Positions 1 to 64,000 of a stretch of 64,000 bases of DNA are shown one piece after another. Origin of the DNA: a virus; the IMG/VR virus record IMGVR_UViG_3300046168_000070, positions 96,001 through 160,000 of that record. One strand, 5' to 3'. How positions within the stretch are numbered: position 1 is the stretch's first letter; the number at the start of each line of letters is the position of its first letter. The translations under genes and the position numbers were made by a program. A model generated the notes under the pieces. That model did not search any database. It was not told the DNA's origin and saw nothing but the letters and a program-made list of their open reading frames with translations.

Positions 1-102
1 TAGCTGATTCCGCAATTATATGGTATTCAACAACTTAAGATAACTGCAAAAAAAAATTATTTTTTGCTTGCAATTAAATCACAATCTGTCATAATTATAT
101 AT

Positions 103-222
103 ATGAAAGCGAGAGATATAAAGATAAGAAAACCAATCCTTTTCACCAAAGCTCGCCCTCACAAACTTAAAAACAAAATCATACATAGAAAGCTGAAGCA
201 TAAAAAAACTTTAATTTACTAA
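103..222 (+). CDS. 39-aa basic peptide, ArfA-like motif (not in ORF track)
   Basis: MKARDIKIRKPILFTKARPHKLKNKIIHRKLKHKKTLIY; own promoter at 68-95. Confidence 0.7.
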   Translation: MKARDIKIRKPILFTKARPHKLKNKIIHRKLKHKKTLIY

Positions 223-267
223 AATTAATTCTTGACAAAACATTAACAATCAACTATTATTATACTT

Positions 268-1116
268 ATGAATAACGAACAAAAAACCAACAATCTCCGC
301 ATCTGTGGCGGTGAGCACAAAGTAGTAGAAATCGACCAAGTCAAGGCAGTTCAAACTCCGCCCATCGAGTTTCGTAAGGAACTCAACAAAAATGGCGAGC
401 GTTCTGTCTCGTACCAACCGATCTCTCATTCTCTCCTTATTGATAAAACTCGCAACCATCTTGATCAAGCGGGCTTTACTATCGAGGCAGAGTGCCATAA
501 CCTCGCTAGGAATAACCAAAGATACTTTGGCTTGTTTCAAGTTTCTCATCCTAAAAGAGAGGCTTCAGAGCGAGGCACTATCGTAGGACTTCGGAATGCC
601 CACGACAAGTGCTTCCCCGCAGGACTTTGTGCAGGTGACGCTCCTTTTGTCTGCGACAATCTTATTTTTACTAACGAGGTCAAACTAGCTCGTAGGCATA
701 CTAAGAATATCCTCAATGAGCTTGACCATGTCATTGCTCGCACTCTTGGCAAGCTTTTCAACTTTTGGGTTGCTCAAGATAGTAGGATTGATGCCTACAA
801 AGAGCATGATCTTAAAAACGCTCAAGTCAACGATCTTGTGATCCGTGCTTGCAAGGCAGGTGCTTTGCCTAAGTCAAAGATCATTGATGTTGTTGACCAA
901 TGGGAAAAGTCCGATCATCCCGAATTTTGGGACAGGAATGTAAACTCATTGTACAACGCTTTCACAGAGGTTTACAAGGGTAACCTTACCGCATTACCTC
1001 AACGCTCCGAAGCATTGCATTCCGTGCTTGACTCCGAAGTGGGCTTTGATTCATCAAGCTTTAAGCAGGATGAGATAATCGAAGCCGAGGTAGTCGGTGC
1101 AGGTGACCCCTTCTAA
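268..1116 (+). CDS. DUF932-family protein
   Basis: YQPISH, RYFGL, GLRNAHDK, FVCDNLIF motifs typical of DUF932. Confidence 0.8.
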   Translation: MNNEQKTNNLRICGGEHKVVEIDQVKAVQTPPIEFRKELNKNGERSVSYQPISHSLLIDKTRNHLDQAGFTIEAECHNLARNNQRYFGLFQVSHPKREASERGTIVGLRNAHDKCFPAGLCAGDAPFVCDNLIFTNEVKLARRHTKNILNELDHVIARTLGKLFNFWVAQDSRIDAYKEHDLKNAQVNDLVIRACKAGALPKSKIIDVVDQWEKSDHPEFWDRNVNSLYNAFTEVYKGNLTALPQRSEALHSVLDSEVGFDSSSFKQDEIIEAEVVGAGDPF

Positions 1117-1143
1117 GGTTGCTGGTCATATCGTGTCGTTCAG

Positions 1144-1170
1144 CCCCCTTCCAATCGGAAGGGGGTTTTT
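1144..1170 (+). terminator. Intrinsic terminator
   Basis: CCCCCTTCC-AATC-GGAAGGGGG followed by TTTTT. Confidence 0.9.
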
Positions 1171-1316
1171 CTTTTGCAAGTGACTGAGTATTAGTTAATT
1201 GCGAAAATCGCCTAAGAAAAATTTTAATTATATGATATTCAACGACTTATGACAAAGTGAAAAAAAATGAAAAAAAGGGGTTGACAGATGCCCCCAACTT
1301 CTCTAGTATTGTATAC

Positions 1317-2060
1317 ATGATTAAAACGACACTACTCACTTCAGGTAACCAAAAAATCGTTAAAGGCGAAAAACTTGGTTACATCACAAAAGGAATTCAC
1401 TTAGCTCCAGCCAATCTTGCGGGTTACGAAGTTTGCCAATGGCGTTCCAAAGGTTGCACAATGGCTTGTTTAAACACAGCAGGTCGTGGTCAAATGAATT
1501 CCGTTCAAGCTTCACGCATTGCCAAGACAAAGTTATTCTTTGAGCAACAATTGGACTTCCTTGCAAAGCTTTCTAAAGAGGTTGCTTCAACTATCAAAAG
1601 TTCACTCAAGAAAGAAATGCAAGCGGTGTTTCGCTTAAACCTTACAAGCGACATTTCATGGGAGTCTGTTTTCTTCAGCGAATCAGAGCCAAAGACGATC
1701 TTTGACAAGTTTCCTGAAACTCAATTCTACGACTATACAAAGTCATTCAAGAGGATGTGTGCTTTTCTTAACAAGCCATTCACTAAAGATGCACAAAAAT
1801 TTCCATCCAATTATCACTTGACTTTTTCTCGATCAGAGCATAATGACAAGAAGTGCGAAATGGTTCTTGCTATGGGCGGGAATGTTGCCGTTGTGTTTCG
1901 CAACCAACTTCCTAAGACTTGGAAGGGTTACGAAGTTGTCAATGGTGATGATACCGACTTGCGTTTCTTAGACAAGAAAGGGGTAGTCGTTGGGCTTATC
2001 GAAAAAGGTATGGCAAAGAAAGATGAGACGGGCTTCGTACAGGAAGGAGTAAACTCATGA
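1317..2060 (+). CDS. Phage gp88-family protein (Cys-motif, putative Fe-S); start revised from 1257
   Basis: CQWRSKGCTMACLNTAGRG, RLNLTSDI, QFYDYTK, YHLTFSRSE, GDDTDLRFLD; ATG 7 nt after promoter -10. Confidence 0.8.
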   Translation: MIKTTLLTSGNQKIVKGEKLGYITKGIHLAPANLAGYEVCQWRSKGCTMACLNTAGRGQMNSVQASRIAKTKLFFEQQLDFLAKLSKEVASTIKSSLKKEMQAVFRLNLTSDISWESVFFSESEPKTIFDKFPETQFYDYTKSFKRMCAFLNKPFTKDAQKFPSNYHLTFSRSEHNDKKCEMVLAMGGNVAVVFRNQLPKTWKGYEVVNGDDTDLRFLDKKGVVVGLIEKGMAKKDETGFVQEGVNS

Positions 2061-2223
2061 GCGATACTTATTACGACTCAGCCGAATCCGTCATGATATC
2101 ACAAGAGCGGGCATTTCAGGAGCTCAAAACCACGGTTGCCAAGAATTCGAAGAGTTCCTGGTAGACATGGGCGACAAGGAAGAATACTCGGCTCAGGCAG
2201 TGCTTGAATGGTTAGGATATTAA
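2057..2223 (+). pseudogene. Small phage gene interrupted by a 1-nt deletion (or sequencing indel)
   Basis: MSDTYYDSAESVMISQERAFQELK continues after one added A in the AAAA run (2126-2129) as NHGCQEFEEFLVDMGDKEEYSAQAVLEWLGY*. Confidence 0.6.
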
Positions 2224-2260
2224 ACACTTTAAAACAATTAAAAATTTTATACAATCATAT

Positions 2261-2425
2261 GTGGACTACGAAGAATATATTTTTTGCCTTTACCTTTTTA
2301 ATGAATGCGCGCAGGACCTGGACGGGTTCCTGGAAGCTTTCGACGTTATCGACTTGGCCTTTCCAGACACATGTAGAGTTTTAGCGGACCAAGGATTCTT
2401 TCATAAAGACTTGTGTATTAATTAA
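2261..2425 (+). CDS. Hypothetical 54-aa acidic protein (GTG start)
   Basis: Open frame VDYEEYIFCLYLFNECAQDLDGFLEAFDVIDLAFPDTCRVLADQGFFHKDLCIN fills the gap. Confidence 0.4.
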   Translation: MDYEEYIFCLYLFNECAQDLDGFLEAFDVIDLAFPDTCRVLADQGFFHKDLCIN

Positions 2426-2594
2426 TTACAACAAAACCCTATCCATTAATGTAAGTCATTGACCCAGGGGTATTTATGAAATCGAAACTATATAGACAAA
2501 AATTAAAATCGAATTTGCCAAAAAAAAAGGTTGACTTTACTTAAAAAAATGTCATACTTATAGGTATAGATTAACTTAACAAAGGAATATTATT

Positions 2595-3002
2595 ATGGGA
2601 TTAGATCAATCAGCATATGCAACTAAAGGCGAGCAACACGAAGATATAGCTACATGGAGAAAGCATAACAGACTTCAAGGTTGGATGGAAGATTTATGGG
2701 AGGATAAAGGTAGACCAAACTTTGATTCATCAGAAGCTAACCCTATGGGCGACTTTAACTGCATACCTTTAGAGCTAACACTAGAAGACATTGATTCACT
2801 AGAGTATGCAATCAACAACTTTGAGCTACCTGAAACAGGCGGATTCTTTTTTGGGAATGATTCTTATTTTTGGACAGATGAAGAGGGGAATCCTTATCCC
2901 GACAATCATTACTACTACAAAGATAATGATCTTTATTTTATCAGAAAGGCTCGCGACCTACTCGATAAAGGTTGGAAAGTATTCTTCGACTCTTGGTGGT
3001 AA
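2595..3002 (+). CDS. Conserved phage hypothetical protein
   Basis: MGLDQ..Y, WRKHNRLQGWM, LPETGGFFFG pattern; AAAGGA SD; own promoter. Confidence 0.8.
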   Translation: MGLDQSAYATKGEQHEDIATWRKHNRLQGWMEDLWEDKGRPNFDSSEANPMGDFNCIPLELTLEDIDSLEYAINNFELPETGGFFFGNDSYFWTDEEGNPYPDNHYYYKDNDLYFIRKARDLLDKGWKVFFDSWW

Positions 3003-3045
3003 AAAACCCTTGACATAACTACTTTAATTTTATAGAATTTATATT

Positions 3046-3420
3046 ATGACTAAAACACTAAAAACATTCGATGACCTAAAATTCGGTCCTCATCCTCACG
3101 CAAAAGACTTGGGAGTTGTAGCAAGCCTGACTCTTGACAATGGCTACGCTTTTAGCGTTGTCGCCAATGCTGAGGGCGGTAATCTGTTTTACGGCAATCA
3201 TCCAGATAACTATGAGGTTGCAGTATTTAATCCTCGCGGAGACTTTGTCCCCCTCTCTGTTTCGGACGATGTCCTCGGTTGGCAACCTCCACTTCAAGTC
3301 TCTAAATTGATGCAACAATTTCAACTTGACGGACTCGCTGAAGAAAAATTACTTATTAATTTGAGGGCAGACTTTAACGAAAAAGTACTAGCGGAGCAGG
3401 AAGAAAGATTTAACGCTTGA
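3046..3420 (+). CDS. Hypothetical early protein
   Basis: ORF track; TTGACA-17-TAGAAT promoter 7 nt before ATG. Confidence 0.75.
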   Translation: MTKTLKTFDDLKFGPHPHAKDLGVVASLTLDNGYAFSVVANAEGGNLFYGNHPDNYEVAVFNPRGDFVPLSVSDDVLGWQPPLQVSKLMQQFQLDGLAEEKLLINLRADFNEKVLAEQEERFNA

Positions 3421-3474
3421 CTTTTAATCAATCTTATACTATACTTATATCATAACAATCAGATAAACTAAACT

Positions 3475-3711
3475 ATGACAAAAAAACAAAAACAAGCACT
3501 AAGTAAGGTTAAAACCTATACTCCTCACAATGTCAACAATCGTGATGAAAAGATTTGGTTCACATATGTCAACAAGAACAGAGTACCCGTCTCTGCTTAC
3601 TACGACACTGCTAACGGATCATTCGTGTCAGTTGTCAAGGGTTCTCAATACAATGGTGTTGCATTCCGTAAGGGCGTCGCCAAGAGAGTAATCTCAAAAA
3701 TTCTTGGATGA
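3475..3711 (+). CDS. Hypothetical basic early protein
   Basis: ORF track; promoter at 3417-3445. Confidence 0.7.
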   Translation: MTKKQKQALSKVKTYTPHNVNNRDEKIWFTYVNKNRVPVSAYYDTANGSFVSVVKGSQYNGVAFRKGVAKRVISKILG

Positions 3712-3788
3712 TGGAACTATTATTTTTCACTCCGTGGATATTTGTATTCTATATAATGTTCTCGGATTTGTTAAGTGAGGATTCATAG
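3708..3788 (+). CDS. 26-aa hydrophobic (single TM-like) peptide
   Basis: ATGA overlap with upstream stop; MMELLFFTPWIFVFYIMFSDLLSEDS; followed by terminator. Confidence 0.5.
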   Translation: MMELLFFTPWIFVFYIMFSDLLSEDS

Positions 3789-3806
3789 TCTTAGGTCAAC
3801 TACAAG

Positions 3807-3837
3807 CCCGCTAGCCTAAAAACTAGCGGGTTTTTTT
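3807..3837 (+). terminator. Intrinsic terminator
   Basis: CCCGCTAG-cctaaaaa-CTAGCGGG followed by T7. Confidence 0.85.
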
Positions 3838-3987
3838 GTAAATAGGAGCAAATTTTTTTCCAAATAGCCCAAATCGTTCGGATACAGCTATTGCCCGCCG
3901 AGAAAGAGAAATTAACCAATCAAACTAAAAAGTTATAAAATTCTTTTTTTGCCTATCCAGTTTCGCAATTATATGATAATCAACGAT

Positions 3988-4152
3988 TTACGACTTGGTT
4001 TTAGTCGCGATAATCGGGGATTTAGTTTGCTCGCTGAGTTTGCGGGCTATACGCATGGCGTTAGCGTGGCTTGTGGCGTTGTCTACTAGCTTGCCAAAAA
4101 GTCTGATGTCAAACCAATTAGTAAAGTTTGGGTTTTTGTCTACATTTATCAT
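3988..4152 (-). CDS. 54-aa early protein (not in ORF track), paralogue of 7172-7348
   Basis: MINVDKNPNFTNWFDIRLFGKLVDNATSHANAMRIARKLSEQTKSPIIATKTKS. Confidence 0.7.
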   Translation of the reverse strand: MINVDKNPNFTNWFDIRLFGKLVDNATSHANAMRIARKLSEQTKSPIIATKTKS

Positions 4153-4156
4153 AGTA

Positions 4157-4342
4157 TTATGCAAAGAAAGGGTGAAGCTTCACATCCTCGAAACGGATGC
4201 CGACCTTGCGGTCAGTGCGGTATGGACGAACCATGGCGATAGTTCCAAGCTCTTCATGCTCGGTGGCTTGGATGAATTGAAAGACTTTATTATCTCGAGA
4301 GATGAGCACATCGCCTTTTTTGAATTTGTTTTTATTTGACAT
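4157..4342 (-). CDS. Hypothetical small protein
   Basis: ORF track; tight operon spacing. Confidence 0.65.
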   Translation of the reverse strand: MSNKNKFKKGDVLISRDNKVFQFIQATEHEELGTIAMVRPYRTDRKVGIRFEDVKLHPFFA

Positions 4343-4348
4343 ATTATT

Positions 4349-4531
4349 TTAGTGTTGAGTTACTACATTGAAACGAGGAGAGTTGAGATCCTCTTCTCTT
4401 TCGATTGTTCTAAGGTGTGAAAGACTTGACGCAGTCCGAACCCGTGGGTAATCGGTTCCTGTGTCGAAGATCTTAACAGACCAATGCGTTGACCATTTTT
4501 TAATTCTAACTTGTATTTTATCGTTTAACAT
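4349..4531 (-). CDS. Hypothetical small protein (start revised to 4531)
   Basis: ATG 6 nt after promoter -10. Confidence 0.65.
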   Translation of the reverse strand: MLNDKIQVRIKKWSTHWSVKIFDTGTDYPRVRTASSLSHLRTIEREEDLNSPRFNVVTQH

Positions 4532-4578
4532 ATTATTACTATCGCACATTTGAGTTGAAATTGCAAGAAAAAAATGAA

Positions 4579-4791
4579 TTATTTTTGTATTTCTTTTATC
4601 ATAGACCGAAGCTCTGCGACTTTTTCGAGAAGACCTTCAGTAGTCATTTCTTCCGTCAAGGTTCTTGGTGAATCTTTTTTTTCGGTGTTCATGTAGTGAA
4701 GAAATTCAATTGATCCTTGAATCTTTGCAAGGTGAATTCCAAGATCAAGCTGCTTTACTATTTTTTCTTTCATATCTTTTGTATTAATCAT
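4579..4791 (-). CDS. Hypothetical protein, paralogue of 6394-6633 (start revised to 4791)
   Basis: KQLDLGIHLAKIQGSIEFL vs TELDLGLALSKAEGNLNFL. Confidence 0.7.
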   Translation of the reverse strand: MINTKDMKEKIVKQLDLGIHLAKIQGSIEFLHYMNTEKKDSPRTLTEEMTTEGLLEKVAELRSMIKEIQK

Positions 4792-4840
4792 ATACCTATA
4801 AGGTAGCATGCAAACAAAGAAATTGCAAGCAAAAAGTGAA

Positions 4841-5113
4841 TTATTTTTCCCAAATTTGTTGAATGTAGTATTGAGCATTATCTCCATCTTTGCGTTGAAT
4901 GCTTGTTTGAAATTGCAACTTAGGCTGAAGTGTGCGAATCATGCGAGCAACTTTGCGTCTTACTTCGTGCTTGTCTTCAGCTTTTATAGTGATTGTATGA
5001 TGTGTTTTGTCAATGTCGATATATGACTTAGTATTACTATTCCATAAGGAAATTGCTTCACCATCAAGGGAAGAGACATGAACACTTGCTACGAATGTTT
5101 TATTCTTTATCAT
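4841..5113 (-). CDS. Hypothetical early protein
   Basis: ORF track; extended -10 promoter 6 nt upstream. Confidence 0.7.
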   Translation of the reverse strand: MIKNKTFVASVHVSSLDGEAISLWNSNTKSYIDIDKTHHTITIKAEDKHEVRRKVARMIRTLQPKLQFQTSIQRKDGDNAQYYIQQIWEK

Positions 5114-5233
5114 ATATATAATCTAACACATTAAGCCGAAAACGCAAGCAAAAAGTGAAAAAAGATTCAATTATTTTATTATACAATTCTACTTTTGCCT
5201 AGCCAGATTTGCAATTATCTGACTTTCAACGAC

Positions 5234-5542
5234 TTAGAACACAAGAGGATCGGGCAATGAATTAGGAGTTGCGAACCAATCGTTTTCGTCAATTACTTCG
5301 CCGTTTAGTACAGGCTCGAATTTGAACTGCGAAACATTAGCATTGGCTATGCCGTTGACGCGTTCGCGTGTGGTCGGAGTATTCCAGCCCGCAAGTGACC
5401 AACGCACAAGCCCGTCGGCGTCACGCTTTACAATTGCGTTACCATGCAACCAAACGGTTTGCCCGTCTGTCTCGGTGTTTCCGACTTTTAAGGATGTGCC
5501 AGCATTGAAGGCGTTTCTGATTTGTTCTGTAACTTTTCTCAT
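5234..5542 (-). CDS. Conserved phage hypothetical protein
   Basis: VGNT, WLHGNAI, SLAGWNTPTTRERVNG pattern; own promoter. Confidence 0.75.
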   Translation of the reverse strand: MRKVTEQIRNAFNAGTSLKVGNTETDGQTVWLHGNAIVKRDADGLVRWSLAGWNTPTTRERVNGIANANVSQFKFEPVLNGEVIDENDWFATPNSLPDPLVF

Positions 5543-5569
5543 ATCTTTATTATTAAGGATTTTGTGTGA

Positions 5570-5779
5570 TTATGCAAGCGGAAAAAAGGAAAAAAAGAGT
5601 TTTTGTGCAAGTAGATTTTGCGCCCGCTCTTCAGCTTCTTTTTCTTGTTGCTCTAGTTCTTCAATCTCTAGTTCTGCCTGAAGCACTGCTATTTGAGATT
5701 GAATATGCCCAGCGTCTGCATCAAACGCATGATCTTTTATGAATTGCTCTAATTTACTGATTTCTTTTTTTATGTTCAT
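5570..5779 (-). CDS. Small coiled-coil protein
   Basis: Heptad-like Glu/Gln-rich sequence; own promoter. Confidence 0.65.
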   Translation of the reverse strand: MNIKKEISKLEQFIKDHAFDADAGHIQSQIAVLQAELEIEELEQQEKEAEERAQNLLAQKLFFSFFPLA

Positions 5780-5832
5780 GATATAACTATATAAAATTTT
5801 TTATTTAATTGCAAGCTAAAAGTGAAATTATT

Positions 5833-6018
5833 TTACTCCCATTCAGAATGAAAGCCCCAGTCAATGTCGGGCTGCTCGTCGAACTCTCGCAAGGCAAGCT
5901 CGTCTTGTAGTTGCCCAAGTTCGTTGCGTATTGCAACGCGTTGAGAGTCGCTAAGTATGCACTCAGCGAGGGCGGTTTGTAGTGTGAGTATTTCCCTTTG
6001 TATTTCTTTTGTAGTCAT
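5833..6018 (-). CDS. Small coiled-coil protein
   Basis: MTTKEIQREI..; own promoter. Confidence 0.7.
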   Translation of the reverse strand: MTTKEIQREILTLQTALAECILSDSQRVAIRNELGQLQDELALREFDEQPDIDWGFHSEWE

Positions 6019-6118
6019 ACCTATAACCTAACAAGTAAACCTTGAAAAGTCAAGAAAAACTTTCAACTATTTTATTGTACAATTCTATCGCGCCCCACCC
6101 AGTCTCGCAATTATCTGA

Positions 6119-6394
6119 CTAACAGTGACTTAGGTAATCGTCTATGTCGTCAAAGTTTGCATATGAAAAAGGTGTGCTTCGCTGCCTTGTGCCACTATCG
6201 TAGGCGGATTGTGCATCTTCTAGTATTCCGAGCTTCTTGAGATAGGATATTGCACCTTTGTCGTAGAATGGTACACCATGATACCCTAGTGTCCAGGCGT
6301 AGTCAATTGCCTTTTCAGGGTCATCATCTAAGTAGGCATTCTTAGCGATCTTGCCTGATTCTCTCATTTTAGATTCTAATCTTGTATAACTCAT
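6119..6394 (-). CDS. Hypothetical protein
   Basis: ORF track; start overlaps upstream stop. Confidence 0.65.
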   Translation of the reverse strand: MSYTRLESKMRESGKIAKNAYLDDDPEKAIDYAWTLGYHGVPFYDKGAISYLKKLGILEDAQSAYDSGTRQRSTPFSYANFDDIDDYLSHC

Positions 6395-6633
6395 TACTTA
6401 GCCTTTCTTGCTTTGTAGATTACCGCTTGGTATGCCTTGCGAGCTTCTTGCACTGCATGGAGAGCGTCGAGGATTGCCATGCCTTGAGTGATGGTCAAGG
6501 TTTGGTCGCCTTCGGTGTTGGTTGACTCGGCAAGGAAGTTGAGGTTGCCTTCAGCTTTAGACAGGGCAAGCCCTAGGTCAAGCTCCGTTCTTACTTCTTT
6601 CCTTATTTCTTCTTTAGTTTGTGTCATTGTCAT
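6394..6633 (-). CDS. Hypothetical protein, paralogue of 4579-4791
   Basis: Shared LDLG..L.K..G...FL motif; own promoter. Confidence 0.7.
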   Translation of the reverse strand: MTMTQTKEEIRKEVRTELDLGLALSKAEGNLNFLAESTNTEGDQTLTITQGMAILDALHAVQEARKAYQAVIYKARKAK

Positions 6634-6666
6634 ATGTGTATATACTAGGTTAGTTGATGTTAAAAG

Positions 6667-6861
6667 TCAAGCGTTTCTTTCGACTGATTTCCATCCGAAA
6701 GCTTTTACTTTGTCTTGATGGCGGGCTTGTGGCAACATTGCCTCGAGTTCAGCAATGCGGGCGAACTTCCAATCTATCTCGCTTTGATCCATTTTACCTT
6801 TCCACATTTGCATTTGTAGTTTGTCTAATCTTATTTCTCTTTGTATTTGTTCTTCTGTCAT
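6667..6861 (-). CDS. Small coiled-coil protein
   Basis: MTEEQIQREI.. resembles 5833-6018; own promoter. Confidence 0.7.
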   Translation of the reverse strand: MTEEQIQREIRLDKLQMQMWKGKMDQSEIDWKFARIAELEAMLPQARHQDKVKAFGWKSVERNA

Positions 6862-6904
6862 ATCTATAACCTATCAATCCTTTCTTGTTTTGTCAAACTT
6901 TATT

Positions 6905-6982
6905 TTACTTTTTTTTAGCTATTACAAATGCTAGTAAAATCTTTTCTCTTTCAGTTAGTTGTGTTGTATCAATCTTTATCAT
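6905..6982 (-). CDS. 25-aa micro-ORF with its own promoter (not in ORF track)
   Basis: TTGACT-17-TATGTT-6 nt-ATG; MIKIDTTQLTEREKILLAFVIAKKK. Confidence 0.55.
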   Translation of the reverse strand: MIKIDTTQLTEREKILLAFVIAKKK

Positions 6983-7171
6983 ATAAACAACATAGCAACA
7001 AAATGACTAAAAGTCAAGAAAAACTTTAAACTATTTTATTGCACAATTCTACTTTTGCTAGGGCAATTGCACAATTATATGACTATAAGCAACTTACAAC
7101 AACATGAAAAAAACTTTAATTTTTTTTTAAAAACACTTGACTTTTACAGAAAATTTTCTTATATTTAGAGC

Positions 7172-7348
7172 ATGATTAAGATTGAGAAAAACGAAAACAT
7201 TTCACGCTTTTGGAACATCTTCGCCTTCGGCAAGTTCGTCAAGGAGATCGAAGGACGAACCAAAGCATTCAACTATGCCAAGACTCTTGCACAAGAGAAT
7301 GACCAAAAGTTTTTGGTTGATCACAAAAAAAGAATCATTGAGGCTTGA
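7172..7348 (+). CDS. 58-aa early protein (replaces track ORF 7182-7370), paralogue of 3988-4152
   Basis: MIKIEKNENISRFWNIFAFGKFVKEIEGRTKAFNYAKTLAQENDQKFLVDHKKRIIEA; ATG 6 nt after TATATT. Confidence 0.75.
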   Translation: MIKIEKNENISRFWNIFAFGKFVKEIEGRTKAFNYAKTLAQENDQKFLVDHKKRIIEA

Positions 7349-7381
7349 CATTACAACCCAACTATACTAGATTATATAACT

Positions 7382-7669
7382 ATGGATAACATCGAAAGAA
7401 TTCGTTTAGCAGTAGAAAACGCCAAGCAAGGTTACCGCCTCGCTCCTAGATTTGCATCATTGCAAGAAGAACTACAAGAAGAGATTCAAGCGGAAGAGCT
7501 TGTAGTCAATCATGGTTTGCTTCAAGCAAGTGATAATGACATCAAGGAAGAACACGCTTCTCTTGAGTCAGTCGAGCATGACAAGGATGATGTCGATTAT
7601 GACATGGATGAGAACGAGGTTGACATGGCTTCTCTCAGTCCTGCAATGCGTGAGATCTTCGGAGAATGA
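7382..7669 (+). CDS. Acidic hypothetical protein
   Basis: ORF track; TTGACA-17-TAGATT promoter. Confidence 0.75.
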   Translation: MDNIERIRLAVENAKQGYRLAPRFASLQEELQEEIQAEELVVNHGLLQASDNDIKEEHASLESVEHDKDDVDYDMDENEVDMASLSPAMREIFGE

Positions 7670-7899
7670 AGCAGTTACCTAAACGCAACAAAGCCGAAAC
7701 ATCATTCCGTTGGGTTATGTTCGGGCAAGCAGGGCAAGTCCTGTTTGCCTTGATCGACCCTAAGAATTGGATGCTTAAACCAAACTCGTACTTCGTTAGC
7801 GAGTCATTCATTCAAGCTAACTTGACAAGACTCAAGAACATATCGAGACAAGTCGAAGGCAAGACAAAGGTTCTCTTGTTGGAGGAGGGTGTGGCATAG
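7666..7899 (+). CDS. Hypothetical protein
   Basis: ATGA overlap with upstream gene. Confidence 0.6.
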   Translation: MKQLPKRNKAETSFRWVMFGQAGQVLFALIDPKNWMLKPNSYFVSESFIQANLTRLKNISRQVEGKTKVLLLEEGVA

Positions 7900-8005
7900 C
7901 ACCCCTCCCCCCTCCCCGCCTTGCTCGCATACTAACCCACCCCATTTTCCAAAAAAAACCACTAGCCACTTTCTGACAAAGTGGTGGGGGGTACTATTTT
8001 TCAAT
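7900..8005. other. C-rich/G-rich boundary with inverted repeat; candidate terminus/pac region
   Basis: C-tracts, then CCACTTT-ctgac-AAAGTGG (7966-7984), then TGGGGGGTAC; separates sigma70 early genes from GTGTAA late genes. Confidence 0.45.
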
Positions 8006-8083
8006 ATTTGCATTGTTTAAAATATTTTAAATTATTTGCTTGAATAAAAAAATAACCGACCCCTATTTGGTGTAAAGCAAAGT

Positions 8084-8278
8084 ATGAAAAAAGTTGAGTT
8101 TTATAATGTAAAAAAGAAGACTAAAGTTCAGATAGCCGCCGAACTAGTCAAAAAGAAAACTTATCAAATGGTTACTAAGGGAGGGAAGACATCTAAGCGT
8201 TATGCGCTTAAAGCCGTGGATGAAGATGGAACTAAATTAACAAAATTTTGCAGCAAAGCAGATTACGACAAACTTTAA
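8084..8278 (+). CDS. Small basic protein, possible nucleoid-associated (CC1-like) protein
   Basis: Lys-rich 64 aa; VEFYNVKKK..RYALKA..KLTKF. Confidence 0.6.
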   Translation: MKKVEFYNVKKKTKVQIAAELVKKKTYQMVTKGGKTSKRYALKAVDEDGTKLTKFCSKADYDKL

Positions 8279-8865
8279 TGTCTTTTTACGAACTTAGTGA
8301 TTTCCCTCAATTAACTGAGTTAGTCGAAAATTGGAAAACTATTAAAGAGGAATCTTCGCACCTCGACAATTATAACTTAAATATAAATAGAGTTAATAAA
8401 GATCATGAAGTTGTAGCTGAAGAAATATTAAAAAAAATTAAATTAAATAAAAAAAATGGATGGGTTGATGGGTGGAATAACAAAGGCGAGGTAAATAAAA
8501 GCTGGATTCAATATGGATTAATTATTCATGATAAAGAAGTACCGCACAGTAATATGCCAAAAACTATAAAGTTATTAAAAAAAATAAAAGGAATAAAAGT
8601 TGCGGCACTAAACATACTAAAAGGTGAATCAATATTAGGAACTCACACTCATCCAGAAATGGTTACAGAAAAATTGGCGCAAATGCACATCTCTCTTGAC
8701 GCGCCAGAGCCGATGCAATCATATCTTTGCGTTAATGGAGATTTTTTTGAACATAAAACTGGCAATTATGTAATATTTAACGGAGCCTATCCTCATTTTG
8801 CTATAAACGCAGGAAAAAAAGATAGAATAATTTTATATTTAGAGTTTAAAAAAAATAAATTATAA
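8278..8865 (+). CDS. Aspartyl/asparaginyl beta-hydroxylase-like 2OG-Fe(II) oxygenase (start revised to 8278)
   Basis: GTHTHPE; MHISL; IFNGAYPHFAINAGKKDRIILYLEF. Confidence 0.8.
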   Translation: MSFYELSDFPQLTELVENWKTIKEESSHLDNYNLNINRVNKDHEVVAEEILKKIKLNKKNGWVDGWNNKGEVNKSWIQYGLIIHDKEVPHSNMPKTIKLLKKIKGIKVAALNILKGESILGTHTHPEMVTEKLAQMHISLDAPEPMQSYLCVNGDFFEHKTGNYVIFNGAYPHFAINAGKKDRIILYLEFKKNKL

Positions 8866-8867
8866 TA

Positions 8868-9464
8868 TTATACAGAACCTGTGGGGAATGCTGCAGAAGA
8901 AACTCCAGCAACATCTGCACAACTTGTGACTTTAACAGTAAAGTCGTGAACATTTAATCCTGAGTCAGGTAAGTCAACATTTACTTGGAATACAAAATCA
9001 CCAGAACCAGTATTCAAGTCTAAAGCATGAGTTAAGTGAATTGATTTGTTTTTATAATAGTCTTCGGGTTCGCCGCTATGATAGATATGAAAATTTTGCA
9101 CTTTTTCCCAAGTTGGACTCACTCCAGCTCCTGTAAATGCTATATTTGCATCCCCAGAGAATACTCCGCTTCCAGTTGCCGACTGGTTTAAGTTGATATC
9201 CCAATCTAAAATATAATCACCAGAATACAAAGTTAAAGCGTCAACTGTATTCAGATCTCCTGTAGTCCCTTCGCCAGATCCACCTATGACAGAATCATCA
9301 TCGAAAATAGCCTGTCTAACTCCTAATAATTGACCTCCAAGATATTTTGGCTCAATTGACTTTGTTGCCATTGTGGTTCCGTCTCCAACAATTACAGGAA
9401 CTCTGGAGTAAGAATTAATGTCTGATCCTGACGCTGTTAAAAGTTCTGATATTTTAGTACCCAT
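8868..9464 (-). CDS. Short fibre/tip protein with N-terminal KISEL motif
   Basis: MGTKISELL..RVPVIV..TKSI N-terminus; beta-rich C-terminus. Confidence 0.6.
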   Translation of the reverse strand: MGTKISELLTASGSDINSYSRVPVIVGDGTTMATKSIEPKYLGGQLLGVRQAIFDDDSVIGGSGEGTTGDLNTVDALTLYSGDYILDWDINLNQSATGSGVFSGDANIAFTGAGVSPTWEKVQNFHIYHSGEPEDYYKNKSIHLTHALDLNTGSGDFVFQVNVDLPDSGLNVHDFTVKVTSCADVAGVSSAAFPTGSV

Positions 9465-9483
9465 AATATGGTTTACACTACTT

Positions 9484-10728
9484 TCAGCATATTTCTACCT
9501 CTAAAGTTTCTCCGCCCTCTGTGTTTATTTGAGTCCCATTTTCTCTAAGTAAGCTGCATAAGTCTATTTCAATTGATTCGCCGCAAGTTTCTATATCTAA
9601 ATATACTCCATCTTCAGTATAAATTGGAAATTCATCTTCTTGTAGTAAGCTACAGAAATCAGGACACAATTCAACATCTATCGTTTGATTATCTTCTGCA
9701 TTAAGGCTATCACCATTTTCTTGGGCTATAGAACATATATTAAAAACATTAACAGATCTAGATACTGTACTAAAACCTCCATCAAAATCAGTCACGCTAT
9801 AAACAACTGAATAATTATTTAATATAGATGTATCTACTGTATTTTCTATAGTTATTCTGTTTGTAATATCACCATCGTCTTTATCAAACGCAACTGCACC
9901 TGCATCAATATAAGTCGATCCTTGAGGTGCATTGACTATAGGGCTACCAAGCAAACTAATAACAGGAGGGTTATTAATAACAACTACAGTTCTACTTACA
10001 GATGATGTCAACCCACCAGAATCAGTTACCTGATAAGATACTTCATATACTCCGTTAACATTAGTATTCACGTTACTTGTTGTAATTATTGAGCTGGTTA
10101 AATCTCCGTCTTCAGGATCGTTTGCCGTTGCGCCTGCATCATTATAGGGCACTCCATTAAAATTTTGCACAAAACTGCTTCCAATAACCGTTATGGTCGG
10201 CGGCTCATTCCATTCCACATTGACCGTTACTTCCATACTTTCCCTTCCAGCGTAATTATCAGCAAAAACAGTAAACGCTATTTCAATATCATCTCCAGCA
10301 CTATAACCTAAATCACCTAAATTAATAGTACCTTGCAATAATCCTGTATTAGAATTAAATGTAAGACCAGCAGGATAATTAATAGCAATATATAAAAATG
10401 GATAATTAATATCACCAATCATATTATCAGCTACAATTTGATAAGAAAAATTAAATTCTCTACTATTAGTTTCAATATTAATAATTGAATCAGATGTTAT
10501 GTTAGGAGGTGTTGCTTTAACTATTCCTCTAAATTCAGAAAACCGATAGGTTTTGAAGGTACTTCCCTCAGGAGCCAGTAACCCAATAGATGTACCTTGA
10601 TCGTTAAGTTCATTCGGCATCTTATATGGCGCGCTCCATCCAGCAATACTGGATGTACTAACTTTTTTAGAATTATTTTCTAAAAAACCACTAATTTCAG
10701 AAAACTTTATTTCCCCTTGGTCAAACAT
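9484..10728 (-). CDS. Adhesin-like virion protein: FSEF-type N-terminus, Ig-like (He_PIG-like) domain, two DUF5011/HYR-like domains, acidic LLxEDG repeats
   Basis: GEIKFSEIS..RFSEFRG; PAGLTFNSNTGLLQGT; PPTIT..YNDAGATANDPEDGDLT..Y.V.Y.VTD twice. Confidence 0.75.
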   Translation of the reverse strand: MFDQGEIKFSEISGFLENNSKKVSTSSIAGWSAPYKMPNELNDQGTSIGLLAPEGSTFKTYRFSEFRGIVKATPPNITSDSIINIETNSREFNFSYQIVADNMIGDINYPFLYIAINYPAGLTFNSNTGLLQGTINLGDLGYSAGDDIEIAFTVFADNYAGRESMEVTVNVEWNEPPTITVIGSSFVQNFNGVPYNDAGATANDPEDGDLTSSIITTSNVNTNVNGVYEVSYQVTDSGGLTSSVSRTVVVINNPPVISLLGSPIVNAPQGSTYIDAGAVAFDKDDGDITNRITIENTVDTSILNNYSVVYSVTDFDGGFSTVSRSVNVFNICSIAQENGDSLNAEDNQTIDVELCPDFCSLLQEDEFPIYTEDGVYLDIETCGESIEIDLCSLLRENGTQINTEGGETLEVEIC

Positions 10729-10895
10729 GGGAATTCTTTTTCTATTATTTTAATTAATGGCTTAAGGTTCCCAGATTTTATGTAGTCTGCAGGATAAGCT
10801 CCTTTTAACTTCTTATTTGGTTCTCCTAACCACATAGCCGCATCACGCGGACCTAAGTGCTCGCATAATCTTTGGAAAATTTGAAATTTATTCAT
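10707..10895 (-). CDS. Stand-alone MbcA/ParS/Xre-type antitoxin toxin-binding domain (DUF2384-like)
   Basis: AAMWLGEPNKKLKGAYPADYIKSG matches A..WL..PN..L.G..P pattern. Confidence 0.6.
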   Translation of the reverse strand: MNKFQIFQRLCEHLGPRDAAMWLGEPNKKLKGAYPADYIKSGNLKPLIKIIEKEFPCLTKGK

Positions 10896-10934
10896 TATAA
10901 TTAATTACACTAGTGTAAAATATATTTAAATAAC

Positions 10935-11663
10935 ATGCCACGTAAAAAAACTACGAAAAAAGAAGAGGCGTTTAAAATACCTCAATTAGCTAGCCCAGGT
11001 TTTAAGGTTGAGAATAAAAAATTAACTGAAAGACAAAAGGAGTTTCTATCTCTTTCTTTAGATCAAGATACGCGCATAATGTTTATATGCGGACCAGCAG
11101 GCAGCTCAAAAACTTATATGGCTGTCTATTCCGCATTAAGGCATTTAAGCAATAATAATGATTATGATTTAATGTATATTAGAACTGTAATTGAAAGTGC
11201 TGATAAAGGGCTTGGCGCTTTGCCAGGCGATATTGCAGATAAATTTAATCCATATATAGCTCCCTTAAAAGACAAATTAGATGAAATGTTACCAGCTAAA
11301 AATACAGCTCCCTCGGTGATGAAAGAACTAATGGATGAAAGGGTAGATGCGTTGCCCATTAATTTCCTTAGAGGCGCTAATTGGATAGACAAAATAGTTG
11401 TGGCTGATGAAGCGCAGAACTTTACATTTAAAGAGCTGACTACTCTAGTAACTAGACTCGGTAAAAATAGTAAATTATTTATATGTGGAGATTTTATGCA
11501 GAGCGACATTAATGGAAAAAGCGGATTCGGACCGATGTACGATTTATTTAATGACGAAGACAGTAAATTGAAAGGCATTCACTGCTTTCGATTTACAAAA
11601 GATGACATCATGCGAGATGAATTGCTTAAATTTATAATTGGAAAACTTGAAAATAAAAAATAA
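10935..11663 (+). CDS. phoH: PhoH-family ATPase
   Basis: GPAGSSKT Walker A; GALPGD; FLRGA; VADEAQN; ICGDFMQSD. Confidence 0.92.
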   Translation: MPRKKTTKKEEAFKIPQLASPGFKVENKKLTERQKEFLSLSLDQDTRIMFICGPAGSSKTYMAVYSALRHLSNNNDYDLMYIRTVIESADKGLGALPGDIADKFNPYIAPLKDKLDEMLPAKNTAPSVMKELMDERVDALPINFLRGANWIDKIVVADEAQNFTFKELTTLVTRLGKNSKLFICGDFMQSDINGKSGFGPMYDLFNDEDSKLKGIHCFRFTKDDIMRDELLKFIIGKLENKK

Positions 11664-11684
11664 TTGTGTATATCTTTGTATACG

Positions 11685-12251
11685 ATGGAACTTATCTCAG
11701 CAATTATAGGAGCGGTAACTACCCTGGCGGGTATTTATCTCACGCATAGATTAAAATCAAAAAAAGATCCCCTGCCTAAGGATATAAATCGCAACGATAA
11801 TATTTATACTGCTCTTTCATACCTTATTGCCGAGACAGATTCTGATAGATGCTACGTCTATGAATTTCATAATGGAGACTATTATTATAGTGGCAATTCG
11901 CAACAAAAATTTAGTAACACATATGAGATCGTTGAAGAAGGAATAAGTTGCGAAGCGTCTGCAGAGCAGAATTTAAGAGTTTCGAATTATAACTTTTTTA
12001 TTAAAGAATTAATTGAAGAGGGTGGTATATGTTACTCTAACACAGAAAAAATACCAGACCCTTTATTCAAGGAAAAAATGCATAATAAGGGTATTAAAAG
12101 TATATCTTGCGTTCCAATTAAGTTATTGAATGGTAAGATTATAGGAATTTTGGGAATTGATTATGTAAAACATACTGTAGATTGCGATCAAGACATGTTC
12201 GAATTACTTAAGAATCAGGCTCGAATTATCAGCGGCTATCTTGGAGATTAG
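11685..12251 (+). CDS. N-terminal TM helix plus GAF-like domain; holin candidate
   Basis: LISAIIGAVTTLAGIYL TM; DRCYVYEFHNG; GIKSISCVPI..GKIIGILGIDY. Confidence 0.6.
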   Translation: MELISAIIGAVTTLAGIYLTHRLKSKKDPLPKDINRNDNIYTALSYLIAETDSDRCYVYEFHNGDYYYSGNSQQKFSNTYEIVEEGISCEASAEQNLRVSNYNFFIKELIEEGGICYSNTEKIPDPLFKEKMHNKGIKSISCVPIKLLNGKIIGILGIDYVKHTVDCDQDMFELLKNQARIISGYLGD

Positions 12252-12284
12252 TTGAATTTTATTTAATTAATTATATAATTAACT

Positions 12285-12629
12285 ATGAATATAGTTTATT
12301 GCACTAACTGTGGTCACAAAATAGAATACACATCTCCTTCTCCTAAATTTTGCCCTTCATGCGGTAGCAGCATGGATGGATCAAAAGCTTCTGTAGACAA
12401 CTCTCAAGTTGATGATATTGTTGTAGAAAAAATTCCATCTATATCTAAATTAGAGTACGAAATAGATGCGAGCAATGGTAATAGAGTTATTTCTGGAGGT
12501 GATTTAAAAAATATCTCCGAATCCCCTAAAAGAAAGGTTTCTAAGTCAAGTAATGATAGCGAAGATCTTATCAAAGAAGGTATGCAGTTATGCAGGAAAA
12601 GCAAAAAGCAGACCGATATTGATGACTAG
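12285..12629 (+). CDS. Zinc-ribbon protein
   Basis: CTNCG..KFCPSCG. Confidence 0.75.
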   Translation: MNIVYCTNCGHKIEYTSPSPKFCPSCGSSMDGSKASVDNSQVDDIVVEKIPSISKLEYEIDASNGNRVISGGDLKNISESPKRKVSKSSNDSEDLIKEGMQLCRKSKKQTDIDD

Positions 12630-13338
12630 GAAGGAAAAATTAAGCTACGAAGACTGTGTTGATGTAATTGATAATGAATTGCGTAAACGAAAGCACAAAT
12701 GGCGCCTCCACGCTCTCGCATGGATGGATTACGATGATGTCCAACAAATAATTCGTGCTCATATTTACAAAAAATGGGATCAATGGGACCAGAAAAGAAG
12801 TTTAGCTCCTTGGATAAATAAAATAATATCCAATCAAATTAAGAATATATTCAGGAATTATTATACTAACTTTGCTAGACCTTGTTTAAACTGCCCATTC
12901 GCTCAATCTTCGGCTAGTGAACATGAAGAGGGCCACACTGGCTTATGTGGATTCACTCCAAGCGGGGTTCAATGTTCAGAGTGTCCATTATATTCTAAAT
13001 GGGAGAAAACGAAAAAAAGTGCTCATGATATAAAAATGCCATTAGCTTTAGAGCATCATCCTCAGGAAGTATATAATATATCAGAGGAATTAACTGATAT
13101 TTCCGAAGCAGAAAGAAAATTGCACACATTAATGGAGTTTAAGTTATCTGATAAACATTATGCAATTTATAAAATGATATATGTTGAACATCTACCAGAA
13201 GAAGAGGTTGCTAAAAAGATGGGTTATAAAAGTAATGAAAAGGGCAGAAAGGCTGGATACAAGCAATTAAAAAACCTAAAGAAAATATTCATTGAGAAAG
13301 CAAAAGAAGTTATTGATAGAAAGGATATTATTTTATGA
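12622..13338 (+). CDS. Phage RNA polymerase sigma factor (sigma70/ECF-like) with Cys-rich insert (start revised to 12622)
   Basis: Region 2-like DYDDVQQII..KKWDQWD..SLAPWINKIISNQIKN; region 4-like LSDKHYAIYKMIYVEHLPEEEVAKKMG. Confidence 0.75.
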   Translation: MTRKEKLSYEDCVDVIDNELRKRKHKWRLHALAWMDYDDVQQIIRAHIYKKWDQWDQKRSLAPWINKIISNQIKNIFRNYYTNFARPCLNCPFAQSSASEHEEGHTGLCGFTPSGVQCSECPLYSKWEKTKKSAHDIKMPLALEHHPQEVYNISEELTDISEAERKLHTLMEFKLSDKHYAIYKMIYVEHLPEEEVAKKMGYKSNEKGRKAGYKQLKNLKKIFIEKAKEVIDRKDIIL

Positions 13339-14396
13339 GCAAAATAGAATTAACGGAAACTCAAAAAACCTACCTAAGGGAAAATCACAAAAAAATTCCA
13401 GATTTAATAAAACTCACTCAAAATACTTTTTTAGACGATACTCTAGATGGAAGATCAAAAGAAGGTAGAGCTGTTAAAGACTTCTTGGTTGAAGAGAGTT
13501 TAGATTACAATACAACAAAAAAAGAGAAAAAAGGGCCAATAGAACTCGCTGATGAACAAAAAGATGAGATTCTAGACTTAGCAGAAGACGGCTTAAACTC
13601 TTTCCAAATTGCTCAAATCATATTCCCCGATGAAGAGGTAAAAAAGCTATCTACGGAGCAGCGAACGGTTATGGCTTATATTAAAGATGTAGCGCCAGAC
13701 TTGCTGCAAAAAGATGAAAAACCAAGAGTGCGCGAGAAGTATCAGCCACCAGACAGTTTTAACGATGTAATTAACTTAATATCAAATTATACTGGTGACG
13801 AATTGAATCCTGACGAAATAGGCTTAGTAGAGAAAAAATCAGCAGAAAAAATGTTACTATTTCTATCTGCGCCAAGATTTTTAAATACAATAAATAATTA
13901 TAGAGATAAAGATGATAGAGACTTATTCGAAGCTGAATTTGTAAGAGCTACCTGGGGAAAACCTGATTTAACTAGCGATGAAATTAATTTATATATTAAT
14001 GTTTGCATCGATTACATTAACCTGAGAAATGTAAGTAGAAATATTGAGAAATTAAATAGAATGTTTAATGATGCTGATTCACAACAAGAGATGACTGTAA
14101 GGCTAGCCGAGCTACTTAAGACAAAAAGTGAAGAGTACGATAAGTGTGAGAAAAGAATGGAATCTCTAATCAAAAAATTAAATGGTGATCGAGCTAAAAG
14201 GCTAGAGAATCGCCAATCTCAAAATGCATCAATATTATCATTAGTTGAAACTTTCCAAAATGAAAAAGAGCGAGCTGTGATGGTAAGAATGGCTGAAATG
14301 CAAAAAAAGTTAGTGAAAGAGGAAGCAGATCGCATGGAATCTATGGACTCCTGGAAAGCAAGAATATTAGGATTATCTAAAGACGATGCAGTATAA
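13335..14396 (+). CDS. Hypothetical protein with HTH-like segments and coiled coil; terminase small subunit candidate
   Basis: Two similar helical N-terminal segments (IELTETQK / IELADEQK..GLNSFQIAQIIF); upstream of terL. Confidence 0.45.
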   Translation: MSKIELTETQKTYLRENHKKIPDLIKLTQNTFLDDTLDGRSKEGRAVKDFLVEESLDYNTTKKEKKGPIELADEQKDEILDLAEDGLNSFQIAQIIFPDEEVKKLSTEQRTVMAYIKDVAPDLLQKDEKPRVREKYQPPDSFNDVINLISNYTGDELNPDEIGLVEKKSAEKMLLFLSAPRFLNTINNYRDKDDRDLFEAEFVRATWGKPDLTSDEINLYINVCIDYINLRNVSRNIEKLNRMFNDADSQQEMTVRLAELLKTKSEEYDKCEKRMESLIKKLNGDRAKRLENRQSQNASILSLVETFQNEKERAVMVRMAEMQKKLVKEEADRMESMDSWKARILGLSKDDAV

Positions 14397-14961
14397 GTAT
14401 ATCCAGCCCCAAAGGCTCCTGAATATCTATGATGAGATATTCACAGCTGAGTCAGTCCTCACAAAAGAAGCATGTAATTTATTAATTAATTCATTTTCTG
14501 AGCAATGTAAATCTGCAACTGTCGCTGGAGTTAACGATGGTCAAAGAAATAATCTAAATACTGTCGCAATATCATCGCACCCTGTAGTTTCAGAAATTAA
14601 AAAATATTGTAGTCAAATTACAAAAACTAACATTTTATTTCAAGAAGAAGCGCAATTCATTAAATATGAGCCATCAATGTACTATGAAGAACATTATGAT
14701 TTTTTTGAAAACCCATATGCTATGTTACCAAGTCAGTTTGGAAAGCAAAGATGGTATAGTATACTATTTTACCTCAACAGTGGAAAAAAAGGTGGAGAAA
14801 CTAGATTTCCTAAATTCAAGATGTCTTTTAAGCCTGAGGCGGGCAAAATGTTGATGTGGAAAAATTTAAAAAATAATCAGCCCAATTATGACATGCTACA
14901 TGAGTCTAAACCTACAGATAGCTGGACAAAATATGCGTTAATATTATGGATCAGAATGTAG
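14386..14961 (+). CDS. Prolyl-4-hydroxylase-like 2OG-Fe(II) oxygenase
   Basis: YEEHYD; ILFYLNS..GGETRF; FKPEAG..LMW; LHESKP; KYAL..WIR. Confidence 0.85.
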   Translation: MQYKYIQPQRLLNIYDEIFTAESVLTKEACNLLINSFSEQCKSATVAGVNDGQRNNLNTVAISSHPVVSEIKKYCSQITKTNILFQEEAQFIKYEPSMYYEEHYDFFENPYAMLPSQFGKQRWYSILFYLNSGKKGGETRFPKFKMSFKPEAGKMLMWKNLKNNQPNYDMLHESKPTDSWTKYALILWIRM

Positions 14962-15875
14962 AACATATATGCAAGGTTTGTAAAAAATCCTTTAAGTCTG
15001 AAAGAGCACTTCATATACATATTAAGTCTCATAACATTTTATTGAGCGAATACTATACGACTTATTATCCAATGAAGAATTGGTATAATGGTGAGCCGTT
15101 ACCTTTTAAAAACAAAAAAGATTATTTTCGCAAAAGATTTTCAACCAGATGGCAAATGGTGCAATGGCTTATAAAAAACAAAGATAATAAACTCGCTAAA
15201 CATTATGCAGTTAGCGAGCTCAAAAATAGAATAGATGAGAAAAACCTCTTAAAGGCCCCTAGCCATATAGAATTGCAGATATATGACTTACCACCTATAG
15301 ATAGCTATAAAATGCTTTTTGGGTCATATACAGAGGCTTCTAAGCTTACAGGGGTTGAGCCAATATTTACCAAAAGAATATGTAAAGAGTTTTACGCTGA
15401 TAAATACAAAGATACGCCAATATTTATAGATACTCGAGAACAACAGCCATTATCATTTCCCAACTCTAAAACAATGAAATTAGATTTTGGAGATTATACT
15501 TCATCTGGCGATTATTACTCATATACTTATGTTGACCGAAAAGGAGAGCAAGATTTTAAATCAACAATGTCTACAGGTTTTGAGCGATTTAAAAAAGAAT
15601 TAGATAGGTGTAGAAACATGGGGTGCTATTTATATGTGGTTACCGAAAGCGATATAGAAAAAATAAAAAAGAGAAACAATTTTTCCAAACACCGATCTAA
15701 CTTAAATTACATATGGCACAATATGAGAGTATTATCTCATGAATACGCGGGATGCTGCCAATTTATCTTCACGGGAAATCGAGAAAAATCTGTAGAAATT
15801 ATTCCAAAATTATTAGTTCTTGGAGATGCTTTATGGAGCACGGACATTCAATATTATCTAGACAAACAAAAATGA
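14946..15875 (+). CDS. C2H2 zinc finger plus ERCC4-type nuclease
   Basis: CKVC..LHIHIKSH; IFIDTREQQP..LDFGDY..VDRK. Confidence 0.8.
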   Translation: MDQNVEHICKVCKKSFKSERALHIHIKSHNILLSEYYTTYYPMKNWYNGEPLPFKNKKDYFRKRFSTRWQMVQWLIKNKDNKLAKHYAVSELKNRIDEKNLLKAPSHIELQIYDLPPIDSYKMLFGSYTEASKLTGVEPIFTKRICKEFYADKYKDTPIFIDTREQQPLSFPNSKTMKLDFGDYTSSGDYYSYTYVDRKGEQDFKSTMSTGFERFKKELDRCRNMGCYLYVVTESDIEKIKKRNNFSKHRSNLNYIWHNMRVLSHEYAGCCQFIFTGNREKSVEIIPKLLVLGDALWSTDIQYYLDKQK

Positions 15876-17740
15876 GCTGGGAACCAGGAAATCAACCAAA
15901 CAATCCTTTTAAGGAGGATATAAATAAATTACTTTTAGATAAAGGTTTTCTAGAAGAAGAAGAAGCTAAAATATTGTTATATCAATTTTTAAGAGAAAAT
16001 ATAACTTTCACAACTAGTTTATTGTCAGGAGTAGATTTATTTCCATTTCAACACATGGCGATTAAGGGTATGTTTGAAACTGACTACTTCCTAGGTATTT
16101 GGAGTCGGGGTATGTCAAAATCTTTTACTACAGGAATTTACGCCTTCCTGGACGCTATACTTAATCAGGGCGTAGAGATAGGGATATTAGCTGCTTCATT
16201 TAGGCAGTCAAAGCAAATATTTAAAAAAATTGAAGATATTGCAAATAAACCTCAGGCAAAAATGCTTGCAGGCTGCATTACTAAAAAAAGCAAGAGTAAT
16301 GATGAGTGGTTGATGGAAATAGGTAGAAGCAGAATCAGAGCTCTGCCATTAGGCGATGGTTCCAAGCTTCGTGGTTTTAGATTTCATAGAATCATTATTG
16401 ATGAGATGTTGTTAATGCCTGAAAGAGTATACAATGAAGTTATCGTGCCATTCTTGTCTGTTGTTGAAAATCCTACCCAAAGAGAGGAGTTATTTAACCT
16501 TGAAACAAACTTGATAAAAAAAGGCGAAATGACTGAAGATCAAAGATATAGATGGCCTAACAATAAATTAATAATGTTATCATCCGCTAGTTATAAATTT
16601 GAATATTTGTATAAATTATATTCTAATTTCGAAGATTTGATATTAAATCATGTTGACCATAAAGATGGCTCTAATGCTAGGAGATCTATTATGCACTTTA
16701 GTTATGATTGCGCTCCTAAGCAATTGTATGATGTTAATTTGATTAATCAATCTAAAGCTACAATGAGTCAATCTCAGTTTGATAGAGAGTTTAATGCTAT
16801 ATTTACAGATGATAGCAGTGGATATTTTAAGACTTCTAGAATGGCGGAATGCACAATAAAGGATGGAGAAGGGCAGTGTGTGGAAATAGCGGGCGAACCT
16901 GATGCAAAATATATTTTAGCTATTGACCCTAGCTGGGCAGAAAGTGAAAGCTCTGATGATTTTGCTATGCATATATTAAAATTAAATGATGAAAAGCGAA
17001 ATGCGACCGTAGTCCATAGTTATGCAATGTCTGGAACTCGTTTACAAGATCATATGTTCTATTTTAAATATCTTATAGAAAAATTTAATATTGTTAGTAT
17101 TGTAGCTGACTATATGGGAGGCGTTCAATTTATTAATGCTGTTAATGAAAGCTCTATGTTTAAAAAAGATAATATTAACTTTAAACAAATAGATGTTAAT
17201 TTTGATGACTTAAATGATTATCAGAATGTCCTTAAGGGAGTTAGGCAACAATATAACCAACAGGACAGAAGAATTTGTTTCCTAAGAAAACCTAGTTCTG
17301 ACTGGATAAGAAGAGCGAACGAATCTCTTCAGGCGAATTTCGATCATAAAAGATTGTGGTTTGCGTCAAGAGCTATTGACGAAGATTATGCTATGCAACG
17401 CAGAAAGAAAATACCAATCACGAAATTAAAATTTTTAAAAAATGAAGAAAAGAATCAGTCTCCCCAATCTAAAATGATTGACCTCATTGAGCATCAATAC
17501 GATCTAATGAACTTAACCAAGTCTGAGTGTGCTCTGATTCAAATAAAAACTTCTCCCCAAGGAACTCAGACATTTGACTTGCCTGACAATTTAAAAAGAC
17601 AAACGGGCCCCGAAAAAACTAGAAAAGACTCTTACTCTGCATTAGTTCTAGGCAACTGGATGACTTCATTGTACTATGAATTTATGAATGTCGATTTGAC
17701 TCCAAAGTACGTAGACTTTACGCCAATGTTTATAAAATAA
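15872..17740 (+). CDS. terL: Terminase large subunit (start revised to 15872)
   Basis: SRGMSKS Walker A; LRGFRFHRIIIDE Walker B; AIDPSW RNase H-like; RKDSYSAL. Confidence 0.9.
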   Translation: MSWEPGNQPNNPFKEDINKLLLDKGFLEEEEAKILLYQFLRENITFTTSLLSGVDLFPFQHMAIKGMFETDYFLGIWSRGMSKSFTTGIYAFLDAILNQGVEIGILAASFRQSKQIFKKIEDIANKPQAKMLAGCITKKSKSNDEWLMEIGRSRIRALPLGDGSKLRGFRFHRIIIDEMLLMPERVYNEVIVPFLSVVENPTQREELFNLETNLIKKGEMTEDQRYRWPNNKLIMLSSASYKFEYLYKLYSNFEDLILNHVDHKDGSNARRSIMHFSYDCAPKQLYDVNLINQSKATMSQSQFDREFNAIFTDDSSGYFKTSRMAECTIKDGEGQCVEIAGEPDAKYILAIDPSWAESESSDDFAMHILKLNDEKRNATVVHSYAMSGTRLQDHMFYFKYLIEKFNIVSIVADYMGGVQFINAVNESSMFKKDNINFKQIDVNFDDLNDYQNVLKGVRQQYNQQDRRICFLRKPSSDWIRRANESLQANFDHKRLWFASRAIDEDYAMQRRKKIPITKLKFLKNEEKNQSPQSKMIDLIEHQYDLMNLTKSECALIQIKTSPQGTQTFDLPDNLKRQTGPEKTRKDSYSALVLGNWMTSLYYEFMNVDLTPKYVDFTPMFIK

Positions 17741-17807
17741 AAGTTAAAAGTAACTTTAAAAGTAACTTTTTTTACTTATTATAATATATAGGTGTAATTC
17801 TCGACAA

Positions 17808-19772
17808 ATGGCTAAAAGAAAATATACTAAGAAATCTGAATACTGGAAAAAGTTTGACCAAAGTCAACCTTTGGACAATATAATGATATCAAATTCTGCT
17901 CAATGGTCTCCAGAGTTATCTGGAGAAGGATTTTACCAATCGATAGCGAGTGAATACAGTAGAGGTGGTAAAGTCGATACCCAAACAAGAAAGAATCGAG
18001 CGGCTTTAGGCACAAAGGCTTCTAAATACGAAAACATTCATAAGGGGCTGCTTCCATACCATTTCAGCGCAGAAGGGATACATATCAGAGAAGCTATTGA
18101 ATTGTGCCAAAAAGCTTACTGTAATATTTCTATATTTAGAAACGCAATTGATATTATGTCTGAATTTGCTAATGCAGAAATTATGCTAGAGGGCGGTAGT
18201 GAAGTTGCTAGAAATTTTATACAAAAATGGTTTGACAAAATTAACTTATGGTTTTTAAAAGATCAATTTTTTAGAGAGTATTATCGATCAGGAAATGTTT
18301 TCCTATATACCTTAGAAGGTAAAATTGATTTAAATGATTTGAGAAGATCTTACAGAACAGAGATTCTTGGACTCAAAGGTAAAATTCCATTAAGGTATAT
18401 CATCCTAAATCCATATGACATCGTAAGAAGGCATAGCTCTTCATTTTCTGACTCTTTGTATGAAAAGATATTAAGCGAGTATGAGATAGAAAGGCTAAAA
18501 AGCCCAAAGAACGATTTAGATAAGCAAATATTTGAATCCTTGTCTCCTGAGGCTAAGAAGAAAGTTAAGGACAATGCTTACTTGAGGGATGGTGTGAAAG
18601 TCCCTCTTGATCCTAAATATCTTAGATACTGCTTTTATAAAAAACAAGATTATGAGCCATTTGCTATTCCATTTGGATTTTCTGTTTTAGACGACATTAA
18701 CTTTAAGCTAGAGCTTAAAAAAATTGATCAAGCTATTACTAGAACAATCGAAAATGTGATACTCTTAATCACAATGGGGGCTGAGCCAGACAAAGGAGGA
18801 GTCAATCCAACTAACATGGTGGCTATGCAAAAGCTTTTTCAAAATGAAAGTGTTGGCAGGGTTTTAGTCAGTGACTATACAACTAAAGCACAATTTGTTA
18901 TACCAGAAATTAATAAGGTTTTAGGTGCTGAAAAATATGAGATTGTCAATCAAGATATCAAGGAAGGCTTGCAGAATATAATTGTTGGCCAAGAAAAATT
19001 CTCAAATACTGCAGTTAAGGCTGAAATATTCCTAGAAAGGTTAAAAGAGTCGAGGAATGCATTTTTAAAGCAATTTCTTCAGCCAGAAATTAATCAGATT
19101 TGCAAAAACTTAGGAATGAAATCTATACCCCAAGCAAAATTTGAAGAAGTGAATGTTAAGGATGAAACACAACTTCAAAGAGTAACTACAAGATTAATGG
19201 AGATAGGAATACTGACTCCGCAGCAAGGTGTAGACGTTATGAAAACTGGAGTATTCCCAGAATCAAAAGAGATTTCGCCTGCTCAAGAAAAATTTGTAGA
19301 AGAGAGAGAAATGGGGTACTACAATCCTTTAGTAGGTGGAGTACCTATGATTGAAGGAGAAACTTCAACTCAGACACCTAAGTCTGCTGGTAGACCAACT
19401 GGCACGTCAGGAATTCCGAAAGAAGCTGCCGCTAAAGAAACGTATGGCAGAACAGATATACAAAATGTAGTATATGCAACTGAGCAATTCACAGAAGAAG
19501 CTAAGAAAATATTAAAAACTCATAAAAAAATAAAAAGATTAAATAAAGGGCATCAAAAACTTATAAGTGAATTATGTTCTAAAATAGTAGTATCTTCTGA
19601 GCAAGAAAATTGGAATAAAAACTTTGAAAGCGTTGTCAAAGATTCTGAAAAGATTATGGATTTAAATACTTTAGAAGGCGTAGATAAAATATGCTTAGAG
19701 CATCAAATAGAAGAATACCCAGCTGCACTACTATATCATAGTAAAAAAAATAAAAGCAAAAAATCTGTGTAA
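17808..19772 (+). CDS. Portal protein
   Basis: Follows terL; 654 aa; NAIDIMSEF, YAIPFGFSVLDDI; usual head-module synteny. Confidence 0.8.
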   Translation: MAKRKYTKKSEYWKKFDQSQPLDNIMISNSAQWSPELSGEGFYQSIASEYSRGGKVDTQTRKNRAALGTKASKYENIHKGLLPYHFSAEGIHIREAIELCQKAYCNISIFRNAIDIMSEFANAEIMLEGGSEVARNFIQKWFDKINLWFLKDQFFREYYRSGNVFLYTLEGKIDLNDLRRSYRTEILGLKGKIPLRYIILNPYDIVRRHSSSFSDSLYEKILSEYEIERLKSPKNDLDKQIFESLSPEAKKKVKDNAYLRDGVKVPLDPKYLRYCFYKKQDYEPFAIPFGFSVLDDINFKLELKKIDQAITRTIENVILLITMGAEPDKGGVNPTNMVAMQKLFQNESVGRVLVSDYTTKAQFVIPEINKVLGAEKYEIVNQDIKEGLQNIIVGQEKFSNTAVKAEIFLERLKESRNAFLKQFLQPEINQICKNLGMKSIPQAKFEEVNVKDETQLQRVTTRLMEIGILTPQQGVDVMKTGVFPESKEISPAQEKFVEEREMGYYNPLVGGVPMIEGETSTQTPKSAGRPTGTSGIPKEAAAKETYGRTDIQNVVYATEQFTEEAKKILKTHKKIKRLNKGHQKLISELCSKIVVSSEQENWNKNFESVVKDSEKIMDLNTLEGVDKICLEHQIEEYPAALLYHSKKNKSKKSV

Positions 19773-19780
19773 TGCTTTGT

Positions 19781-21388
19781 ATGAAAGCTCCTTTTAAATA
19801 TAAAACAACTTTTTCGCAGAGCTCGCTAGCTTCGCTTGAAATTGAGTCTGAAGAAGGTATCTCAACTGCTTCGCTAAAACCTCTTTTACCCCTCATCCCT
19901 GAAAATGTAAATCTTGAAAGAAATCTAGACTTGCTGGGTGTTGCTTTTAATGCTGCGGTTGCAAACAAATTTAATAATAATGGTGATGGAATTGAAACAG
20001 CGACAGCTGTAGCCATTAAAGATTATTTTATACACAAACCTGCGAACCTCGAGCACAATAGAGAGAATATAGTAGGCCATATTGTAAATGCTGGATTATC
20101 TGAATACAATTCTCAGTCTGGTAACTTGCTTGATGAGAAGGAAGTCGCTGGAACAAACGAGGCATTTAATATAGCTTTAGCGGCAGTAGTGTATAAAATA
20201 GCTAATCCTTCATTCGCTCAGTTGGTAGAAGATAGCGGAGACGAAGACTCGGATAACTATCAAGTAGTTTCTGCTAGCTGGGAGCTTGGTTTTAATAAGT
20301 ATTATATTGCATTAGGCAGTGATGACCTTAAGGAAGCTGAACTTATTACGGATGAAAACCAAATTAAAGAATTTTCACAATACTTGATTACTCAAGGAGG
20401 AGTAGGTAAAACTGAAGACGGAGTAAAAGTAAGCAGGTTGGTAATCGGAGATGTTTATCCTTTAGGAATTGGTTTTACCGCTAAACCAGCCGCCGATGTT
20501 AAAGGCGTCATTCATTATAACGATGATGACAAGGAAGAACAAAATAGCTTGGCATCGTATCCAAAAACGGAAAAAATAGAAATTAATAAGACCTTTTTAA
20601 ACCCTTTTTTACAAAAAGAATATAAAAAAATTTCCCAGAATAATAAAAAAGGGGTAATCTTACAAGATAACACAAAATTTAACATTATGGAATCACAAGA
20701 ATTAATTCAAGAATTCAAATCTGCATTAGCCGAGCACAAGTTCGACAAGGAAGCAGTCGCTTCTATGACAGAAACATTCACTCAAGCTATCAAGCAAAAA
20801 GATGAAGAGTATTTGTCAAACGTCGAAGCAGCAAAAAATGCGGAGGCAGAATTATTGAAGCAGCAAGAAGAGCTCAAGGCTTCTGTAGAAAAACTTCAAA
20901 CCGAGCTTAAAGAAGCTCAGTCTGCAGTTGAATCTTTAGAAGCTGAGAAGACTCAAGAGCTTATCAAAGCTACCTTCAATGAAAGAATGGGTGCCCTTGA
21001 TTCTGAGTACGATCTAGAAGACGAAGACAAAAAGATTGTTGCTTCAGAGTTGAACGAACTTGACGTATCTGCTGAATCATTTGCTGATTATAAGGCTAAG
21101 TTCGAAAAAGTGTGGCAGCACAAAAATAAAGCTTTCATTGAAGAGCAAGCGAAAGCTTTTCAAGAAAAATTAAACGAAGCTGTTGAAGCTAAATTAAAAG
21201 AAGTTCAAACTAGTGAAGCGTCAGAAGTTGAATCAACTGAAGAAGTAACACCTGAAGAAGTTCTTGATAACGCCGAAGCTTCTAATGTAGAAATTTCAAA
21301 TTCAAGCGAAACATTGTCTGAAGAGCCAGAAACTCTTACTGAGAGATTCCAAAAAGCTTTCAAAGACAACGTTGTTGTAAAATACTAA
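19781..21388 (+). CDS. Prohead protease-like N-terminal domain fused to coiled-coil scaffold
   Basis: NNNGD..KPANLEH..IVGH, SWELGF N-domain; long Glu/Ala coiled coil; between portal and capsid. Confidence 0.7.
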   Translation: MKAPFKYKTTFSQSSLASLEIESEEGISTASLKPLLPLIPENVNLERNLDLLGVAFNAAVANKFNNNGDGIETATAVAIKDYFIHKPANLEHNRENIVGHIVNAGLSEYNSQSGNLLDEKEVAGTNEAFNIALAAVVYKIANPSFAQLVEDSGDEDSDNYQVVSASWELGFNKYYIALGSDDLKEAELITDENQIKEFSQYLITQGGVGKTEDGVKVSRLVIGDVYPLGIGFTAKPAADVKGVIHYNDDDKEEQNSLASYPKTEKIEINKTFLNPFLQKEYKKISQNNKKGVILQDNTKFNIMESQELIQEFKSALAEHKFDKEAVASMTETFTQAIKQKDEEYLSNVEAAKNAEAELLKQQEELKASVEKLQTELKEAQSAVESLEAEKTQELIKATFNERMGALDSEYDLEDEDKKIVASELNELDVSAESFADYKAKFEKVWQHKNKAFIEEQAKAFQEKLNEAVEAKLKEVQTSEASEVESTEEVTPEEVLDNAEASNVEISNSSETLSEEPETLTERFQKAFKDNVVVKY

Positions 21389-21413
21389 AATTTATTAATT
21401 AAAGGAAATCAAA

Positions 21414-22040
21414 ATGGGACTAAGAATATTACCATTCAGACAGTACGACGAAAACGATGTTATTAATCTTTTTGCTGCCAAAAGCGGTCAAGAAGTTGAT
21501 AATCTCGATGATGCCCTAGGCACTGCAAAAGTGCATGGCGGAGTTTTCGTTCAAGTTGAAGTCGGAGACCTTAATAACGATCCAATTGAATATGGAGCTG
21601 ATTCCTACTTGGGCAAGACTGATTACCCCCATATAGGTGCCAACCAATATCCAACTGTTCCGCATAAGGTCGAACTCGCAGACGGATCCTCTAAAGCATT
21701 AGGGATCACTCTTAACCAAGTCGCTAAAGCTGACGAGAATGGAGAGAAGCTTCTCTATTATCCTCAAAAAGCTTTAGAAAATCACGCAGTGCTTCCTGGT
21801 CAAGCAGTACCTGTAGCTCGTAAGGGTATCTTTACTCTTCACGAATCTGCATTTGATGTTGCTGACTGGGGTACAGATGCCGCTATCGGAAATACGCTTG
21901 TCGTTACTAGTGACGGACAAGTTTCTGGACAGGCTGCTGCAGACGTTAGTGGTGTAGGAACCGTTCTCGCTACTGGATCTCGCTCAGAACCTCTTGGTTC
22001 TCTTAGCGGAAATTACGCAATTTGTGCAATTGATTGCTAA
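21414..22040 (+). CDS. Capsid decoration/minor head protein
   Basis: Directly upstream of MCP; ALGITL..V..DENGEKL; AVLPGQAVPVARKG. Confidence 0.6.
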   Translation: MGLRILPFRQYDENDVINLFAAKSGQEVDNLDDALGTAKVHGGVFVQVEVGDLNNDPIEYGADSYLGKTDYPHIGANQYPTVPHKVELADGSSKALGITLNQVAKADENGEKLLYYPQKALENHAVLPGQAVPVARKGIFTLHESAFDVADWGTDAAIGNTLVVTSDGQVSGQAAADVSGVGTVLATGSRSEPLGSLSGNYAICAIDC

Positions 22041-22061
22041 ACTAAAGGAGAAATTACGAAA

Positions 22062-23174
22062 ATGAATATTACATTAAAAAGAACAGAAGAGCAAGTTGAA
22101 CTCGTAAAAGCAATGGCTTCGAAAAATCGCGAAACCGCATATGAGGCTCAAGCAGCTCTAGCAGCTTTCTTGGCTCCAGTGTTGGCAGAAGTAATTAACA
22201 ATGCTCCTACTTTGAGTAACTTGTTTCAAACTTTATCTTTCGATGCAGATGATAATCCAAGTATTCCATTGGATCTTTACTATGACGTAGAGGATGAAGA
22301 TTACATCCAGGTTTACAGCCAGTCTGTACCAGGTGGTCTTCCAACCAGTCAAGTACAACCTAGCTTCAGCGAAATGAAGGTAACTACTTACAATCTTGAT
22401 AGCGCAGTATCTTTCGACAAGAAATATGCAGCAAAATCTCGTCTTGATGTAGTTGGTAAAACCTTTACTCGCGTTGCTCAAGAGCTTTTGCTTAAGCAAG
22501 AGCGTACTTCGGCTAACTTGATCATGGGAGCTTTGAAAAAAGCCGAAACCAATGGTCAAAAACACGTTATTGACTGCTCTGTAGACAAAAGAGTTATGCT
22601 TGACGATTTTAATCGCCTTATGACTCTTGCTAAAAGAATCAACACTTCTTACAGTGGCGGAACCCCAACTGATCGCAGAAGTGGAGTTACAGACCTTATT
22701 TGTTCACCAGAAGTAGTACAAGAGCTTCGCTCCTTGGCCTACAACCCAGTGAACACAAAAAATGCAGCTGGAACTGATGCTGTTGCAGGTAATCCTCCGA
22801 TTGCTGCTACTGACGATATGCGTGAAAGCATTTATAACAATGCTGGAATTCCTGAGTTCTATGGCGTTTCCATTATGGAAATCAATGAGCTTGGTGATGG
22901 TCAAAAGTACAACAAGATCTATAGCACAATTTCTGGTTCAGCTTTAAGCAGTGGCGAAGAAATTATTCTTGGTCTTGATCGTAGCCGTGACTCTCTCATG
23001 AGAGTTCTTTCTCGCGACTCTGAGAGTGGCGCTGAAATGAGCCTTGTCGCAGATGATCAGTACAGTGTTCGTCAGCAAAAAATCGGATACTATGGATCCC
23101 TTGAAGAAGGACGCGTCATCCTTGATGATCGTGCTCTTTACGGATTGGTCGCTTCAGGCCTTACTGGAATTTAA
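22062..23174 (+). CDS. Major capsid protein (HK97-like)
   Basis: 370 aa, strong SD, high-expression codon usage, position, followed by terminator. Confidence 0.85.
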   Translation: MNITLKRTEEQVELVKAMASKNRETAYEAQAALAAFLAPVLAEVINNAPTLSNLFQTLSFDADDNPSIPLDLYYDVEDEDYIQVYSQSVPGGLPTSQVQPSFSEMKVTTYNLDSAVSFDKKYAAKSRLDVVGKTFTRVAQELLLKQERTSANLIMGALKKAETNGQKHVIDCSVDKRVMLDDFNRLMTLAKRINTSYSGGTPTDRRSGVTDLICSPEVVQELRSLAYNPVNTKNAAGTDAVAGNPPIAATDDMRESIYNNAGIPEFYGVSIMEINELGDGQKYNKIYSTISGSALSSGEEIILGLDRSRDSLMRVLSRDSESGAEMSLVADDQYSVRQQKIGYYGSLEEGRVILDDRALYGLVASGLTGI

Positions 23175-23202
23175 TTCCCCAAAACTTAACCCTTAACCAA
23201 AG

Positions 23203-23226
23203 AAGCTCGCTACGGCGAGCTTTTTT
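23203..23226 (+). terminator. Intrinsic terminator after capsid gene
   Basis: AAGCTCGC-TACG-GCGAGCTT then TTTT. Confidence 0.9.
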
Positions 23227-23289
23227 GTTTTCTATTAAACTTGAAAAAAGTGTATATTCATTGTATAATAAAAAGGAAAGGTAAAAGGT

Positions 23290-23721
23290 ATGAAAAAAAC
23301 AAACACAAAGAAGAGTTCGCCAAAAGCTCAGTCAAAAGCTTCTAAGAAGCCTAAGAAAAATTTGATCGAAGAATTACAATCTATGGAACAAACTACAGGT
23401 AAAGAATACATTCAGAAAACTAAAGAGCTTGAAGACATTCTTGGAGTAAAAGAAGTTAATCCATTCAAAACAGCAAATGCAAGCGTATTCCAAGAAAACT
23501 TGTCAGAAATGACTCTTGTAGATATGCAGTCATTAGCAGTAAGAGTCGGCGTAATGCCTTCAGCTAATCGCACTAATTTAAAAAAGAGATTAATGAAGGA
23601 GTTTGAGCACAGAAATAAATCTAGAACAATTATCGGAGGAGCTGATTCTAGGCAGGTTGGGCTTAACACAAACAGCCCTGACTTTAAGGAAGTATCTAAA
23701 ATATTAAGAGAGGGAATGTAA
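23290..23721 (+). CDS. Basic protein with Rho_N/HeH-like motif
   Basis: LSEMTLVDMQSLAVRVGV..NLKKRLMKEF; TTGAAA-17-TATAAT promoter at 23241-23269. Confidence 0.6.
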   Translation: MKKTNTKKSSPKAQSKASKKPKKNLIEELQSMEQTTGKEYIQKTKELEDILGVKEVNPFKTANASVFQENLSEMTLVDMQSLAVRVGVMPSANRTNLKKRLMKEFEHRNKSRTIIGGADSRQVGLNTNSPDFKEVSKILREGM

Positions 23722-23722
23722 A

Positions 23723-24187
23723 TTGAGTAATATAGGAGATTTAGCTCAGGAAATATTTGATCATGAATTTGATTCAGACACAGAAGTTGCTACAGTATCT
23801 TCTATTTCTGGATGGTTAGACTCTCATATAGGCAATCTTAATACTATGATACATACATCCTTTGATGTTGTCAATGGTGTTATTGAGCCTGAAGCTGACT
23901 TCAAAAATGAAGAAAAAGCTATATATCGAGCGATGTACCTAAAAAACTTCAACTCATCAATGTCTCGAAAAACTCTGCAGGGAGCCACTAAATCAAGCGA
24001 CTTTATACAAATACGTGACTCCGATGGCTCGATGATCGTAAGACCCAATAAGAACACTGCAGCGGGCGCATACAGATCTTTAGCTAGCGGTTATGATCAA
24101 GAACTAAAAGAATTGGTTTCTGCATACCTTTCTTTTGAAAGCAAGCCAATACAAGTTGCAGGAAACGACGCTCCATCAAGCCAATAA
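23723..24187 (+). CDS. Head-tail connector-like protein
   Basis: Helical 154 aa after capsid; EEKAIYRAMYL. Confidence 0.5.
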   Translation: MSNIGDLAQEIFDHEFDSDTEVATVSSISGWLDSHIGNLNTMIHTSFDVVNGVIEPEADFKNEEKAIYRAMYLKNFNSSMSRKTLQGATKSSDFIQIRDSDGSMIVRPNKNTAAGAYRSLASGYDQELKELVSAYLSFESKPIQVAGNDAPSSQ

Positions 24188-24201
24188 GTGTAATTTAGAA
24201 T

Positions 24202-25668
24202 GTGGACAGAACATACAACACTAGCTTACAAGGCCTTACAACTACTTGGCCACAAAGAAACGGTCAATACTTAGCTCCTGATTACGGTTATTCTGCTTCG
24301 TATGAAGGAGCTATCCGAATGTTTAGTTACGGAGATGGTTTTTATGCAATTTCGCCTAAAGGTGTAAATAATATAACGTTTTCTCTATCTTTAAATTATA
24401 GTAATTTGCACGATAGTGAAGCTAGGCAAATTATAGATTTTTTAGAGACTTCTAAGGGCCTTGATTTTCCCTTTGTTCCTCCTGACCCATTTTGCAAAAA
24501 AAATATATTTAGATGCGTAGGATTTTCTCATACTTTTAATAAAGAGAATTTAAATAATATATCTATCAATTTAAAAACAAACAAGCAGAGCTCTTTAAAT
24601 ATAGAGTCCGCTGTCCCTAGTTCGTCAGAAACGTTATTGGACGCTCCTCGAGCTACAGAATCACATACTATGTATTTATCAATTAATTCTGATAGTGTGT
24701 CGAACTTTTTACCATCAAATAGTGCAGAACATTATAAAAATTATTCTGATTATTGTAAAATAGGCTATAAAGAATACTTGAGAAGTATATTCACTAGAGA
24801 AGAGATGTTAAAGGTTTTGAATAATGATTTTACTGATGGTATTTTAAGTCTTCCCTGGTATACAATGGGGCTTATAGAAAGAGCTGCTTTAGACACTTAT
24901 GGGATGCCTGATAGTACCAACGATGTCAGATCAATACATCCTGGTTATTATGATCCTCCTAGCTCAACTGATAATAACTCTAAGCCTTTTGAAATCAGAG
25001 TTGTTCCTTGGACGCAACCTTTTGGGTATCATACGCCTGATGACACTCTTTACGCTACCTCGATATACGTAATCAATGGGCTAAACTATCTTTCGCAGTG
25101 GGCCTACCCTAAGGATATAGTAGTATTTAAGCCTGATTATGAAGCGCAGACTTTTGATAAATATTATTATTGCAAGAAAAGTCATTTTGCAAGGCCGCTA
25201 CAGAGCGCTTTCAATTCTTGGCTAGACGGATCAAGTTTAGATACTGGCAGTGGTACATGGGTAGATGATCACAGAATTCCAGGTAGTACCGATGAAAGAC
25301 ATTGGACTAAAAACTTTTTTTGGGAACCTAGTTACGCCTCTACAATTTCTCAACAATCAAGAATACTAAGTAAGGTTTATGATGGAGAAAAAGTCGAGGT
25401 TCTATCTGACGGAAGAAATACAAACCCGCTAGTATTCGATGTTCAGTTTAATAACAGAGACGATAGAGAAGCTTATGCAATTTTACATTTTCTCGAAAAT
25501 AGAAAAGGTTATGTCCGCTTTAAATGGGATTCTGTACCAGAAATTTATGATGTCGCAGATAGATACTTTCTATGCAATGCTTGGAGTTTTTCTAAAAGAT
25601 ATATAGACAATAACTCTATCAAGGCTACTTTTATTGAAGACGCGCTTGGGGCTGATTTAGGTTATTAA
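24202..25668 (+). CDS. Distal-tail/lambda gpM-like protein with two gpM-like repeats
   Basis: YGDGF..GVN..F.L....EARQIIDFLE..KG..FPF and YDGE..GRN..FDVQF..EAYAILHFLE..KG..FKW. Confidence 0.7.
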   Translation: MDRTYNTSLQGLTTTWPQRNGQYLAPDYGYSASYEGAIRMFSYGDGFYAISPKGVNNITFSLSLNYSNLHDSEARQIIDFLETSKGLDFPFVPPDPFCKKNIFRCVGFSHTFNKENLNNISINLKTNKQSSLNIESAVPSSSETLLDAPRATESHTMYLSINSDSVSNFLPSNSAEHYKNYSDYCKIGYKEYLRSIFTREEMLKVLNNDFTDGILSLPWYTMGLIERAALDTYGMPDSTNDVRSIHPGYYDPPSSTDNNSKPFEIRVVPWTQPFGYHTPDDTLYATSIYVINGLNYLSQWAYPKDIVVFKPDYEAQTFDKYYYCKKSHFARPLQSAFNSWLDGSSLDTGSGTWVDDHRIPGSTDERHWTKNFFWEPSYASTISQQSRILSKVYDGEKVEVLSDGRNTNPLVFDVQFNNRDDREAYAILHFLENRKGYVRFKWDSVPEIYDVADRYFLCNAWSFSKRYIDNNSIKATFIEDALGADLGY

Positions 25669-26636
25669 CGAACAGATTCTTTGATTGTCACAGTACCTTC
25701 CATAAAGCCATTCTGGCTAATGGATATTTCTTGGGTATCTATTTGACCAGCAATTGTTAATACTCGATTAATTTCTTGCCCAGGTTGATTCTCTGCACCA
25801 ATTGCTTTTAATAAAATGCTAATTGTGGCATTTCTTTTATCATGACCCTTAAAGTCAATAACCTTCCCAATATCTTCGCCTTGAACAGTAACCTCTCTAT
25901 TTATGTTACCGAGATTAACTTCTACGGGATGTTTTTTGCCTACTACATAAATAGGTATTCTCTCATACGATTCTGTCCAGCTAATAGACACTGGGTGCTC
26001 AATTCCAATGGTTGCTCGATTATAACCATTTAATTCAGTCGTAACGTGATTCTGAGTGTTTAGTGGAGTTATGCTTATATCTGGTTCAGCAGGAGGAACT
26101 GCAGGGGTAAATGTACCCCCCTCTAACTCATCTGGATTAGTTGTGCCTATATTTCTGTAATCATCATTCACGCTAGCTGTTGAGCTGCCATCTCTGTCTG
26201 ATGTCATTTTATAAATAGAGAAATCAGCGCTTATACTTGCTGGTTTATAAGGCTCTAATGTTAAATTAAAAGAATTAAGATATGTTTGCCCAAAATTAAA
26301 ACCCGCCAACCTTCCGTACAACTCATCCGCTTCCCCAGTTTTACTTATAATTTGATCGCTATTACCGTTTAAATAAAAATCTGTATTTAAGCTCGCAGTG
26401 AGTGGAGCGTCAGGGAAATATCTATGCAGTTGAGATTGTCCTAAAGTCCTCATTGGAGGAACTGAGGCTGATACTTGTAGGCCAGCGCTTGTTGAATAAA
26501 TATAATCGTTTGCGCTTGCATTAACTGGATAGTCTGGATAGTCTGCAGCGTTAGCTCTAGAGTGATAGCTCGTGCCAACCGCTCCTATATAAAGCGGTGT
26601 TTCTGTATATCTATAGAAACTTCTTTGGTTACTCAT
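25665..26636 (-). CDS. Tail-tube-fold protein (paralogue)
   Basis: YERIPIYVVGKKHPVEV matches PREPIYVVGKDRPVEV of 37158 ORF. Confidence 0.6.
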   Translation of the reverse strand: MSNQRSFYRYTETPLYIGAVGTSYHSRANAADYPDYPVNASANDYIYSTSAGLQVSASVPPMRTLGQSQLHRYFPDAPLTASLNTDFYLNGNSDQIISKTGEADELYGRLAGFNFGQTYLNSFNLTLEPYKPASISADFSIYKMTSDRDGSSTASVNDDYRNIGTTNPDELEGGTFTPAVPPAEPDISITPLNTQNHVTTELNGYNRATIGIEHPVSISWTESYERIPIYVVGKKHPVEVNLGNINREVTVQGEDIGKVIDFKGHDKRNATISILLKAIGAENQPGQEINRVLTIAGQIDTQEISISQNGFMEGTVTIKESVR

Positions 26637-26649
26637 ATTCTATATTACA

Positions 26650-27156
26650 CTAAATTACCTTGGCTACCACCTTTATTTGTTGAGTATTCCAATTTTTCCA
26701 ACCCCAATTCCCGTTAGCCTCAAGTTTTATAACACCATACGAAGGAAGTTGAACCGTAACTGTATTCGCTTCTATGCCTTGTATTTGTGCGCCCCAAAAT
26801 TGCGCCCCCAAGGAAGTGGGGGGATTAGTCGGTTGTAAATCTACTCTTACAGAGTTTCCACCGCCATCTGTATCTCTGGCGAACAACGAAAATATAAGAT
26901 CGTCAGTGCCTAAGTTATGGGTAAAAGATAGGGTGGCGTTATTAGCTACAAAAGTAAGACCAGCATAGTTAACCCATCCGCTGCTCCAGCCTGCTGAGTT
27001 TGATGAGTTTGATGAGTTCGATGATACATATGTGAGCAAGTCTGAAATTTTTACATTCTGAGTAGTCCCGTCTGCCTTAGCTACTAACAACAAATCATTT
27101 TCACCTATTGAAGATGTTGTATTTAAATCCCTTACTTTTATACTTTCGATTGACAT
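26650..27156 (-). CDS. Short fibre with KISEL-like N-terminus and THNLG-type tip
   Basis: IKVRDLN..DLLLVA..QNVKISDL; SFTHNLG. Confidence 0.6.
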   Translation of the reverse strand: MSIESIKVRDLNTTSSIGENDLLLVAKADGTTQNVKISDLLTYVSSNSSNSSNSAGWSSGWVNYAGLTFVANNATLSFTHNLGTDDLIFSLFARDTDGGGNSVRVDLQPTNPPTSLGAQFWGAQIQGIEANTVTVQLPSYGVIKLEANGNWGWKNWNTQQIKVVAKVI

Positions 27157-28523
27157 ATCTTTTCTAATTCTTTAATTCTTTTTTCTTGATCTTTTATACA
27201 CTCTATTAGTAATGGTATTATACTATTATATTTTACACTTTTAAAGCCATTTTCTTTATCTTTTACAGCTTCTGGCAAAACAAGCTCTACTTCTTGAGCA
27301 AGCACACCGTAATCTTTACCAGAATATTTTGGCTGCATTTCTTCTTTCCAGTCAAAAGATATTCCATTTATTTGTTTTATTTTATTTATCGGACTATCTA
27401 TTGTTTGGATGTTTTCCTTAAGTCTTTGGTCAGAGGCGCTATAGTATGCAACAACATCATTATAACAGAGCAGGTCTCCACTGGCGTCAATTTCTACACT
27501 CTTACTTCCTGATGTATAAAAACATATACTATCTAAATCTGAACTTTCTTCTGTTGTTATATAAGTATCATTGTCTGCATCGGATATTCCTGTTAATAAG
27601 TCTGTGGTTGCGAAATCTCCCGTTTGACCCGTAGTGACAAACACACCAGTTTCTCCAGTAGTTACAAAATCTCCCGTTTGACCTGTAGTGACGAAAACGC
27701 CAGTTTCTCCAGTACTTACAAAATCTCCTATTTCTATTCCAGTTAATACGGGAACACCGCTAATCGTGAGTTCTTGGCTGAAGCCTCCTATTTGTCCTGT
27801 TGTGGTGCCAAAAATTCCACTAGTTCCTTTAAGATTATACCCACTAATATCGCCTGTGGTGGAGATATCAGTCACAGATTCTACAAACATTTCTCCTGTA
27901 ACATAAAGATTTCCTCCAATAGCTAAATCTCCAGTAACTCTAAAATCATGAAAAAATCCACTGGCACCACTCAATTGTTCTTCTGAATATATTAAATTAG
28001 AGCTTCCTGTGAATGATGAGCCGCTTTTGTATTGAATTGAGAAGTCGGGCCCACTAACGGTTGTCGTGGAGTTAGAAAATGGAGACCATGCGTTATTGAC
28101 GTAACCTTCAAATTGACCAAGTTCTGTATTGTATCTCATTAAGCCATTTGTTGGAGTTGGTCTTTGGGCGGATGATCCTGCGGGGAATTTAATCCCATCA
28201 GATGTAAAGATTCCTAATCCGTAATTTATCGGAGCAGAAAGATTTAATGGATTTATATTAATCCCTGATTTATTTACAATTGCAGGAGTAAGTCCGTCGC
28301 AAGTTATCGAAGCAGTATTATCTCCAGTGTGAACGCTAAATTTGGTGTCGCCATCTAGATCTTCTATCTCTATATATTTTTTTAATTTATTTATAGATAT
28401 TTTTGAAGTCCGTGCGGCGTTAGAGGTTTCAGCGCCTGATTCAGTTATGACTAAAAAATCAGTTGATTCATTTGTGAAATCATCTGAAAATGTAGGTAAA
28501 CCTCTTATTTTAACATTAGCCAT
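27138..28523 (-). CDS. Tail fibre with C-terminal peptidase S74 intramolecular chaperone
   Basis: SASDQRLKENIQTI..KIKQINGISFDW..YGVLAQEVE.VLPEAV..VKYNSIIPLLIECIK. Confidence 0.85.
   Translation of the reverse strand: MANVKIRGLPTFSDDFTNESTDFLVITESGAETSNAARTSKISINKLKKYIEIEDLDGDTKFSVHTGDNTASITCDGLTPAIVNKSGININPLNLSAPINYGLGIFTSDGIKFPAGSSAQRPTPTNGLMRYNTELGQFEGYVNNAWSPFSNSTTTVSGPDFSIQYKSGSSFTGSSNLIYSEEQLSGASGFFHDFRVTGDLAIGGNLYVTGEMFVESVTDISTTGDISGYNLKGTSGIFGTTTGQIGGFSQELTISGVPVLTGIEIGDFVSTGETGVFVTTGQTGDFVTTGETGVFVTTGQTGDFATTDLLTGISDADNDTYITTEESSDLDSICFYTSGSKSVEIDASGDLLCYNDVVAYYSASDQRLKENIQTIDSPINKIKQINGISFDWKEEMQPKYSGKDYGVLAQEVELVLPEAVKDKENGFKSVKYNSIIPLLIECIKDQEKRIKELEKICQSKV
27610..27728 (-). repeat. 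9-aa (27-bp) tandem repeat FV(S/T)TG(E/Q)TG(V/D), four full copies plus a partial
   Basis: FVSTGETGVFVTTGQTGDFVTTGETGVFVTTGQTGDFATT. Confidence 0.85.
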
Positions 28524-28535
28524 ATATAGTATATA

Positions 28536-28769
28536 TTACACTTTTACAATTGATCCATTTTTATAATAAAGTTTTTCTTTATCATCGCTTTTATTTCGTA
28601 TAATATTTTCTACATTAATATATTCAGAATCATCTACCACTATAACTTTTATTTCATCTTTATTGTGTGATTTATCTATATATTGTATGGCATCTAATCT
28701 TGGCTTTTTTGATTCAGCTGGAAATGCAAAAATAATTTGATCATTTTTGTTTATGAATAAATGTATCAT
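28536..28769 (-). CDS. Small protein, possible fibre assembly factor
   Basis: 77 aa between adhesin and fibre genes. Confidence 0.5.
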   Translation of the reverse strand: MIHLFINKNDQIIFAFPAESKKPRLDAIQYIDKSHNKDEIKVIVVDDSEYINVENIIRNKSDDKEKLYYKNGSIVKV

Positions 28770-29773
28770 CCTATTGTGCCTTTTAAGGTAGTGGAAGTAA
28801 AGTTTCCATTATTCAAAGTATTTGAGTTTATTGAAAAGCCATTCTTGCGTAATAAGTGCCCCGCAGCTCCTCCACTTCCCGCATTCCCAAACCCTGCTTT
28901 AGCTAAATCTCCACCAGGCATAGGGGCAAATGTATCATCAGAAAAAAGCGTTCCAGGAGCCCCGCCATTTATAGCGGTCCCATCATTTCCATTAGCGTTC
29001 CCAAAGCCGCCTTTTCCTGCAAATATGCCAGCGCCTCCACCACCCCCGCTGTAAAGAGAGCCAGACCCACCTCCTCCGCCACCAAAAATACTTCCGCCAT
29101 TATTTTCAATTTCAACATTATATTGCAAGCTAATTGCATCTCCACCATCTTTGCCATTTATGTCTGTGTTATAATTTAATGCATTTCCACCATCTCCTCC
29201 CGCTCCATAAATCAAGCCTTCATTAATAATTTTAATGTAAGAGTTATTTTCCCACCCAGAGCCTGTTTGTAAGGCGGGCAAAGAACTATCTTTGGAATAT
29301 ACTACTCCTCTATTTATAAATATAATGGCTTCAGCTTCTGTAGTGTATCCTCTAGTTTGGAATAAAATTGACCTTAGATTAACGTTAATTAATGTAGTCG
29401 CATTAATAATATGTATTGCTACAACAGACGTATTTCCATTTTCATTATCGCTAACTAAATTATCACCGTCATCTGTCTCTAACCAGCCATCATCAGAGCG
29501 CTCAAGTAATGTAGGGTAATCATCTTCTCCGTCTGCAATCAGATAATATCCAGGATTAGCATCCATAAATTCAAATTCAGAAAACTTAAAATCAGCGCCT
29601 AGCGAAAACCCGCTTAATGTTTGCCCATCATCACCTATCCTTGGGAACGATGAATTAAATGCAAAATTAGATATATCTCTGGTAGATAGAGAAGATGTGA
29701 GGTTTAATCCTCCAGCCTCACCCCTTATTCTCCCTAAGGAAATTGGTGAAGATTTGGAATTTATTTTGGTCAT
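28766..29773 (-). CDS. Glycine-rich gp38-like adhesin
   Basis: PISLGRIRGE..FKFSEFE N-terminus; IINEGLIYGAGGDGG, GGGGGGSG, GGGGGAG, GSGGAAG motifs. Confidence 0.75.
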   Translation of the reverse strand: MTKINSKSSPISLGRIRGEAGGLNLTSSLSTRDISNFAFNSSFPRIGDDGQTLSGFSLGADFKFSEFEFMDANPGYYLIADGEDDYPTLLERSDDGWLETDDGDNLVSDNENGNTSVVAIHIINATTLINVNLRSILFQTRGYTTEAEAIIFINRGVVYSKDSSLPALQTGSGWENNSYIKIINEGLIYGAGGDGGNALNYNTDINGKDGGDAISLQYNVEIENNGGSIFGGGGGGSGSLYSGGGGGAGIFAGKGGFGNANGNDGTAINGGAPGTLFSDDTFAPMPGGDLAKAGFGNAGSGGAAGHLLRKNGFSINSNTLNNGNFTSTTLKGTIG

Positions 29774-30345
29774 AATAGTTGAGTATAGAGCCCATAATTC
29801 GAAGGGTTTGCTACCGTTCCGTTATTAATTAAAATAATTTCTGAGTTTGCGGGCCAACTTGATTCCTGCAAATATAAATTTTCAATGTCACCATTATTTG
29901 TGAACTCGTAAAAAACCCTTGCATACGGGAATCCAAAATTTCTACAAAATTCAGCAAATAAATACACTTCACCGTCGCTAGAACTTTCTGATTTATGTTT
30001 TATGATAGTTTCATTTCCTACTTTATCATCAGTTCTTAAAATTCTACCATTGTCATCTGTAATCAAAAAAGCTCCCGTATCTTTTATCCTGCTGGAGTGG
30101 GGCTGCGAGCCGTCTTCAAACTCAGAGATTAAGAAGTTATTGTCATCATATCCGTCAAAGTTATAGAATTCGGAAAATTTAATCTTTTCATCTGCAAAAT
30201 TAGGAGCATTGACATCTCCCGTTCTATATTCATCTGCCAATTTTTCTTGTATAAATTTGTCTTGCTCAGATAGCCGCCCAAAACCATAAGAACTTTCACC
30301 TATAATTTCGCTGAAAGAAATCGGCCCTGAAGACGGAAGTGTCAT
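29770..30345 (-). CDS. gp38-like attachment-domain protein lacking the Gly-rich domain
   Basis: MTLPSSGPISFSEI..KIKFSEFY; ends just after SWPANSEIILINNGTV. Confidence 0.65.
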   Translation of the reverse strand: MTLPSSGPISFSEIIGESSYGFGRLSEQDKFIQEKLADEYRTGDVNAPNFADEKIKFSEFYNFDGYDDNNFLISEFEDGSQPHSSRIKDTGAFLITDDNGRILRTDDKVGNETIIKHKSESSSDGEVYLFAEFCRNFGFPYARVFYEFTNNGDIENLYLQESSWPANSEIILINNGTVANPSNYGLYTQLL

Positions 30346-31127
30346 TTTATTTGCTTGCTTAAATTTTCAATTTGTTTTTGTTGATCTTTTACAGCCTCAA
30401 TTAATAGTCCGATAATATTTTGGTATGCTACCGCTTTTTTACCTTCAGGCAAGTCTTTCACGACCTCTGGAATCACTTGTTCTACTTCTTGAGCAATTAA
30501 CCCCATATGGATTTTTTCTTGATCTTCAGAGTCTGTTCTTGTATATAGGCGACCATTAAGCCTTTTAACTTTCTGAATAGCATGAGGGATTGGCCTGATG
30601 TTATCCTTAACGGAAATGTCAGAAAATGCGACAATGTCATTAGATGCATAAATAGATGTAGTCCCTACTACATTATGAACCTCAAGAGCTGCTAGACTGT
30701 TGTTTCCGATAGATGCAGATTCCAGATCTGCGCCTCCGTTTTGACCTATAGAAATATGGTTATTAAAACCAACATTTTCATCAAAAACTTTTACCGCAGC
30801 AATATCTTGAGCATCGTTTATAGTGACAAAACTATTACCTAAATTAGTAAGAGCGTTTGTGTTGGATTCTACGCTTGAGTTTAATGTAGAGAAAATATCG
30901 CCTGTTCCGTTAGCGCTTATGTCATTAGTGATAGTTAAGTCAACTGCAGAGACGTCATTAAAGCTTGGGTTTCTATCTCCGCCTTGGTATAAGCCAACCT
31001 CTAGTTCAGCTATTTTCATGCTCTTGGTTTGATCTGCGCTTATATCAACTATAGGGAAAACATCATTAGTCGCATCTAATTCGTTAGCACTTAAAAGAGT
31101 TAAGTCTGATATTTTAGTTTCTGCCAT
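30342..31127 (-). CDS. Short tail fibre with peptidase S74 chaperone
   Basis: MAETKISDL; FSDISVKDNI..KVKRLNG..MGLIAQEVEQVIPEVV..VAYQNIIGLLIEAVK. Confidence 0.85.
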   Translation of the reverse strand: MAETKISDLTLLSANELDATNDVFPIVDISADQTKSMKIAELEVGLYQGGDRNPSFNDVSAVDLTITNDISANGTGDIFSTLNSSVESNTNALTNLGNSFVTINDAQDIAAVKVFDENVGFNNHISIGQNGGADLESASIGNNSLAALEVHNVVGTTSIYASNDIVAFSDISVKDNIRPIPHAIQKVKRLNGRLYTRTDSEDQEKIHMGLIAQEVEQVIPEVVKDLPEGKKAVAYQNIIGLLIEAVKDQQKQIENLSKQIK

Positions 31128-31144
31128 ATAAGATATTACACTTT

Positions 31145-33304
31145 TTAATTATTGATTTCAAGTAAAATAAAGTCACCATTTTGCTGCACAATCGGGAATT
31201 CGTCTTGCTTTAATAAGGCTTTTGACGTAGAAAACTCAAATACTGCGGACTCACAAGAATCTCCTGATTCATTAGTAGCTATGCCCACTGCATAATATAC
31301 TCCGCCTGCTGCCAAATTACTTAGAGAGACCTGATTCGAAGTAAATTGATCGGTGAGAAATAAATTACTTAAAGCCGCATCACTATAAATGTTTAATGAA
31401 TATTCTTGGGCAGTCGTGCTAGAATTAGCTGTGTTTTGAGAAAAGGTTGGAATAAAATTCAGGGTTAATCCTGAGCCTGAAGCTGCATTACTAGTTGTAA
31501 ACGCTGGTCGAAAAGGCTTTGTTAAAACTGTTATTACGTTAGAATCTAATGATGAGCCTTCATCATTAAAAGATCTAATTCTGTAGTAATATAATGTTCC
31601 AGAAGAAAGATTTTGAACTGACAAAGAATTTGATCCTGCTCCTAGAACTTCATAAGACTCAAGATATATTTCAACTCCTGAAGAGTTTTCTGCGGTTACA
31701 AAAGATGTGAAATCGGAAGTTTCACTTACATCTACATAATAACCTGTAGCTGATCCTTGAGCGTTCCAGTTGATGGTAAAAGAAGCTGCTGTACTAGAAA
31801 ACGTATGGCCTGTTTCAGTACAATCAATATTATTATTGGTTGCAGCCGTAGCCGTCGGAGCGCTGACTACGAGCGTAGTAGTACGCACATCAGATTCACC
31901 GCATGTTTGATTTTGTGAATTGTAAGCTTTTACTTTATAATAGTAAACATTCGCAGTCAATCCATCGACTGCTATTCTGTTCGTAAAAGTTTGAACTCCG
32001 TCGTAAGTTGATACAGTGGTTGAGAAATCTGAAGCTTCTGATAAAAAGAATTCAAAATAACTAACTCCCGAAGGATAAGACCAAGTAGCTGTAAAGGAAT
32101 TTGATCTAATTTGGGAAGATAATCTTGTTGTAGGAATTTCTGGAGGTGTCTCTATCAAAAGCTCTGAAGCTTCGCTTTCGCCACAATCATTATAAGATAT
32201 GAGTTTTACATAATATTCTGTCCCTAAATCTAGATTACATATTTCATGAGTAGTATCAGTACTACTTAAATTTTTAAAACCATAATCTGCTATTGTTTGT
32301 GAGTAATTACTGTCTAATGCGACATAAAGTTTATATCCTGTTACTCCGCTAGAGCCATCCCACTCAATATTAGTGCATCCATCGCAACCCGTGCTTGTAG
32401 ATATTAAATTTTGTGCAGCAGCTGGTATCGTAATTATATTATCTGTTGAAGAGTACGCTGATTCAGCATCTTTATTTTTAGCTTTAATTCTAAAATAATA
32501 TTGAGTTCCAGCAGATAGATTTATAAATATTATAGAAGTTGAGGTGGTAGAATGAGTGGTGTCATAACCTTCTACAAAAGAAGTGAAGTTTGGGTCTGTT
32601 GATAAATTTACTTCGTATGAAGTTGCATTAGAGCTTGGCTCCCAAGACAAAGTGAAGCCATATGAGTCGTTTGAATATGTACAATTTGAAGTATTGATTC
32701 CTGAAATTGCGCTTGGGGGAGACGAGATTGTTGTGACTGATATAGGTGTGGAGAAAAGCCCAGCTCCGCAAGAGCTGTTTGATGCTTGAACCCGAATGTA
32801 GTATGTCGAATTTTGATCAATTCCAGTGGAAAAAGTTTTGGATGTTAAGGATGTTGTTTCAGATGAAATAATGGGGTTGAAATTTGCATTTCCTGCGACT
32901 TCTACAATATATTCATTGGCTGAACTAGACGCATCCCACGATGCTGAAACAGAAGAATCTGAAGAAGACGTCGAAAGATTAGACGGCGATGCGGGCTTCG
33001 TGACTATTGATAAAGGATTAGACTCTGGAGAAAGCCCAAATTCATTAGCTCCTTGAATCGTAACTTGATATTCGACTCCGCTCGATAAATTATTGAATTT
33101 TGTAGAATTTTGATATACATTTACAAATCTTTGCAACTCTCCGTCTTCATATAAATTAACCTTATAATAACTCGCATCTAGAGAGGCTGACCAATTAACC
33201 TCGAACCCTCCCTGGAAGCAATCAACTTTTGTGAGGCCTGAAACTGAACTCGCTGAAGATTGCGTTGTGAAACTTTGTCTGATGAAGCTTGGCTTGTCCC
33301 GCAT
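31145..33304 (-). CDS. FN3-repeat protein (7 domains); probably the 3' part of the 37158 gene
   Basis: Repeated W..(S/P)..Y..L..GT.YY.RI.A.N motifs; overlaps upstream ORF by 127 nt; no GTGTAA/SD seen. Confidence 0.8.
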   Translation of the reverse strand: MRDKPSFIRQSFTTQSSASSVSGLTKVDCFQGGFEVNWSASLDASYYKVNLYEDGELQRFVNVYQNSTKFNNLSSGVEYQVTIQGANEFGLSPESNPLSIVTKPASPSNLSTSSSDSSVSASWDASSSANEYIVEVAGNANFNPIISSETTSLTSKTFSTGIDQNSTYYIRVQASNSSCGAGLFSTPISVTTISSPPSAISGINTSNCTYSNDSYGFTLSWEPSSNATSYEVNLSTDPNFTSFVEGYDTTHSTTSTSIIFINLSAGTQYYFRIKAKNKDAESAYSSTDNIITIPAAAQNLISTSTGCDGCTNIEWDGSSGVTGYKLYVALDSNYSQTIADYGFKNLSSTDTTHEICNLDLGTEYYVKLISYNDCGESEASELLIETPPEIPTTRLSSQIRSNSFTATWSYPSGVSYFEFFLSEASDFSTTVSTYDGVQTFTNRIAVDGLTANVYYYKVKAYNSQNQTCGESDVRTTTLVVSAPTATAATNNNIDCTETGHTFSSTAASFTINWNAQGSATGYYVDVSETSDFTSFVTAENSSGVEIYLESYEVLGAGSNSLSVQNLSSGTLYYYRIRSFNDEGSSLDSNVITVLTKPFRPAFTTSNAASGSGLTLNFIPTFSQNTANSSTTAQEYSLNIYSDAALSNLFLTDQFTSNQVSLSNLAAGGVYYAVGIATNESGDSCESAVFEFSTSKALLKQDEFPIVQQNGDFILLEINN

Positions 33305-36300
33305 CCATCATTCTCTGATTTCATGTGAATCAAGTATTTTTGATTAGAATCTAAGTTGTTTATTGAGTATGATAGATCGTTAGTGGAAACCTCGGTATAG
33401 TTGCTAGCCCCTTCTTTTTTATAATATATAATATAATTATTAGCTGATAATACTCTAGCCCATGATAAATCAACAGAATCAACTCCCACGGATCTTATAT
33501 TTAAATTTGGAGCACTAGGAAAAGTTAAAAAGTCTCCAGAAGAAGAAAAGGAAGAATAACCGAAGTTGTTTTTTGCTCTTATTTTATAAAAATATTTTTT
33601 ACCTGGATCTAAATTTTCAATTACTTCAGATATCGAAGCAGTTAAAAAATCTTCATTATAGCCCTGTTCAAATGAGGAAAAATTAGGCTCCTGTGATAGT
33701 AATAAATTATATTCATCGGCGTTTAGAGAAGCTGCCCAGGACAAGGTTATACCATAGTATGTACAGTTTGATGTTGAAGGCTTACTTGGCGTCGATGGCA
33801 TTGACTCGGTTAATACATTTATAGTGGAAGAGTTTTGGCTTAACCCACATCCTAAATTTTTAGCTCTGGCTCTAATATAATATCTCGTATTGGGGGATAG
33901 CCCAATAACAGGAATAGAGGTGTCGCTTGTCTCTTTAGACCTAAAGTCTGAAATAAAGTTTGAAAAGTTTGAATTAGTTGATATATCTATTTCATATGAT
34001 ATTACCGAAGCTGGTTCGGATAGGGCGATATTAAAACTATTAGCCGTGACATTAGAGGAAGTTAAGGTTGGGGAGCTGGGAAAAGTTAAGACTAATTCTG
34101 GATCAGAATATTCTGTTGATCCATATTGATTAAAAGCTTTTATCCTATAATAGTATTTTGTTCCTGGATCTAAGTTGGTAATATTAATTGACAAAGAAGA
34201 AGTACGGAAGCTAGTATTGTAAGAACCGACAAAAGAAGAGAAATTAATATCTTCAGATAAATTAAACTCATATTGTGTAGAATTTGGATCTTTTACCCAA
34301 GATGCAGTGAACCCATAATAAGAGCAATTTGATGGAGGATTTAATCCTTTAAGTGAAGACTTTGACGGAGTAATTTGAGAAACAACATTACTATATGGAC
34401 TTTTCCCACAATCACCATCAGATGATCTAACTCTAAAATAATATTCTGTTTTTTCTTGTAAATTGTTTAATGAAATATTATTTGCTGACAACTCAACTCC
34501 CGCATAGTTACTTATTAGGGGGCTCATTGTTTCTGATTTTGATAGATCGAATATATATTTAACTCCACCGCCCACAGACCCCCAAGATGCGTTGAATGAA
34601 TTAGGGGTTGCTGAAGAAGCTGATAAATTAGTTGGTGTTGCAGGCGCCGTACAATCAGATCCAGTTTCTGAATTTTGAGATGCGCCGCAATCGTTAACAG
34701 CTCTAATTCTATAGATATAGTTTTGCCCAGCCGTTAATCCTGTCACCTTTAGAGAATTCTCTTCAACCGATTTTGAATTATAGCCTGTCAAATTGGGGTT
34801 AAAATTATTTGATTGTAGCGATACATCAACTTCATAACTTTCTGCTCCATCAGTATTATTCCATTTTAAAAGTATTGAGTCCTGTTCTGTAGAGGGCGAT
34901 TCGATAATTAGTGGAGCAGGAGGTATGGTTACTTTAAATTTATCAAAAGAATAGTCTCCTTGCCCTGTAGGATTAATTGCCCTAACTCTGTACCAATATT
35001 TTTTTCCAGCTAGCAAATTTGTTACGTCATAACTATTAATTGAAGAGGTTTTCGTTAAACTGTATACTGGAAAACCATTTGCATCAACCGCGCTAGTATA
35101 TTGTATCTCATATTCAGAAGCTCCAGTTATATTAGGCCAGGATAAAGTAAATCCATAGAAATCGCATTGAGTTGCTGATATATTGGTTACTTGTTTTGGT
35201 ATGAGGGTTACTGATTCTGGGGAAGTTCCTGAAGTTTCTCCGCAGTCATTATCTACATGTAAAACTACGGAGTATGTTTCGCCTTGCTCTAAACCAGTAA
35301 TTTCCATTGAGGTATAATGAGTTTTCTTCCTATCATATCTGATGAGCGGAGCAGAAGACCCATGTTTGAAAACTGAAACCATATAACCATTATTCAGTCT
35401 TGACGGATCCCAGTTCAGCATGAATTCAGTTTCTAAAATATTTGAGAATCTAATATTTGTGGGCTGGGGTGATCTAGTTTGGTTTTTAAATATTTCAGAA
35501 TTGAAACTTGTTCCAGAATTATTAACAGACCTTACTCTAGAATAGAAAACTTTACCTGCATCTAGCTCTTGAATTAAATAGTTATTTGTAGTAACAAGAT
35601 ACGAATCTAAAACTAGACTGGCAAAATTAGGATCGTTAGATAAATCTAATAAATAATGATTAGCTCCTTTTGAAGCTGTCCAATTCAACTTAAACCCAAA
35701 ACTAGGAGAATCTTGACAGTTCGAAAAGCTAGTAATTTCTGGATTGGCAGGAATAGTTATAGTCTCAACAACGTTAGACCATTGCGAATATTCTCCATAT
35801 TCATTTTTAGATCTTATTCTATAATAATAAACAGTACCTGGCTCAAGAGCGCATAACTCATATGAATATGTAATTTGCAGATTACCGTCTCCCTGGAAGC
35901 GCATTTTATCTAAAACTTTATTATTATTATTGAAATAAGGATCTTCTTTAGAAACATCAAGTTCGTATTCATGGTCTATAACAAAACCTTTCCAATTTAA
36001 GGTAAAGCAGGACTGAGTTTGGCTCGTAGCTAATTTAGCTTGAGGTCTATACACTTGGATAGTCGGCTCTCGACATTGCCTGTCGGGCTCGGGACCAATT
36101 TCTACGTCGTCTAACTCTGCTGAGAGGCTTCCAGAAATTATTGATTCATCGAGAAAATTATAATAACCTTGATATGATAAAGAAATCTCTAATTGTTCAT
36201 TTACTGATGCGCTTATGTTTTCACCTATGAGTCGTGCATTAGGTATATTGTAAGAACCAATAACTGATGTGTTGTCAGAGTTTTTAACTAAAATAGAAAG

Positions 36301-37158
36301 ATCTTTTTTATGCGGGCTAGTGTTTTGTATTAAGTAATCAAAAACATTTTTAGCTTCATAATCATCAATATGTAATACTATTTCAGCGTTAACCTCGTAA
36401 GGAGGTATAGCTTGCACTTCAACAGGCCTATCTTTTCCAACTACATAAATAGGCTCTCTTGGGGTAGAAAGAGTATAAGAAAAACTTTGTACGCGATTAG
36501 TTTCTGTACCGAACCCAGAAATATGTATAGATCCTTGATCTGGTATTTGAATAATTTCTCCATCTTCCTCGGGGTGCAAAATTGGAGTGGCCGACCTAGG
36601 ATGGTCTCCAGATAAACCAACCCATCCGTAATCTAACCATTCTATGGCGTCTAGCTTTACTGAATCTTGATCCCTGACTACTCCAGTAGTTAATATCCCA
36701 GTTTCGACATACTGCTTAACTAACCCAGTTTCGGTATGATGTAAAGTTGTGTTATAATTTTTAACTTTATTTTTTGCTAATGTGCGAGATCCTCCTCCTA
36801 TATTTCCGTAAACAGCAATGTCGGCAGAAACTGAAGGTATGGCTCCTACAGAACAAGAGACAGAGTAATCCTGTAAATAGCCACTAACAAAATCAAAGCT
36901 AGTTCCATTATAATAAATTCCACCGTTGAACCCTAATTCACCAGTATAATTTAATAACGGATCTCTTGTAATCAAACTTCTCTCTATGGAAAAATTACCT
37001 TGAAGAGGTTGAGTAACTAAGCTATCAAAATATCCGTGACCTAAAACATTAAGGGGCTCTTCATTTATTTGATAGCCGCCATCTATTGCTGTAACGCCAG
37101 AGACTTCATAGTTTTCTATAAAAAACTTTTGTTCGTAATTAAAATTTGCTCCGTTCAT
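33178..37158 (-). CDS. Tail-tube-fold N-terminal domain plus 10 FN3 domains
   Basis: N-terminal ~340 aa with RVQSFSY..REPIYVVG; ten FN3 repeats; last 25 aa out of pattern. Confidence 0.8.
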   Translation of the reverse strand: MNGANFNYEQKFFIENYEVSGVTAIDGGYQINEEPLNVLGHGYFDSLVTQPLQGNFSIERSLITRDPLLNYTGELGFNGGIYYNGTSFDFVSGYLQDYSVSCSVGAIPSVSADIAVYGNIGGGSRTLAKNKVKNYNTTLHHTETGLVKQYVETGILTTGVVRDQDSVKLDAIEWLDYGWVGLSGDHPRSATPILHPEEDGEIIQIPDQGSIHISGFGTETNRVQSFSYTLSTPREPIYVVGKDRPVEVQAIPPYEVNAEIVLHIDDYEAKNVFDYLIQNTSPHKKDLSILVKNSDNTSVIGSYNIPNARLIGENISASVNEQLEISLSYQGYYNFLDESIISGSLSAELDDVEIGPEPDRQCREPTIQVYRPQAKLATSQTQSCFTLNWKGFVIDHEYELDVSKEDPYFNNNNKVLDKMRFQGDGNLQITYSYELCALEPGTVYYYRIRSKNEYGEYSQWSNVVETITIPANPEITSFSNCQDSPSFGFKLNWTASKGANHYLLDLSNDPNFASLVLDSYLVTTNNYLIQELDAGKVFYSRVRSVNNSGTSFNSEIFKNQTRSPQPTNIRFSNILETEFMLNWDPSRLNNGYMVSVFKHGSSAPLIRYDRKKTHYTSMEITGLEQGETYSVVLHVDNDCGETSGTSPESVTLIPKQVTNISATQCDFYGFTLSWPNITGASEYEIQYTSAVDANGFPVYSLTKTSSINSYDVTNLLAGKKYWYRVRAINPTGQGDYSFDKFKVTIPPAPLIIESPSTEQDSILLKWNNTDGAESYEVDVSLQSNNFNPNLTGYNSKSVEENSLKVTGLTAGQNYIYRIRAVNDCGASQNSETGSDCTAPATPTNLSASSATPNSFNASWGSVGGGVKYIFDLSKSETMSPLISNYAGVELSANNISLNNLQEKTEYYFRVRSSDGDCGKSPYSNVVSQITPSKSSLKGLNPPSNCSYYGFTASWVKDPNSTQYEFNLSEDINFSSFVGSYNTSFRTSSLSINITNLDPGTKYYYRIKAFNQYGSTEYSDPELVLTFPSSPTLTSSNVTANSFNIALSEPASVISYEIDISTNSNFSNFISDFRSKETSDTSIPVIGLSPNTRYYIRARAKNLGCGLSQNSSTINVLTESMPSTPSKPSTSNCTYYGITLSWAASLNADEYNLLLSQEPNFSSFEQGYNEDFLTASISEVIENLDPGKKYFYKIRAKNNFGYSSFSSSGDFLTFPSAPNLNIRSVGVDSVDLSWARVLSANNYIIYYKKEGASNYTEVSTNDLSYSINNLDSNQKYLIHMKSENDGCGTSQASSDKVSQRNLQRVQFQASQKLIASREGSRLIGQPL

Positions 37159-40100
37159 TACTTCATTTTACTTGGATTTGGTAATACGCCGCCTAATCTC
37201 TGTTGATCTGTTAATATTTTAATAACTGACTCTTCAATTTGTTTTGCGATGTCATTGGCTTTTTGATTAACGCTAGAATTAACGCCGTTAGCACTTCCCA
37301 TGTCGCTTGATCCTCCGCCTTCATAAGAAGATTGCGAGCCGCCTTTTGAGTCTACAGTTACATTGATGTTTATGTCTCCTACGCCTCCGCCTGATCCTCC
37401 GCTAGAGGTTGAAAAGCCTCCGCTTCCTCCAGAAGGTTGAGATTGTAAAGCTAATAATATTTGAGAAAGTAAATCATTTTGTATGCTAGCTTGATCTACA
37501 AAATTAGAATTATTTGAAACATTAGATACATTAGATGAACTACGTACAGAATTAGAATTAGAGCTAGAAGAATTATTTATTTCAGTAGATTGAGATGTTT
37601 GACTTTTATCTATTACATTTTGTACGCTATTTGATATCTCTTGAGAAATAGTGGTATTTTGATTTTTAATTTCTTCTAAAATAGATTGTAATATAGTGGA
37701 TTGATCTGTGCCTGCTTCGCCTGCTTCTCCAGTTGTTATATTGTTTGTTGTTTTTGATTCTATCGTTTCTTTTAAGGTTTGAGTTTCACTGCGTGTTGAT
37801 TCTGCGGTTTCCCCTTGTATTATTAATGTATCTAAAATTTGCTGTAAAAGTTCAGACTGAGAATCCATGTTACTGCCTGCGGGCATTGATACATTTTTAC
37901 CCACAACTCCACCTCTATTTAAACGTTGAGCATTGATACTATTAAAGAAAGATAAGCCGTGTTTTTTGACAGCATCTTTATTTATTACGAATTCCCCTCC
38001 AGTTAATAAAGAAGGGACTTTCCCTTTTTGAGCGGAGTGACCCACTTTCCCTCCTAACGCGAAATTTTCAGTTAATCGTCGCTGGACATTATTAACTACT
38101 CCAGTAGACCCAGATATTGTTTTAGTTTCTGCTAAGCCAGCTGCGTTACTGGATAGAGGAGCCATGTTTTGCCCCATCATTGCTGTACCCGCCGAAGTGT
38201 TCCATGAAGTGTTTTGTAAAGAAAGAATGTCTGCCACTGATCCACCACCAATATTTTGAGAAAGATTTGGATTCTTAAAGCCTCCAAAGAAACCAGATTG
38301 CTGAGAAGCCATGCCTAGAGAATTAACTTGAAAACCAGAGCCTGCGAATCGAGCATTAGCTGCATTACCCCCTCTGGAAAATAAGTTTTTAGTGAAACTG
38401 CTAGAGCCTCTTGTCGAGCTTCCTGGATTAGCTCCTCCAGTAAATGATACGTAAGCTTGAGGATTACTAATTCCGTTCATTGCAAAGCGAGAACTGGCCT
38501 TGGCCATATTTGGCATTCCTCCTTTCATGTAAAGATCTCCAGAAGAAATATTCATATCCTTCATTACTTGCGGGGCGTGTTGTTTGAAAGTTTCTGGCCT
38601 TAAGGGCCCTGTTGGAACACCTGCTTCAGCCCTAACCCCTTGTTCTAGACCCATTGTGTTTGATGCTTTTGCTACTTGAGTACTTTGTATTGCGCTCGTT
38701 AATTGTGACACTCCAAAACTAATTGCTGCCCCTATTAAAGCCTGTTTGATGGCATTTTTAATTGCTTTCTTGCGTTGCTCTCTATATTTTCTTAACGCTT
38801 CAACATTTCTATCATAGGCGCCTACAGCATCTAAAGCTTGCTGTTTTGCAGTCATTACTTCATCCGCAACAGGTCCGCTAATTAAGCCTAACCCTGATAG
38901 CCTAGCACTCTCGTCCTCTAACTGAATATTAACACCCCCTCCTGAGCTGGAAGGCATTGCTTGGCCGTAATCATCTACTGCTCCTGTTGATTGAATTACA
39001 TCTCTTGCTCCAGAAGTTCCAGCTTGAGTTGCGAAACTCATAAGATTGTCTCTACCTGTAATTGCTCCCGCTTCCATCGTGCCCGCCTGACCAAATGAAG
39101 AAATCAAAAACCCGCCTTCTCCTGTTTGCTCTTCTAATTCTCGACTTGGGTCTGCAGGTCCAATCATACCTCCTTGATTTCTTTGCTTAACTGTACCTGA
39201 ATTGATGGATGTTAAAAAATCTTTTCCATATTTATTCACTGCAGATTTACGAATTACATATTCCCCGCTGTTTAACATCGCAGGAACGTCATCTTTTGTT
39301 CCACTGCCTCCGTAAACTTCTCCTCCATCACTCCTTCTAACTACTCCACCTTTTGAGAAAGGACTGAATCCTCCTGTCATCGACCCGATTCCTGTATTCA
39401 CTAAGCCTAAGATTTGATTTGAAAGTTTTTGTTGAATAGCTTGGTTTAATGTATCAAGAAAACCCAGAGCAACATCTTGGAGGGCGTCATCCCATGATTT
39501 AATTCCTGCGCCAGCTTCAGTTAAAGCTTTAGCCATATTGCTCGAGAATGTTCTAGGCAAGTCTTCACCTAGGGTTCTGTAAAATTCTAACTCGCTATTC
39601 TGAACGGTATTTGAGTTACTGGCTACACCTGCGAGAAAGACATCTCTATTACTCATTGGGCTCATTCCTTGTTGAGCCATTCCTTGCCTCATGGCCATTT
39701 GTTGAGCGGGGCTCGAAACATTATATTGACGCTGCAAGTCTAAAGAGGCTCGTGCCGCACCCGATATATCGCCAGATTCTTTGAGTTTCCTAATTGAATA
39801 AGAAGCTTTCTCTGTTTCGTCTGCCATTTTTCTAAGAGGGTCAAACTGAGCCTTAATTTGCTCTGAATGAGCAGCAAGGTCCTTGGCGTCTTCATCAAAA
39901 CCAGCAGAAGTTTTTCTTACATTATTATCTAATTGAGCAAAACTATTTAATATAGTATTTGAGGCTTCGCTAATTTTAGAGAAAGAACCGTCTTGAGATA
40001 AAGCTTTAATTTGATCTTCTATTTTCGCACCTTGAAGATCTTTTCTTTTTCCTAGAGCTTCTTGGAAGCCAGCATCTTTTGTTATAACTTTCAGCATCTC

Positions 40101-43100
40101 ATTTTTCATAGACTCGTTAAATTTAGTGGGGTCTTTTACGTTTGAGAACTGAGACTGAGCATCGTTAAATATTTTATTTAAATTAAAGTTTTTAACTTTA
40201 TCTTGAGATTCCTGAAGAGTATTGGTGGGGCCAGGGCTAAGTAATCCTTTGTTTCTATTTATTAATCCAATTTTATTTTGTAACTCCGCCGTTTCTTTAG
40301 TTAATGATGATAATTCACTTTCGAGAGCTTTATTACTTTTTTCAATTTCATCTGCCGTTTTTAAACTTCCTTGATTTTTTGAAATTGATTTTTGCTGGTT
40401 ATTCCAATCTGCGAACGCTAAGTTTAAATCTCCTGGTTGAGAGAAGTTTTTTTGGTTTTGTGATATAGCGCTCATTAATGGATTTTGTTGGGCAAATCTA
40501 TTACCTCCAAGACCAAAAGCTTTAATAAAATCAACTTGCGGAATTTGTCTTTGGGCCACTTCATCTTTCACTAGAGGAACTGAGGCATTTGCTTTTAGTT
40601 GCTCTTGAATGCTTGAAATTCTTGCCTGTCTTTCTTCAAGCTCTTTCGATAAACTAGAACCTCCGCTTTTTAACTTTTCTTGCTCTGCCGCTGCAGCAAA
40701 TACATCAGCATTAGCTTGTTCTACCAACGTCGCCCTTAATTCGTCTATGGCTATTATTAATTTATCATTTGAATTAATTAATGCATCCTGCACAGATGTA
40801 TCTTTAAATAACTGAGCTCCTTGAATTTGAGTTTCCTTGATTGATTCTGCACTAAATTTTTCTCTTCTTTTTGCGAGTAATTTACTCTCTGTTTCAATAT
40901 CAAAAAGTTCTTGAGCTCCGTCTCCTGTTTTTGTGAAAGGCTGATACTTTCTTTCTCTTTCAATTGCTCTTATTTCAGAATCAAACCCGAGACCTTCGTC
41001 TATTTGAATAGATCTTAGAGAGCGAATTTTTTCATCAACTGCTAGATTTAATTGCTGTCTCGAGTTAGCTTCTTTTTCTTGCAATTCTTGAATACGCATT
41101 TGAGTTGTGATCTGCTTATTCTCAATGCTCAATTTTGCGTTAATTAAAGATTCGCTTTCTTTATATCCATCAAGAACTGTTTTTATGGACTCGGATAATT
41201 GCCTACCTTGAGCCAATGTGCCAGGTTTAATGCCCAAGGCCTCTTCGAGCTTTTCTGGAGAATCTAAAAGTGTTTTAATTGTTTCTGCACTAGCGTTTTG
41301 TATTTTTTCTGAAAATGCGGATAAACCAGTAGGGGTCACTCCCTCACTTTTGAGCTGATTTAAAACGTCACCTAATAGTTTTTGCCTAGTTTCTTCAAGG
41401 CTTTCGCTTTTTTCTAGCTCTGCATTTACCCCTGCTTGAGCTTTGAGCATGTTCTCTTCCATTGCCAGCCTGTCTGACACAGAAGAATTCATTGTCATAT
41501 ACTTTAGCTTGAGTTCATCGAGCTCGTTTTTTATTTTTAAATCCCCTTTTAGGAATTCAAATGCTATTTTGCTTTTAACTGCAGCTTGCCTTATATTATC
41601 CTTGAGCGAAGAAAAATCTCTTGCCGCATTCTTCATTTCTTTAGCGACTTTTGCACTACCTTCTAGGACATCTTTGAGGTTCTTACCTGATTCCTGAACG
41701 GCTTTAAGGAAAGAGTCCCAGCCACCTTCGTCTATAATATTATCTATTTCGTCAGCTATTAAGTTAAAATTAACTTCATCTTTTTGTTTATCAAAACCTA
41801 GGATTTTAGCAACGTTTTCGCCTGACCTTTTTTCCCCTTCCGCAGCGCTTTTAAAGATAGGGCGCCCTCCCAAGCTTCTGCCTGTCATGTATCTATCTTT
41901 CTTTAAGTTGCTTAAGCTTCCAATTTGATCTTCAGTTAAACCAAACTGGCCAAAAGAGCTAGCTAGTTTTGATCTTTCTCTCTCTCCCACGCCTTTAGAT
42001 TTACCAATAAATGGATTGGCATCGTCAGCAGCTTCTCTGAAAAGTCCTAAGTTCTCTAATAATTGCGCTGAGCCTACTTGCTTTTGTGTAATTTGGGCAA
42101 AATTTTCGCGAACAGCTGCTCTTTCTTGCTCGTTGTTTGCACCTAGATATGCTTGAGCTAAAGTTTGACCCTTTTGATTTTTTAGATTAGGGTTACTTTT
42201 ATTTAATGTCTCGCTTATTTTTTTAGCTAATTCAGACTCGGATAAGCCTGATGATTTGAGCTGATCTAGCGCTCCAAAAGTATTATTTAATTCAGTTTGA
42301 ATTGAGGAGGCTTCTTGAACTACCCCAGCGAGCTCTTCCATACTTAATTCTGTATTACCCAGAGCACTTACCAAGCCTCCAGCCGCTCCAAGAGCTCCTC
42401 CGACAGCAGCTCCAACCGCAGTTCCAATAACAGGTACAGCGCTACCTATTGCACCTCCTAGCATTGCTCCTGAAGAAAGACCTGTAGTTATACTACCTGC
42501 AGCGCCGCTAGCAAATCTTTGACCCTTACTCATTTTGACTCTATCTCCGCCGAAAGCAGAAGTAAGACCTTGATCTATTATTCCTCCAGCAATAGGTAAT
42601 CCAAAGCTTGCGCCGAATCCGCCAGAAAATCTACCGAAACTCCTGAGAGCTTTTGCGCCTTTCGATTTACTATCCCTAAGCCCTCTAAGCCTGCTACCGA
42701 TGACCCCTTCTTCTCCAAGCCCTAATTTACCTGATTTATTTACGAGTTTTTCTTGATCAGATTTTTTTCTAGCTGCGTTAATTTGCTTTATACCTTCTGC
42801 AGTTTCTTGCTTTTCAAAACCCAACTGCCTTAGTGCTTCTTTAGTTTGTCCTTCACTGGCTCCTTTTTCTTTAAGTCGAAGTAGTAAGGTTTCTTTGTTT
42901 AAACCAGTTTGGTTAAGTGCGTGAGTATTATATGTTTTTACAAATGACTGCATGTCAGAGTTTAACTTGACTCCAGTTTTACTCATTTCCTTCATTGCTC
43001 CTCCCAATACTTTTAAGTCGCGAAATACACTTGAATCAAAACCAGGCAGTTTTCTACTACGAGCAGCAAAATTTGGAACATCTTGCATGCCTCTTGGTTC

Positions 43101-46007
43101 GTCTCTAGTATTTGTGACTGCGAGTCCCATTGGATTGCTGGAACTTTTTAATTTATTGCTTTGATTGATTCTAATTTTAGATACAGGTAGACCAGCGGCT
43201 TGTTCTCTTTGTATTGCTTCTATTAATGGATGATCTTTCGCAAAGCTTGGGATAAATCCTGAGGCAGCTGTCTGGCCTATTTGAGCTAAATATTTTTGCC
43301 TATTATCATTAAAGATTTTTTTAGCCATACTGTCAAATGTTGATTTATTTGCAGAAGCTTTAAAATCCATTCTATTTATCCCAGAGCTTCCGATACCAAA
43401 AAGTTTTCGAACTTTATCGAGTGTTCCAGGAGATTTGCTTGTATTGCTGATATTTACATCAAAATCTCCCTTACCTCTTTCTGCAGACATAGCGCTATCT
43501 ATCCCGTATGCTTGAGCTACCGCAGCTTCGAAAGCGGCCCCAACGGCAGCTCCCACAGCCCCTTTGCCTCCAGGAGTTGATTCGAGTTTTTTCTTTATAG
43601 TTGACGAGTTTACCCCTCGAGTCCCTTTGGGTTTAATTGCATTTGAGAATTGAGCGGATGATTTAAAAATGTTTTGAGAAACGCTACTTTCTAAATTATC
43701 TTCTTGTGGATTAGTAGCTTGATCACTAGAGGGGCTTTGCGGGCCAGCAACCAATAAATTAGACATGCTGTAAGGATAGGTTTTGCTTCCAGATTTAAAA
43801 GTGCCTACGCTTGGCTGGGCAATTCCTGGAGTTCTGTTGATTTGAGGTACGAGTACCGCATACCCAGAGCCACTAATATCCATGCGCTGACTTTTTCTTT
43901 GGGCTCTTTTTTCGTCTGCAGCTTTAGCTCTTTGGGCAGATAAGCCTCCGCCTTGAGCTTGCCGAAGCAATTCCCTCTGTTCGTCTACTCCTATACTCGA
44001 TCCAGCAAAACCGCTCCACGATGGCGGAGGTATTTTAACTGAGCCACCTTCTCTGATATGCCTCAAGGATTCATCTAAACTGTTAAATCTGCTGATTTTT
44101 TTTGCCGCGAAATTAGGAACAAAACCTCTACTTGCATACGGATCAAACCCATATATGTCTAATGTTTTTTGGCGATGACTTTTTCCAGCCTCAGAGGCTG
44201 AAGGTGGATTTATAAAGGGATCTTGAAAGCCAGGAACTTTTTTGACTTTTTCAGCTGTATTATATATAACTGTTTGTCCGCTAGGCATCTCCATGCTTTT
44301 AACTTTGCCTGGGGCGTATCCCCCTGCTATGGCCCCATTTCTTTCTCTTTGTTTCGCGTTAAAATTTGGTATGTATCCAGAAGCGCTTCTACGAGCAGCT
44401 CTTTCGGGAATTATAAGATTTTCATTAGCTCCTATATTGACAGCTGTTCTAGCAAGATGTTGAGCTAATTTGACTTGCTCTCTCTGCGCTGCTGTTTGCT
44501 TAACGATTAAGTCTAAAATGACTTGTTCTTGCTGTCGCTTTGTCTGCCCTTGACCGATTAGAGACCCTACGACTTCGTGATTACTGCGTAATAAATTTAA
44601 AATGCTTTCTTGTACCGCTTTTTGTTTCTGAGCCTCAGAGGTCATGCCCATGAAGTTTCTTATACTGGTGGAGGCAAATTTTGCTACATCAACAAATAAT
44701 TTACCAACAAGACCTAGAATCAAGACTGCTCCTGGCCCAGATATTACATTACCTATTCCTTTAAGAAAACCATTTGCAAAATTGCTGCCTATAGAGTCTC
44801 CATCTAAAACATTAGAAATTCCATCAGCTAACCCGTTTACCGCTTTTAAAATCTTTTCAATGCCTGGGCCTACTGTAATTGATCCAATCTGATCTGCTAG
44901 TTGCTGTAGGCTTAATCCTGTTTTTGTAAGTAAAGCATCTAATGTTTTATTTAATTGCTCATTCTTTTTTACAGCTTCATCTGTCGCTGATGCTGATATT
45001 TGAATTGCTCTGGCTGTAATACTATTTTCCTTACCCAAGTCCCGCATTGCTGCTTTTAACGTATTGATCTGAAACATTCCACCAACTAATTGTGCAATAT
45101 TAGATTGTTGTGACTGCGATAAAGTATCGTATGTCTTAGCTAAGTTTTCAAGAATTTTAATCGCTGGAATTACATTGCCCTGCATATCCTTGACTGCAAC
45201 CCCAAGCATTTCTAGCTGTTCAATAGTTTGAGGTCTCTGTATTCTAGTAAAAATTGTTTTAAATGAGTTACCGATAACAGCTCCACCTCTAGCAGTAATT
45301 TGTTGAGCTGCTGTGATAGCGCCTATTAATTGATCAATATTCATTCCCGCATCCTGAGCAACTGCTGATGCTCTAGATAAGCCGTCGATTAAATCTTCTG
45401 AACTAACAGCAAAAGCCATATCGACTGCAGCCAGTTTATTCATTATATTTGCAGTAGATAATCCAGCGTCTCCAAATGCATTGATTGCAGCAGTAAGACC
45501 TTTAACTGAATCTGCTGCTTTCATCCCTGTTAACCTTGTGAGTATAAGGGCATCATTAGTCCTTTTTAATGTTTGCTCCATTGTTAAACCTTGACGGGCA
45601 AATTCTGTTGCGGCTGAAGCTACAGAGTCAAAGCTTTGAGCTGTATTCTTTGCTATTTTAAATAAGCTATTACCAAATTGGTCTAAATTTTTAGCGCTAG
45701 TACCCATGACAACATTGATATCAGCTAGAGCTTTCTCTACTTTTATTGTTTGTACAACTAATTGAGAAAAAGCATTTTTAACTGATTCGATAACAGCTAC
45801 TGAGGCGCCGAATGCTACAACACGAGCATTGGAGGCTTCAATCGACTTAGTGAATTCATCCGCCGCCCCTGTAATTCTTCCTAACGGTTGAGTGAAAGAG
45901 CGATCATCAACATTTATCTTCAAAGGCTTTCTGTTGAACTGGTCCATAGCCTTTTGTATGGAGCGTTCTAAGCCTACTTGTTCTACTGGAAGTTTGAAAG
46001 TACTCAT
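37158..46007 (-). CDS. Tape measure protein with embedded cassettes
   Basis: TP901-type core (AATEFARQG, KLAAVD..AVSSEDL, IGNSFKTIFTRI); helical Ala/Gly/Lys-rich body; two L..GE(Y/F)VI.K.AV motifs. Confidence 0.9.
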   Translation of the reverse strand: MSTFKLPVEQVGLERSIQKAMDQFNRKPLKINVDDRSFTQPLGRITGAADEFTKSIEASNARVVAFGASVAVIESVKNAFSQLVVQTIKVEKALADINVVMGTSAKNLDQFGNSLFKIAKNTAQSFDSVASAATEFARQGLTMEQTLKRTNDALILTRLTGMKAADSVKGLTAAINAFGDAGLSTANIMNKLAAVDMAFAVSSEDLIDGLSRASAVAQDAGMNIDQLIGAITAAQQITARGGAVIGNSFKTIFTRIQRPQTIEQLEMLGVAVKDMQGNVIPAIKILENLAKTYDTLSQSQQSNIAQLVGGMFQINTLKAAMRDLGKENSITARAIQISASATDEAVKKNEQLNKTLDALLTKTGLSLQQLADQIGSITVGPGIEKILKAVNGLADGISNVLDGDSIGSNFANGFLKGIGNVISGPGAVLILGLVGKLFVDVAKFASTSIRNFMGMTSEAQKQKAVQESILNLLRSNHEVVGSLIGQGQTKRQQEQVILDLIVKQTAAQREQVKLAQHLARTAVNIGANENLIIPERAARRSASGYIPNFNAKQRERNGAIAGGYAPGKVKSMEMPSGQTVIYNTAEKVKKVPGFQDPFINPPSASEAGKSHRQKTLDIYGFDPYASRGFVPNFAAKKISRFNSLDESLRHIREGGSVKIPPPSWSGFAGSSIGVDEQRELLRQAQGGGLSAQRAKAADEKRAQRKSQRMDISGSGYAVLVPQINRTPGIAQPSVGTFKSGSKTYPYSMSNLLVAGPQSPSSDQATNPQEDNLESSVSQNIFKSSAQFSNAIKPKGTRGVNSSTIKKKLESTPGGKGAVGAAVGAAFEAAVAQAYGIDSAMSAERGKGDFDVNISNTSKSPGTLDKVRKLFGIGSSGINRMDFKASANKSTFDSMAKKIFNDNRQKYLAQIGQTAASGFIPSFAKDHPLIEAIQREQAAGLPVSKIRINQSNKLKSSSNPMGLAVTNTRDEPRGMQDVPNFAARSRKLPGFDSSVFRDLKVLGGAMKEMSKTGVKLNSDMQSFVKTYNTHALNQTGLNKETLLLRLKEKGASEGQTKEALRQLGFEKQETAEGIKQINAARKKSDQEKLVNKSGKLGLGEEGVIGSRLRGLRDSKSKGAKALRSFGRFSGGFGASFGLPIAGGIIDQGLTSAFGGDRVKMSKGQRFASGAAGSITTGLSSGAMLGGAIGSAVPVIGTAVGAAVGGALGAAGGLVSALGNTELSMEELAGVVQEASSIQTELNNTFGALDQLKSSGLSESELAKKISETLNKSNPNLKNQKGQTLAQAYLGANNEQERAAVRENFAQITQKQVGSAQLLENLGLFREAADDANPFIGKSKGVGERERSKLASSFGQFGLTEDQIGSLSNLKKDRYMTGRSLGGRPIFKSAAEGEKRSGENVAKILGFDKQKDEVNFNLIADEIDNIIDEGGWDSFLKAVQESGKNLKDVLEGSAKVAKEMKNAARDFSSLKDNIRQAAVKSKIAFEFLKGDLKIKNELDELKLKYMTMNSSVSDRLAMEENMLKAQAGVNAELEKSESLEETRQKLLGDVLNQLKSEGVTPTGLSAFSEKIQNASAETIKTLLDSPEKLEEALGIKPGTLAQGRQLSESIKTVLDGYKESESLINAKLSIENKQITTQMRIQELQEKEANSRQQLNLAVDEKIRSLRSIQIDEGLGFDSEIRAIERERKYQPFTKTGDGAQELFDIETESKLLAKRREKFSAESIKETQIQGAQLFKDTSVQDALINSNDKLIIAIDELRATLVEQANADVFAAAAEQEKLKSGGSSLSKELEERQARISSIQEQLKANASVPLVKDEVAQRQIPQVDFIKAFGLGGNRFAQQNPLMSAISQNQKNFSQPGDLNLAFADWNNQQKSISKNQGSLKTADEIEKSNKALESELSSLTKETAELQNKIGLINRNKGLLSPGPTNTLQESQDKVKNFNLNKIFNDAQSQFSNVKDPTKFNESMKNEMLKVITKDAGFQEALGKRKDLQGAKIEDQIKALSQDGSFSKISEASNTILNSFAQLDNNVRKTSAGFDEDAKDLAAHSEQIKAQFDPLRKMADETEKASYSIRKLKESGDISGAARASLDLQRQYNVSSPAQQMAMRQGMAQQGMSPMSNRDVFLAGVASNSNTVQNSELEFYRTLGEDLPRTFSSNMAKALTEAGAGIKSWDDALQDVALGFLDTLNQAIQQKLSNQILGLVNTGIGSMTGGFSPFSKGGVVRRSDGGEVYGGSGTKDDVPAMLNSGEYVIRKSAVNKYGKDFLTSINSGTVKQRNQGGMIGPADPSRELEEQTGEGGFLISSFGQAGTMEAGAITGRDNLMSFATQAGTSGARDVIQSTGAVDDYGQAMPSSSGGGVNIQLEDESARLSGLGLISGPVADEVMTAKQQALDAVGAYDRNVEALRKYREQRKKAIKNAIKQALIGAAISFGVSQLTSAIQSTQVAKASNTMGLEQGVRAEAGVPTGPLRPETFKQHAPQVMKDMNISSGDLYMKGGMPNMAKASSRFAMNGISNPQAYVSFTGGANPGSSTRGSSSFTKNLFSRGGNAANARFAGSGFQVNSLGMASQQSGFFGGFKNPNLSQNIGGGSVADILSLQNTSWNTSAGTAMMGQNMAPLSSNAAGLAETKTISGSTGVVNNVQRRLTENFALGGKVGHSAQKGKVPSLLTGGEFVINKDAVKKHGLSFFNSINAQRLNRGGVVGKNVSMPAGSNMDSQSELLQQILDTLIIQGETAESTRSETQTLKETIESKTTNNITTGEAGEAGTDQSTILQSILEEIKNQNTTISQEISNSVQNVIDKSQTSQSTEINNSSSSNSNSVRSSSNVSNVSNNSNFVDQASIQNDLLSQILLALQSQPSGGSGGFSTSSGGSGGGVGDININVTVDSKGGSQSSYEGGGSSDMGSANGVNSSVNQKANDIAKQIEESVIKILTDQQRLGGVLPNPSKMK

Positions 46008-46031
46008 TGTTCATGAGTATTTACACTAATA

Positions 46032-47039
46032 TTATTGTTTTGGATTAGCTCCCATTAAGGCTATTAGATCATTCATATCTAAAGATCCACCCTTTTTCTT
46101 CGCTTCTTCATATAATGATACTTCTTTAGGGCCATTTTCTTTATCAACCCCCATGTATTCATAGTCTTCTTTGTTCGCTCCAAATACTGTGGTAGCACCT
46201 CTTTTATCTTCGTCTTTAGTTAATGTTTCCTTATTTTTATCAGAAGAATTTGCAAAATCTAATAAAGCTAAAGGATCTTTTTTAATATGTTCTGGTATTT
46301 TTTCGTGCTTCTCTAAAATAGATTTAAATATTCTACTATAAACTATTAGTCTGATTTGATGTTGCGTTAAAAAACAAACAGGCTTTCCATAAAATTGAGT
46401 AGAGTCTTCGCAAAACGGCATATAAGGAAAGAAAAATTCTTCTAAACAAATTTTTTGTATATTATATTCTGATATTTCATTATGCCATTTATTATGTAAA
46501 TTAATAATTTCAGTAAGCTCTGACCTAGCGATAGCATCATATTCCTCTCTGGTAAAAAGATTGTCTTCCAGTGTTTTATCTTTATAAAAACATTGTAAAA
46601 TGTAATAATCATTGACCCTTTCTTTAGCATACCTTTCTGCGGTTCTTCCTAGTAATTCTTCTTTTTCGTTTTTCTTTTCGTTTAACTGATTCTGGACCTC
46701 CATGATCCTTCTATTTTGTTCGTCTATCTGAGACTTGAGTCCTATATTCTTTTTATTAGAAACCAGGCTATCTAGATATTTTTCTTTATCTTTAATAAAA
46801 AACTCATCATCTTCAGTCCAGTCTCCGCCTTCTATTAGAAGATTCAAATTTTCTTCTTCAGAAGGAACACCTCTGGACTTTGCTTCTGATAAGTATTCAT
46901 CATGAACGTCCTCAAGATCTACTTGATCATGGGAGTTTATGTGCTTTATGTATACTTGTTGGCGCTGAAATTTATCTTGAGAATAGCCTCTGACTATATC
47001 TCTAAATATTTTTCGTAAAATATTTGAGTCATCAGCCAC
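46032..47039 (-). CDS. Tail assembly chaperone-like protein
   Basis: Directly upstream of TMP; charged helical. Confidence 0.55.
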   Translation of the reverse strand: MADDSNILRKIFRDIVRGYSQDKFQRQQVYIKHINSHDQVDLEDVHDEYLSEAKSRGVPSEEENLNLLIEGGDWTEDDEFFIKDKEKYLDSLVSNKKNIGLKSQIDEQNRRIMEVQNQLNEKKNEKEELLGRTAERYAKERVNDYYILQCFYKDKTLEDNLFTREEYDAIARSELTEIINLHNKWHNEISEYNIQKICLEEFFFPYMPFCEDSTQFYGKPVCFLTQHQIRLIVYSRIFKSILEKHEKIPEHIKKDPLALLDFANSSDKNKETLTKDEDKRGATTVFGANKEDYEYMGVDKENGPKEVSLYEEAKKKGGSLDMNDLIALMGANPKQ

Positions 47040-47047
47040 CGCATTGT

Positions 47048-47956
47048 CTATTTAGTTTTTTTGGTTGGCTTTCTCGAGCTTGGTCTAGAGGTTTTTTTCG
47101 TTGCGGGCTTAGGCTTGCTAGCAGGAACCTTTTCGGCAATTTGTTCAACTTTTAATTCTTCTTCTTTTTTTGGATTTAATTCTTGATCCACTTCCTCTAC
47201 ATCTTCATTTAGATTGTCAAACTCTTCTTTGTCTGTGCTACTACTGAAGAACCAGTAGCTAATAAAAGTTGTGAGTTTATTTTTTATGTTGTTAAAAATA
47301 TCAGATTTGCCTTGCTCGTCAAAAAGGTAATATTGCTCTAACTTATCGTCGGCTGTAACACCTTCAAATAAAGGGACAAGCTCACTGTCTTCAGCTTCTT
47401 CTTCTTTAAAATAAGTTAAATTTACAACATACCACATAATAGCTTTATTTTGAGCTTTTGTATCTGCGGTATGGTTGAAAAGAGCTGAGTAGGCTGTCTC
47501 AAGATTAACAATACTTGTTCTCGTTTCAGTTAAATCTATTAATAGCTGTCGAATGACATTAAGATCTTCGGCGCTCTTTTTTTCTTTGCTTTGATATCTT
47601 TGGTATTCTGTCTGTAGTTCGCCTACTCTGGCGTAGTGTTTATTAAGTTCTAGAGCGTCATCCTCAGTCATCATACCTCCTAAGTCTGAGTATTTTTTAG
47701 AAAGCATAGCTTTAGTAAGAATTCCTTTTTTAATACAGCGACTCATTTCGATACTGTACTCCATGTCAGCCTCTTCCATTTGCCTACGGTTCGGTTGCTT
47801 AATGACAATCCTGTACCTCGTTGGCACTTCAATAGTTTTAGATACAGTTACTTTTTCAGGGTCGCCCGTTTCTTGATTAAACTCTGTTTTAGTTTCAGAT
47901 ATTTCTTTTGTTTGACTTACTTCTGTACTGAAGCTATAGATTTCTTTATTACTCAT
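47048..47956 (-). CDS. Tail assembly chaperone-like protein
   Basis: Upstream of TMP; PNRRQMEEAD..KKGILTKAML. Confidence 0.55.
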   Translation of the reverse strand: MSNKEIYSFSTEVSQTKEISETKTEFNQETGDPEKVTVSKTIEVPTRYRIVIKQPNRRQMEEADMEYSIEMSRCIKKGILTKAMLSKKYSDLGGMMTEDDALELNKHYARVGELQTEYQRYQSKEKKSAEDLNVIRQLLIDLTETRTSIVNLETAYSALFNHTADTKAQNKAIMWYVVNLTYFKEEEAEDSELVPLFEGVTADDKLEQYYLFDEQGKSDIFNNIKNKLTTFISYWFFSSSTDKEEFDNLNEDVEEVDQELNPKKEEELKVEQIAEKVPASKPKPATKKTSRPSSRKPTKKTK

Positions 47957-47964
47957 AATATATT

Positions 47965-48255
47965 TTATTTTTTAAACTCAAAAATTAAATCAATTTTTTC
48001 AAATTCAGAATTATTTTTCCGAACTGATTCATTCCCCATGTCTAATACTTTCTTTCGAATAGATTGTAATTTTTCATAATCGAAGTAATCAGCCATATTA
48101 ATTAATCCTTCATGTTCTTCAGGTAAGGAATGCTTGAGTTTTAAAAATATCCTCTGATGTTCAGAGTGTAGATCTTCAACAATATTTAAAAATCTTTTAA
48201 ACAGATCTTTAGTATGTTTTTCAATATTTTCTTCTATTAATTGTTTTGGTTCCAT
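47965..48255 (-). CDS. Hypothetical protein
   Basis: ORF track; purine-rich leader. Confidence 0.7.
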   Translation of the reverse strand: MEPKQLIEENIEKHTKDLFKRFLNIVEDLHSEHQRIFLKLKHSLPEEHEGLINMADYFDYEKLQSIRKKVLDMGNESVRKNNSEFEKIDLIFEFKK

Positions 48256-48317
48256 AAGCCTTTCCTTTTACCTTAATTAAAATTACACGATTTTCTTTTA
48301 ATGTGTAATAAAATATA

Positions 48318-48764
48318 ATGGTAGGACTATTCTCAGAATCTGATAAAGATGAAATAAGGCAGAGCTTTAAGCTACTTCATGATACATTTGGTAGAGAGGT
48401 ATTTATATATAAAGATGCTAAAAAAATAATTGTATCTTCTGACTCTACATTTAATTCTGTTTATGGATTAGCTAATAACGGAACTCAATCAGTTGAATAT
48501 GAACCTGTTCAGCAGTCAATAAAAGCCAGAATAATATATGGTAAGCAGCAAAACGAATCAAATTTTCCTGGCACAAGCGTAAACGCAGAGTTATCCGAGG
48601 GAGAAGTAAAAATTACTGTAACGAAAGAAGATTATAATAATTTTGTTAAAGATGCTAAGCGGGCAGAAATCGATGGCGAGAAATTTATTTTTATAAGTGA
48701 TCCAAGGCCTCAAGGAATGTTTGGGCCTGATTATTATTCATTTATGCTAAGGAGAGCTCAATGA
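48318..48764 (+). CDS. Head-closure/head-tail joining protein
   Basis: 148 aa beta-rich; IKARI, AEIDGEKF pattern; position. Confidence 0.55.
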   Translation: MVGLFSESDKDEIRQSFKLLHDTFGREVFIYKDAKKIIVSSDSTFNSVYGLANNGTQSVEYEPVQQSIKARIIYGKQQNESNFPGTSVNAELSEGEVKITVTKEDYNNFVKDAKRAEIDGEKFIFISDPRPQGMFGPDYYSFMLRRAQ

Positions 48765-49360
48765 TCAATCAAATATTGGCCAACAAAATAATTGAACAGC
48801 AATTAATGAAGCAACCTTCCGCTCTTAAGAGCCTGAGAGTTCATGCCTTAAGGGAAGTCGAAACAGAAATAAACATAATCAAAAAAGAAATGTTGTACGA
48901 ATTTCAAAATCATCCAATCACTAGAGAAATAGAAATGGGGCCAAACGGGCAAAATATAAGCGGAACCTTGGGTGGCAAAGGTAATTTATTTACATTTATA
49001 GGTTTTGATAAAAATGATAAACCAACCCTTCCAATAAAAGAATACTTATTAAAAGTTAGTGTGGCTTATAAAAGAATGGAGAAAGGGCGTTTTATATTTG
49101 ACATAACATATCCTTCTAAGGAAGAATTATTCTCAATAACTCCAATGCCTTGGGCCTCGGGAAGAAGCTGGTTAAAGGGTATAGAGCTAGGCATGTCTGG
49201 ATTAGGAATGTATTTACATAAATCAGGAGACCCTATCAGAGTTAGTCGCTCAGGGCAGGCTATACAAGTTAAGGGCAAAATTAGTCCTGGCAAGTTTACA
49301 AATACATCATATATTTCTAAAATAATTAATAACTTTACGGCAAAAATACAAAAATTATGA
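48761..49360 (+). CDS. Neck protein (HK97 gp10-like position)
   Basis: Basic 199 aa between head closure and terminator-like gene. Confidence 0.5.
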   Translation: MINQILANKIIEQQLMKQPSALKSLRVHALREVETEINIIKKEMLYEFQNHPITREIEMGPNGQNISGTLGGKGNLFTFIGFDKNDKPTLPIKEYLLKVSVAYKRMEKGRFIFDITYPSKEELFSITPMPWASGRSWLKGIELGMSGLGMYLHKSGDPIRVSRSGQAIQVKGKISPGKFTNTSYISKIINNFTAKIQKL

Positions 49361-50631
49361 AAGTAACATATCAACACGAGGTCACGACAAGCTTTGTCTT
49401 ATGGTTTGATCATTTTCTTTTATCAAAAGGACAGGCTTTTAAGAATCTTACAAGTACATTTTATCCTCAAGTTGATGCAAGACTTCCGAATAACGTAATA
49501 TATGCGTCTCCGCATAAACAGTGGGTTACTGATGCTAGCATTGCAGGTGCTACGATACCAAATGGAGTATACAATGATGGAGTCTTTGTGCCTAGAGGAA
49601 CTAGTGGATTAAAATTGGACTTCGAGAATGGTAGAGCTATACTGAACTCAGGGTTTTCAAGCTCCGCTAATATAACAGGAACATTTGCTCTTAAGGATTT
49701 TAATATATATGTCACTGATCAGAATGAAGAGGATTTAATAATTGAAAGCAACCATAAGATTAATAGTCGATTTTTTAGAGAAAACGCAGGAATACCTCCA
49801 TATGACCAAGTGGTTCCAGCTATATTTATATCAAATGATGGCTTCAAAAATGACCCTTTCGCTTTTGGCGGAGAAGATAAAACTACGACATATTTTAAAG
49901 CTGCAGTTATAGCCGAGAATCTTTATACGCTTGACGGCGTCCTTTCTATCTTTAATGATTCAAATAGGACTATATTTAGCAAGATTGATTTTGAAGACCA
50001 TCCAATGAATGAGTTTGGCGACTTTAAAAACGGCTCAAAAGTAGAAATATCTATTCCAAACTTAACTGCGAGCAGGTGGCATGGCGACCATACATACCAA
50101 TATGGAGGTACTTTTACTATAAAGAGTTACGAAATAAACTCTCAAACAAAATTCTCGATAATTTATAGCGCTGCTGGAAGTAATGCAAGTTTTAATTTTA
50201 ATAAAGAAACGAATGAAGTGACGGTATCTTACCCTAGATACGCACAAGATAGGACATTCTTTACTTGGACGCCTGGTGGCGGAAATGACTATATTAGTGT
50301 CGGCAGCGACCCTTCGCTGAGGGATATTATTAATTTTATTAATAGCCAGCCAGGGTTTACGGCATCGACTACTGCAACTGAATACAACACTTTTTATGAG
50401 ATTGCTCCTCCTGGGTTGAGTAGTGGAGAATATTATCCCGTGGATGATGTCTCTGATATTCGTACATATAATTACGAAACTTTAGCGGAAAAAACTAAAC
50501 AAGATTATTTTTTAATAGAATCTGTATCATGCTCTAGAATGTCAGATAATTTAAGAAAAGTTGTATTGGATAATTTATTTGTAGGTTTTATTGATTTCGA
50601 AGTGGCTCAAACTAGATTCCCTAGATTATAA
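49357..50631 (+). CDS. Tail completion/terminator-like protein with insertion
   Basis: Upstream of tail tube; conserved-looking ends with an aromatic-rich insert. Confidence 0.45.
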   Translation: MKVTYQHEVTTSFVLWFDHFLLSKGQAFKNLTSTFYPQVDARLPNNVIYASPHKQWVTDASIAGATIPNGVYNDGVFVPRGTSGLKLDFENGRAILNSGFSSSANITGTFALKDFNIYVTDQNEEDLIIESNHKINSRFFRENAGIPPYDQVVPAIFISNDGFKNDPFAFGGEDKTTTYFKAAVIAENLYTLDGVLSIFNDSNRTIFSKIDFEDHPMNEFGDFKNGSKVEISIPNLTASRWHGDHTYQYGGTFTIKSYEINSQTKFSIIYSAAGSNASFNFNKETNEVTVSYPRYAQDRTFFTWTPGGGNDYISVGSDPSLRDIINFINSQPGFTASTTATEYNTFYEIAPPGLSSGEYYPVDDVSDIRTYNYETLAEKTKQDYFLIESVSCSRMSDNLRKVVLDNLFVGFIDFEVAQTRFPRL

Positions 50632-50756
50632 AAAATTTTAAATTAATAACTAATTAAATTAAATAAAATTTAAGAATCTTACAGGAAAGATAAATAAAAA
50701 TTTCCCAAAAAACAAAAAAAAATGTAATCGAGCATATCATCTAATATTTTTTTATT

Positions 50757-51944
50757 ATGGCTAGAAACAGAGTTATATACCAAAGTGAAGCGTTATTCGT
50801 CAGTCCAAATTCTACGGGCTATCATTTTTCTGGAGAAGATTCAGCAGGAATTTCGATGGCTACTGGAATCCTTGGAGTAGGAGGAACGCATGTAAGAGAT
50901 TCGGGCAATATGGTGTCCCAGTTAAGTCGGGTACAGAGTGCGAATTATAGTTTTACAATTAATAGGACCGATATCAATGAATTTGGAAGATTGGCGCGTA
51001 TCGACGCTTTGATTACCGAATCTCCAACGGTATCTTTAGACTTTACATATTATCCAATCGATGGAAAGAACGAGGCATTGCTTAAGTTCGAAACCGACGG
51101 AACGACTAACTGCATTAAAAACCACCTTAACGACACAGTTGGTTCAAACTTTTTTATCCAAACAACTGCAGAAGGTACTGATGTTGCTGGTAATACAGAA
51201 GCTGATAGCACAAAAACTACAATTGGTTTAGGAAACGGATTCTTGTCTGATTATACATTTGATGCTTCTGTCGGAAGTATTCCTACGGCCAGTGTTACAA
51301 TTGAAGGTTTCAACATGAAGGCTGATCAAGGGGTCACAGGTAATAATATTCCAGCAGTTACTCTTGAGGATGGAAGTCCTATTGATGAAATTCAGTATAG
51401 CTTACCTTCTGGTAGTACTGGAGATCATGGTCTCGCGGCACTTCGTCCTGGTGACTTAAAACTTCTTTTCCCATCAGACTCAGCTTTGATTACTAATACA
51501 TCTGGAGAAGGCGGCGGAACTGCGGCTCACGTTCAAAGTGTTAGCTTTAATATCCCAATGTCAAGAACTCCAATTGAAAGACTAGGTAGTGTATTCCCTT
51601 ATGTTCGTGTGCCTGATGTGCCATTGAATGCAAGTTTTACAATTAACGCTTTAGTGGCAGATATTGGAACTGGAAACCTTGCTATTTTAATTGACAACGA
51701 AGAAAAGCAAGAACTAACTGTAGAAATGACTAACCCAGCAGATAATAGTAAGACTATGTCATTTACTATCAAGGGAGCCTTACTAGACTCAGAGTCATTT
51801 AGTTCGGATATTGGAGGCAACAAAACTGTAGACATGACTTTCACAACTCAGGTCGGTGGTCCAGAAGATACTGAAAACGGTGTTTTCATCTCAGGTATGT
51901 ATGATACTAATTATCTCCCTGACTATAGTAACGTCACGCAATAG
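50757..51944 (+). CDS. Major tail tube protein
   Basis: Internally duplicated RVQSANYSF..RTDINEFG / HVQSVSFNI..RTPIERLG; followed by terminator. Confidence 0.75.
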   Translation: MARNRVIYQSEALFVSPNSTGYHFSGEDSAGISMATGILGVGGTHVRDSGNMVSQLSRVQSANYSFTINRTDINEFGRLARIDALITESPTVSLDFTYYPIDGKNEALLKFETDGTTNCIKNHLNDTVGSNFFIQTTAEGTDVAGNTEADSTKTTIGLGNGFLSDYTFDASVGSIPTASVTIEGFNMKADQGVTGNNIPAVTLEDGSPIDEIQYSLPSGSTGDHGLAALRPGDLKLLFPSDSALITNTSGEGGGTAAHVQSVSFNIPMSRTPIERLGSVFPYVRVPDVPLNASFTINALVADIGTGNLAILIDNEEKQELTVEMTNPADNSKTMSFTIKGALLDSESFSSDIGGNKTVDMTFTTQVGGPEDTENGVFISGMYDTNYLPDYSNVTQ

Positions 51945-51976
51945 CCTTAATTTAGAGATGTAATCTCTTAACTATA

Positions 51977-52003
51977 AAAACACCCCGAAAGGGGTGTTTT
52001 TTT
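51977..52003 (+). terminator. Intrinsic terminator
   Basis: AAAACACCCC-GAAA-GGGGTGTTTT plus T-tract. Confidence 0.9.
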
Positions 52004-52020
52004 ATTGTGTAAATATATGT

Positions 52021-54492
52021 GTGAAAGGTAAAATATCATATGAATCAGCTGGAATACTAATAGGTCCGTCGCCAGCCTTTTCTCCGCATACGGGAGAAGA
52101 TAGCTATTGTATGATGGATCAGGTTAATAGAGTCCAGGATGCTAATTTTAGTTTTTCTATAGAAAGACAAGACATAAAGCAAATTAATTCTTTTACGATG
52201 GCTGATAGGAAAGTAGTTTCTCAGCCAGAGGTTAATTTAAGTTTTTCTTATTTATTAACGAATTCATTTAATGAAAGAAAATTTGGATTTCATATTGGAG
52301 ACGAAGAAAACTATTCCGCAATAAAAAATTTTTATGATAAAACTGTAGAAGATAGAAATTTATTTTTTTTAATAACAAATCGAGAAGGTAGACATTTAGA
52401 GTTTGCCACTAATATACATGAAGAAGCTTATAGAGATGAGCCTTTTACAGCCTCTATTGGCGCAGCTACTCAAGAGAATGAGATTGATGCTGATGTAAAA
52501 ATGTATGATTTTAAAGATTATGATATCATTGGATTTGGAAATAGTTTCCTAACAAATTATTCCGTTTCAGCTGCTATAGGCTCTTATCCTTCAGCTAGCG
52601 TTGATTGGTCTTGTTGTAACATGAAGTTCGATAAACAAGATGAATCTGAAAATATCACAAGAGGAATATCAAGTTCGCAAACTTTTACAGGTTGCCTTTC
52701 TAATATAGTTAAGCAAGGAGGGCAGGAGATGGCGGGCCCTGAATCACTAGGCCAAGAAGTTATCATTTATAATAATGCAGTTAATGATGGAAGTCAAACA
52801 TATTTTTTTGATAAAGAAGATAGCGCTTTAGTTTTAATACATCCAGATTGCGTAAGAAAAAGAGGTAAATGTAATAATTTAATAGATCCAGAAAAGTTCT
52901 CATTCGAATATGATGTTTCTTTGCCTGTTTCTCTAAATAGGGATCAGTTTGATAGATCTGAAAAAGAAAGGCATTTTAGGGTGGAGGTAGATCTGGATAT
53001 AGGAGTATTTGATGAAGAGGGCGCTTTTATTCAAGATGCAGATTTCACTTTATCTGATGTAGAGGTTTTTTTAGTGAAAGAAAATGAGTCAGGAAAAATT
53101 AAGAAATTAATACATGAATATGGGCAAGGTTATGGATACAAAAAATTTAGGGTTAGAAACGTAGAAAATCAAATAAAAATCTTTTGGGATGATCATGACG
53201 CTGGTCATCTTGACTTGAGTGCGTTTATGGATAGTGATGTAAAAGCTACTTGGTCTTTGCATATATCTTCTTTTGCTGGCGGAAGATTAAATGAATTTAA
53301 TGTTTCAGCTGTGGTTCCAATATATCATGATATACCAGCCATCAATAGACAAACTGGCGATATTGCGAATAGGCCGAAATACAATATTATAGCTAATGAT
53401 TTTATTTATCCAGAACATATAAACGCGCTATTGCCAGGAGATGTCGTTTTAGAGTTGGAAAATCCTAATGTAGGTGGTACTAAATTATTAAATGATGATA
53501 ATAGTGTTAATATTCAGTCTTTCCAGATGGAGATACCTCTTGCTAGGGAAAATTTATTTAAATTAGGATCTAGATATGTTTGCGATAGAAAATTATTATT
53601 TCCACAATTACCAACTATCTCTATAACATTAATTGTTGATAAATTACTACAAGGAGAGTTGCATCAAATATTTAATAGAGACAAAAAATATAATTTTAAT
53701 ATTAAATTAAAGAAAAATTTTGAAAAAGCTAATGCTTTGCCAGGTAGTCCACACTATATTGAAAATGAAAAAATATACGAGTCAGATTATTCAAAAACTT
53801 TAATTGAGGGTAATTGTGACAATTCAAATAAAGCTGGAGATTGGGTGGGGACAGAAGTTACTCAAGGTAGATATTATAAAAATTTACGGCATGAAGGTGG
53901 TTGGATCTATTATTCAGAAGATGACTCTCAGAGAAGAATTTCAGTTAACTATATGGGTACAGTTTTTAAAATAGTGAATCCAGAAGATCAGATTGCCCCT
54001 TTTCTCTTAGTGACAACGAAAGATATCCCTGCAAACTATAAGATGAGAATTTTAGAGAGTGGCGAATATGCACAAACTGTATCTAAGGAAGATGGTATTT
54101 ACAAAAGGAAAAGCGGTAAATATATAGGATCAATTAAAGATGAAGCTGCTGATAAAAATGCATGCGAAGATCGAAAAGTTTATTTAGGGGTAGATCGATA
54201 TGAAGACCCAAGGTATTTTGGGAATGAAAATGAAGAATCCGTTAGGGAAGATTTTATAATATACAAAATAAGGGGAGCTAAATTAGTCTCTCAAGATTAT
54301 ACTTTAGGTTTGTCTGATATGATGGAGTGTAATTTGAGTTTTGATTTCGAAATATCACCTGAATATGGATTTCATATACAAGGAGCGGGAGAACCTATAT
54401 CTCAAGAGCATAACTTTTTAATATTTCAAGAAGATCAACCTTTTATGATTACTATGGAAGATTCCGACTTGCCTATTTCTTTAAGGAGCTAA
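52021..54492 (+). CDS. Tail-tube paralogue with large insertions (start revised to GTG 52021)
   Basis: KISYESAGILIGP, RVQDANFSF..RQDIKQI, IQSFQMEIP..RENLFKLG align with 50757; acidic C-terminal motif. Confidence 0.7.
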   Translation: MKGKISYESAGILIGPSPAFSPHTGEDSYCMMDQVNRVQDANFSFSIERQDIKQINSFTMADRKVVSQPEVNLSFSYLLTNSFNERKFGFHIGDEENYSAIKNFYDKTVEDRNLFFLITNREGRHLEFATNIHEEAYRDEPFTASIGAATQENEIDADVKMYDFKDYDIIGFGNSFLTNYSVSAAIGSYPSASVDWSCCNMKFDKQDESENITRGISSSQTFTGCLSNIVKQGGQEMAGPESLGQEVIIYNNAVNDGSQTYFFDKEDSALVLIHPDCVRKRGKCNNLIDPEKFSFEYDVSLPVSLNRDQFDRSEKERHFRVEVDLDIGVFDEEGAFIQDADFTLSDVEVFLVKENESGKIKKLIHEYGQGYGYKKFRVRNVENQIKIFWDDHDAGHLDLSAFMDSDVKATWSLHISSFAGGRLNEFNVSAVVPIYHDIPAINRQTGDIANRPKYNIIANDFIYPEHINALLPGDVVLELENPNVGGTKLLNDDNSVNIQSFQMEIPLARENLFKLGSRYVCDRKLLFPQLPTISITLIVDKLLQGELHQIFNRDKKYNFNIKLKKNFEKANALPGSPHYIENEKIYESDYSKTLIEGNCDNSNKAGDWVGTEVTQGRYYKNLRHEGGWIYYSEDDSQRRISVNYMGTVFKIVNPEDQIAPFLLVTTKDIPANYKMRILESGEYAQTVSKEDGIYKRKSGKYIGSIKDEAADKNACEDRKVYLGVDRYEDPRYFGNENEESVREDFIIYKIRGAKLVSQDYTLGLSDMMECNLSFDFEISPEYGFHIQGAGEPISQEHNFLIFQEDQPFMITMEDSDLPISLRS

Positions 54493-54511
54493 AATAGTGT
54501 AATTTTAAAAA

Positions 54512-57500
54512 ATGGCAGGAAATAGAAAAATATCTCAACTATCAACATATTCTGGGTATGTTGCGCCTAAAGATTTATTTATAACTGCTACCCAGAGTAC
54601 TCCTGTAAGGAATAAGCAAATATCATTTTATGATGGTGGCCCAGATGGTCATAATTTAATATCTAGTATTCAGAAAGCAGGTAATTTTGTATCTACAACT
54701 GGAGTTGAGCAAATACATGGAGATAAATATTTTAGGAATAATATAGATGTAAGAAGAAATGTAATAATTCATGGAGAAGATGATCCAGGAGAACATTCTG
54801 AAGATGCTTTATATGTATATGGTAATATAATTAATTCTGGAATAGATGTTTTAACATATGAGTCTAGTGATAATTTATGTATTGATATTCCAGTTGGAAA
54901 TGTATCTCAGATTAATTCTAGAGGAGTTAGTAATTCATTTAATGTAGATGGTCACTTAGGAGTATATCCTGCTCGAGTTGATGATCAAAGCATATTTAAC
55001 TATTACCCTATAGAAAAAGTACAAGTATTTTTTGAAATAGCTGAATATAAAAACGATGATTTTATAAGAGTTTGGTCAGGAGTTAACCCTGTTACATTTG
55101 ATACTGATCCTATTCATTATCAAACTAAAACTCCTGGATTAATAGATTCTACCGATGGTGCCGTAGGCTATCCACAACAAGAAATAGATTTTAAAGAAAA
55201 AAGTAATGTTGACGGATTATTTATAAAAATAACTTCTCCTGAAGGTACTGAATCTGAAGTTTATAATCATTTTCAAGGGTTAGATTACCAAAGAGATCAT
55301 GCAGTGTTTAAAGATGAACAGGGAGTTGGAACTTGGAAGTTAACTTTGATAGATGAGTGTGGAGATGTTATTGATGGCCAACTTAAAAAATGGTGGATAA
55401 AAATACATAGACGACTTGGCATTACTGAATTAGGGCATAACAATGACACGACAGGTATTGATGCAATAAATATTGGTCAAAGCAACTCAAACTATGCTGA
55501 GTCGGGATCTATATATGGAAGAGAAAATATTAATTCGGGTTATAACGCTTTTGTTGTTGGAGACTCAAATAAGCATACGGCTTTGGCTAGAATCTCAGAC
55601 ACATTTGGAAGAGGGAATCATATTGATACAACTGGTGCAAGTACTTTTGGTAGTGGCAATTTTGTGACAGGAGAGTACTCTTCTACTGTAGGTTACGGCA
55701 ACGACATTACTATTTCTGGAGTAAGAGCTCATACGATTGGTATAGAAAACGTAGCCAACGCAGAAGATTCTGTGATGGTTGGTAGCGGTAATGAGAATAA
55801 CGCTGCTGACAGCATGACGGTAGGTTACGGAAACTTGAACGAGGATGATGCTGATGGTTCACATGTATTTGGTAGAATAAACACTTCGGATTCATTTAGA
55901 GCAACTACGGTTGGTAGTGGTAACTTTGTAAGCGGAGACTATGCGTCAACTGTAGGTTATGGCAATGATGTAACCACGGCTGGAGTAAGAGCTCATACGA
56001 TTGGTATGGAAAACGTAGCCAACGCAGAAGATTCTGTAATGGTTGGTAGCGGTAACGAAAACAACGCTGCTGACAGCATGACGGTAGGTTACGGAAACTT
56101 GAACGAGGATGATGCTGATGGTTCACATGTATTTGGTAGAATAAACACCTCCGATTCATTTAGAGCAACTACGGTTGGTAGTGGTAACTTTGTAAGCGGG
56201 GACTATGCGTCAACTGTAGGTTATGGCAATGATGTAACCACGGCTGGAGTAAGAGCTCATACGATTGGTATGGAAAACGTAGCCAACGCAGAAGATTCTG
56301 TGATGGTTGGTAGCGGTAATGAGAATAACGCTGCTGACAGCATGACGGTAGGTTACGGAAACTTGAACGAAGATGATGCTGATGGTTCACATGTATTTGG
56401 TAGAATAAATACCTCCGATTCATTTAGAGCAACTACGGTTGGTAGTGGTAACTTTGTAAGCGGGGACTATGCGTCAACTGTAGGTTATGGCAATGATGTA
56501 ACCACGGCTGGAGTAAGAGCTCATACGATTGGTATGGAAAACGTAGCCAACGCAGAAGATTCTGTGATGGTTGGTAGCGGTAACGAAAACAACGCTGCTG
56601 ACAGCATGACGGTAGGTTACGGAAACTTGAACGAGGATGACGCTGATGGTTCACATGTATTTGGCAGAATAAACACCTCCGATTCATTTAGAGCAACTAC
56701 GGTTGGTAGCGGTAACTTTGTAAGCGGAGACTATGCGTCAACTGTAGGTTATGGCAATGATGTAACCACGGCTGGAGTAAGAGCTCATACGATTGGTATG
56801 GAAAACGTAGCCAACGCAGAAGATTCTGTGATGGTTGGTAGCGGTAACGAAAACAACGCTGCCGATAGCATGACCGTAGGCTACGGAAACTTAAATAAAT
56901 CTGACGCAGACGGCTCTCATGTATTCGGAAGAAAAAATACTTCCGACTCTTTTAGAGCAACTACGGTTGGAAGTGGTAATATAAATAGCGGCGATTATTC
57001 AATGATTGCTGGGTATGGAAATAAAAATAATTCTGATGATTCAATTATTGTCGGTTATGGAAATTTTGTAGATCTAGATGGAGATACATCTAATGTTTTT
57101 GGAAGATCTAATGAGATTTATTCTCCTTTTTCAACTGCTGTCGGCATAGATAATATCATAAGCGGGGAAAGCGGCGCGGCTTATGGCAACTTAAATACTG
57201 TAACAGAAAAGGGAGATAACACTTTAATATTTGGTATCGGGAACACTGGTAATGCAGAAGATTGTGTTATTCTCGGTAAGGAAAATGTGATTAATTCTGC
57301 AAATTCTGTTATTGGTGGATATAGGAATTATACTGATTCTACAGCTGCCGACATAACTATATTTGGTAGAAAAAATAAAGTTGAGTCAGCTACTTCCGTA
57401 AGAACAATGGGTAGCGGTAATAGGGCTTTGGCTGATTTATCTAGTACTTTTGGTAACGCTAATTTGGCGGATACTAAAGCTACATTTGGGAATATTTTTG

Positions 57501-60500
57501 GAAACTTTAATACAGGCGACGCAATTGCTGCAGGCATATTTGGTAGTGGCAATAGAAACTACGCGAACCATTCTTATATTTTTGGTAATGATAATTTAAA
57601 TACTAGTACCGCTTTTAAGTCAAATACAATAGGTGAAGACAATATTAATAACGGCGATAGATCTATTGTCTTAGGTAGTGGGAATATTAATAGCGGAACT
57701 TTTAGTGCGATTTTTGGGTATGGCAACGATAGCACAATATTAGCTGAAAGATCTCATGTATTTGGTATCGAGAACATAAGTAATGCAGAAGATTCTGTGA
57801 TGGTTGGTAGCGGTAATGAGAATAACGCTGTCGATAGCATGACCGTAGGTTATGGAAATTTAAACGAAGACGAAGCTGATGGTTCACATGTATTTGGTAG
57901 AATAAACACCTCCGATTCATTTAGAGCAACTACGGTTGGTAGTGGTAACTTTGTAAGTGGCAACTATGCGTCAACTGTAGGTTATGGTAATGATGTAACC
58001 ACGTCTGGCGTCAGAGCTCATACGATTGGTATGGAAAACGTAGCCAACGCAGAAGATTCTGTGATGGTTGGTAGCGGTAATGAGAATAACGCTGCTGACA
58101 GCATGACGGTAGGTTACGGAAACTTGAACGAAGATGATGCTGATGGTTCACATGTATTTGGTAGAATAAACACCTCCGATTCATTTAGAGCAACTACGGT
58201 TGGTAGTGGTAACTTTGTAAGTGGCAACTATGCGTCAACTGTAGGTTATGGCAATGATGTAACCACGGCTGGAGTAAGAGCTCATACGATTGGTATGGAA
58301 AACGTAGCCAACGCAGAAGATTCTGTGATGGTTGGTAGCGGTAATGAGAATAACGCTGCTGACAGCATGACGGTAGGTTACGGAAACTTGAACGAGGATG
58401 ATGCTGATGGTTCACATGTATTTGGTAGAATAAATACCTCCGATTCATTTAGAGCAACTACGGTTGGTAGTGGTAACTTTGTAAGCGGCAACTATGCGTC
58501 AACTGTAGGTTATGGCAATGATGTAACCACGGCTGGAGTAAGAGCTCATACGATTGGTATGGAAAACGTAGCCAACGCAGAAGATTCTGTGATGGTTGGT
58601 AGCGGTAACGAAAACAACGCTGCTGACAGCATGACGGTAGGTTACGGAAACTTGAACGAGGATGATGCTGATGGTTCACATGTATTTGGTAGAATAAACA
58701 CCTCCGATTCATTTAGAGCAACTACGGTTGGTAGTGGTAATTTTGTAAGTGGCAACTATGCGTCAACTGTAGGTTATGGCAATGATGTAACCACGGCTGG
58801 AGTAAGAGCTCATACGATTGGTATGGAAAACGTAGCCAACGCAGAAGATTCTGTGATGGTTGGTAGCGGTAATGAGAATAACGCTGCTGACAGCATGACG
58901 GTAGGTTACGGAAACTTGAACGAGGATGATGCTGATGGTTCACATGTATTTGGTAGAATAAATACCTCCGATTCATTTAGAGCAACTACGGTTGGTAGTG
59001 GTAACTTTGTAAGCGGCAACTATGCGTCAACTGTAGGTTATGGCAATGATGTAACCACGGCTGGAGTAAGAGCTCATACGATTGGTATGGAAAACGTAGC
59101 CAACGCAGAAGATTCTGTGATGGTTGGTAGCGGTAATGAGAATAACGCTGCCGATAGCATGACCGTAGGTTACGGAAACTTGAACGAGGATGATGCTGAT
59201 GGTTCACATGTATTTGGTAGAATAAACACCTCCGATTCATTTAGAGCAACTACGGTTGGTAGTGGTAATTTTGTAAGTGGCAACTATGCGTCAACTGTAG
59301 GTTATGGCAATGATGTAACCACGGCTGGAGTAAGAGCTCATACGATTGGTATGGAAAACGTAGCCAACGCAGAAGATTCTGTGATGGTTGGTAGCGGTAA
59401 TGAGAATAACGCTGCTGACAGCATGACGGTAGGTTACGGAAACTTGAACGAGGATGATGCTGATGGTTCACATGTATTTGGTAGAATAAATACCTCCGAT
59501 TCATTTAGAGCAACTACGGTTGGTAGTGGTAATTTTGTAAGTGGCAACTATGCGTCAACTGTAGGTTATGGCAATGATGTAACCACGGCTGGAGTAAGAG
59601 CTCATACGATTGGTATGGAAAACGTAGCCAACGCAGAAGATTCTGTGATGGTTGGTAGCGGTAACGAAAACAACGCTGCTGACAGCATGACGGTAGGTTA
59701 CGGAAACTTGAACGAGGATGATGCTGATGGTTCACATGTATTTGGTAGAATAAACACCTCCGATTCATTTAGAGCAACTACGGTTGGTAGTGGTAACTTT
59801 GTAAGTGGCAACTATGCGTCAACTGTAGGTTATGGCAATGATGTAACCACGGCTGGAGTAAGAGCTCATACGATTGGTATGGAAAACGTAGCCAACGCAG
59901 AAGATTCTGTGATGGTTGGTAGCGGTAATGAGAATAACGCTGCTGACAGCATGACGGTAGGTTACGGAAACTTGAACGAGGATGATGCTGATGGTTCACA
60001 TGTATTTGGTAGAATAAATACCTCCGATTCATTTAGAGCAACTACGGTTGGTAGTGGTAACTTTGTAAGCGGCAACTATGCGTCAACTGTAGGTTATGGC
60101 AATGATGTAACCACGGCTGGAGTAAGAGCTCATACGATTGGTATGGAAAACGTAGCCAACGCAGAAGATTCTGTGATGGTTGGTAGCGGTAATAAAAATA
60201 ACGAAGGAGACTCTTTTATAGCTGGTTATGGCAACGAAAATCATGCGCTAAATAGCATGACCGTAGGATACGGAAACTTAAATAAGGACGGCGCTGATGG
60301 CTCACACGTATTTGGTAGAAATAATACTTCTGATTCTTTTAGGGCTACAACTGTGGGTAGTGGTAATTTTATAACAGGCGATTATGCTTCTACGATTGGT
60401 TATAGAAATCATGTTACTTTGTTAGGAGAAAGAGCTCATACCTTTGGTATGGAAAATATTGCTAACGCTAAGGATTCAATATTAATAGGTAGTGGAAACT

Positions 60501-62779
60501 TAAACGAAGGCGAAGATTCTTTAACTGTAGGTTATGGTAACATAAACGAAGGGGTACACTCTCATATTTTCGGCAGAGACAATAGAACAAGCGGAAATAG
60601 ATCTTTAACTTTTGGTATAAACAATTATGTAGGAGCAGAAACAGCTACTATTATAGGTGATGCTAATGATGTTGAAGGCAAGGATTCGAGAACTTTTGGT
60701 CTAGGTAATACATCTACTGAGTTTGGAATAAGAAGTCATATTGTTGGAAATGATAATATATCTAACTCTAAAGATTCTTTTATACTTGGTAGTGGTAATG
60801 AAAATAATTCTATTGATTCAGTTTTAATTGGTTACGATAATCAAAATTTATTAGATCCATATGTTGATGGTAGAGAATCTTTTATAGTAGGTTATTCAAA
60901 TGAAAATTGGTCTAAAAAGCATACTATTATTGGTTTCCAAAATACTGGAAGTGGAGATAATTCTTTTACAGTGGGGAGAGATAATATTAGTGACTTTTTT
61001 GGAACAGACGGTTATATTGTAGGTATAGAAAATGAAAATAATGGTGATAAGACTCACATTATAGGAAATAGAAATTATAATTGTCAATCTGAAAATGCAG
61101 CTATTTTTGGGCACGATAATATGGTAAGAGCTTGCTGTGATAATAGGCAGGATAGTTTCCCTCAAGCTCATTGGTCTCATGTTTTTGGTAGAGCTAATTA
61201 TGTATTCTCTTTTAAATCAAATGTTTTTGGTAGTGAAAATATAGCAAGTGGTCAATATTCTCATATAGGAGGCTTTGGTAATTTTAGTTTTACCGAAGCT
61301 TATAGGCCTCATATTTTTGGAATTAATAATACTGGTTGGGATGGCGATTCTATCATGATACTTGGTAGTGGTAATGAAGTCAGTGGAGATCATTCATTTA
61401 CTGCTGGGTATGGAAACTCAAACACGCAGAGCGGGAGTAGGTCGTATATACTAGGTATGGAAAATGTAGCCAACGCAGAAGATTCTGTGATGGTTGGTAG
61501 CGGTAACGAAAACAACGCTGCCGATAGCATGACCGTAGGTTACGGAAACTTAAACGAGGATGATGCTGATGGTTCACATGTATTTGGTAGAATAAACACC
61601 TCCGATTCATTTAGAGCAACTACGGTTGGTAGTGGTAATTTTGTGAGTGGAGATTATGCTAATACATTGGGTTACGGAAATAAAGTAACTGATAGTGGCG
61701 ACAGGTCTTATACTTTAGGGATGGAGAATTTTAATAATGCAGAGAATGCATTTATTATAGGTAGTGGGAATACAAACCATAAAAAAGATACAACTACAGT
61801 AGGATACGGAAATTTAAATGAAGGTAGCTTGTCGATGATTTTTGGTTATGAGAATCATATACAAGAAGATGTTGAGAGAGCTTCTATTTTTGGTAGAGGT
61901 ATTACTTTAGGCATAAATGACGCTTTTCAGTTTGGACCTAATGAAAGCGGTAAAATAACAATTTTAGAGAATGGTCATATAGGGATCGGGGCCACAGGAG
62001 AAATCCCCTTTGAAGACCCTCAAGAATTACTACATTTGTATGATGGTAACGTTTTATTTGAGTCTAAGGATAGTGGTGGCGAAGTTAGGTTTTATAATAA
62101 CTTGGAAGAGCCTGAGTTTCATAATCCATCTCAAGATGATATTAGATTTGTTGTGTCAGGAGCAAATCAAAGAATACAAGGTGATTTAATTTTATCTACA
62201 GGCATTGGCGATAAAGGGCAAACATTGCATGGTAGAATATTCCAAGAGGCATCTCATTATGAAAAAATAACTGGAATGAATTGGGGGAGAGCACCTTTTG
62301 GACCAACTGATACTTGCGACTATGATCAGCTTGTATTTCATCCTAATAAATTAGACACTATTATAGGTACAGATGGTAGCATTAATCAACACAAAGTTGG
62401 AGTACATGCTGCTGAAGATTTTTGCAATACCCTAAATAACCCTGATAGTATGATGCCTGAGCCAGGTCGCAGAATTTTATACGCACCTCGACCTGGAGAC
62501 CCTCACGGCGTCTTATATAATGTTGAGCCTACTGGCGCAATTTTTGCTAGATATACAATATATGATGTGCCAGAAATGGATATATTTAGTGCAGTATTAC
62601 CTTCTGCCGAACTAAGTAGTGGAGCTGCCTATACAGTAAAAAATGTAGGCAAAGGGAAGACTAACGTATTTGTAACTGGTGAAGATAAATTAGATATACT
62701 TTTTACAGGATTTATGATTGAGGCTAGATTTGAAAGTCATACATTTATTAGCGATGGAAACGGCTGGTTTATAGTTTAA
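54512..62779 (+). CDS. Giant tail fibre: KISQL N-terminus, P-domain-like module, YadA-head-like (GxxN) beta-roll repeats, C-terminal fibre tip
   Basis: IKITSPEGT..GTWKLTLIDE..GQLKKWWI; >100 S..(F/V/I)G..N coils; LPSA..YTVKN..ESHTFISDGNGWFIV. Confidence 0.85.
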   Translation: MAGNRKISQLSTYSGYVAPKDLFITATQSTPVRNKQISFYDGGPDGHNLISSIQKAGNFVSTTGVEQIHGDKYFRNNIDVRRNVIIHGEDDPGEHSEDALYVYGNIINSGIDVLTYESSDNLCIDIPVGNVSQINSRGVSNSFNVDGHLGVYPARVDDQSIFNYYPIEKVQVFFEIAEYKNDDFIRVWSGVNPVTFDTDPIHYQTKTPGLIDSTDGAVGYPQQEIDFKEKSNVDGLFIKITSPEGTESEVYNHFQGLDYQRDHAVFKDEQGVGTWKLTLIDECGDVIDGQLKKWWIKIHRRLGITELGHNNDTTGIDAINIGQSNSNYAESGSIYGRENINSGYNAFVVGDSNKHTALARISDTFGRGNHIDTTGASTFGSGNFVTGEYSSTVGYGNDITISGVRAHTIGIENVANAEDSVMVGSGNENNAADSMTVGYGNLNEDDADGSHVFGRINTSDSFRATTVGSGNFVSGDYASTVGYGNDVTTAGVRAHTIGMENVANAEDSVMVGSGNENNAADSMTVGYGNLNEDDADGSHVFGRINTSDSFRATTVGSGNFVSGDYASTVGYGNDVTTAGVRAHTIGMENVANAEDSVMVGSGNENNAADSMTVGYGNLNEDDADGSHVFGRINTSDSFRATTVGSGNFVSGDYASTVGYGNDVTTAGVRAHTIGMENVANAEDSVMVGSGNENNAADSMTVGYGNLNEDDADGSHVFGRINTSDSFRATTVGSGNFVSGDYASTVGYGNDVTTAGVRAHTIGMENVANAEDSVMVGSGNENNAADSMTVGYGNLNKSDADGSHVFGRKNTSDSFRATTVGSGNINSGDYSMIAGYGNKNNSDDSIIVGYGNFVDLDGDTSNVFGRSNEIYSPFSTAVGIDNIISGESGAAYGNLNTVTEKGDNTLIFGIGNTGNAEDCVILGKENVINSANSVIGGYRNYTDSTAADITIFGRKNKVESATSVRTMGSGNRALADLSSTFGNANLADTKATFGNIFGNFNTGDAIAAGIFGSGNRNYANHSYIFGNDNLNTSTAFKSNTIGEDNINNGDRSIVLGSGNINSGTFSAIFGYGNDSTILAERSHVFGIENISNAEDSVMVGSGNENNAVDSMTVGYGNLNEDEADGSHVFGRINTSDSFRATTVGSGNFVSGNYASTVGYGNDVTTSGVRAHTIGMENVANAEDSVMVGSGNENNAADSMTVGYGNLNEDDADGSHVFGRINTSDSFRATTVGSGNFVSGNYASTVGYGNDVTTAGVRAHTIGMENVANAEDSVMVGSGNENNAADSMTVGYGNLNEDDADGSHVFGRINTSDSFRATTVGSGNFVSGNYASTVGYGNDVTTAGVRAHTIGMENVANAEDSVMVGSGNENNAADSMTVGYGNLNEDDADGSHVFGRINTSDSFRATTVGSGNFVSGNYASTVGYGNDVTTAGVRAHTIGMENVANAEDSVMVGSGNENNAADSMTVGYGNLNEDDADGSHVFGRINTSDSFRATTVGSGNFVSGNYASTVGYGNDVTTAGVRAHTIGMENVANAEDSVMVGSGNENNAADSMTVGYGNLNEDDADGSHVFGRINTSDSFRATTVGSGNFVSGNYASTVGYGNDVTTAGVRAHTIGMENVANAEDSVMVGSGNENNAADSMTVGYGNLNEDDADGSHVFGRINTSDSFRATTVGSGNFVSGNYASTVGYGNDVTTAGVRAHTIGMENVANAEDSVMVGSGNENNAADSMTVGYGNLNEDDADGSHVFGRINTSDSFRATTVGSGNFVSGNYASTVGYGNDVTTAGVRAHTIGMENVANAEDSVMVGSGNENNAADSMTVGYGNLNEDDADGSHVFGRINTSDSFRATTVGSGNFVSGNYASTVGYGNDVTTAGVRAHTIGMENVANAEDSVMVGSGNKNNEGDSFIAGYGNENHALNSMTVGYGNLNKDGADGSHVFGRNNTSDSFRATTVGSGNFITGDYASTIGYRNHVTLLGERAHTFGMENIANAKDSILIGSGNLNEGEDSLTVGYGNINEGVHSHIFGRDNRTSGNRSLTFGINNYVGAETATIIGDANDVEGKDSRTFGLGNTSTEFGIRSHIVGNDNISNSKDSFILGSGNENNSIDSVLIGYDNQNLLDPYVDGRESFIVGYSNENWSKKHTIIGFQNTGSGDNSFTVGRDNISDFFGTDGYIVGIENENNGDKTHIIGNRNYNCQSENAAIFGHDNMVRACCDNRQDSFPQAHWSHVFGRANYVFSFKSNVFGSENIASGQYSHIGGFGNFSFTEAYRPHIFGINNTGWDGDSIMILGSGNEVSGDHSFTAGYGNSNTQSGSRSYILGMENVANAEDSVMVGSGNENNAADSMTVGYGNLNEDDADGSHVFGRINTSDSFRATTVGSGNFVSGDYANTLGYGNKVTDSGDRSYTLGMENFNNAENAFIIGSGNTNHKKDTTTVGYGNLNEGSLSMIFGYENHIQEDVERASIFGRGITLGINDAFQFGPNESGKITILENGHIGIGATGEIPFEDPQELLHLYDGNVLFESKDSGGEVRFYNNLEEPEFHNPSQDDIRFVVSGANQRIQGDLILSTGIGDKGQTLHGRIFQEASHYEKITGMNWGRAPFGPTDTCDYDQLVFHPNKLDTIIGTDGSINQHKVGVHAAEDFCNTLNNPDSMMPEPGRRILYAPRPGDPHGVLYNVEPTGAIFARYTIYDVPEMDIFSAVLPSAELSSGAAYTVKNVGKGKTNVFVTGEDKLDILFTGFMIEARFESHTFISDGNGWFIV
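55660..56990 (+). repeat. 264-bp (88-aa) tandem repeat, block 1, ~5 copies
   Basis: Unit starts 55751, 56015, 56279, 56543, 56807. Confidence 0.95.
57776..60190 (+). repeat. 264-bp (88-aa) tandem repeat, block 2, ~9 copies; one more copy at ~61466-61680
   Basis: Unit starts 57776, 58040, then every 264 bp to 60152. Confidence 0.95.
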
Positions 62780-62784
62780 ATGAA

Positions 62785-64000
62785 ATGGCTAAGAAGAATA
62801 ATGTAAGACATAAGCCTGAGTTAGCTCAACAAAAAAACATAGACAGGCACGTTGGGGAAGGCATTTCTTCAAAAGATTTTATTGTATTAAATGATGGTAA
62901 GATTGGAATAAATTTACCAGAGAATATTATCGGAGAATTAGGGAGTATAGATCCGAGAGTAGAATTAGATGTTGTAGGCGGAGCTAGATTTACTAGTGAT
63001 TTAGAAGTTAGTGGTTATGGGATTTTTGGGGGGGATATAGATGGTGGAGGCCATATTAAGGTTAGAGACGAAATAACTGGAGGTGGGTATTTAAAAATCG
63101 GAGGCGATATAGATGGAGGAGGCCATCTTAGAGTAAAAGACGAAATTACTGGCGGAGGTTACCTAAGGATCGGGGGCGATATAGACGGGGGCGGACACCT
63201 TAAAGTAAAGAATGAAATTACTGGGGGAGGCTACTTGAAGGTCGGGGGCGATATAGATGGAGGCGGACATCTTAAAGTAAAGGATGAAATTACTGGCGGA
63301 GGCTACTTGAAGGTCGGAGGTGATATAGACGGAGGCGGACATCTTAAAGTAAAGGATGAAATTACTGGCGGAGGCTACTTGAAGGTCGGGGGTGATATAG
63401 ATGGAGGCGGACATCTTAAAGTAAAAGATGAAATTACTGGCGGAGGCTACTTGAAGGTCGGAGGCGATGCAAATATTTATGGAGACGCCTGGCTTCACAA
63501 TGACTTAACTTTAGGTAATGATTTCTTAGTTAGTGGAGACTCGAGTTTTTTAGATACCGTTACAGTCGGGGATCCTTTTGAGCAGGATATAGCAACTTTT
63601 GCTGGTTCAGAAATTACATTAGGATCACAAAACTCTGGAGTATTAGCAGAGTTTGATGATGGGATTAAATTTTATGAAAGACCAACCGTAAGCGGAACTG
63701 GAGTTCTTCTAATTGGCGAAATTGATTCTAAGATATTTTCTAAAATCAAAGTAGACGGGAATGGCGAAATAACGGGAGATTTATCAGTTGGAGGAAATCT
63801 TTATGTTTCGGGAGATACGTTCGTTCAGTCTGTTACAGATGTTTCCGTGACTGGCGATATTAGTGGTTATTCGATTGAGGGCGTTAGTGGTATATTTGAG
63901 ACTGGAATTTTTCAGAGTGGATATTTTCAAAATTTATTAATTTATAAATATTTAGATGTATTAAGTGGAATAACATCAAGCGGCTACCAAGTTTTAACTG
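62785..64000 (+). CDS. Tail fibre, 3'-truncated by window edge (not in ORF track)
   Basis: Open from ATG 62785 to window end: MAKKNNVRHK..GKIGIN..ELDVVG..; G-rich beta repeats; module shared with 27138 fibre. Confidence 0.85.
   Translation, partial: MAKKNNVRHKPELAQQKNIDRHVGEGISSKDFIVLNDGKIGINLPENIIGELGSIDPRVELDVVGGARFTSDLEVSGYGIFGGDIDGGGHIKVRDEITGGGYLKIGGDIDGGGHLRVKDEITGGGYLRIGGDIDGGGHLKVKNEITGGGYLKVGGDIDGGGHLKVKDEITGGGYLKVGGDIDGGGHLKVKDEITGGGYLKVGGDIDGGGHLKVKDEITGGGYLKVGGDANIYGDAWLHNDLTLGNDFLVSGDSSFLDTVTVGDPFEQDIATFAGSEITLGSQNSGVLAEFDDGIKFYERPTVSGTGVLLIGEIDSKIFSKIKVDGNGEITGDLSVGGNLYVSGDTFVQSVTDVSVTGDISGYSIEGVSGIFETGIFQSGYFQNLLIYKYLDVLSGITSSGYQVLT
63028..63459 (+). repeat. 72-bp (24-aa) tandem repeat x6
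   Basis: GGDIDGGGHLKVKDEITGGGYLKV. Confidence 0.9.

What the first reader, a model, noticed from the sequence alone, without database searches (positions are those of the whole stretch)
8868..54560. Candidate 'plug-and-socket' grammar for a branched, daisy-chained tail-fibre system
Seen: three short motifs recur across otherwise unrelated virion proteins. (a) PLUG is an N-terminal K(I/V)(S/R)xL motif in 8868 (KISEL), 26650 (KVRDL), 27138 (KIRGL), 30342 (KISDL) and 54512 (KISQL). (b) SOCKET is an acidic LLx(E/Q)D..x(E/Q)(D/N)G repeat. It ends 9484 (LLQEDEFPIYTEDG, three pairs), 31145 (LLKQDEFPIVQQNG) and 52021 (LIFQEDQPFMITMED), and lies mid-protein in 28766 and 29770. (c) CAP is a gp38-like ISFSEI..FSEF N-terminus in 9484, 28766 and 29770. 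All three genes with a C-terminal socket are immediately followed by a plug gene (9484->8868, 31145->30342, 52021->54512), and all three CAP proteins also carry sockets. Established: gp38-type adhesins attach to fibre tips, and S74 chaperones are cleaved from fibre C-termini. Inference: tube/FN3 socket -> plug fibre -> CAP adhesin with new socket -> next plug fibre, a recursive branched receptor-binding tree.
Basis: partly seen in the sequence, partly recalled or inferred. Interest (0 to 1): 0.85.

Follow-up and report, generated by a model that had tools for sequence, protein, structure and literature searches.

The report
Docking tags joining phage tail fibres
This 194-kb uncultured phage marks its tail-fibre proteins with three short tags, and in hundreds of unrelated phage contigs an acidic repeat at the end of one tail protein is followed about 100 times more often than expected by a fibre gene starting with a small "KISxL" domain. 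The pair therefore looks like an undescribed snap-together joint for host-binding fibres, although binding itself is not shown.

Summary
All three motifs are real. PLUG is the start of a ~42-residue, strictly N-terminal domain. Exactly five ORFs in the 194-kb genome carry it, and so do >1000 protein clusters elsewhere; no Pfam model or solved structure covers it. SOCKET is a divergent form of the widespread LLxEDG-type acidic repeat. In an IMG/VR sample chosen only for that repeat, 25 of 49 C-terminal cases were followed by a plug gene, against 22 of 2154 control ORF ends (odds ratio ~100, P=3.5e-32). CAP starts GP38-type adhesins, and genes after S74 fibres begin with it far more often than chance (7/41 vs 2/1089).

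Corrections:
- Gene 31145 is the frameshifted C-terminal part of the J-like central fibre.
- 52021 is a T5-type tube paralogue.
- The mid-protein "sockets" of 28766 and 29770 are weak.
- CAP plus socket was not seen outside this lineage.

Best reading: J tip→30342, tube paralogue→54512 and 9484→8868 are docking joints, and CAP proteins cap the S74 fibres. Binding is inferred only from genomics, and the full recursive tree is unproven.

Earlier first-stage notes of this scan recorded LLLEDG boxes on other DNA but did not pair them with a plug. Other plug-and-socket codes it reported use different motifs.

The parts
33178..37158 (-). N-terminal two thirds of the J-like central tail fibre/hub protein, with FN3 repeats
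   Evidence: phrog_31 'central tail fiber J' E=9.6e-48; Pfam fn3 and Ig_J_second. It is continuous with 31145 in relatives.
31145..33304 (-). C-terminal third of the same J-like protein (FN3 x5). It is separated from the rest by a frame change near 33276-33285.
   Evidence: tblastn of the 2003-2005-aa J ORFs of L001/L002 switches from frame 1 to frame 3 there; Pfam fn3 E=1.4e-38.
31148..31219 (-). SOCKET at the extreme C-terminus of J (LLKQDEFPIVQQNGDFILLE...)
   Evidence: It is conserved in L001 and L002. The plug gene starts 17 nt downstream.
30342..31127 (-). Short S74 fibre with a PLUG N-terminus (plug = 30993-31127)
   Evidence: Peptidase_S74 E=6.9e-14; plug profile hit 66 bits at residues 1-45.
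29770..30345 (-). CAP protein 1 (CAP = 30151-30345). A weak acidic repeat lies at about 30016-30078.
   Evidence: GPISFSEI at residue 7 and KFSEF at residue 56. It overlaps the stop of the S74 fibre gene by 4 nt. No Pfam or PHROG family.
28766..29773 (-). CAP protein 2, a GP38-type glycine-rich adhesin (CAP = 29564-29773). A weak acidic repeat lies at about 29438-29548.
   Evidence: phrog_11439 E=1e-18 and phrog_2056 'host specificity' E=2e-9. PF05268 is precomputed for it and its homologues.
27138..28523 (-). Second S74 fibre with a PLUG N-terminus (plug = 28389-28523)
   Evidence: Peptidase_S74 E=2.1e-16; plug alignment A1.
26650..27156 (-). 168-aa PLUG protein (plug = 27022-27156)
   Evidence: In the AlphaFold2 model, residues 1-45 have pLDDT 71-88 and form a turn, a beta-hairpin and a helix.
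9484..10728 (-). CAP + three Ig-like domains + three C-terminal SOCKET repeats (CAP = 10519-10728; sockets = 9487-9732)
   Evidence: Bact_surface_Ig-like E=3.2e-33 and He_PIG. In the AlphaFold2 model the Ig core 71-331 is confident, while residues 1-70 and 332-414 have pLDDT below 50. Family members vary at the C-terminus.
8868..9464 (-). 198-aa PLUG protein (plug = 9330-9464), 19 nt after 9484
   Evidence: In relative G001 the same slot holds a different 428-aa plug protein.
50757..51944 (+). Probable major tail tube protein with an internal duplication
   Evidence: ESM Atlas look-alike clusters carry Phage_tube_2 and Baseplate_Tube_p140 (scores 0.96-0.98). This is a lead only; there is no Pfam, PHROG or PDB hit.
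52021..54492 (+). Tube paralogue with inserts and a C-terminal SOCKET variant (54409-54489, LIFQEDQPFMITMED)
   Evidence: BLASTP to 50757 E=2e-19. The orthologue in G001 keeps the C-terminus and the plug gene that follows.
54512..62779 (+). 2755-aa fibre with a PLUG N-terminus (54512-54646) and two arrays of an 88-aa repeat
   Evidence: The 264-nt repeats have 5 and 9.2 copies at 93-97% identity.

Best explanation
The three motifs are portable assembly tags of virion fibre proteins.

(1) PLUG is a ~42-residue, strictly N-terminal anchor domain with consensus MA(N/D)xKISxLTxL...DVLPIVD.SA..TKKIT..L. It heads otherwise unrelated distal modules: S74 fibres, glycine-rich adhesins, YadA-head-like repeats and small beta-sandwich proteins.

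(2) SOCKET is a run of two or three acidic repeat units of the type h-h-x-(E/Q)-(D/N)-(G/E), presumably beta-strand/turn units. Unrelated tail components display it. The fibre encoded just downstream most likely docks its plug on it.

In this phage that gives three joints:
- the C-terminal tip of the J-like central fibre holds the short S74 fibre 30342;
- the tube-paralogue ring protein 52021 holds the 2755-aa side fibre 54512, by analogy with the T5 collar;
- the Ig-like protein 9484 holds the small protein 8868.

A J trimer would offer three such repeat blocks. Monomeric 9484 offers three tandem Cys-flanked repeats, which could form a pseudo-trimeric seat for a trimeric plug.

(3) CAP is the N-terminal module of GP38-type adhesins and adaptors that sit on S74 fibres after C-terminal processing. 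Proteins 29770, 28766 and 9484 would therefore cap fibres 30342 and 27138.

Shown here: the domains, their distribution and the adjacency statistics. Inferred: the physical contacts, the stoichiometry and which cap sits on which fibre.
For: Plug domain. A profile of the five N-termini plus orthologues found 1006 clusters at E<=1e-3 among 1.84 billion representatives. In 149 of the best 150 the match starts at residue 1. Their C-terminal parts are diverse: Peptidase_S74, Gly_rich_2 and YadA_head.

Adjacency, socket-selected sample. This sample was chosen blind to plugs. Of 49 clusters of C-termini with at least 2 units, 25 are followed within -90..+150 nt by a hit to a plug profile that was iterated without adjacency information. 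The control was 22 of 2154 ORF ends, giving an odds ratio of about 101 and P=3.5e-32. By eye, several of the 24 clusters counted as 'not followed' are stray-frame ORFs with no LLxEDG repeat. At least four more are followed by N-termini that look plug-like but missed the profile (L158, L176, L258, L265). The true share is therefore probably higher.

Adjacency, plug-selected sample. Of 50 plug clusters, 14 have an upstream-adjacent C-terminus with at least 2 units, and about 9 more do by eye.

Locus-level co-occurrence. 54 of 119 socket-selected loci hold a plug gene, against 0 of 22 S74-selected fibre loci.

Unrelated hosts. Sockets are found in J-like proteins, in an insertion in lambda gpL-like tip proteins that the solved gpL (8iyk_L) and the F2-pyocin protein (25vf_7) lack, in a tail tube protein (L050, phrog_158) and in tiny proteins. 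The repeat is the only element these hosts share, and the plug is the only element the downstream proteins share.

Within the lineage. The joints are kept while the distal parts change: in G001 the 9484 orthologue is followed by a different plug protein. Members of the 9484 family either end in 1-3 socket repeats or carry long fused distal domains with no socket.

CAP. It follows S74 fibre genes in 7 of 41 cases against 2 of 1089 controls (odds ratio 112, P=1.7e-9). It also starts distant GP38-family homologues of 28766.
Against: No direct evidence of contact exists. The window's sockets are not significantly similar to the canonical LLxEDG profile, so their membership rests on pattern, position, conservation and adjacency.

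About half of the plug genes are not preceded by a socket. They follow S74 fibres, collar-type proteins or J, as in cultured cyanophage KBS-S-2A. Some socket C-termini are followed by genes that are not plug genes.

Many sampled contigs are related to one another. Clustering reduces this non-independence but does not remove it.

The AlphaFold2 model of 9484 gives no confident structure for its CAP and socket ends.
Confidence: 0.55

Rival explanations
1. Both tags are real, but they are not partners. The acidic repeat is a general surface or oligomerisation element of tail-tip and adaptor proteins, or it binds a third virion component. The plug docks somewhere else. The adjacency only reflects conserved gene order inside tail modules.
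For: About half of the plug genes have no adjacent socket. Sockets also occur internally or at N-termini and before genes that are not plug genes. Nothing shows contact.
Against: The socket hosts are unrelated and sit in different gene orders, yet the next gene starts with the plug about 100 times more often than after other ORFs of the same contigs. S74-selected fibre loci, which are also tail modules, hold no plug at all.
Confidence: 0.25
2. The acidic repeat is a transient assembly aid. It would nucleate trimerisation or folding of the fibre N-terminus encoded downstream, without staying as a stable joint in the virion.
For: Phage fibres often need neighbouring assembly factors (established knowledge). 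Some socket carriers are tiny ORFs of 44-80 aa with little else. The socket and CAP ends of 9484 are not confidently folded on their own.
Against: In J-like, gpL-like and tube proteins the repeat is part of a structural virion protein. Known fibre chaperones are usually encoded downstream of the fibre gene, not upstream (established knowledge).
Confidence: 0.12
3. The motifs are chance or low-complexity matches among repetitive, acidic fibre proteins.
For: The units are short. The window's sockets are not significant against the canonical profile. The CAP N-termini are not homologous overall.
Against: Exactly five N-terminal plugs occur in 194 kb, and all are in fibre-like genes. The plug profile finds 1006 clusters, with 149 of the best 150 matching from residue 1. 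DEFPI and [KR]FSE[FI] occur only in the named proteins. The adjacency P-values are 1e-9 to 1e-32.
Confidence: 0.02

Closest known systems
Phage T5 tail tip: tube-like p140 ring and p132 collar holding the L-shaped fibres pb1, and pb4 FN3 strings ending in the receptor-binding protein pb5 (from my own knowledge of the T5 structures)
   Same: Both are siphovirus-type tails. In both, a tube paralogue is encoded next to a long side fibre, a J/pb3-pb4-like FN3-rich central fibre carries a separately encoded terminal protein, and the fibres have S74 chaperones.
   Different: No sequence match to T5 proteins was obtained. The tube assignment rests on Atlas look-alikes only. T5 is not known to use a KISxL domain or an LLxEDG repeat.
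T2/S16-type gp37-gp38 fibre tip (Pfam GP38, PF05268)
   Same: A separately encoded glycine-rich adhesin follows the fibre gene. 28766 matches PHROG 'host specificity' families, and PF05268 is precomputed for it.
   Different: The CAP N-terminal motif pair is not the gp38 N-terminal domain as far as sequence searches show: there was no PDB match. Proteins 29770 and 9484 have no GP38 body, and here the fibres end in S74 chaperones.
Crassvirus PhiCrAss001 tail hubs (THA2-THB trimers) docking the N-terminus of the trimeric fibre gp22 (PMC10172136)
   Same: A pseudo-trimeric seat accommodates the N-terminal residues of a trimeric fibre. gp22 residues 28-57 give a marginal match to the plug profile (E=0.016).
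   Different: The match is weak (8 bits with the local profile). The docked residues 1-26 lie before it. I saw no LLxEDG-type repeat in the printed ends of gp38 and gp39, which were shown only in part.
Branched tailspike systems with conserved N-terminal adaptor domains (CBA120 TSP1-4, G7C gp63.1/gp66, Klebsiella jumbo phages; from my own knowledge)
   Same: The logic is the same: a conserved N-terminal anchor, an exchangeable distal receptor-binding part, and several receptor-binding proteins chained on one another.
   Different: Those systems use T4 gp10-like/XD domains. No such Pfam family was found in the window's proteins. The tag pair found here is different and unnamed.

Membership tests
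Peptidase_S74 (intramolecular chaperone) tail fibres | C-terminal PF13884 domain above the curated cut-off | tested here: met
   27138 scores 60.4 bits and 30342 scores 52.3 bits; the cut-off is 22.
Peptidase_S74 (intramolecular chaperone) tail fibres | Autocatalytic release of the chaperone at the conserved Ser | not testable with these tools
   This needs protein expression. It is assumed here by homology only.
GP38 adhesin family (PF05268), tested for 28766 | Match to the family profile | tested here: inconclusive
   My hmmscan listed no Pfam family at E<=0.01. The collection's precomputed table does list PF05268, and PHROG 11439 and 2056 match residues 110-324.
GP38 adhesin family (PF05268), tested for 28766 | Glycine-rich motifs forming the receptor-binding body | tested here: met
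   Runs such as GGGGGGSGS and GGGGGAG lie at residues ~190-300.
GP38 adhesin family (PF05268), tested for 28766 | N-terminal domain that attaches to the fibre tip, as in S16 gp38 | tested here: not met
   No PDB chain matched at E<=1. The CAP motif pair is a different N-terminus, though it recurs in distant PF05268-labelled homologues.
Lambda J-like central tail fibre | Profile match to J and its position after the tape measure protein | tested here: met
   phrog_31 E=9.6e-48 and PF24489 Ig_J_second. The gene follows the 2949-aa ORF 37158-46007.
T5-type tail tube (pb6/p140; Phage_tube_2, Baseplate_Tube_p140), tested for 50757 and 52021 | Profile or fold match to tube proteins | tested here: inconclusive
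   There was no Pfam, PHROG or PDB sequence hit. Only Atlas look-alike clusters, in which 12-15% of members carry these families, support it.
LLxEDG-type acidic repeat ('socket'; unnamed) | At least two units h-h-x-(E/Q)-(D/N)-(G/E) spaced about 8 residues apart | tested here: inconclusive
   A loose regex finds the repeat in 9484, J and 29770. The canonical profile gives at best E=0.47. The copies in 28766 and 51994 fit only by eye.
KISxL N-terminal domain ('plug'; unnamed) | Profile match starting at residue 1 of the protein | tested here: met
   All five window proteins align. P0001 (identical to 30342) scores 66 bits at residues 1-45. Cluster representatives close to 27138 (P0005) and 26650 (P0010, 91% identical) are also among the best hits.

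The most novel reading that the evidence does not exclude
The LLxEDG-type acidic repeat and the KISxL N-terminal domain form a universal two-part connector. Any virion protein that displays three repeat blocks, either one per chain of a trimer or three in tandem in a monomer such as 9484, can then carry any trimeric fibre headed by the plug. Together with CAP adaptors on S74-processed tips, this lets phages such as this one build truly recursive, branched receptor-binding trees: J -> 30342 -> CAP/9484 -> 8868, with 29770 and 28766 holding 27138 and 26650.
Probability: 0.3. Interest if true: 0.8.

Novelty: new variant of a known kind. Interest (0 to 1): 0.62.

Why it matters
Most tail-fibre genes of uncultured phages cannot be placed on the virion. 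Suppose the acidic repeat and the KISxL domain are docking partners. Two short, easily recognised tags would then say which protein carries which fibre in thousands of environmental phages. They would explain how receptor-binding modules are exchanged as cassettes: the joint stays the same while the distal part differs, as seen between this phage and its 203-kb relative. They would also give structural biologists a defined, testable peptide-domain interface that is absent from Pfam and the PDB.

Even without proof of binding, two things are new, usable annotations: the >1000-cluster N-terminal domain family and the roughly 100-fold adjacency rule.

Tried and rejected
- **Complex prediction.** J C-terminal 90 aa x3 with the 30342 N-terminal 70 aa x3 scored 0.01 and 0.00, which the tool reports as 'no answer'. 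This is not evidence either way.
- **Word-index homologue search** with residues 1-48 of 30342 found only near-identical proteins.
I replaced it with degenerate DNA pattern scans.
- **tblastn of short plug proteins against cultured phages** gave nothing for one query. For another it gave only cyanophage KBS-S-2A, which has two tandem plug genes but no LLxEDG neighbour.
- **PDB profile searches for the plug.** The first found nothing. The second found only a marginal crAss001 gp22 match.
- **Foldseek of the 26650 model** gave only weak Ig-like hits to the poorly modelled body.
- **Natural socket-plug fusion proteins** were sought and none was found.
- **Rosetta-stone test.** The distal domains of long 9484 relatives are not homologous to the plug proteins.
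- **Literature string searches** for the motifs returned nothing relevant.
- **PHROG and Pfam scans of nine socket carriers from other phages** found no family except tail tube hits for L050.


Full report
**Setting**

The window is bases 96001-160000 of a single 193,844-bp virus contig. It has a siphovirus-type tail module.

- Leftward from about 48,280 lie two small genes, a 2949-aa tape-measure-size ORF, a J-like central fibre rich in FN3 domains (phrog_31 E=9.6e-48), and then a string of fibre genes.
- Rightward lie a probable tube protein (50757), its 832-aa paralogue (BLASTP 2e-19) and a 2755-aa fibre.
- The large terminase-like protein has only distant relatives among cultured phages, at about 23-25% identity.
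- Two IMG/VR contigs are close relatives: L001 and L002, the latter a 203-kb genome called G001.

**Observation: PLUG**

The regex K[IV][SR]xL in the first 15 residues picks exactly five ORFs in the whole genome: 8868, 26650, 27138, 30342 and 54512. The similarity extends over about 45 residues.

A profile of these N-termini, searched against 1.84 billion cluster representatives, found 1006 clusters at E<=1e-3. In 149 of the best 150 the match begins at residue 1. The consensus is MA(N/D)xKISxLTxL...DVLPIVD.SA..TKKIT..L.

The rest of these proteins varies: S74 fibres, Gly_rich_2, YadA-head repeats, or nothing known. No Pfam or PHROG model covers the domain, and no PDB chain matches its profile. 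The one exception is a marginal match to crAss001 gp22 (E=0.016). In that phage the fibre N-terminus is docked in an A2B tail hub (PMC10172136).

AlphaFold2 models residues 1-45 of 26650 at pLDDT 71-88 as a turn, a beta-hairpin and a helix. Foldseek found no analogue.

**Observation: SOCKET**

Acidic repeats end three proteins:
- 9484, with three Cys-flanked copies;
- the J-like protein;
- the tube paralogue.

Each is followed after 17-19 nt by a plug gene. DEFPI occurs twice in the six-frame genome, both times in these C-termini.

Relatives keep both the C-termini and the adjacency. In G001 the 9484 orthologue has a single degenerate repeat and is followed by a different, 428-aa plug protein.

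Two corrections apply. First, 31145 is the C-terminal third of J: L001 and L002 have one 2003-2005-aa ORF, and the window changes frame near 33276-33285. Second, the mid-protein copies in 28766 and 29770 fit only loosely, and a profile of canonical sockets does not score any window copy significantly.

**Is socket-then-plug general?**

I drew two independent samples from IMG/VR by degenerate DNA patterns.

*Plug-selected sample.* The gene just upstream very often ends in LLxEDG-type repeats. Of 50 plug clusters at 70% identity, 14 have at least 2 units by regex, and about 9 more do by eye.

*Socket-selected sample (pattern LLxEDGxxLLxED).* This sample is blind to plugs. I iterated the plug profile on all ORFs without using adjacency.
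- Of 49 clusters of C-termini with at least 2 units, 25 are followed by a plug hit within -90..+150 nt.
- The control was 22 of 2154 other ORF ends in the same loci.
- The odds ratio is about 101 and Fisher P=3.5e-32.
- By eye, several 'not followed' clusters are stray-frame ORFs with no real repeat, and at least four more are followed by plug-like N-termini that missed the profile. The 25 of 49 is therefore probably an underestimate.

*Locus level.* 54 of 119 socket-selected loci hold a plug, against 0 of 22 S74-selected fibre loci.

*Internal sockets.* The repeat also occurs inside proteins:
- as an insertion in lambda gpL-like tip proteins, absent from the solved gpL and the F2-pyocin protein;
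- about 150 residues before the end of J-like proteins;
- at the N-termini of other tail proteins.

Many of those loci have a plug gene further downstream.

One socket carrier, in L050, is a tail tube protein (phrog_158). This parallels 52021->54512 in the window. Nine socket carriers from other phages have no other Pfam or PHROG family.

**Observation: CAP**

[KR]FSE[FI] occurs four times in all ORFs of the genome, only in 9484, 28766 and 29770. FSEF lies at residues 57-64 of each. Apart from the two motifs, the three N-termini are not homologous.

In loci fetched by similarity to the S74 fibre, the next gene starts with G-x-I-S-(L/F/M)-x-x-(I/V) in 7 of 41 cases, against 2 of 1089 controls (odds ratio 112, P=1.7e-9).

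Protein 28766 matches PHROG host-specificity families, and PF05268 (GP38) is precomputed for it. Its distant homologues begin with the same motif pair, for example SGPLSLDDIQTEFGG...IDLSEYY.

The 9484 family keeps a ~75-residue CAP N-terminus. Its members end either in one to three socket repeats or in long fused distal domains with no socket. These fused domains are not homologous to the plug proteins. None of 23 other CAP-starting ORFs in my loci has a strict socket.

**Mechanism**

The hosts of the repeat are unrelated and share only the repeat. The downstream proteins are unrelated and share only the plug. The simplest explanation is therefore that the plug docks on the repeat.

A J trimer offers three repeat blocks, and 9484 offers three tandem repeats in one chain. 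This suggests a three-fold seat for a trimeric fibre, which is an inference. CAP proteins would sit on the S74 fibres after chaperone release, as gp38 sits on gp37; this rests on established knowledge of T2/S16-type fibres.

No contact is shown. The complex job gave no verdict. AlphaFold2 leaves both ends of 9484 unfolded, with pLDDT below 50, while its three Ig domains are confident.

**Comparison and novelty**

The logic is well known: a conserved N-terminal anchor, exchangeable distal parts and branched receptor-binding complexes. It is seen in the T5 collar, T2/S16 gp37-gp38, crAss001 hubs and the CBA120/G7C adaptors.

The particular pair found here is not in Pfam, PHROGs or the PDB, and string searches of the paper library found nothing.

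Earlier first-stage notes of this scan recorded LLLEDG boxes in tail regions of other genomes without linking them to a plug. Other follow-ups described plug-and-socket codes that use different motifs.

I rate this a new variant of a known kind. The adjacency rule is well supported, and binding is likely but unproven. The full recursive tree rests on 9484->8868 alone.

Noticed in passing
window 33270-33290 (- strand): The J-like central fibre is split into ORFs 33178-37158 and 31145-33304, which overlap by 127 nt. Relatives have one 2003-2005-aa ORF. This could be a sequencing error, a real mutation or programmed frameshifting.
   Followed up: partly
window 50757-54492 (+): 50757 and 52021 are paralogues, and 50757 looks internally duplicated. 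Atlas look-alikes point to T5-type tube proteins (Phage_tube_2, Baseplate_Tube_p140), which suggests a T5-like three-fold tail with a collar ring.
   Followed up: partly
window 55647-56979 and 57785-60203 (+): The 2755-aa fibre holds two arrays of a 264-nt (88-aa) repeat, with 5 and 9.2 copies at 93-97% identity. The 84-aa antisense ORFs listed there are by-products of the repeat.
   Followed up: yes
window 9487-9732 (-): Each of the three socket repeats of 9484 is bracketed by cysteines (…C-SLLQEDEFPIYTEDGVYLDIET-C…), and homologues with two repeats keep them. The repeats may be disulfide-stapled.
   Followed up: no
L149:9061-10035 (-) and relatives L164, L174, L181, L214: Lambda gpL-like tail tip proteins carry an insertion of about 27 residues made of LLLEDG repeats. 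It falls in the unaligned gap (query residues 184-210) between the two stretches that match the F2-pyocin protein (25vf_7). L149 has a plug fibre gene downstream.
   Followed up: partly
L029, L106, L112, L114, L136, L183, L202, L219: In another phage group an S74 fibre gene is followed directly by a plug gene (MADRKISxL...). In several of these loci (L183, L202, L219; also L178, L231) it starts MATHDY... and the J-like protein two genes upstream has an internal socket.
   Followed up: partly
L266 (Cyanophage KBS-S-2A, NC_020854.1) 3324-5387: This cultured Synechococcus siphovirus has two tandem plug-headed 'tail fiber' genes right after its J-like tail protein. It has no LLxEDG repeat there, so it is a possible laboratory model for the plug domain.
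   Followed up: partly
window 28536-28769 (-): A 77-aa ORF of unknown family lies between the CAP adhesin 28766 and the second S74 fibre 27138. It has no PHROG or Pfam match.
   Followed up: partly

What the first reader, a model, noticed from the sequence alone, without database searches (positions are those of the whole stretch)
43050..44400. Tape measure carries a motif-delimited cassette with a PD-(D/E)xK nuclease-like domain
Seen: four copies of a short motif punctuate the TMP just after its TP901-type core: ASGYIPNF (~44370), ASRGFVPNF (~44120), AASGFIPSF (~43250) and QDVPNF (~43075). The ~280-aa segment between copies 2 and 3 is globular-looking and contains GAAFEAAV..GDFDV..MDFKAS (~43530, ~43465, ~43365). 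Established: this is the E..D..(D/E)xK order of restriction-endonuclease-fold nucleases, and TMPs are ejected into the cell and often proteolysed. Inference: the PNF motifs are cleavage or swap boundaries for exchangeable effector cargo injected with the genome, for example to cut host DNA or defence elements. This resembles a polymorphic-toxin system.
Basis: partly seen in the sequence, partly recalled or inferred. Interest (0 to 1): 0.85.

Follow-up and report, generated by a model that had tools for sequence, protein, structure and literature searches.

The report
Tape measure with peptide-fenced swappable modules
The tail-length "ruler" protein of an uncultured 194-kb phage carries three folded modules, each ending in the same short peptide at which related phages gain, lose or exchange whole modules; the middle module has a conserved nuclease-like residue pattern, but no nuclease fold or family match could be shown.

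Summary
The 2,949-aa TP901-type tape measure protein (TMP; window 37158-46007, minus strand) has four copies of one peptide at aa 542-980. Composition predicts 0.05 copies.

In 254 related TMPs the peptide (A-[AS]-x-G-aromatic-[IV]-P-N-[FY]-A) recurs 1,313 times. It closes at least 62 unrelated module families that share nothing else. Nearly identical phages differ by whole modules exactly at the peptide. One 456-nt indel is flanked by the motif-coding repeat.

The window has the commonest layout, F2-F1-F0, and its close relatives show no cargo variation. AlphaFold2 folds all three modules and leaves all four peptides in low-confidence linkers.

Some relatives carry a staphylococcal-nuclease module and a helix-turn-helix in the same slots.

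Verdict: the swap boundaries are supported. Cleavage, delivery and nuclease activity are untested. Earlier follow-ups in this scan described the same motif system on other DNA. I found no paper describing it.

The parts
37158..46007 (-). Tape measure protein gene, 2,949 aa
   Evidence: ORF. Matches PF10145, TIGR01760 and PHROG tape measure families. It sits between unannotated upstream genes and FN3-rich tail and fibre genes.
45090..45653 (-). PF10145 (PhageMin_Tail) core, aa 119-306
   Evidence: E 4.1e-26.
44361..44384 (-). Junction peptide 1 (aa 542-549)
   Evidence: pLDDT below 50 in model 2.
44109..44360 (-). Module F2 (aa 550-633), a small alpha+beta domain; its last 9 aa are junction peptide 2 (44109-44135)
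   Evidence: Found in 149 of 249 TMPs with internal modules. pLDDT about 90; helix, four strands, helix. Many invariant columns.
43242..44108 (-). Module F1 (aa 634-922): disordered lead-in, then a folded alpha/beta domain at aa ~690-915 (43263-43940); it ends in junction peptide 3 (43242-43268)
   Evidence: AlphaFold2 pLDDT mostly above 90. 173 homologous modules, found only inside TMPs.
43317..43529 (-). Conserved polar site of F1: E827 (43527-43529), D850 (43458-43460), D881 (43365-43367), K883 (43359-43361), K897 (43317-43319)
   Evidence: In 173 modules: E 99%, D 92%, D/E 100%, K 100%, K 98%.
43068..43241 (-). Module F0 (aa 923-980), always the last module; it ends in junction peptide 4 (43068-43085)
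   Evidence: Found in 239 of 249 TMPs. 17 invariant columns. pLDDT 72-81; helix plus two strands.
42357..42629 (-). Gly/Ala-rich hydrophobic stretch (aa ~1127-1217) that starts the usual tape measure body
   Evidence: Read from the sequence. Charge-free 40-mers start at aa 1165-1180.
39162..39386 (-). First C-terminal GG...GE[YF]V repeat. It is preceded by F-S-P-F-S-K-G-G, which has the same F-to-GG spacing as the phage T5 pb2 cleavage context.
   Evidence: The T5 site is from PMC10038345.
37893..38117 (-). Second C-terminal GG...GE[YF]V repeat
   Evidence: Conserved in alignment A2.

Best explanation
This is a genuine tail tape measure protein. Between its N-terminal TP901 core and its usual hydrophobic and coiled-coil body it carries a plug-in array of independently folded modules. 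In this phage there are three (F2, F1, F0).

Shown:
- Each module ends in one exposed peptide, A-[AS]-x-G-aromatic-[IV]-P-N-[FY]-A.
- Selection keeps this peptide at the protein level.
- Its coding DNA serves as the joint at which relatives insert, delete and exchange whole modules.

Inferred:
- The peptide is a signal that every module needs. Most likely it is a processing (protease) site, by analogy with the maturation cut of phage T5 pb2 after F-V-P-R.
- The modules sit at the head-proximal end of the tail lumen and leave last, just ahead of the DNA.
- F1 is a conserved enzyme-like or DNA-handling domain built around E827, D850, D/E881, K883 and K897. It is possibly a divergent metal-dependent nuclease, but it is not demonstrably a PD-(D/E)xK family member.
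For: - Identity as a tape measure protein.
- Peptide enrichment.
- Census of 254 TMPs: 1,313 peptides and 184 module clusters, of which 62 have at least 2 members. The commonest layout is F2-F1-F0 (98 TMPs); others have up to 23 peptides.
- Module families align to each other only over the last 9-12 columns.
- P0103 and P0108 are 98.3% and 96.7% identical on either side of a 152-aa module, and the two alignments overlap on the peptide.
- At DNA level that indel is 456 nt. It is flanked by motif-coding repeats identical at 19 of 21 nt, and the blastn segments overlap by 24 nt.
- P0086 and P0114 are 92% identical up to the peptide that closes F1 and 47% identical after it.
- The four window copies differ at synonymous sites, so the peptide itself is selected.
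- All four peptides lie in linkers of pLDDT about 45-76 between confidently folded domains.
- F1 site conservation.
- F3, which fills the same slot and never co-occurs with F1 (0 of 172 and 42 TMPs), has E...VD.I..G..P.E.K. Its E-helix aligns to that of F1 (19 columns, probability 75%).
- DNA-directed domains in sister slots: a staphylococcal nuclease (PF00565, 25.1 bits against a cut-off of 21, with the DGDS...VDAvEK signature) and a CI-type helix-turn-helix.
- Precedents: T5 pb2 is cut after R1127, which separates an enzyme domain (PMC10038345; context read). The N-terminal part of the P23-45 TMP is a working virion RNA polymerase (PMC10770324).
Against: - No cleavage product, protease or delivery was or could be observed.
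- No trypsin-like or HK97-type protease family was found in the genome.
- The Asn is Ser in 4% of all copies, including window copy 3, so Asn-specific chemistry is unlikely.
- The T5 resemblance is only three or four residues.
- F1 has no Pfam, PHROG or NCBIfam hit even at E 10 and no hit from a profile search of PDB sequences.
- hhalign against an Mrr profile gives probability 0.14%.
- A helix is predicted between the D strand and the (D/E)xK strand.
- Three folded domains of about 25 kDa are hard to fit in a siphophage tube lumen.
- The census was seeded with this very region, so module frequencies are biased.
Confidence: 0.5

Rival explanations
1. One reading: F1 is a true PD-(D/E)xK restriction-fold nuclease. 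It is cut out at the peptides and injected to cleave host DNA or defence elements.
For: - E-x22-D-x30-(D/E)-x-K-x13-K is conserved in 92-100% of 173 modules.
- The local strings (G..FE helix, GDFD, D-x-K-[AS]-S) look like Mrr or Hjc-type motifs. This comparison is from memory.
- The alternative module F3 has canonical D-to-ExK spacing.
- A staphylococcal nuclease fills sister slots.
Against: - No family, profile or fold match was found.
- The predicted topology is beta-alpha-beta, not the D/(D/E)xK hairpin, and there is no strand between the E helix and the D strand.
- D850 is Ser or Ala in 11 of 173 modules.
Confidence: 0.25
2. The peptide is an assembly or docking signal, not a cut site. It would bind the tail assembly chaperone or the tube lumen and hold each module in register. 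The modules stay part of one polypeptide and act mainly as structure, or as a DNA-end holder.
For: - The peptide is confined to the TMP in this genome.
- It lies in exposed linkers.
- The bracket modules F2 and F0 are far more conserved than the cargo, as expected for structural contacts.
- No protease candidate was found.
- The P23-45 TMP enzyme has no reported processing.
Against: - In T5 the TMP makes few ordered contacts with the tube wall (PMC10038345).
- A docking signal does not explain why enzyme-type domains (staphylococcal nuclease) are recruited to the slots.
- No partner was tested.
Confidence: 0.25
3. The peptide has no function as a protein signal. It is merely the translated form of a DNA recombination joint, or a neutral linker inherited with each duplicated module.
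For: A recent indel is flanked by motif-coding repeats identical at 19 of 21 nt.
Against: - The four window copies share little DNA identity beyond what the codons require.
- The peptide persists at about 30% overall protein identity and on unrelated module families.
- Gly, Pro and the aromatic positions are kept at 88-100%.
Confidence: 0.05

Closest known systems
Thermus phage P23-45 gp96, a giant tape measure protein whose N-terminal part is a virion RNA polymerase (PMC10770324)
   Same: A folded, DNA-directed enzyme is built into the N-terminal part of a very long tape measure protein and acts in the infected cell.
   Different: One enzyme only. No repeated junction peptide, module array or module exchange is described, and there is no sequence relation to F1.
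Phage T5 tape measure protein pb2 and its maturation cut after R1127 (PMC10038345)
   Same: The tape measure is cut during tail assembly at a site that separates an enzyme domain from the rest. The local context F-V-P-R|A-E-G-G resembles the junction peptide core F-[IV]-P-N-F-A. The window's own F-S-P-F-S-K-G-G lies before its first C-terminal GG repeat.
   Different: T5 has a single, C-terminal site and a wall-degrading peptidase rather than an array. The likeness is only 3-4 residues and is untested.
Polyvalent proteins of phages and conjugative elements (Iyer et al. 2017, PMC5512222)
   Same: Strings of unrelated effector domains are delivered with the DNA and are proposed to be released by proteolysis.
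   Different: Those proteins are head-packaged or conjugation-linked and usually carry their own zincin-like peptidase. The paper never mentions tape measure proteins (0 occurrences). No shared junction peptide is described.
Polymorphic toxins with a conserved pre-toxin peptide (CdiA VENN, Rhs PxxxxDPxGL) - from my own knowledge
   Same: A short conserved peptide marks the point where variable domains are exchanged by recombination. In Rhs it is also the self-cleavage point.
   Different: Those systems have one C-terminal toxin per protein, are secreted by bacteria and are paired with immunity genes. Here there are several internal slots in a virion protein and no immunity gene.
PD-(D/E)xK (restriction-endonuclease-like) nucleases such as Mrr or Hjc
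   Same: Order and spacing class of the conserved E, D and (D/E)xK residues, with small residues after the Lys.
   Different: No significant sequence or fold match. A helix is predicted inside what should be the beta2-beta3 hairpin.

Membership tests
TP901-type tail tape measure protein | Match to PF10145 or TIGR01760 above the curated cut-off | tested here: met
   PF10145: 92.5 bits against a cut-off of 33.2. TIGR01760: 105.7 bits against 28.8.
TP901-type tail tape measure protein | Position in a tail gene block; hydrophobic segment, long helical body and C-terminal GG...GE[YF]V repeats | tested here: met
   Downstream FN3-rich J-like and fibre genes. Sequence features. The profile matches solved tape measure proteins 8vjh, 8zdo and 8iyk.
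PD-(D/E)xK nuclease superfamily | Conserved E...D...(D/E)xK residues | tested here: met
   E827 99%, D850 92%, position 881 D/E 100%, K883 100% in 173 modules.
PD-(D/E)xK nuclease superfamily | Significant sequence or profile similarity to a known member family | tested here: not met
   Pfam at E up to 10 finds nothing on F1. PHROGs and NCBIfam find nothing. A profile search of PDB sequences finds nothing. hhalign against an Mrr_cat profile gives 0.14%. Only one nuclease family was tried by profile-profile comparison.
PD-(D/E)xK nuclease superfamily | Alpha-beta-beta-beta-alpha-beta core, with D at the start of beta2 and (D/E)xK on the adjacent beta3 | tested here: inconclusive
PD-(D/E)xK nuclease superfamily | Metal-dependent DNA cleavage | not testable with these tools
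   Needs purified protein.
Processed polyprotein / polyvalent effector protein | Unrelated domains separated by a recurring junction signal in exposed linkers | tested here: met
Processed polyprotein / polyvalent effector protein | Cleavage at the junctions and a protease that performs it | not testable with these tools
   No PF13365 or PF04586 match in the genome, but the absence of two families does not settle it.
Staphylococcal nuclease (module F7 of relatives, not in this window) | PF00565 match above the cut-off, with the catalytic signature | tested here: met
   P0054 aa 2191-2288: 25.1 bits against a cut-off of 21. Consensus of 15 modules.

The most novel reading that the evidence does not exclude
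A large clade of uncultured ~190-200-kb aquatic phages uses the tape measure protein as a cargo polyprotein. A dedicated junction peptide is cut by a still unknown phage or host protease. This frees a phage-specific set of enzymes inside the tail lumen, and they enter the cell just ahead of the genome. The set would include two new nuclease-like families (F1 and F3), a staphylococcal nuclease and DNA binders. The same peptide's coding DNA lets phages reshuffle this arsenal.
Probability: 0.3. Interest if true: 0.8.

Novelty: new variant of a known kind. Interest (0 to 1): 0.6.

Why it matters
Tape measure proteins are usually treated as rulers and channel formers. A widespread family has at least 911 clusters at 50% identity with E below 0.001. 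In it the ruler also holds exchangeable, peptide-fenced enzyme slots. That would add a second route, besides the capsid, for delivering ready-made proteins into the host.

It also offers a natural plug-in site for engineering phage cargo. The junction peptide gives a concrete, testable handle (mass spectrometry, mutagenesis) on how tape measure proteins are processed. The protease and the rules of that processing are still unknown even for lambda and T5.

Tried and rejected
Searches that found nothing:
- GenBank phage records, by DNA and by tblastn with the 439-aa cassette: no match.
- ESM Atlas feature search: best score 0.81, unnamed viral clusters.
- Free-standing F1 homologues of 128-408 aa: none.
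- Pfam scans of eight module-rich relatives: only PF10145, plus a staphylococcal nuclease and a helix-turn-helix in one.
- Literature: no paper combines IPNF, VPNF or 'PNF motif' with 'tape measure'.

Ideas dropped:
- Asn-driven self-cleavage or isopeptide chemistry. Ser replaces Asn in 4% of copies, including window copy 3.
- A general prohead-protease site. The peptide occurs only in the TMP.
- A DNA repeat as the cause of the four window copies. They differ at synonymous sites.
- A relative whose TMP is split near peptide 1 (L005). It has several overlapping frames, so the split is probably sequencing frameshifts and not evidence for separate polypeptides.

Not run:
- A trimer prediction of F1 (complex prediction) and a second Atlas query. 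The machines stayed busy.
- The Atlas fold library, which was not installed.
- Relatives of a virus record cannot be drawn, so I could not build a diverse nuclease profile.

Full report
**What is there.** The finding lies in one ORF, 37158-46007 on the minus strand, of 2,949 aa. It is a tail tape measure protein (TMP):
- PF10145 at aa 119-306 (E 4e-26).
- TIGR01760 at aa 78-401.
- Five PHROG tape measure families over aa ~13-475.
- A profile of it and its relatives hits solved tape measure proteins.

Downstream are FN3-rich J-like proteins and fibre genes with S74 chaperone domains. The window is bases 96001-160000 of a single 193,844-bp IMG/VR virus record that CheckV rates complete. No sheath family was found. 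The phage is far from anything in GenBank phage records.

**The observation.**
- The 4-residue core is expected 0.054 times in this protein and occurs four times, all within 439 aa. No shuffle in 20,000 gives three.
- Elsewhere in the genome the full peptide does not occur.
- The four copies use different synonymous codons, so it is the peptide that is kept, not a DNA repeat.

**Relatives.** An exhaustive profile-free search found 911 cluster representatives at E below 0.001. A word-based search found 956. I took the 254 sequences returned and cut them at the core pattern.
- There are 1,313 peptides, mostly 4-6 per protein and up to 23.
- Outside the pattern used to find them, the consensus is A, A/S, x, G (88%), F/Y/L/H before the core and A (62%) after it.
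- The 1,061 internal segments fall into 184 clusters, 62 of them with at least two members.
- Profile-profile comparison of the larger families aligns only their last 9-12 columns, which is the peptide itself.
- The layouts read like a grammar. F2 (or F3/F4/F17) usually comes first, F0 almost always comes last, and variable content lies between.

The window has the commonest layout, F2-F1-F0 (98 TMPs). Its closer relatives (45-77% identity) all share it. So the window itself shows the basic form; the variation is in more distant kin. This sample was seeded with the window's own cassette, so the frequencies are biased towards it.

**Exchange at the peptide.**
- P0103 and P0108 are 98.3% identical over aa 1-1356 and 96.7% identical over the rest. 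They differ by one 152-aa module, and the two alignments overlap exactly on the peptide.
- In their DNA (L007, L006) the indel is 456 nt. It is flanked by motif-coding direct repeats identical at 19 of 21 nt, and the blastn segments overlap by 24 nt.
- A third relative, P0102, has three further modules at the same place.
- P0086 and P0114 are 92% identical up to the peptide that closes F1 and 47% identical after it. This is a mosaic breakpoint at the peptide.

**Structure.** AlphaFold2 with 45-46 aligned homologues gave the following:
- F2 (aa 550-629): pLDDT about 90; helix, four strands, helix.
- F1 (aa ~690-915): pLDDT mostly above 90; a helix, a five-strand meander, three helices, then strand-helix-strand-helices.
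- F0 (aa 924-976): pLDDT 72-81.
- All four peptides lie in low-confidence linkers.

So the peptide is an exposed linear motif between folded units. F2 and F0 have many invariant columns and are far more conserved than F1. They look like fixed brackets around a cargo slot.

**Is F1 a PD-(D/E)xK nuclease?**

For:
- In 173 F1 modules the only columns conserved at 80% or more are G823, F826, E827, F849, D850, F870, G871, K883, K897 and the peptide. Position 881 is always D or E. That is the pattern of a functional site, in the right order.
- Module F3 fills the same slot and never co-occurs with F1. It has E, then VD.I..G..P.E.K with canonical spacing. Its E-helix aligns to that of F1 (19 columns, probability 75%).

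Against:
- No Pfam, PHROG or NCBIfam hit even at E 10.
- No hit from a profile search of PDB sequences.
- An Mrr_cat profile built here aligns the FE helices in register but with probability 0.14%. That profile had low diversity.
- The model places a helix (aa 862-869) between the D strand and the (D/E)xK strand, where the family has a hairpin. It also shows no strand between the E helix and the D strand.

I could not inspect coordinates or fold the sub-domain alone. My judgement is a nuclease-like site on an unmatched fold, with about one chance in four of being a real restriction-fold nuclease.

**What the slots hold elsewhere.**
- Module F7 (15 TMPs) is a staphylococcal nuclease: PF00565 above the cut-off in P0054, with the characteristic acidic and Arg signature in the family consensus.
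- Module F8 contains a CI-type helix-turn-helix.
- All other modules scanned have no Pfam family.

The recognisable cargo is therefore DNA-directed, which fits a nuclease-like or DNA-handling role for F1.

**How it probably works.**

Shown: a modular array with a selected junction peptide that is also the recombination joint.

Inferred:
- The peptide is a signal that each module must carry. My first choice is a protease site. Aromatic, then [IV]-Pro, then Asn-aromatic followed by a small residue is a plausible recognition string.
- T5 pb2 is cut after R1127 to separate its enzyme domain (PMC10038345). I read the context there as F-V-P-R|A-E-G-G. The window has F-S-P-F-S-K-G-G with the same spacing before its first C-terminal GG repeat. 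This likeness is short and is only a lead.
- The C-terminus of a TMP sits in the tail tip. The N-proximal modules should therefore lie at the head end of the lumen and leave last, next to the DNA end.
- The P23-45 TMP shows that an N-terminal TMP enzyme can act in the cell (PMC10770324).

The main rival is that the peptide is a docking signal for the chaperone or tube and that the protein stays whole. I found no protease candidate in the genome.

**Comparison with the known.** TMPs with embedded enzymes (P23-45, T5, and mycobacteriophage TM4 from my own knowledge) and polyvalent effector proteins (PMC5512222) are published. The polyvalent-protein paper never mentions tape measure proteins, and no paper in the library pairs this peptide with tape measure proteins. 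I rate it a new variant of a known kind.

Earlier follow-ups in this scan described the same peptide-fenced system in other genomes (e1-5645239, e1-5382711). First-stage notes flagged the same F1 pattern (e1-5376182, e1-5860057, e1-5860000, e1-5863741). I re-derived the census, the indel and the T5 context independently here.

Noticed in passing
window 54512-62779 (+): A 2,755-aa ORF with many near-identical 264-bp tandem units. They show up as a ladder of 84-aa antisense ORFs spaced 264 nt apart in the ORF list. It is probably a giant repeat fibre or decoration protein.
   Followed up: no
window 31145-37158 (-): Two FN3-rich ORFs (1,326 and 719 aa) overlap by 127 nt at 33178-33304 and carry the same domain types. 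They may be one gene split by a frameshift, either real or a sequencing error.
   Followed up: no
P0002 (relative from a 188,897-bp contig), aa ~2282: A near-identical TMP from another assembly leaves the window's reading frame at aa 2282 and ends at 2,291 aa. This is a frameshift variant or an assembly error just after the first C-terminal GG...GE[YF]V repeat.
   Followed up: partly
window 46032-48255 (-) and 48318-54492 (+): The three genes directly upstream of the TMP (335, 302 and 96 aa) and five divergently transcribed genes have no Pfam or PHROG match at all. In relative L005 the 335-aa gene appears as overlapping 103-aa and 231-aa ORFs. That could be a chaperone-type frameshift or an error.
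   Followed up: partly
module F3 of relatives (e.g. P0103 aa ~647-869, P0022 aa 751-988): Its consensus has E, then about 25 residues, then VD.I..G..P.E.K. This has canonical PD-(D/E)xK spacing, a cleaner nuclease candidate than the window's F1. It never co-occurs with F1. It has not been folded.
   Followed up: partly
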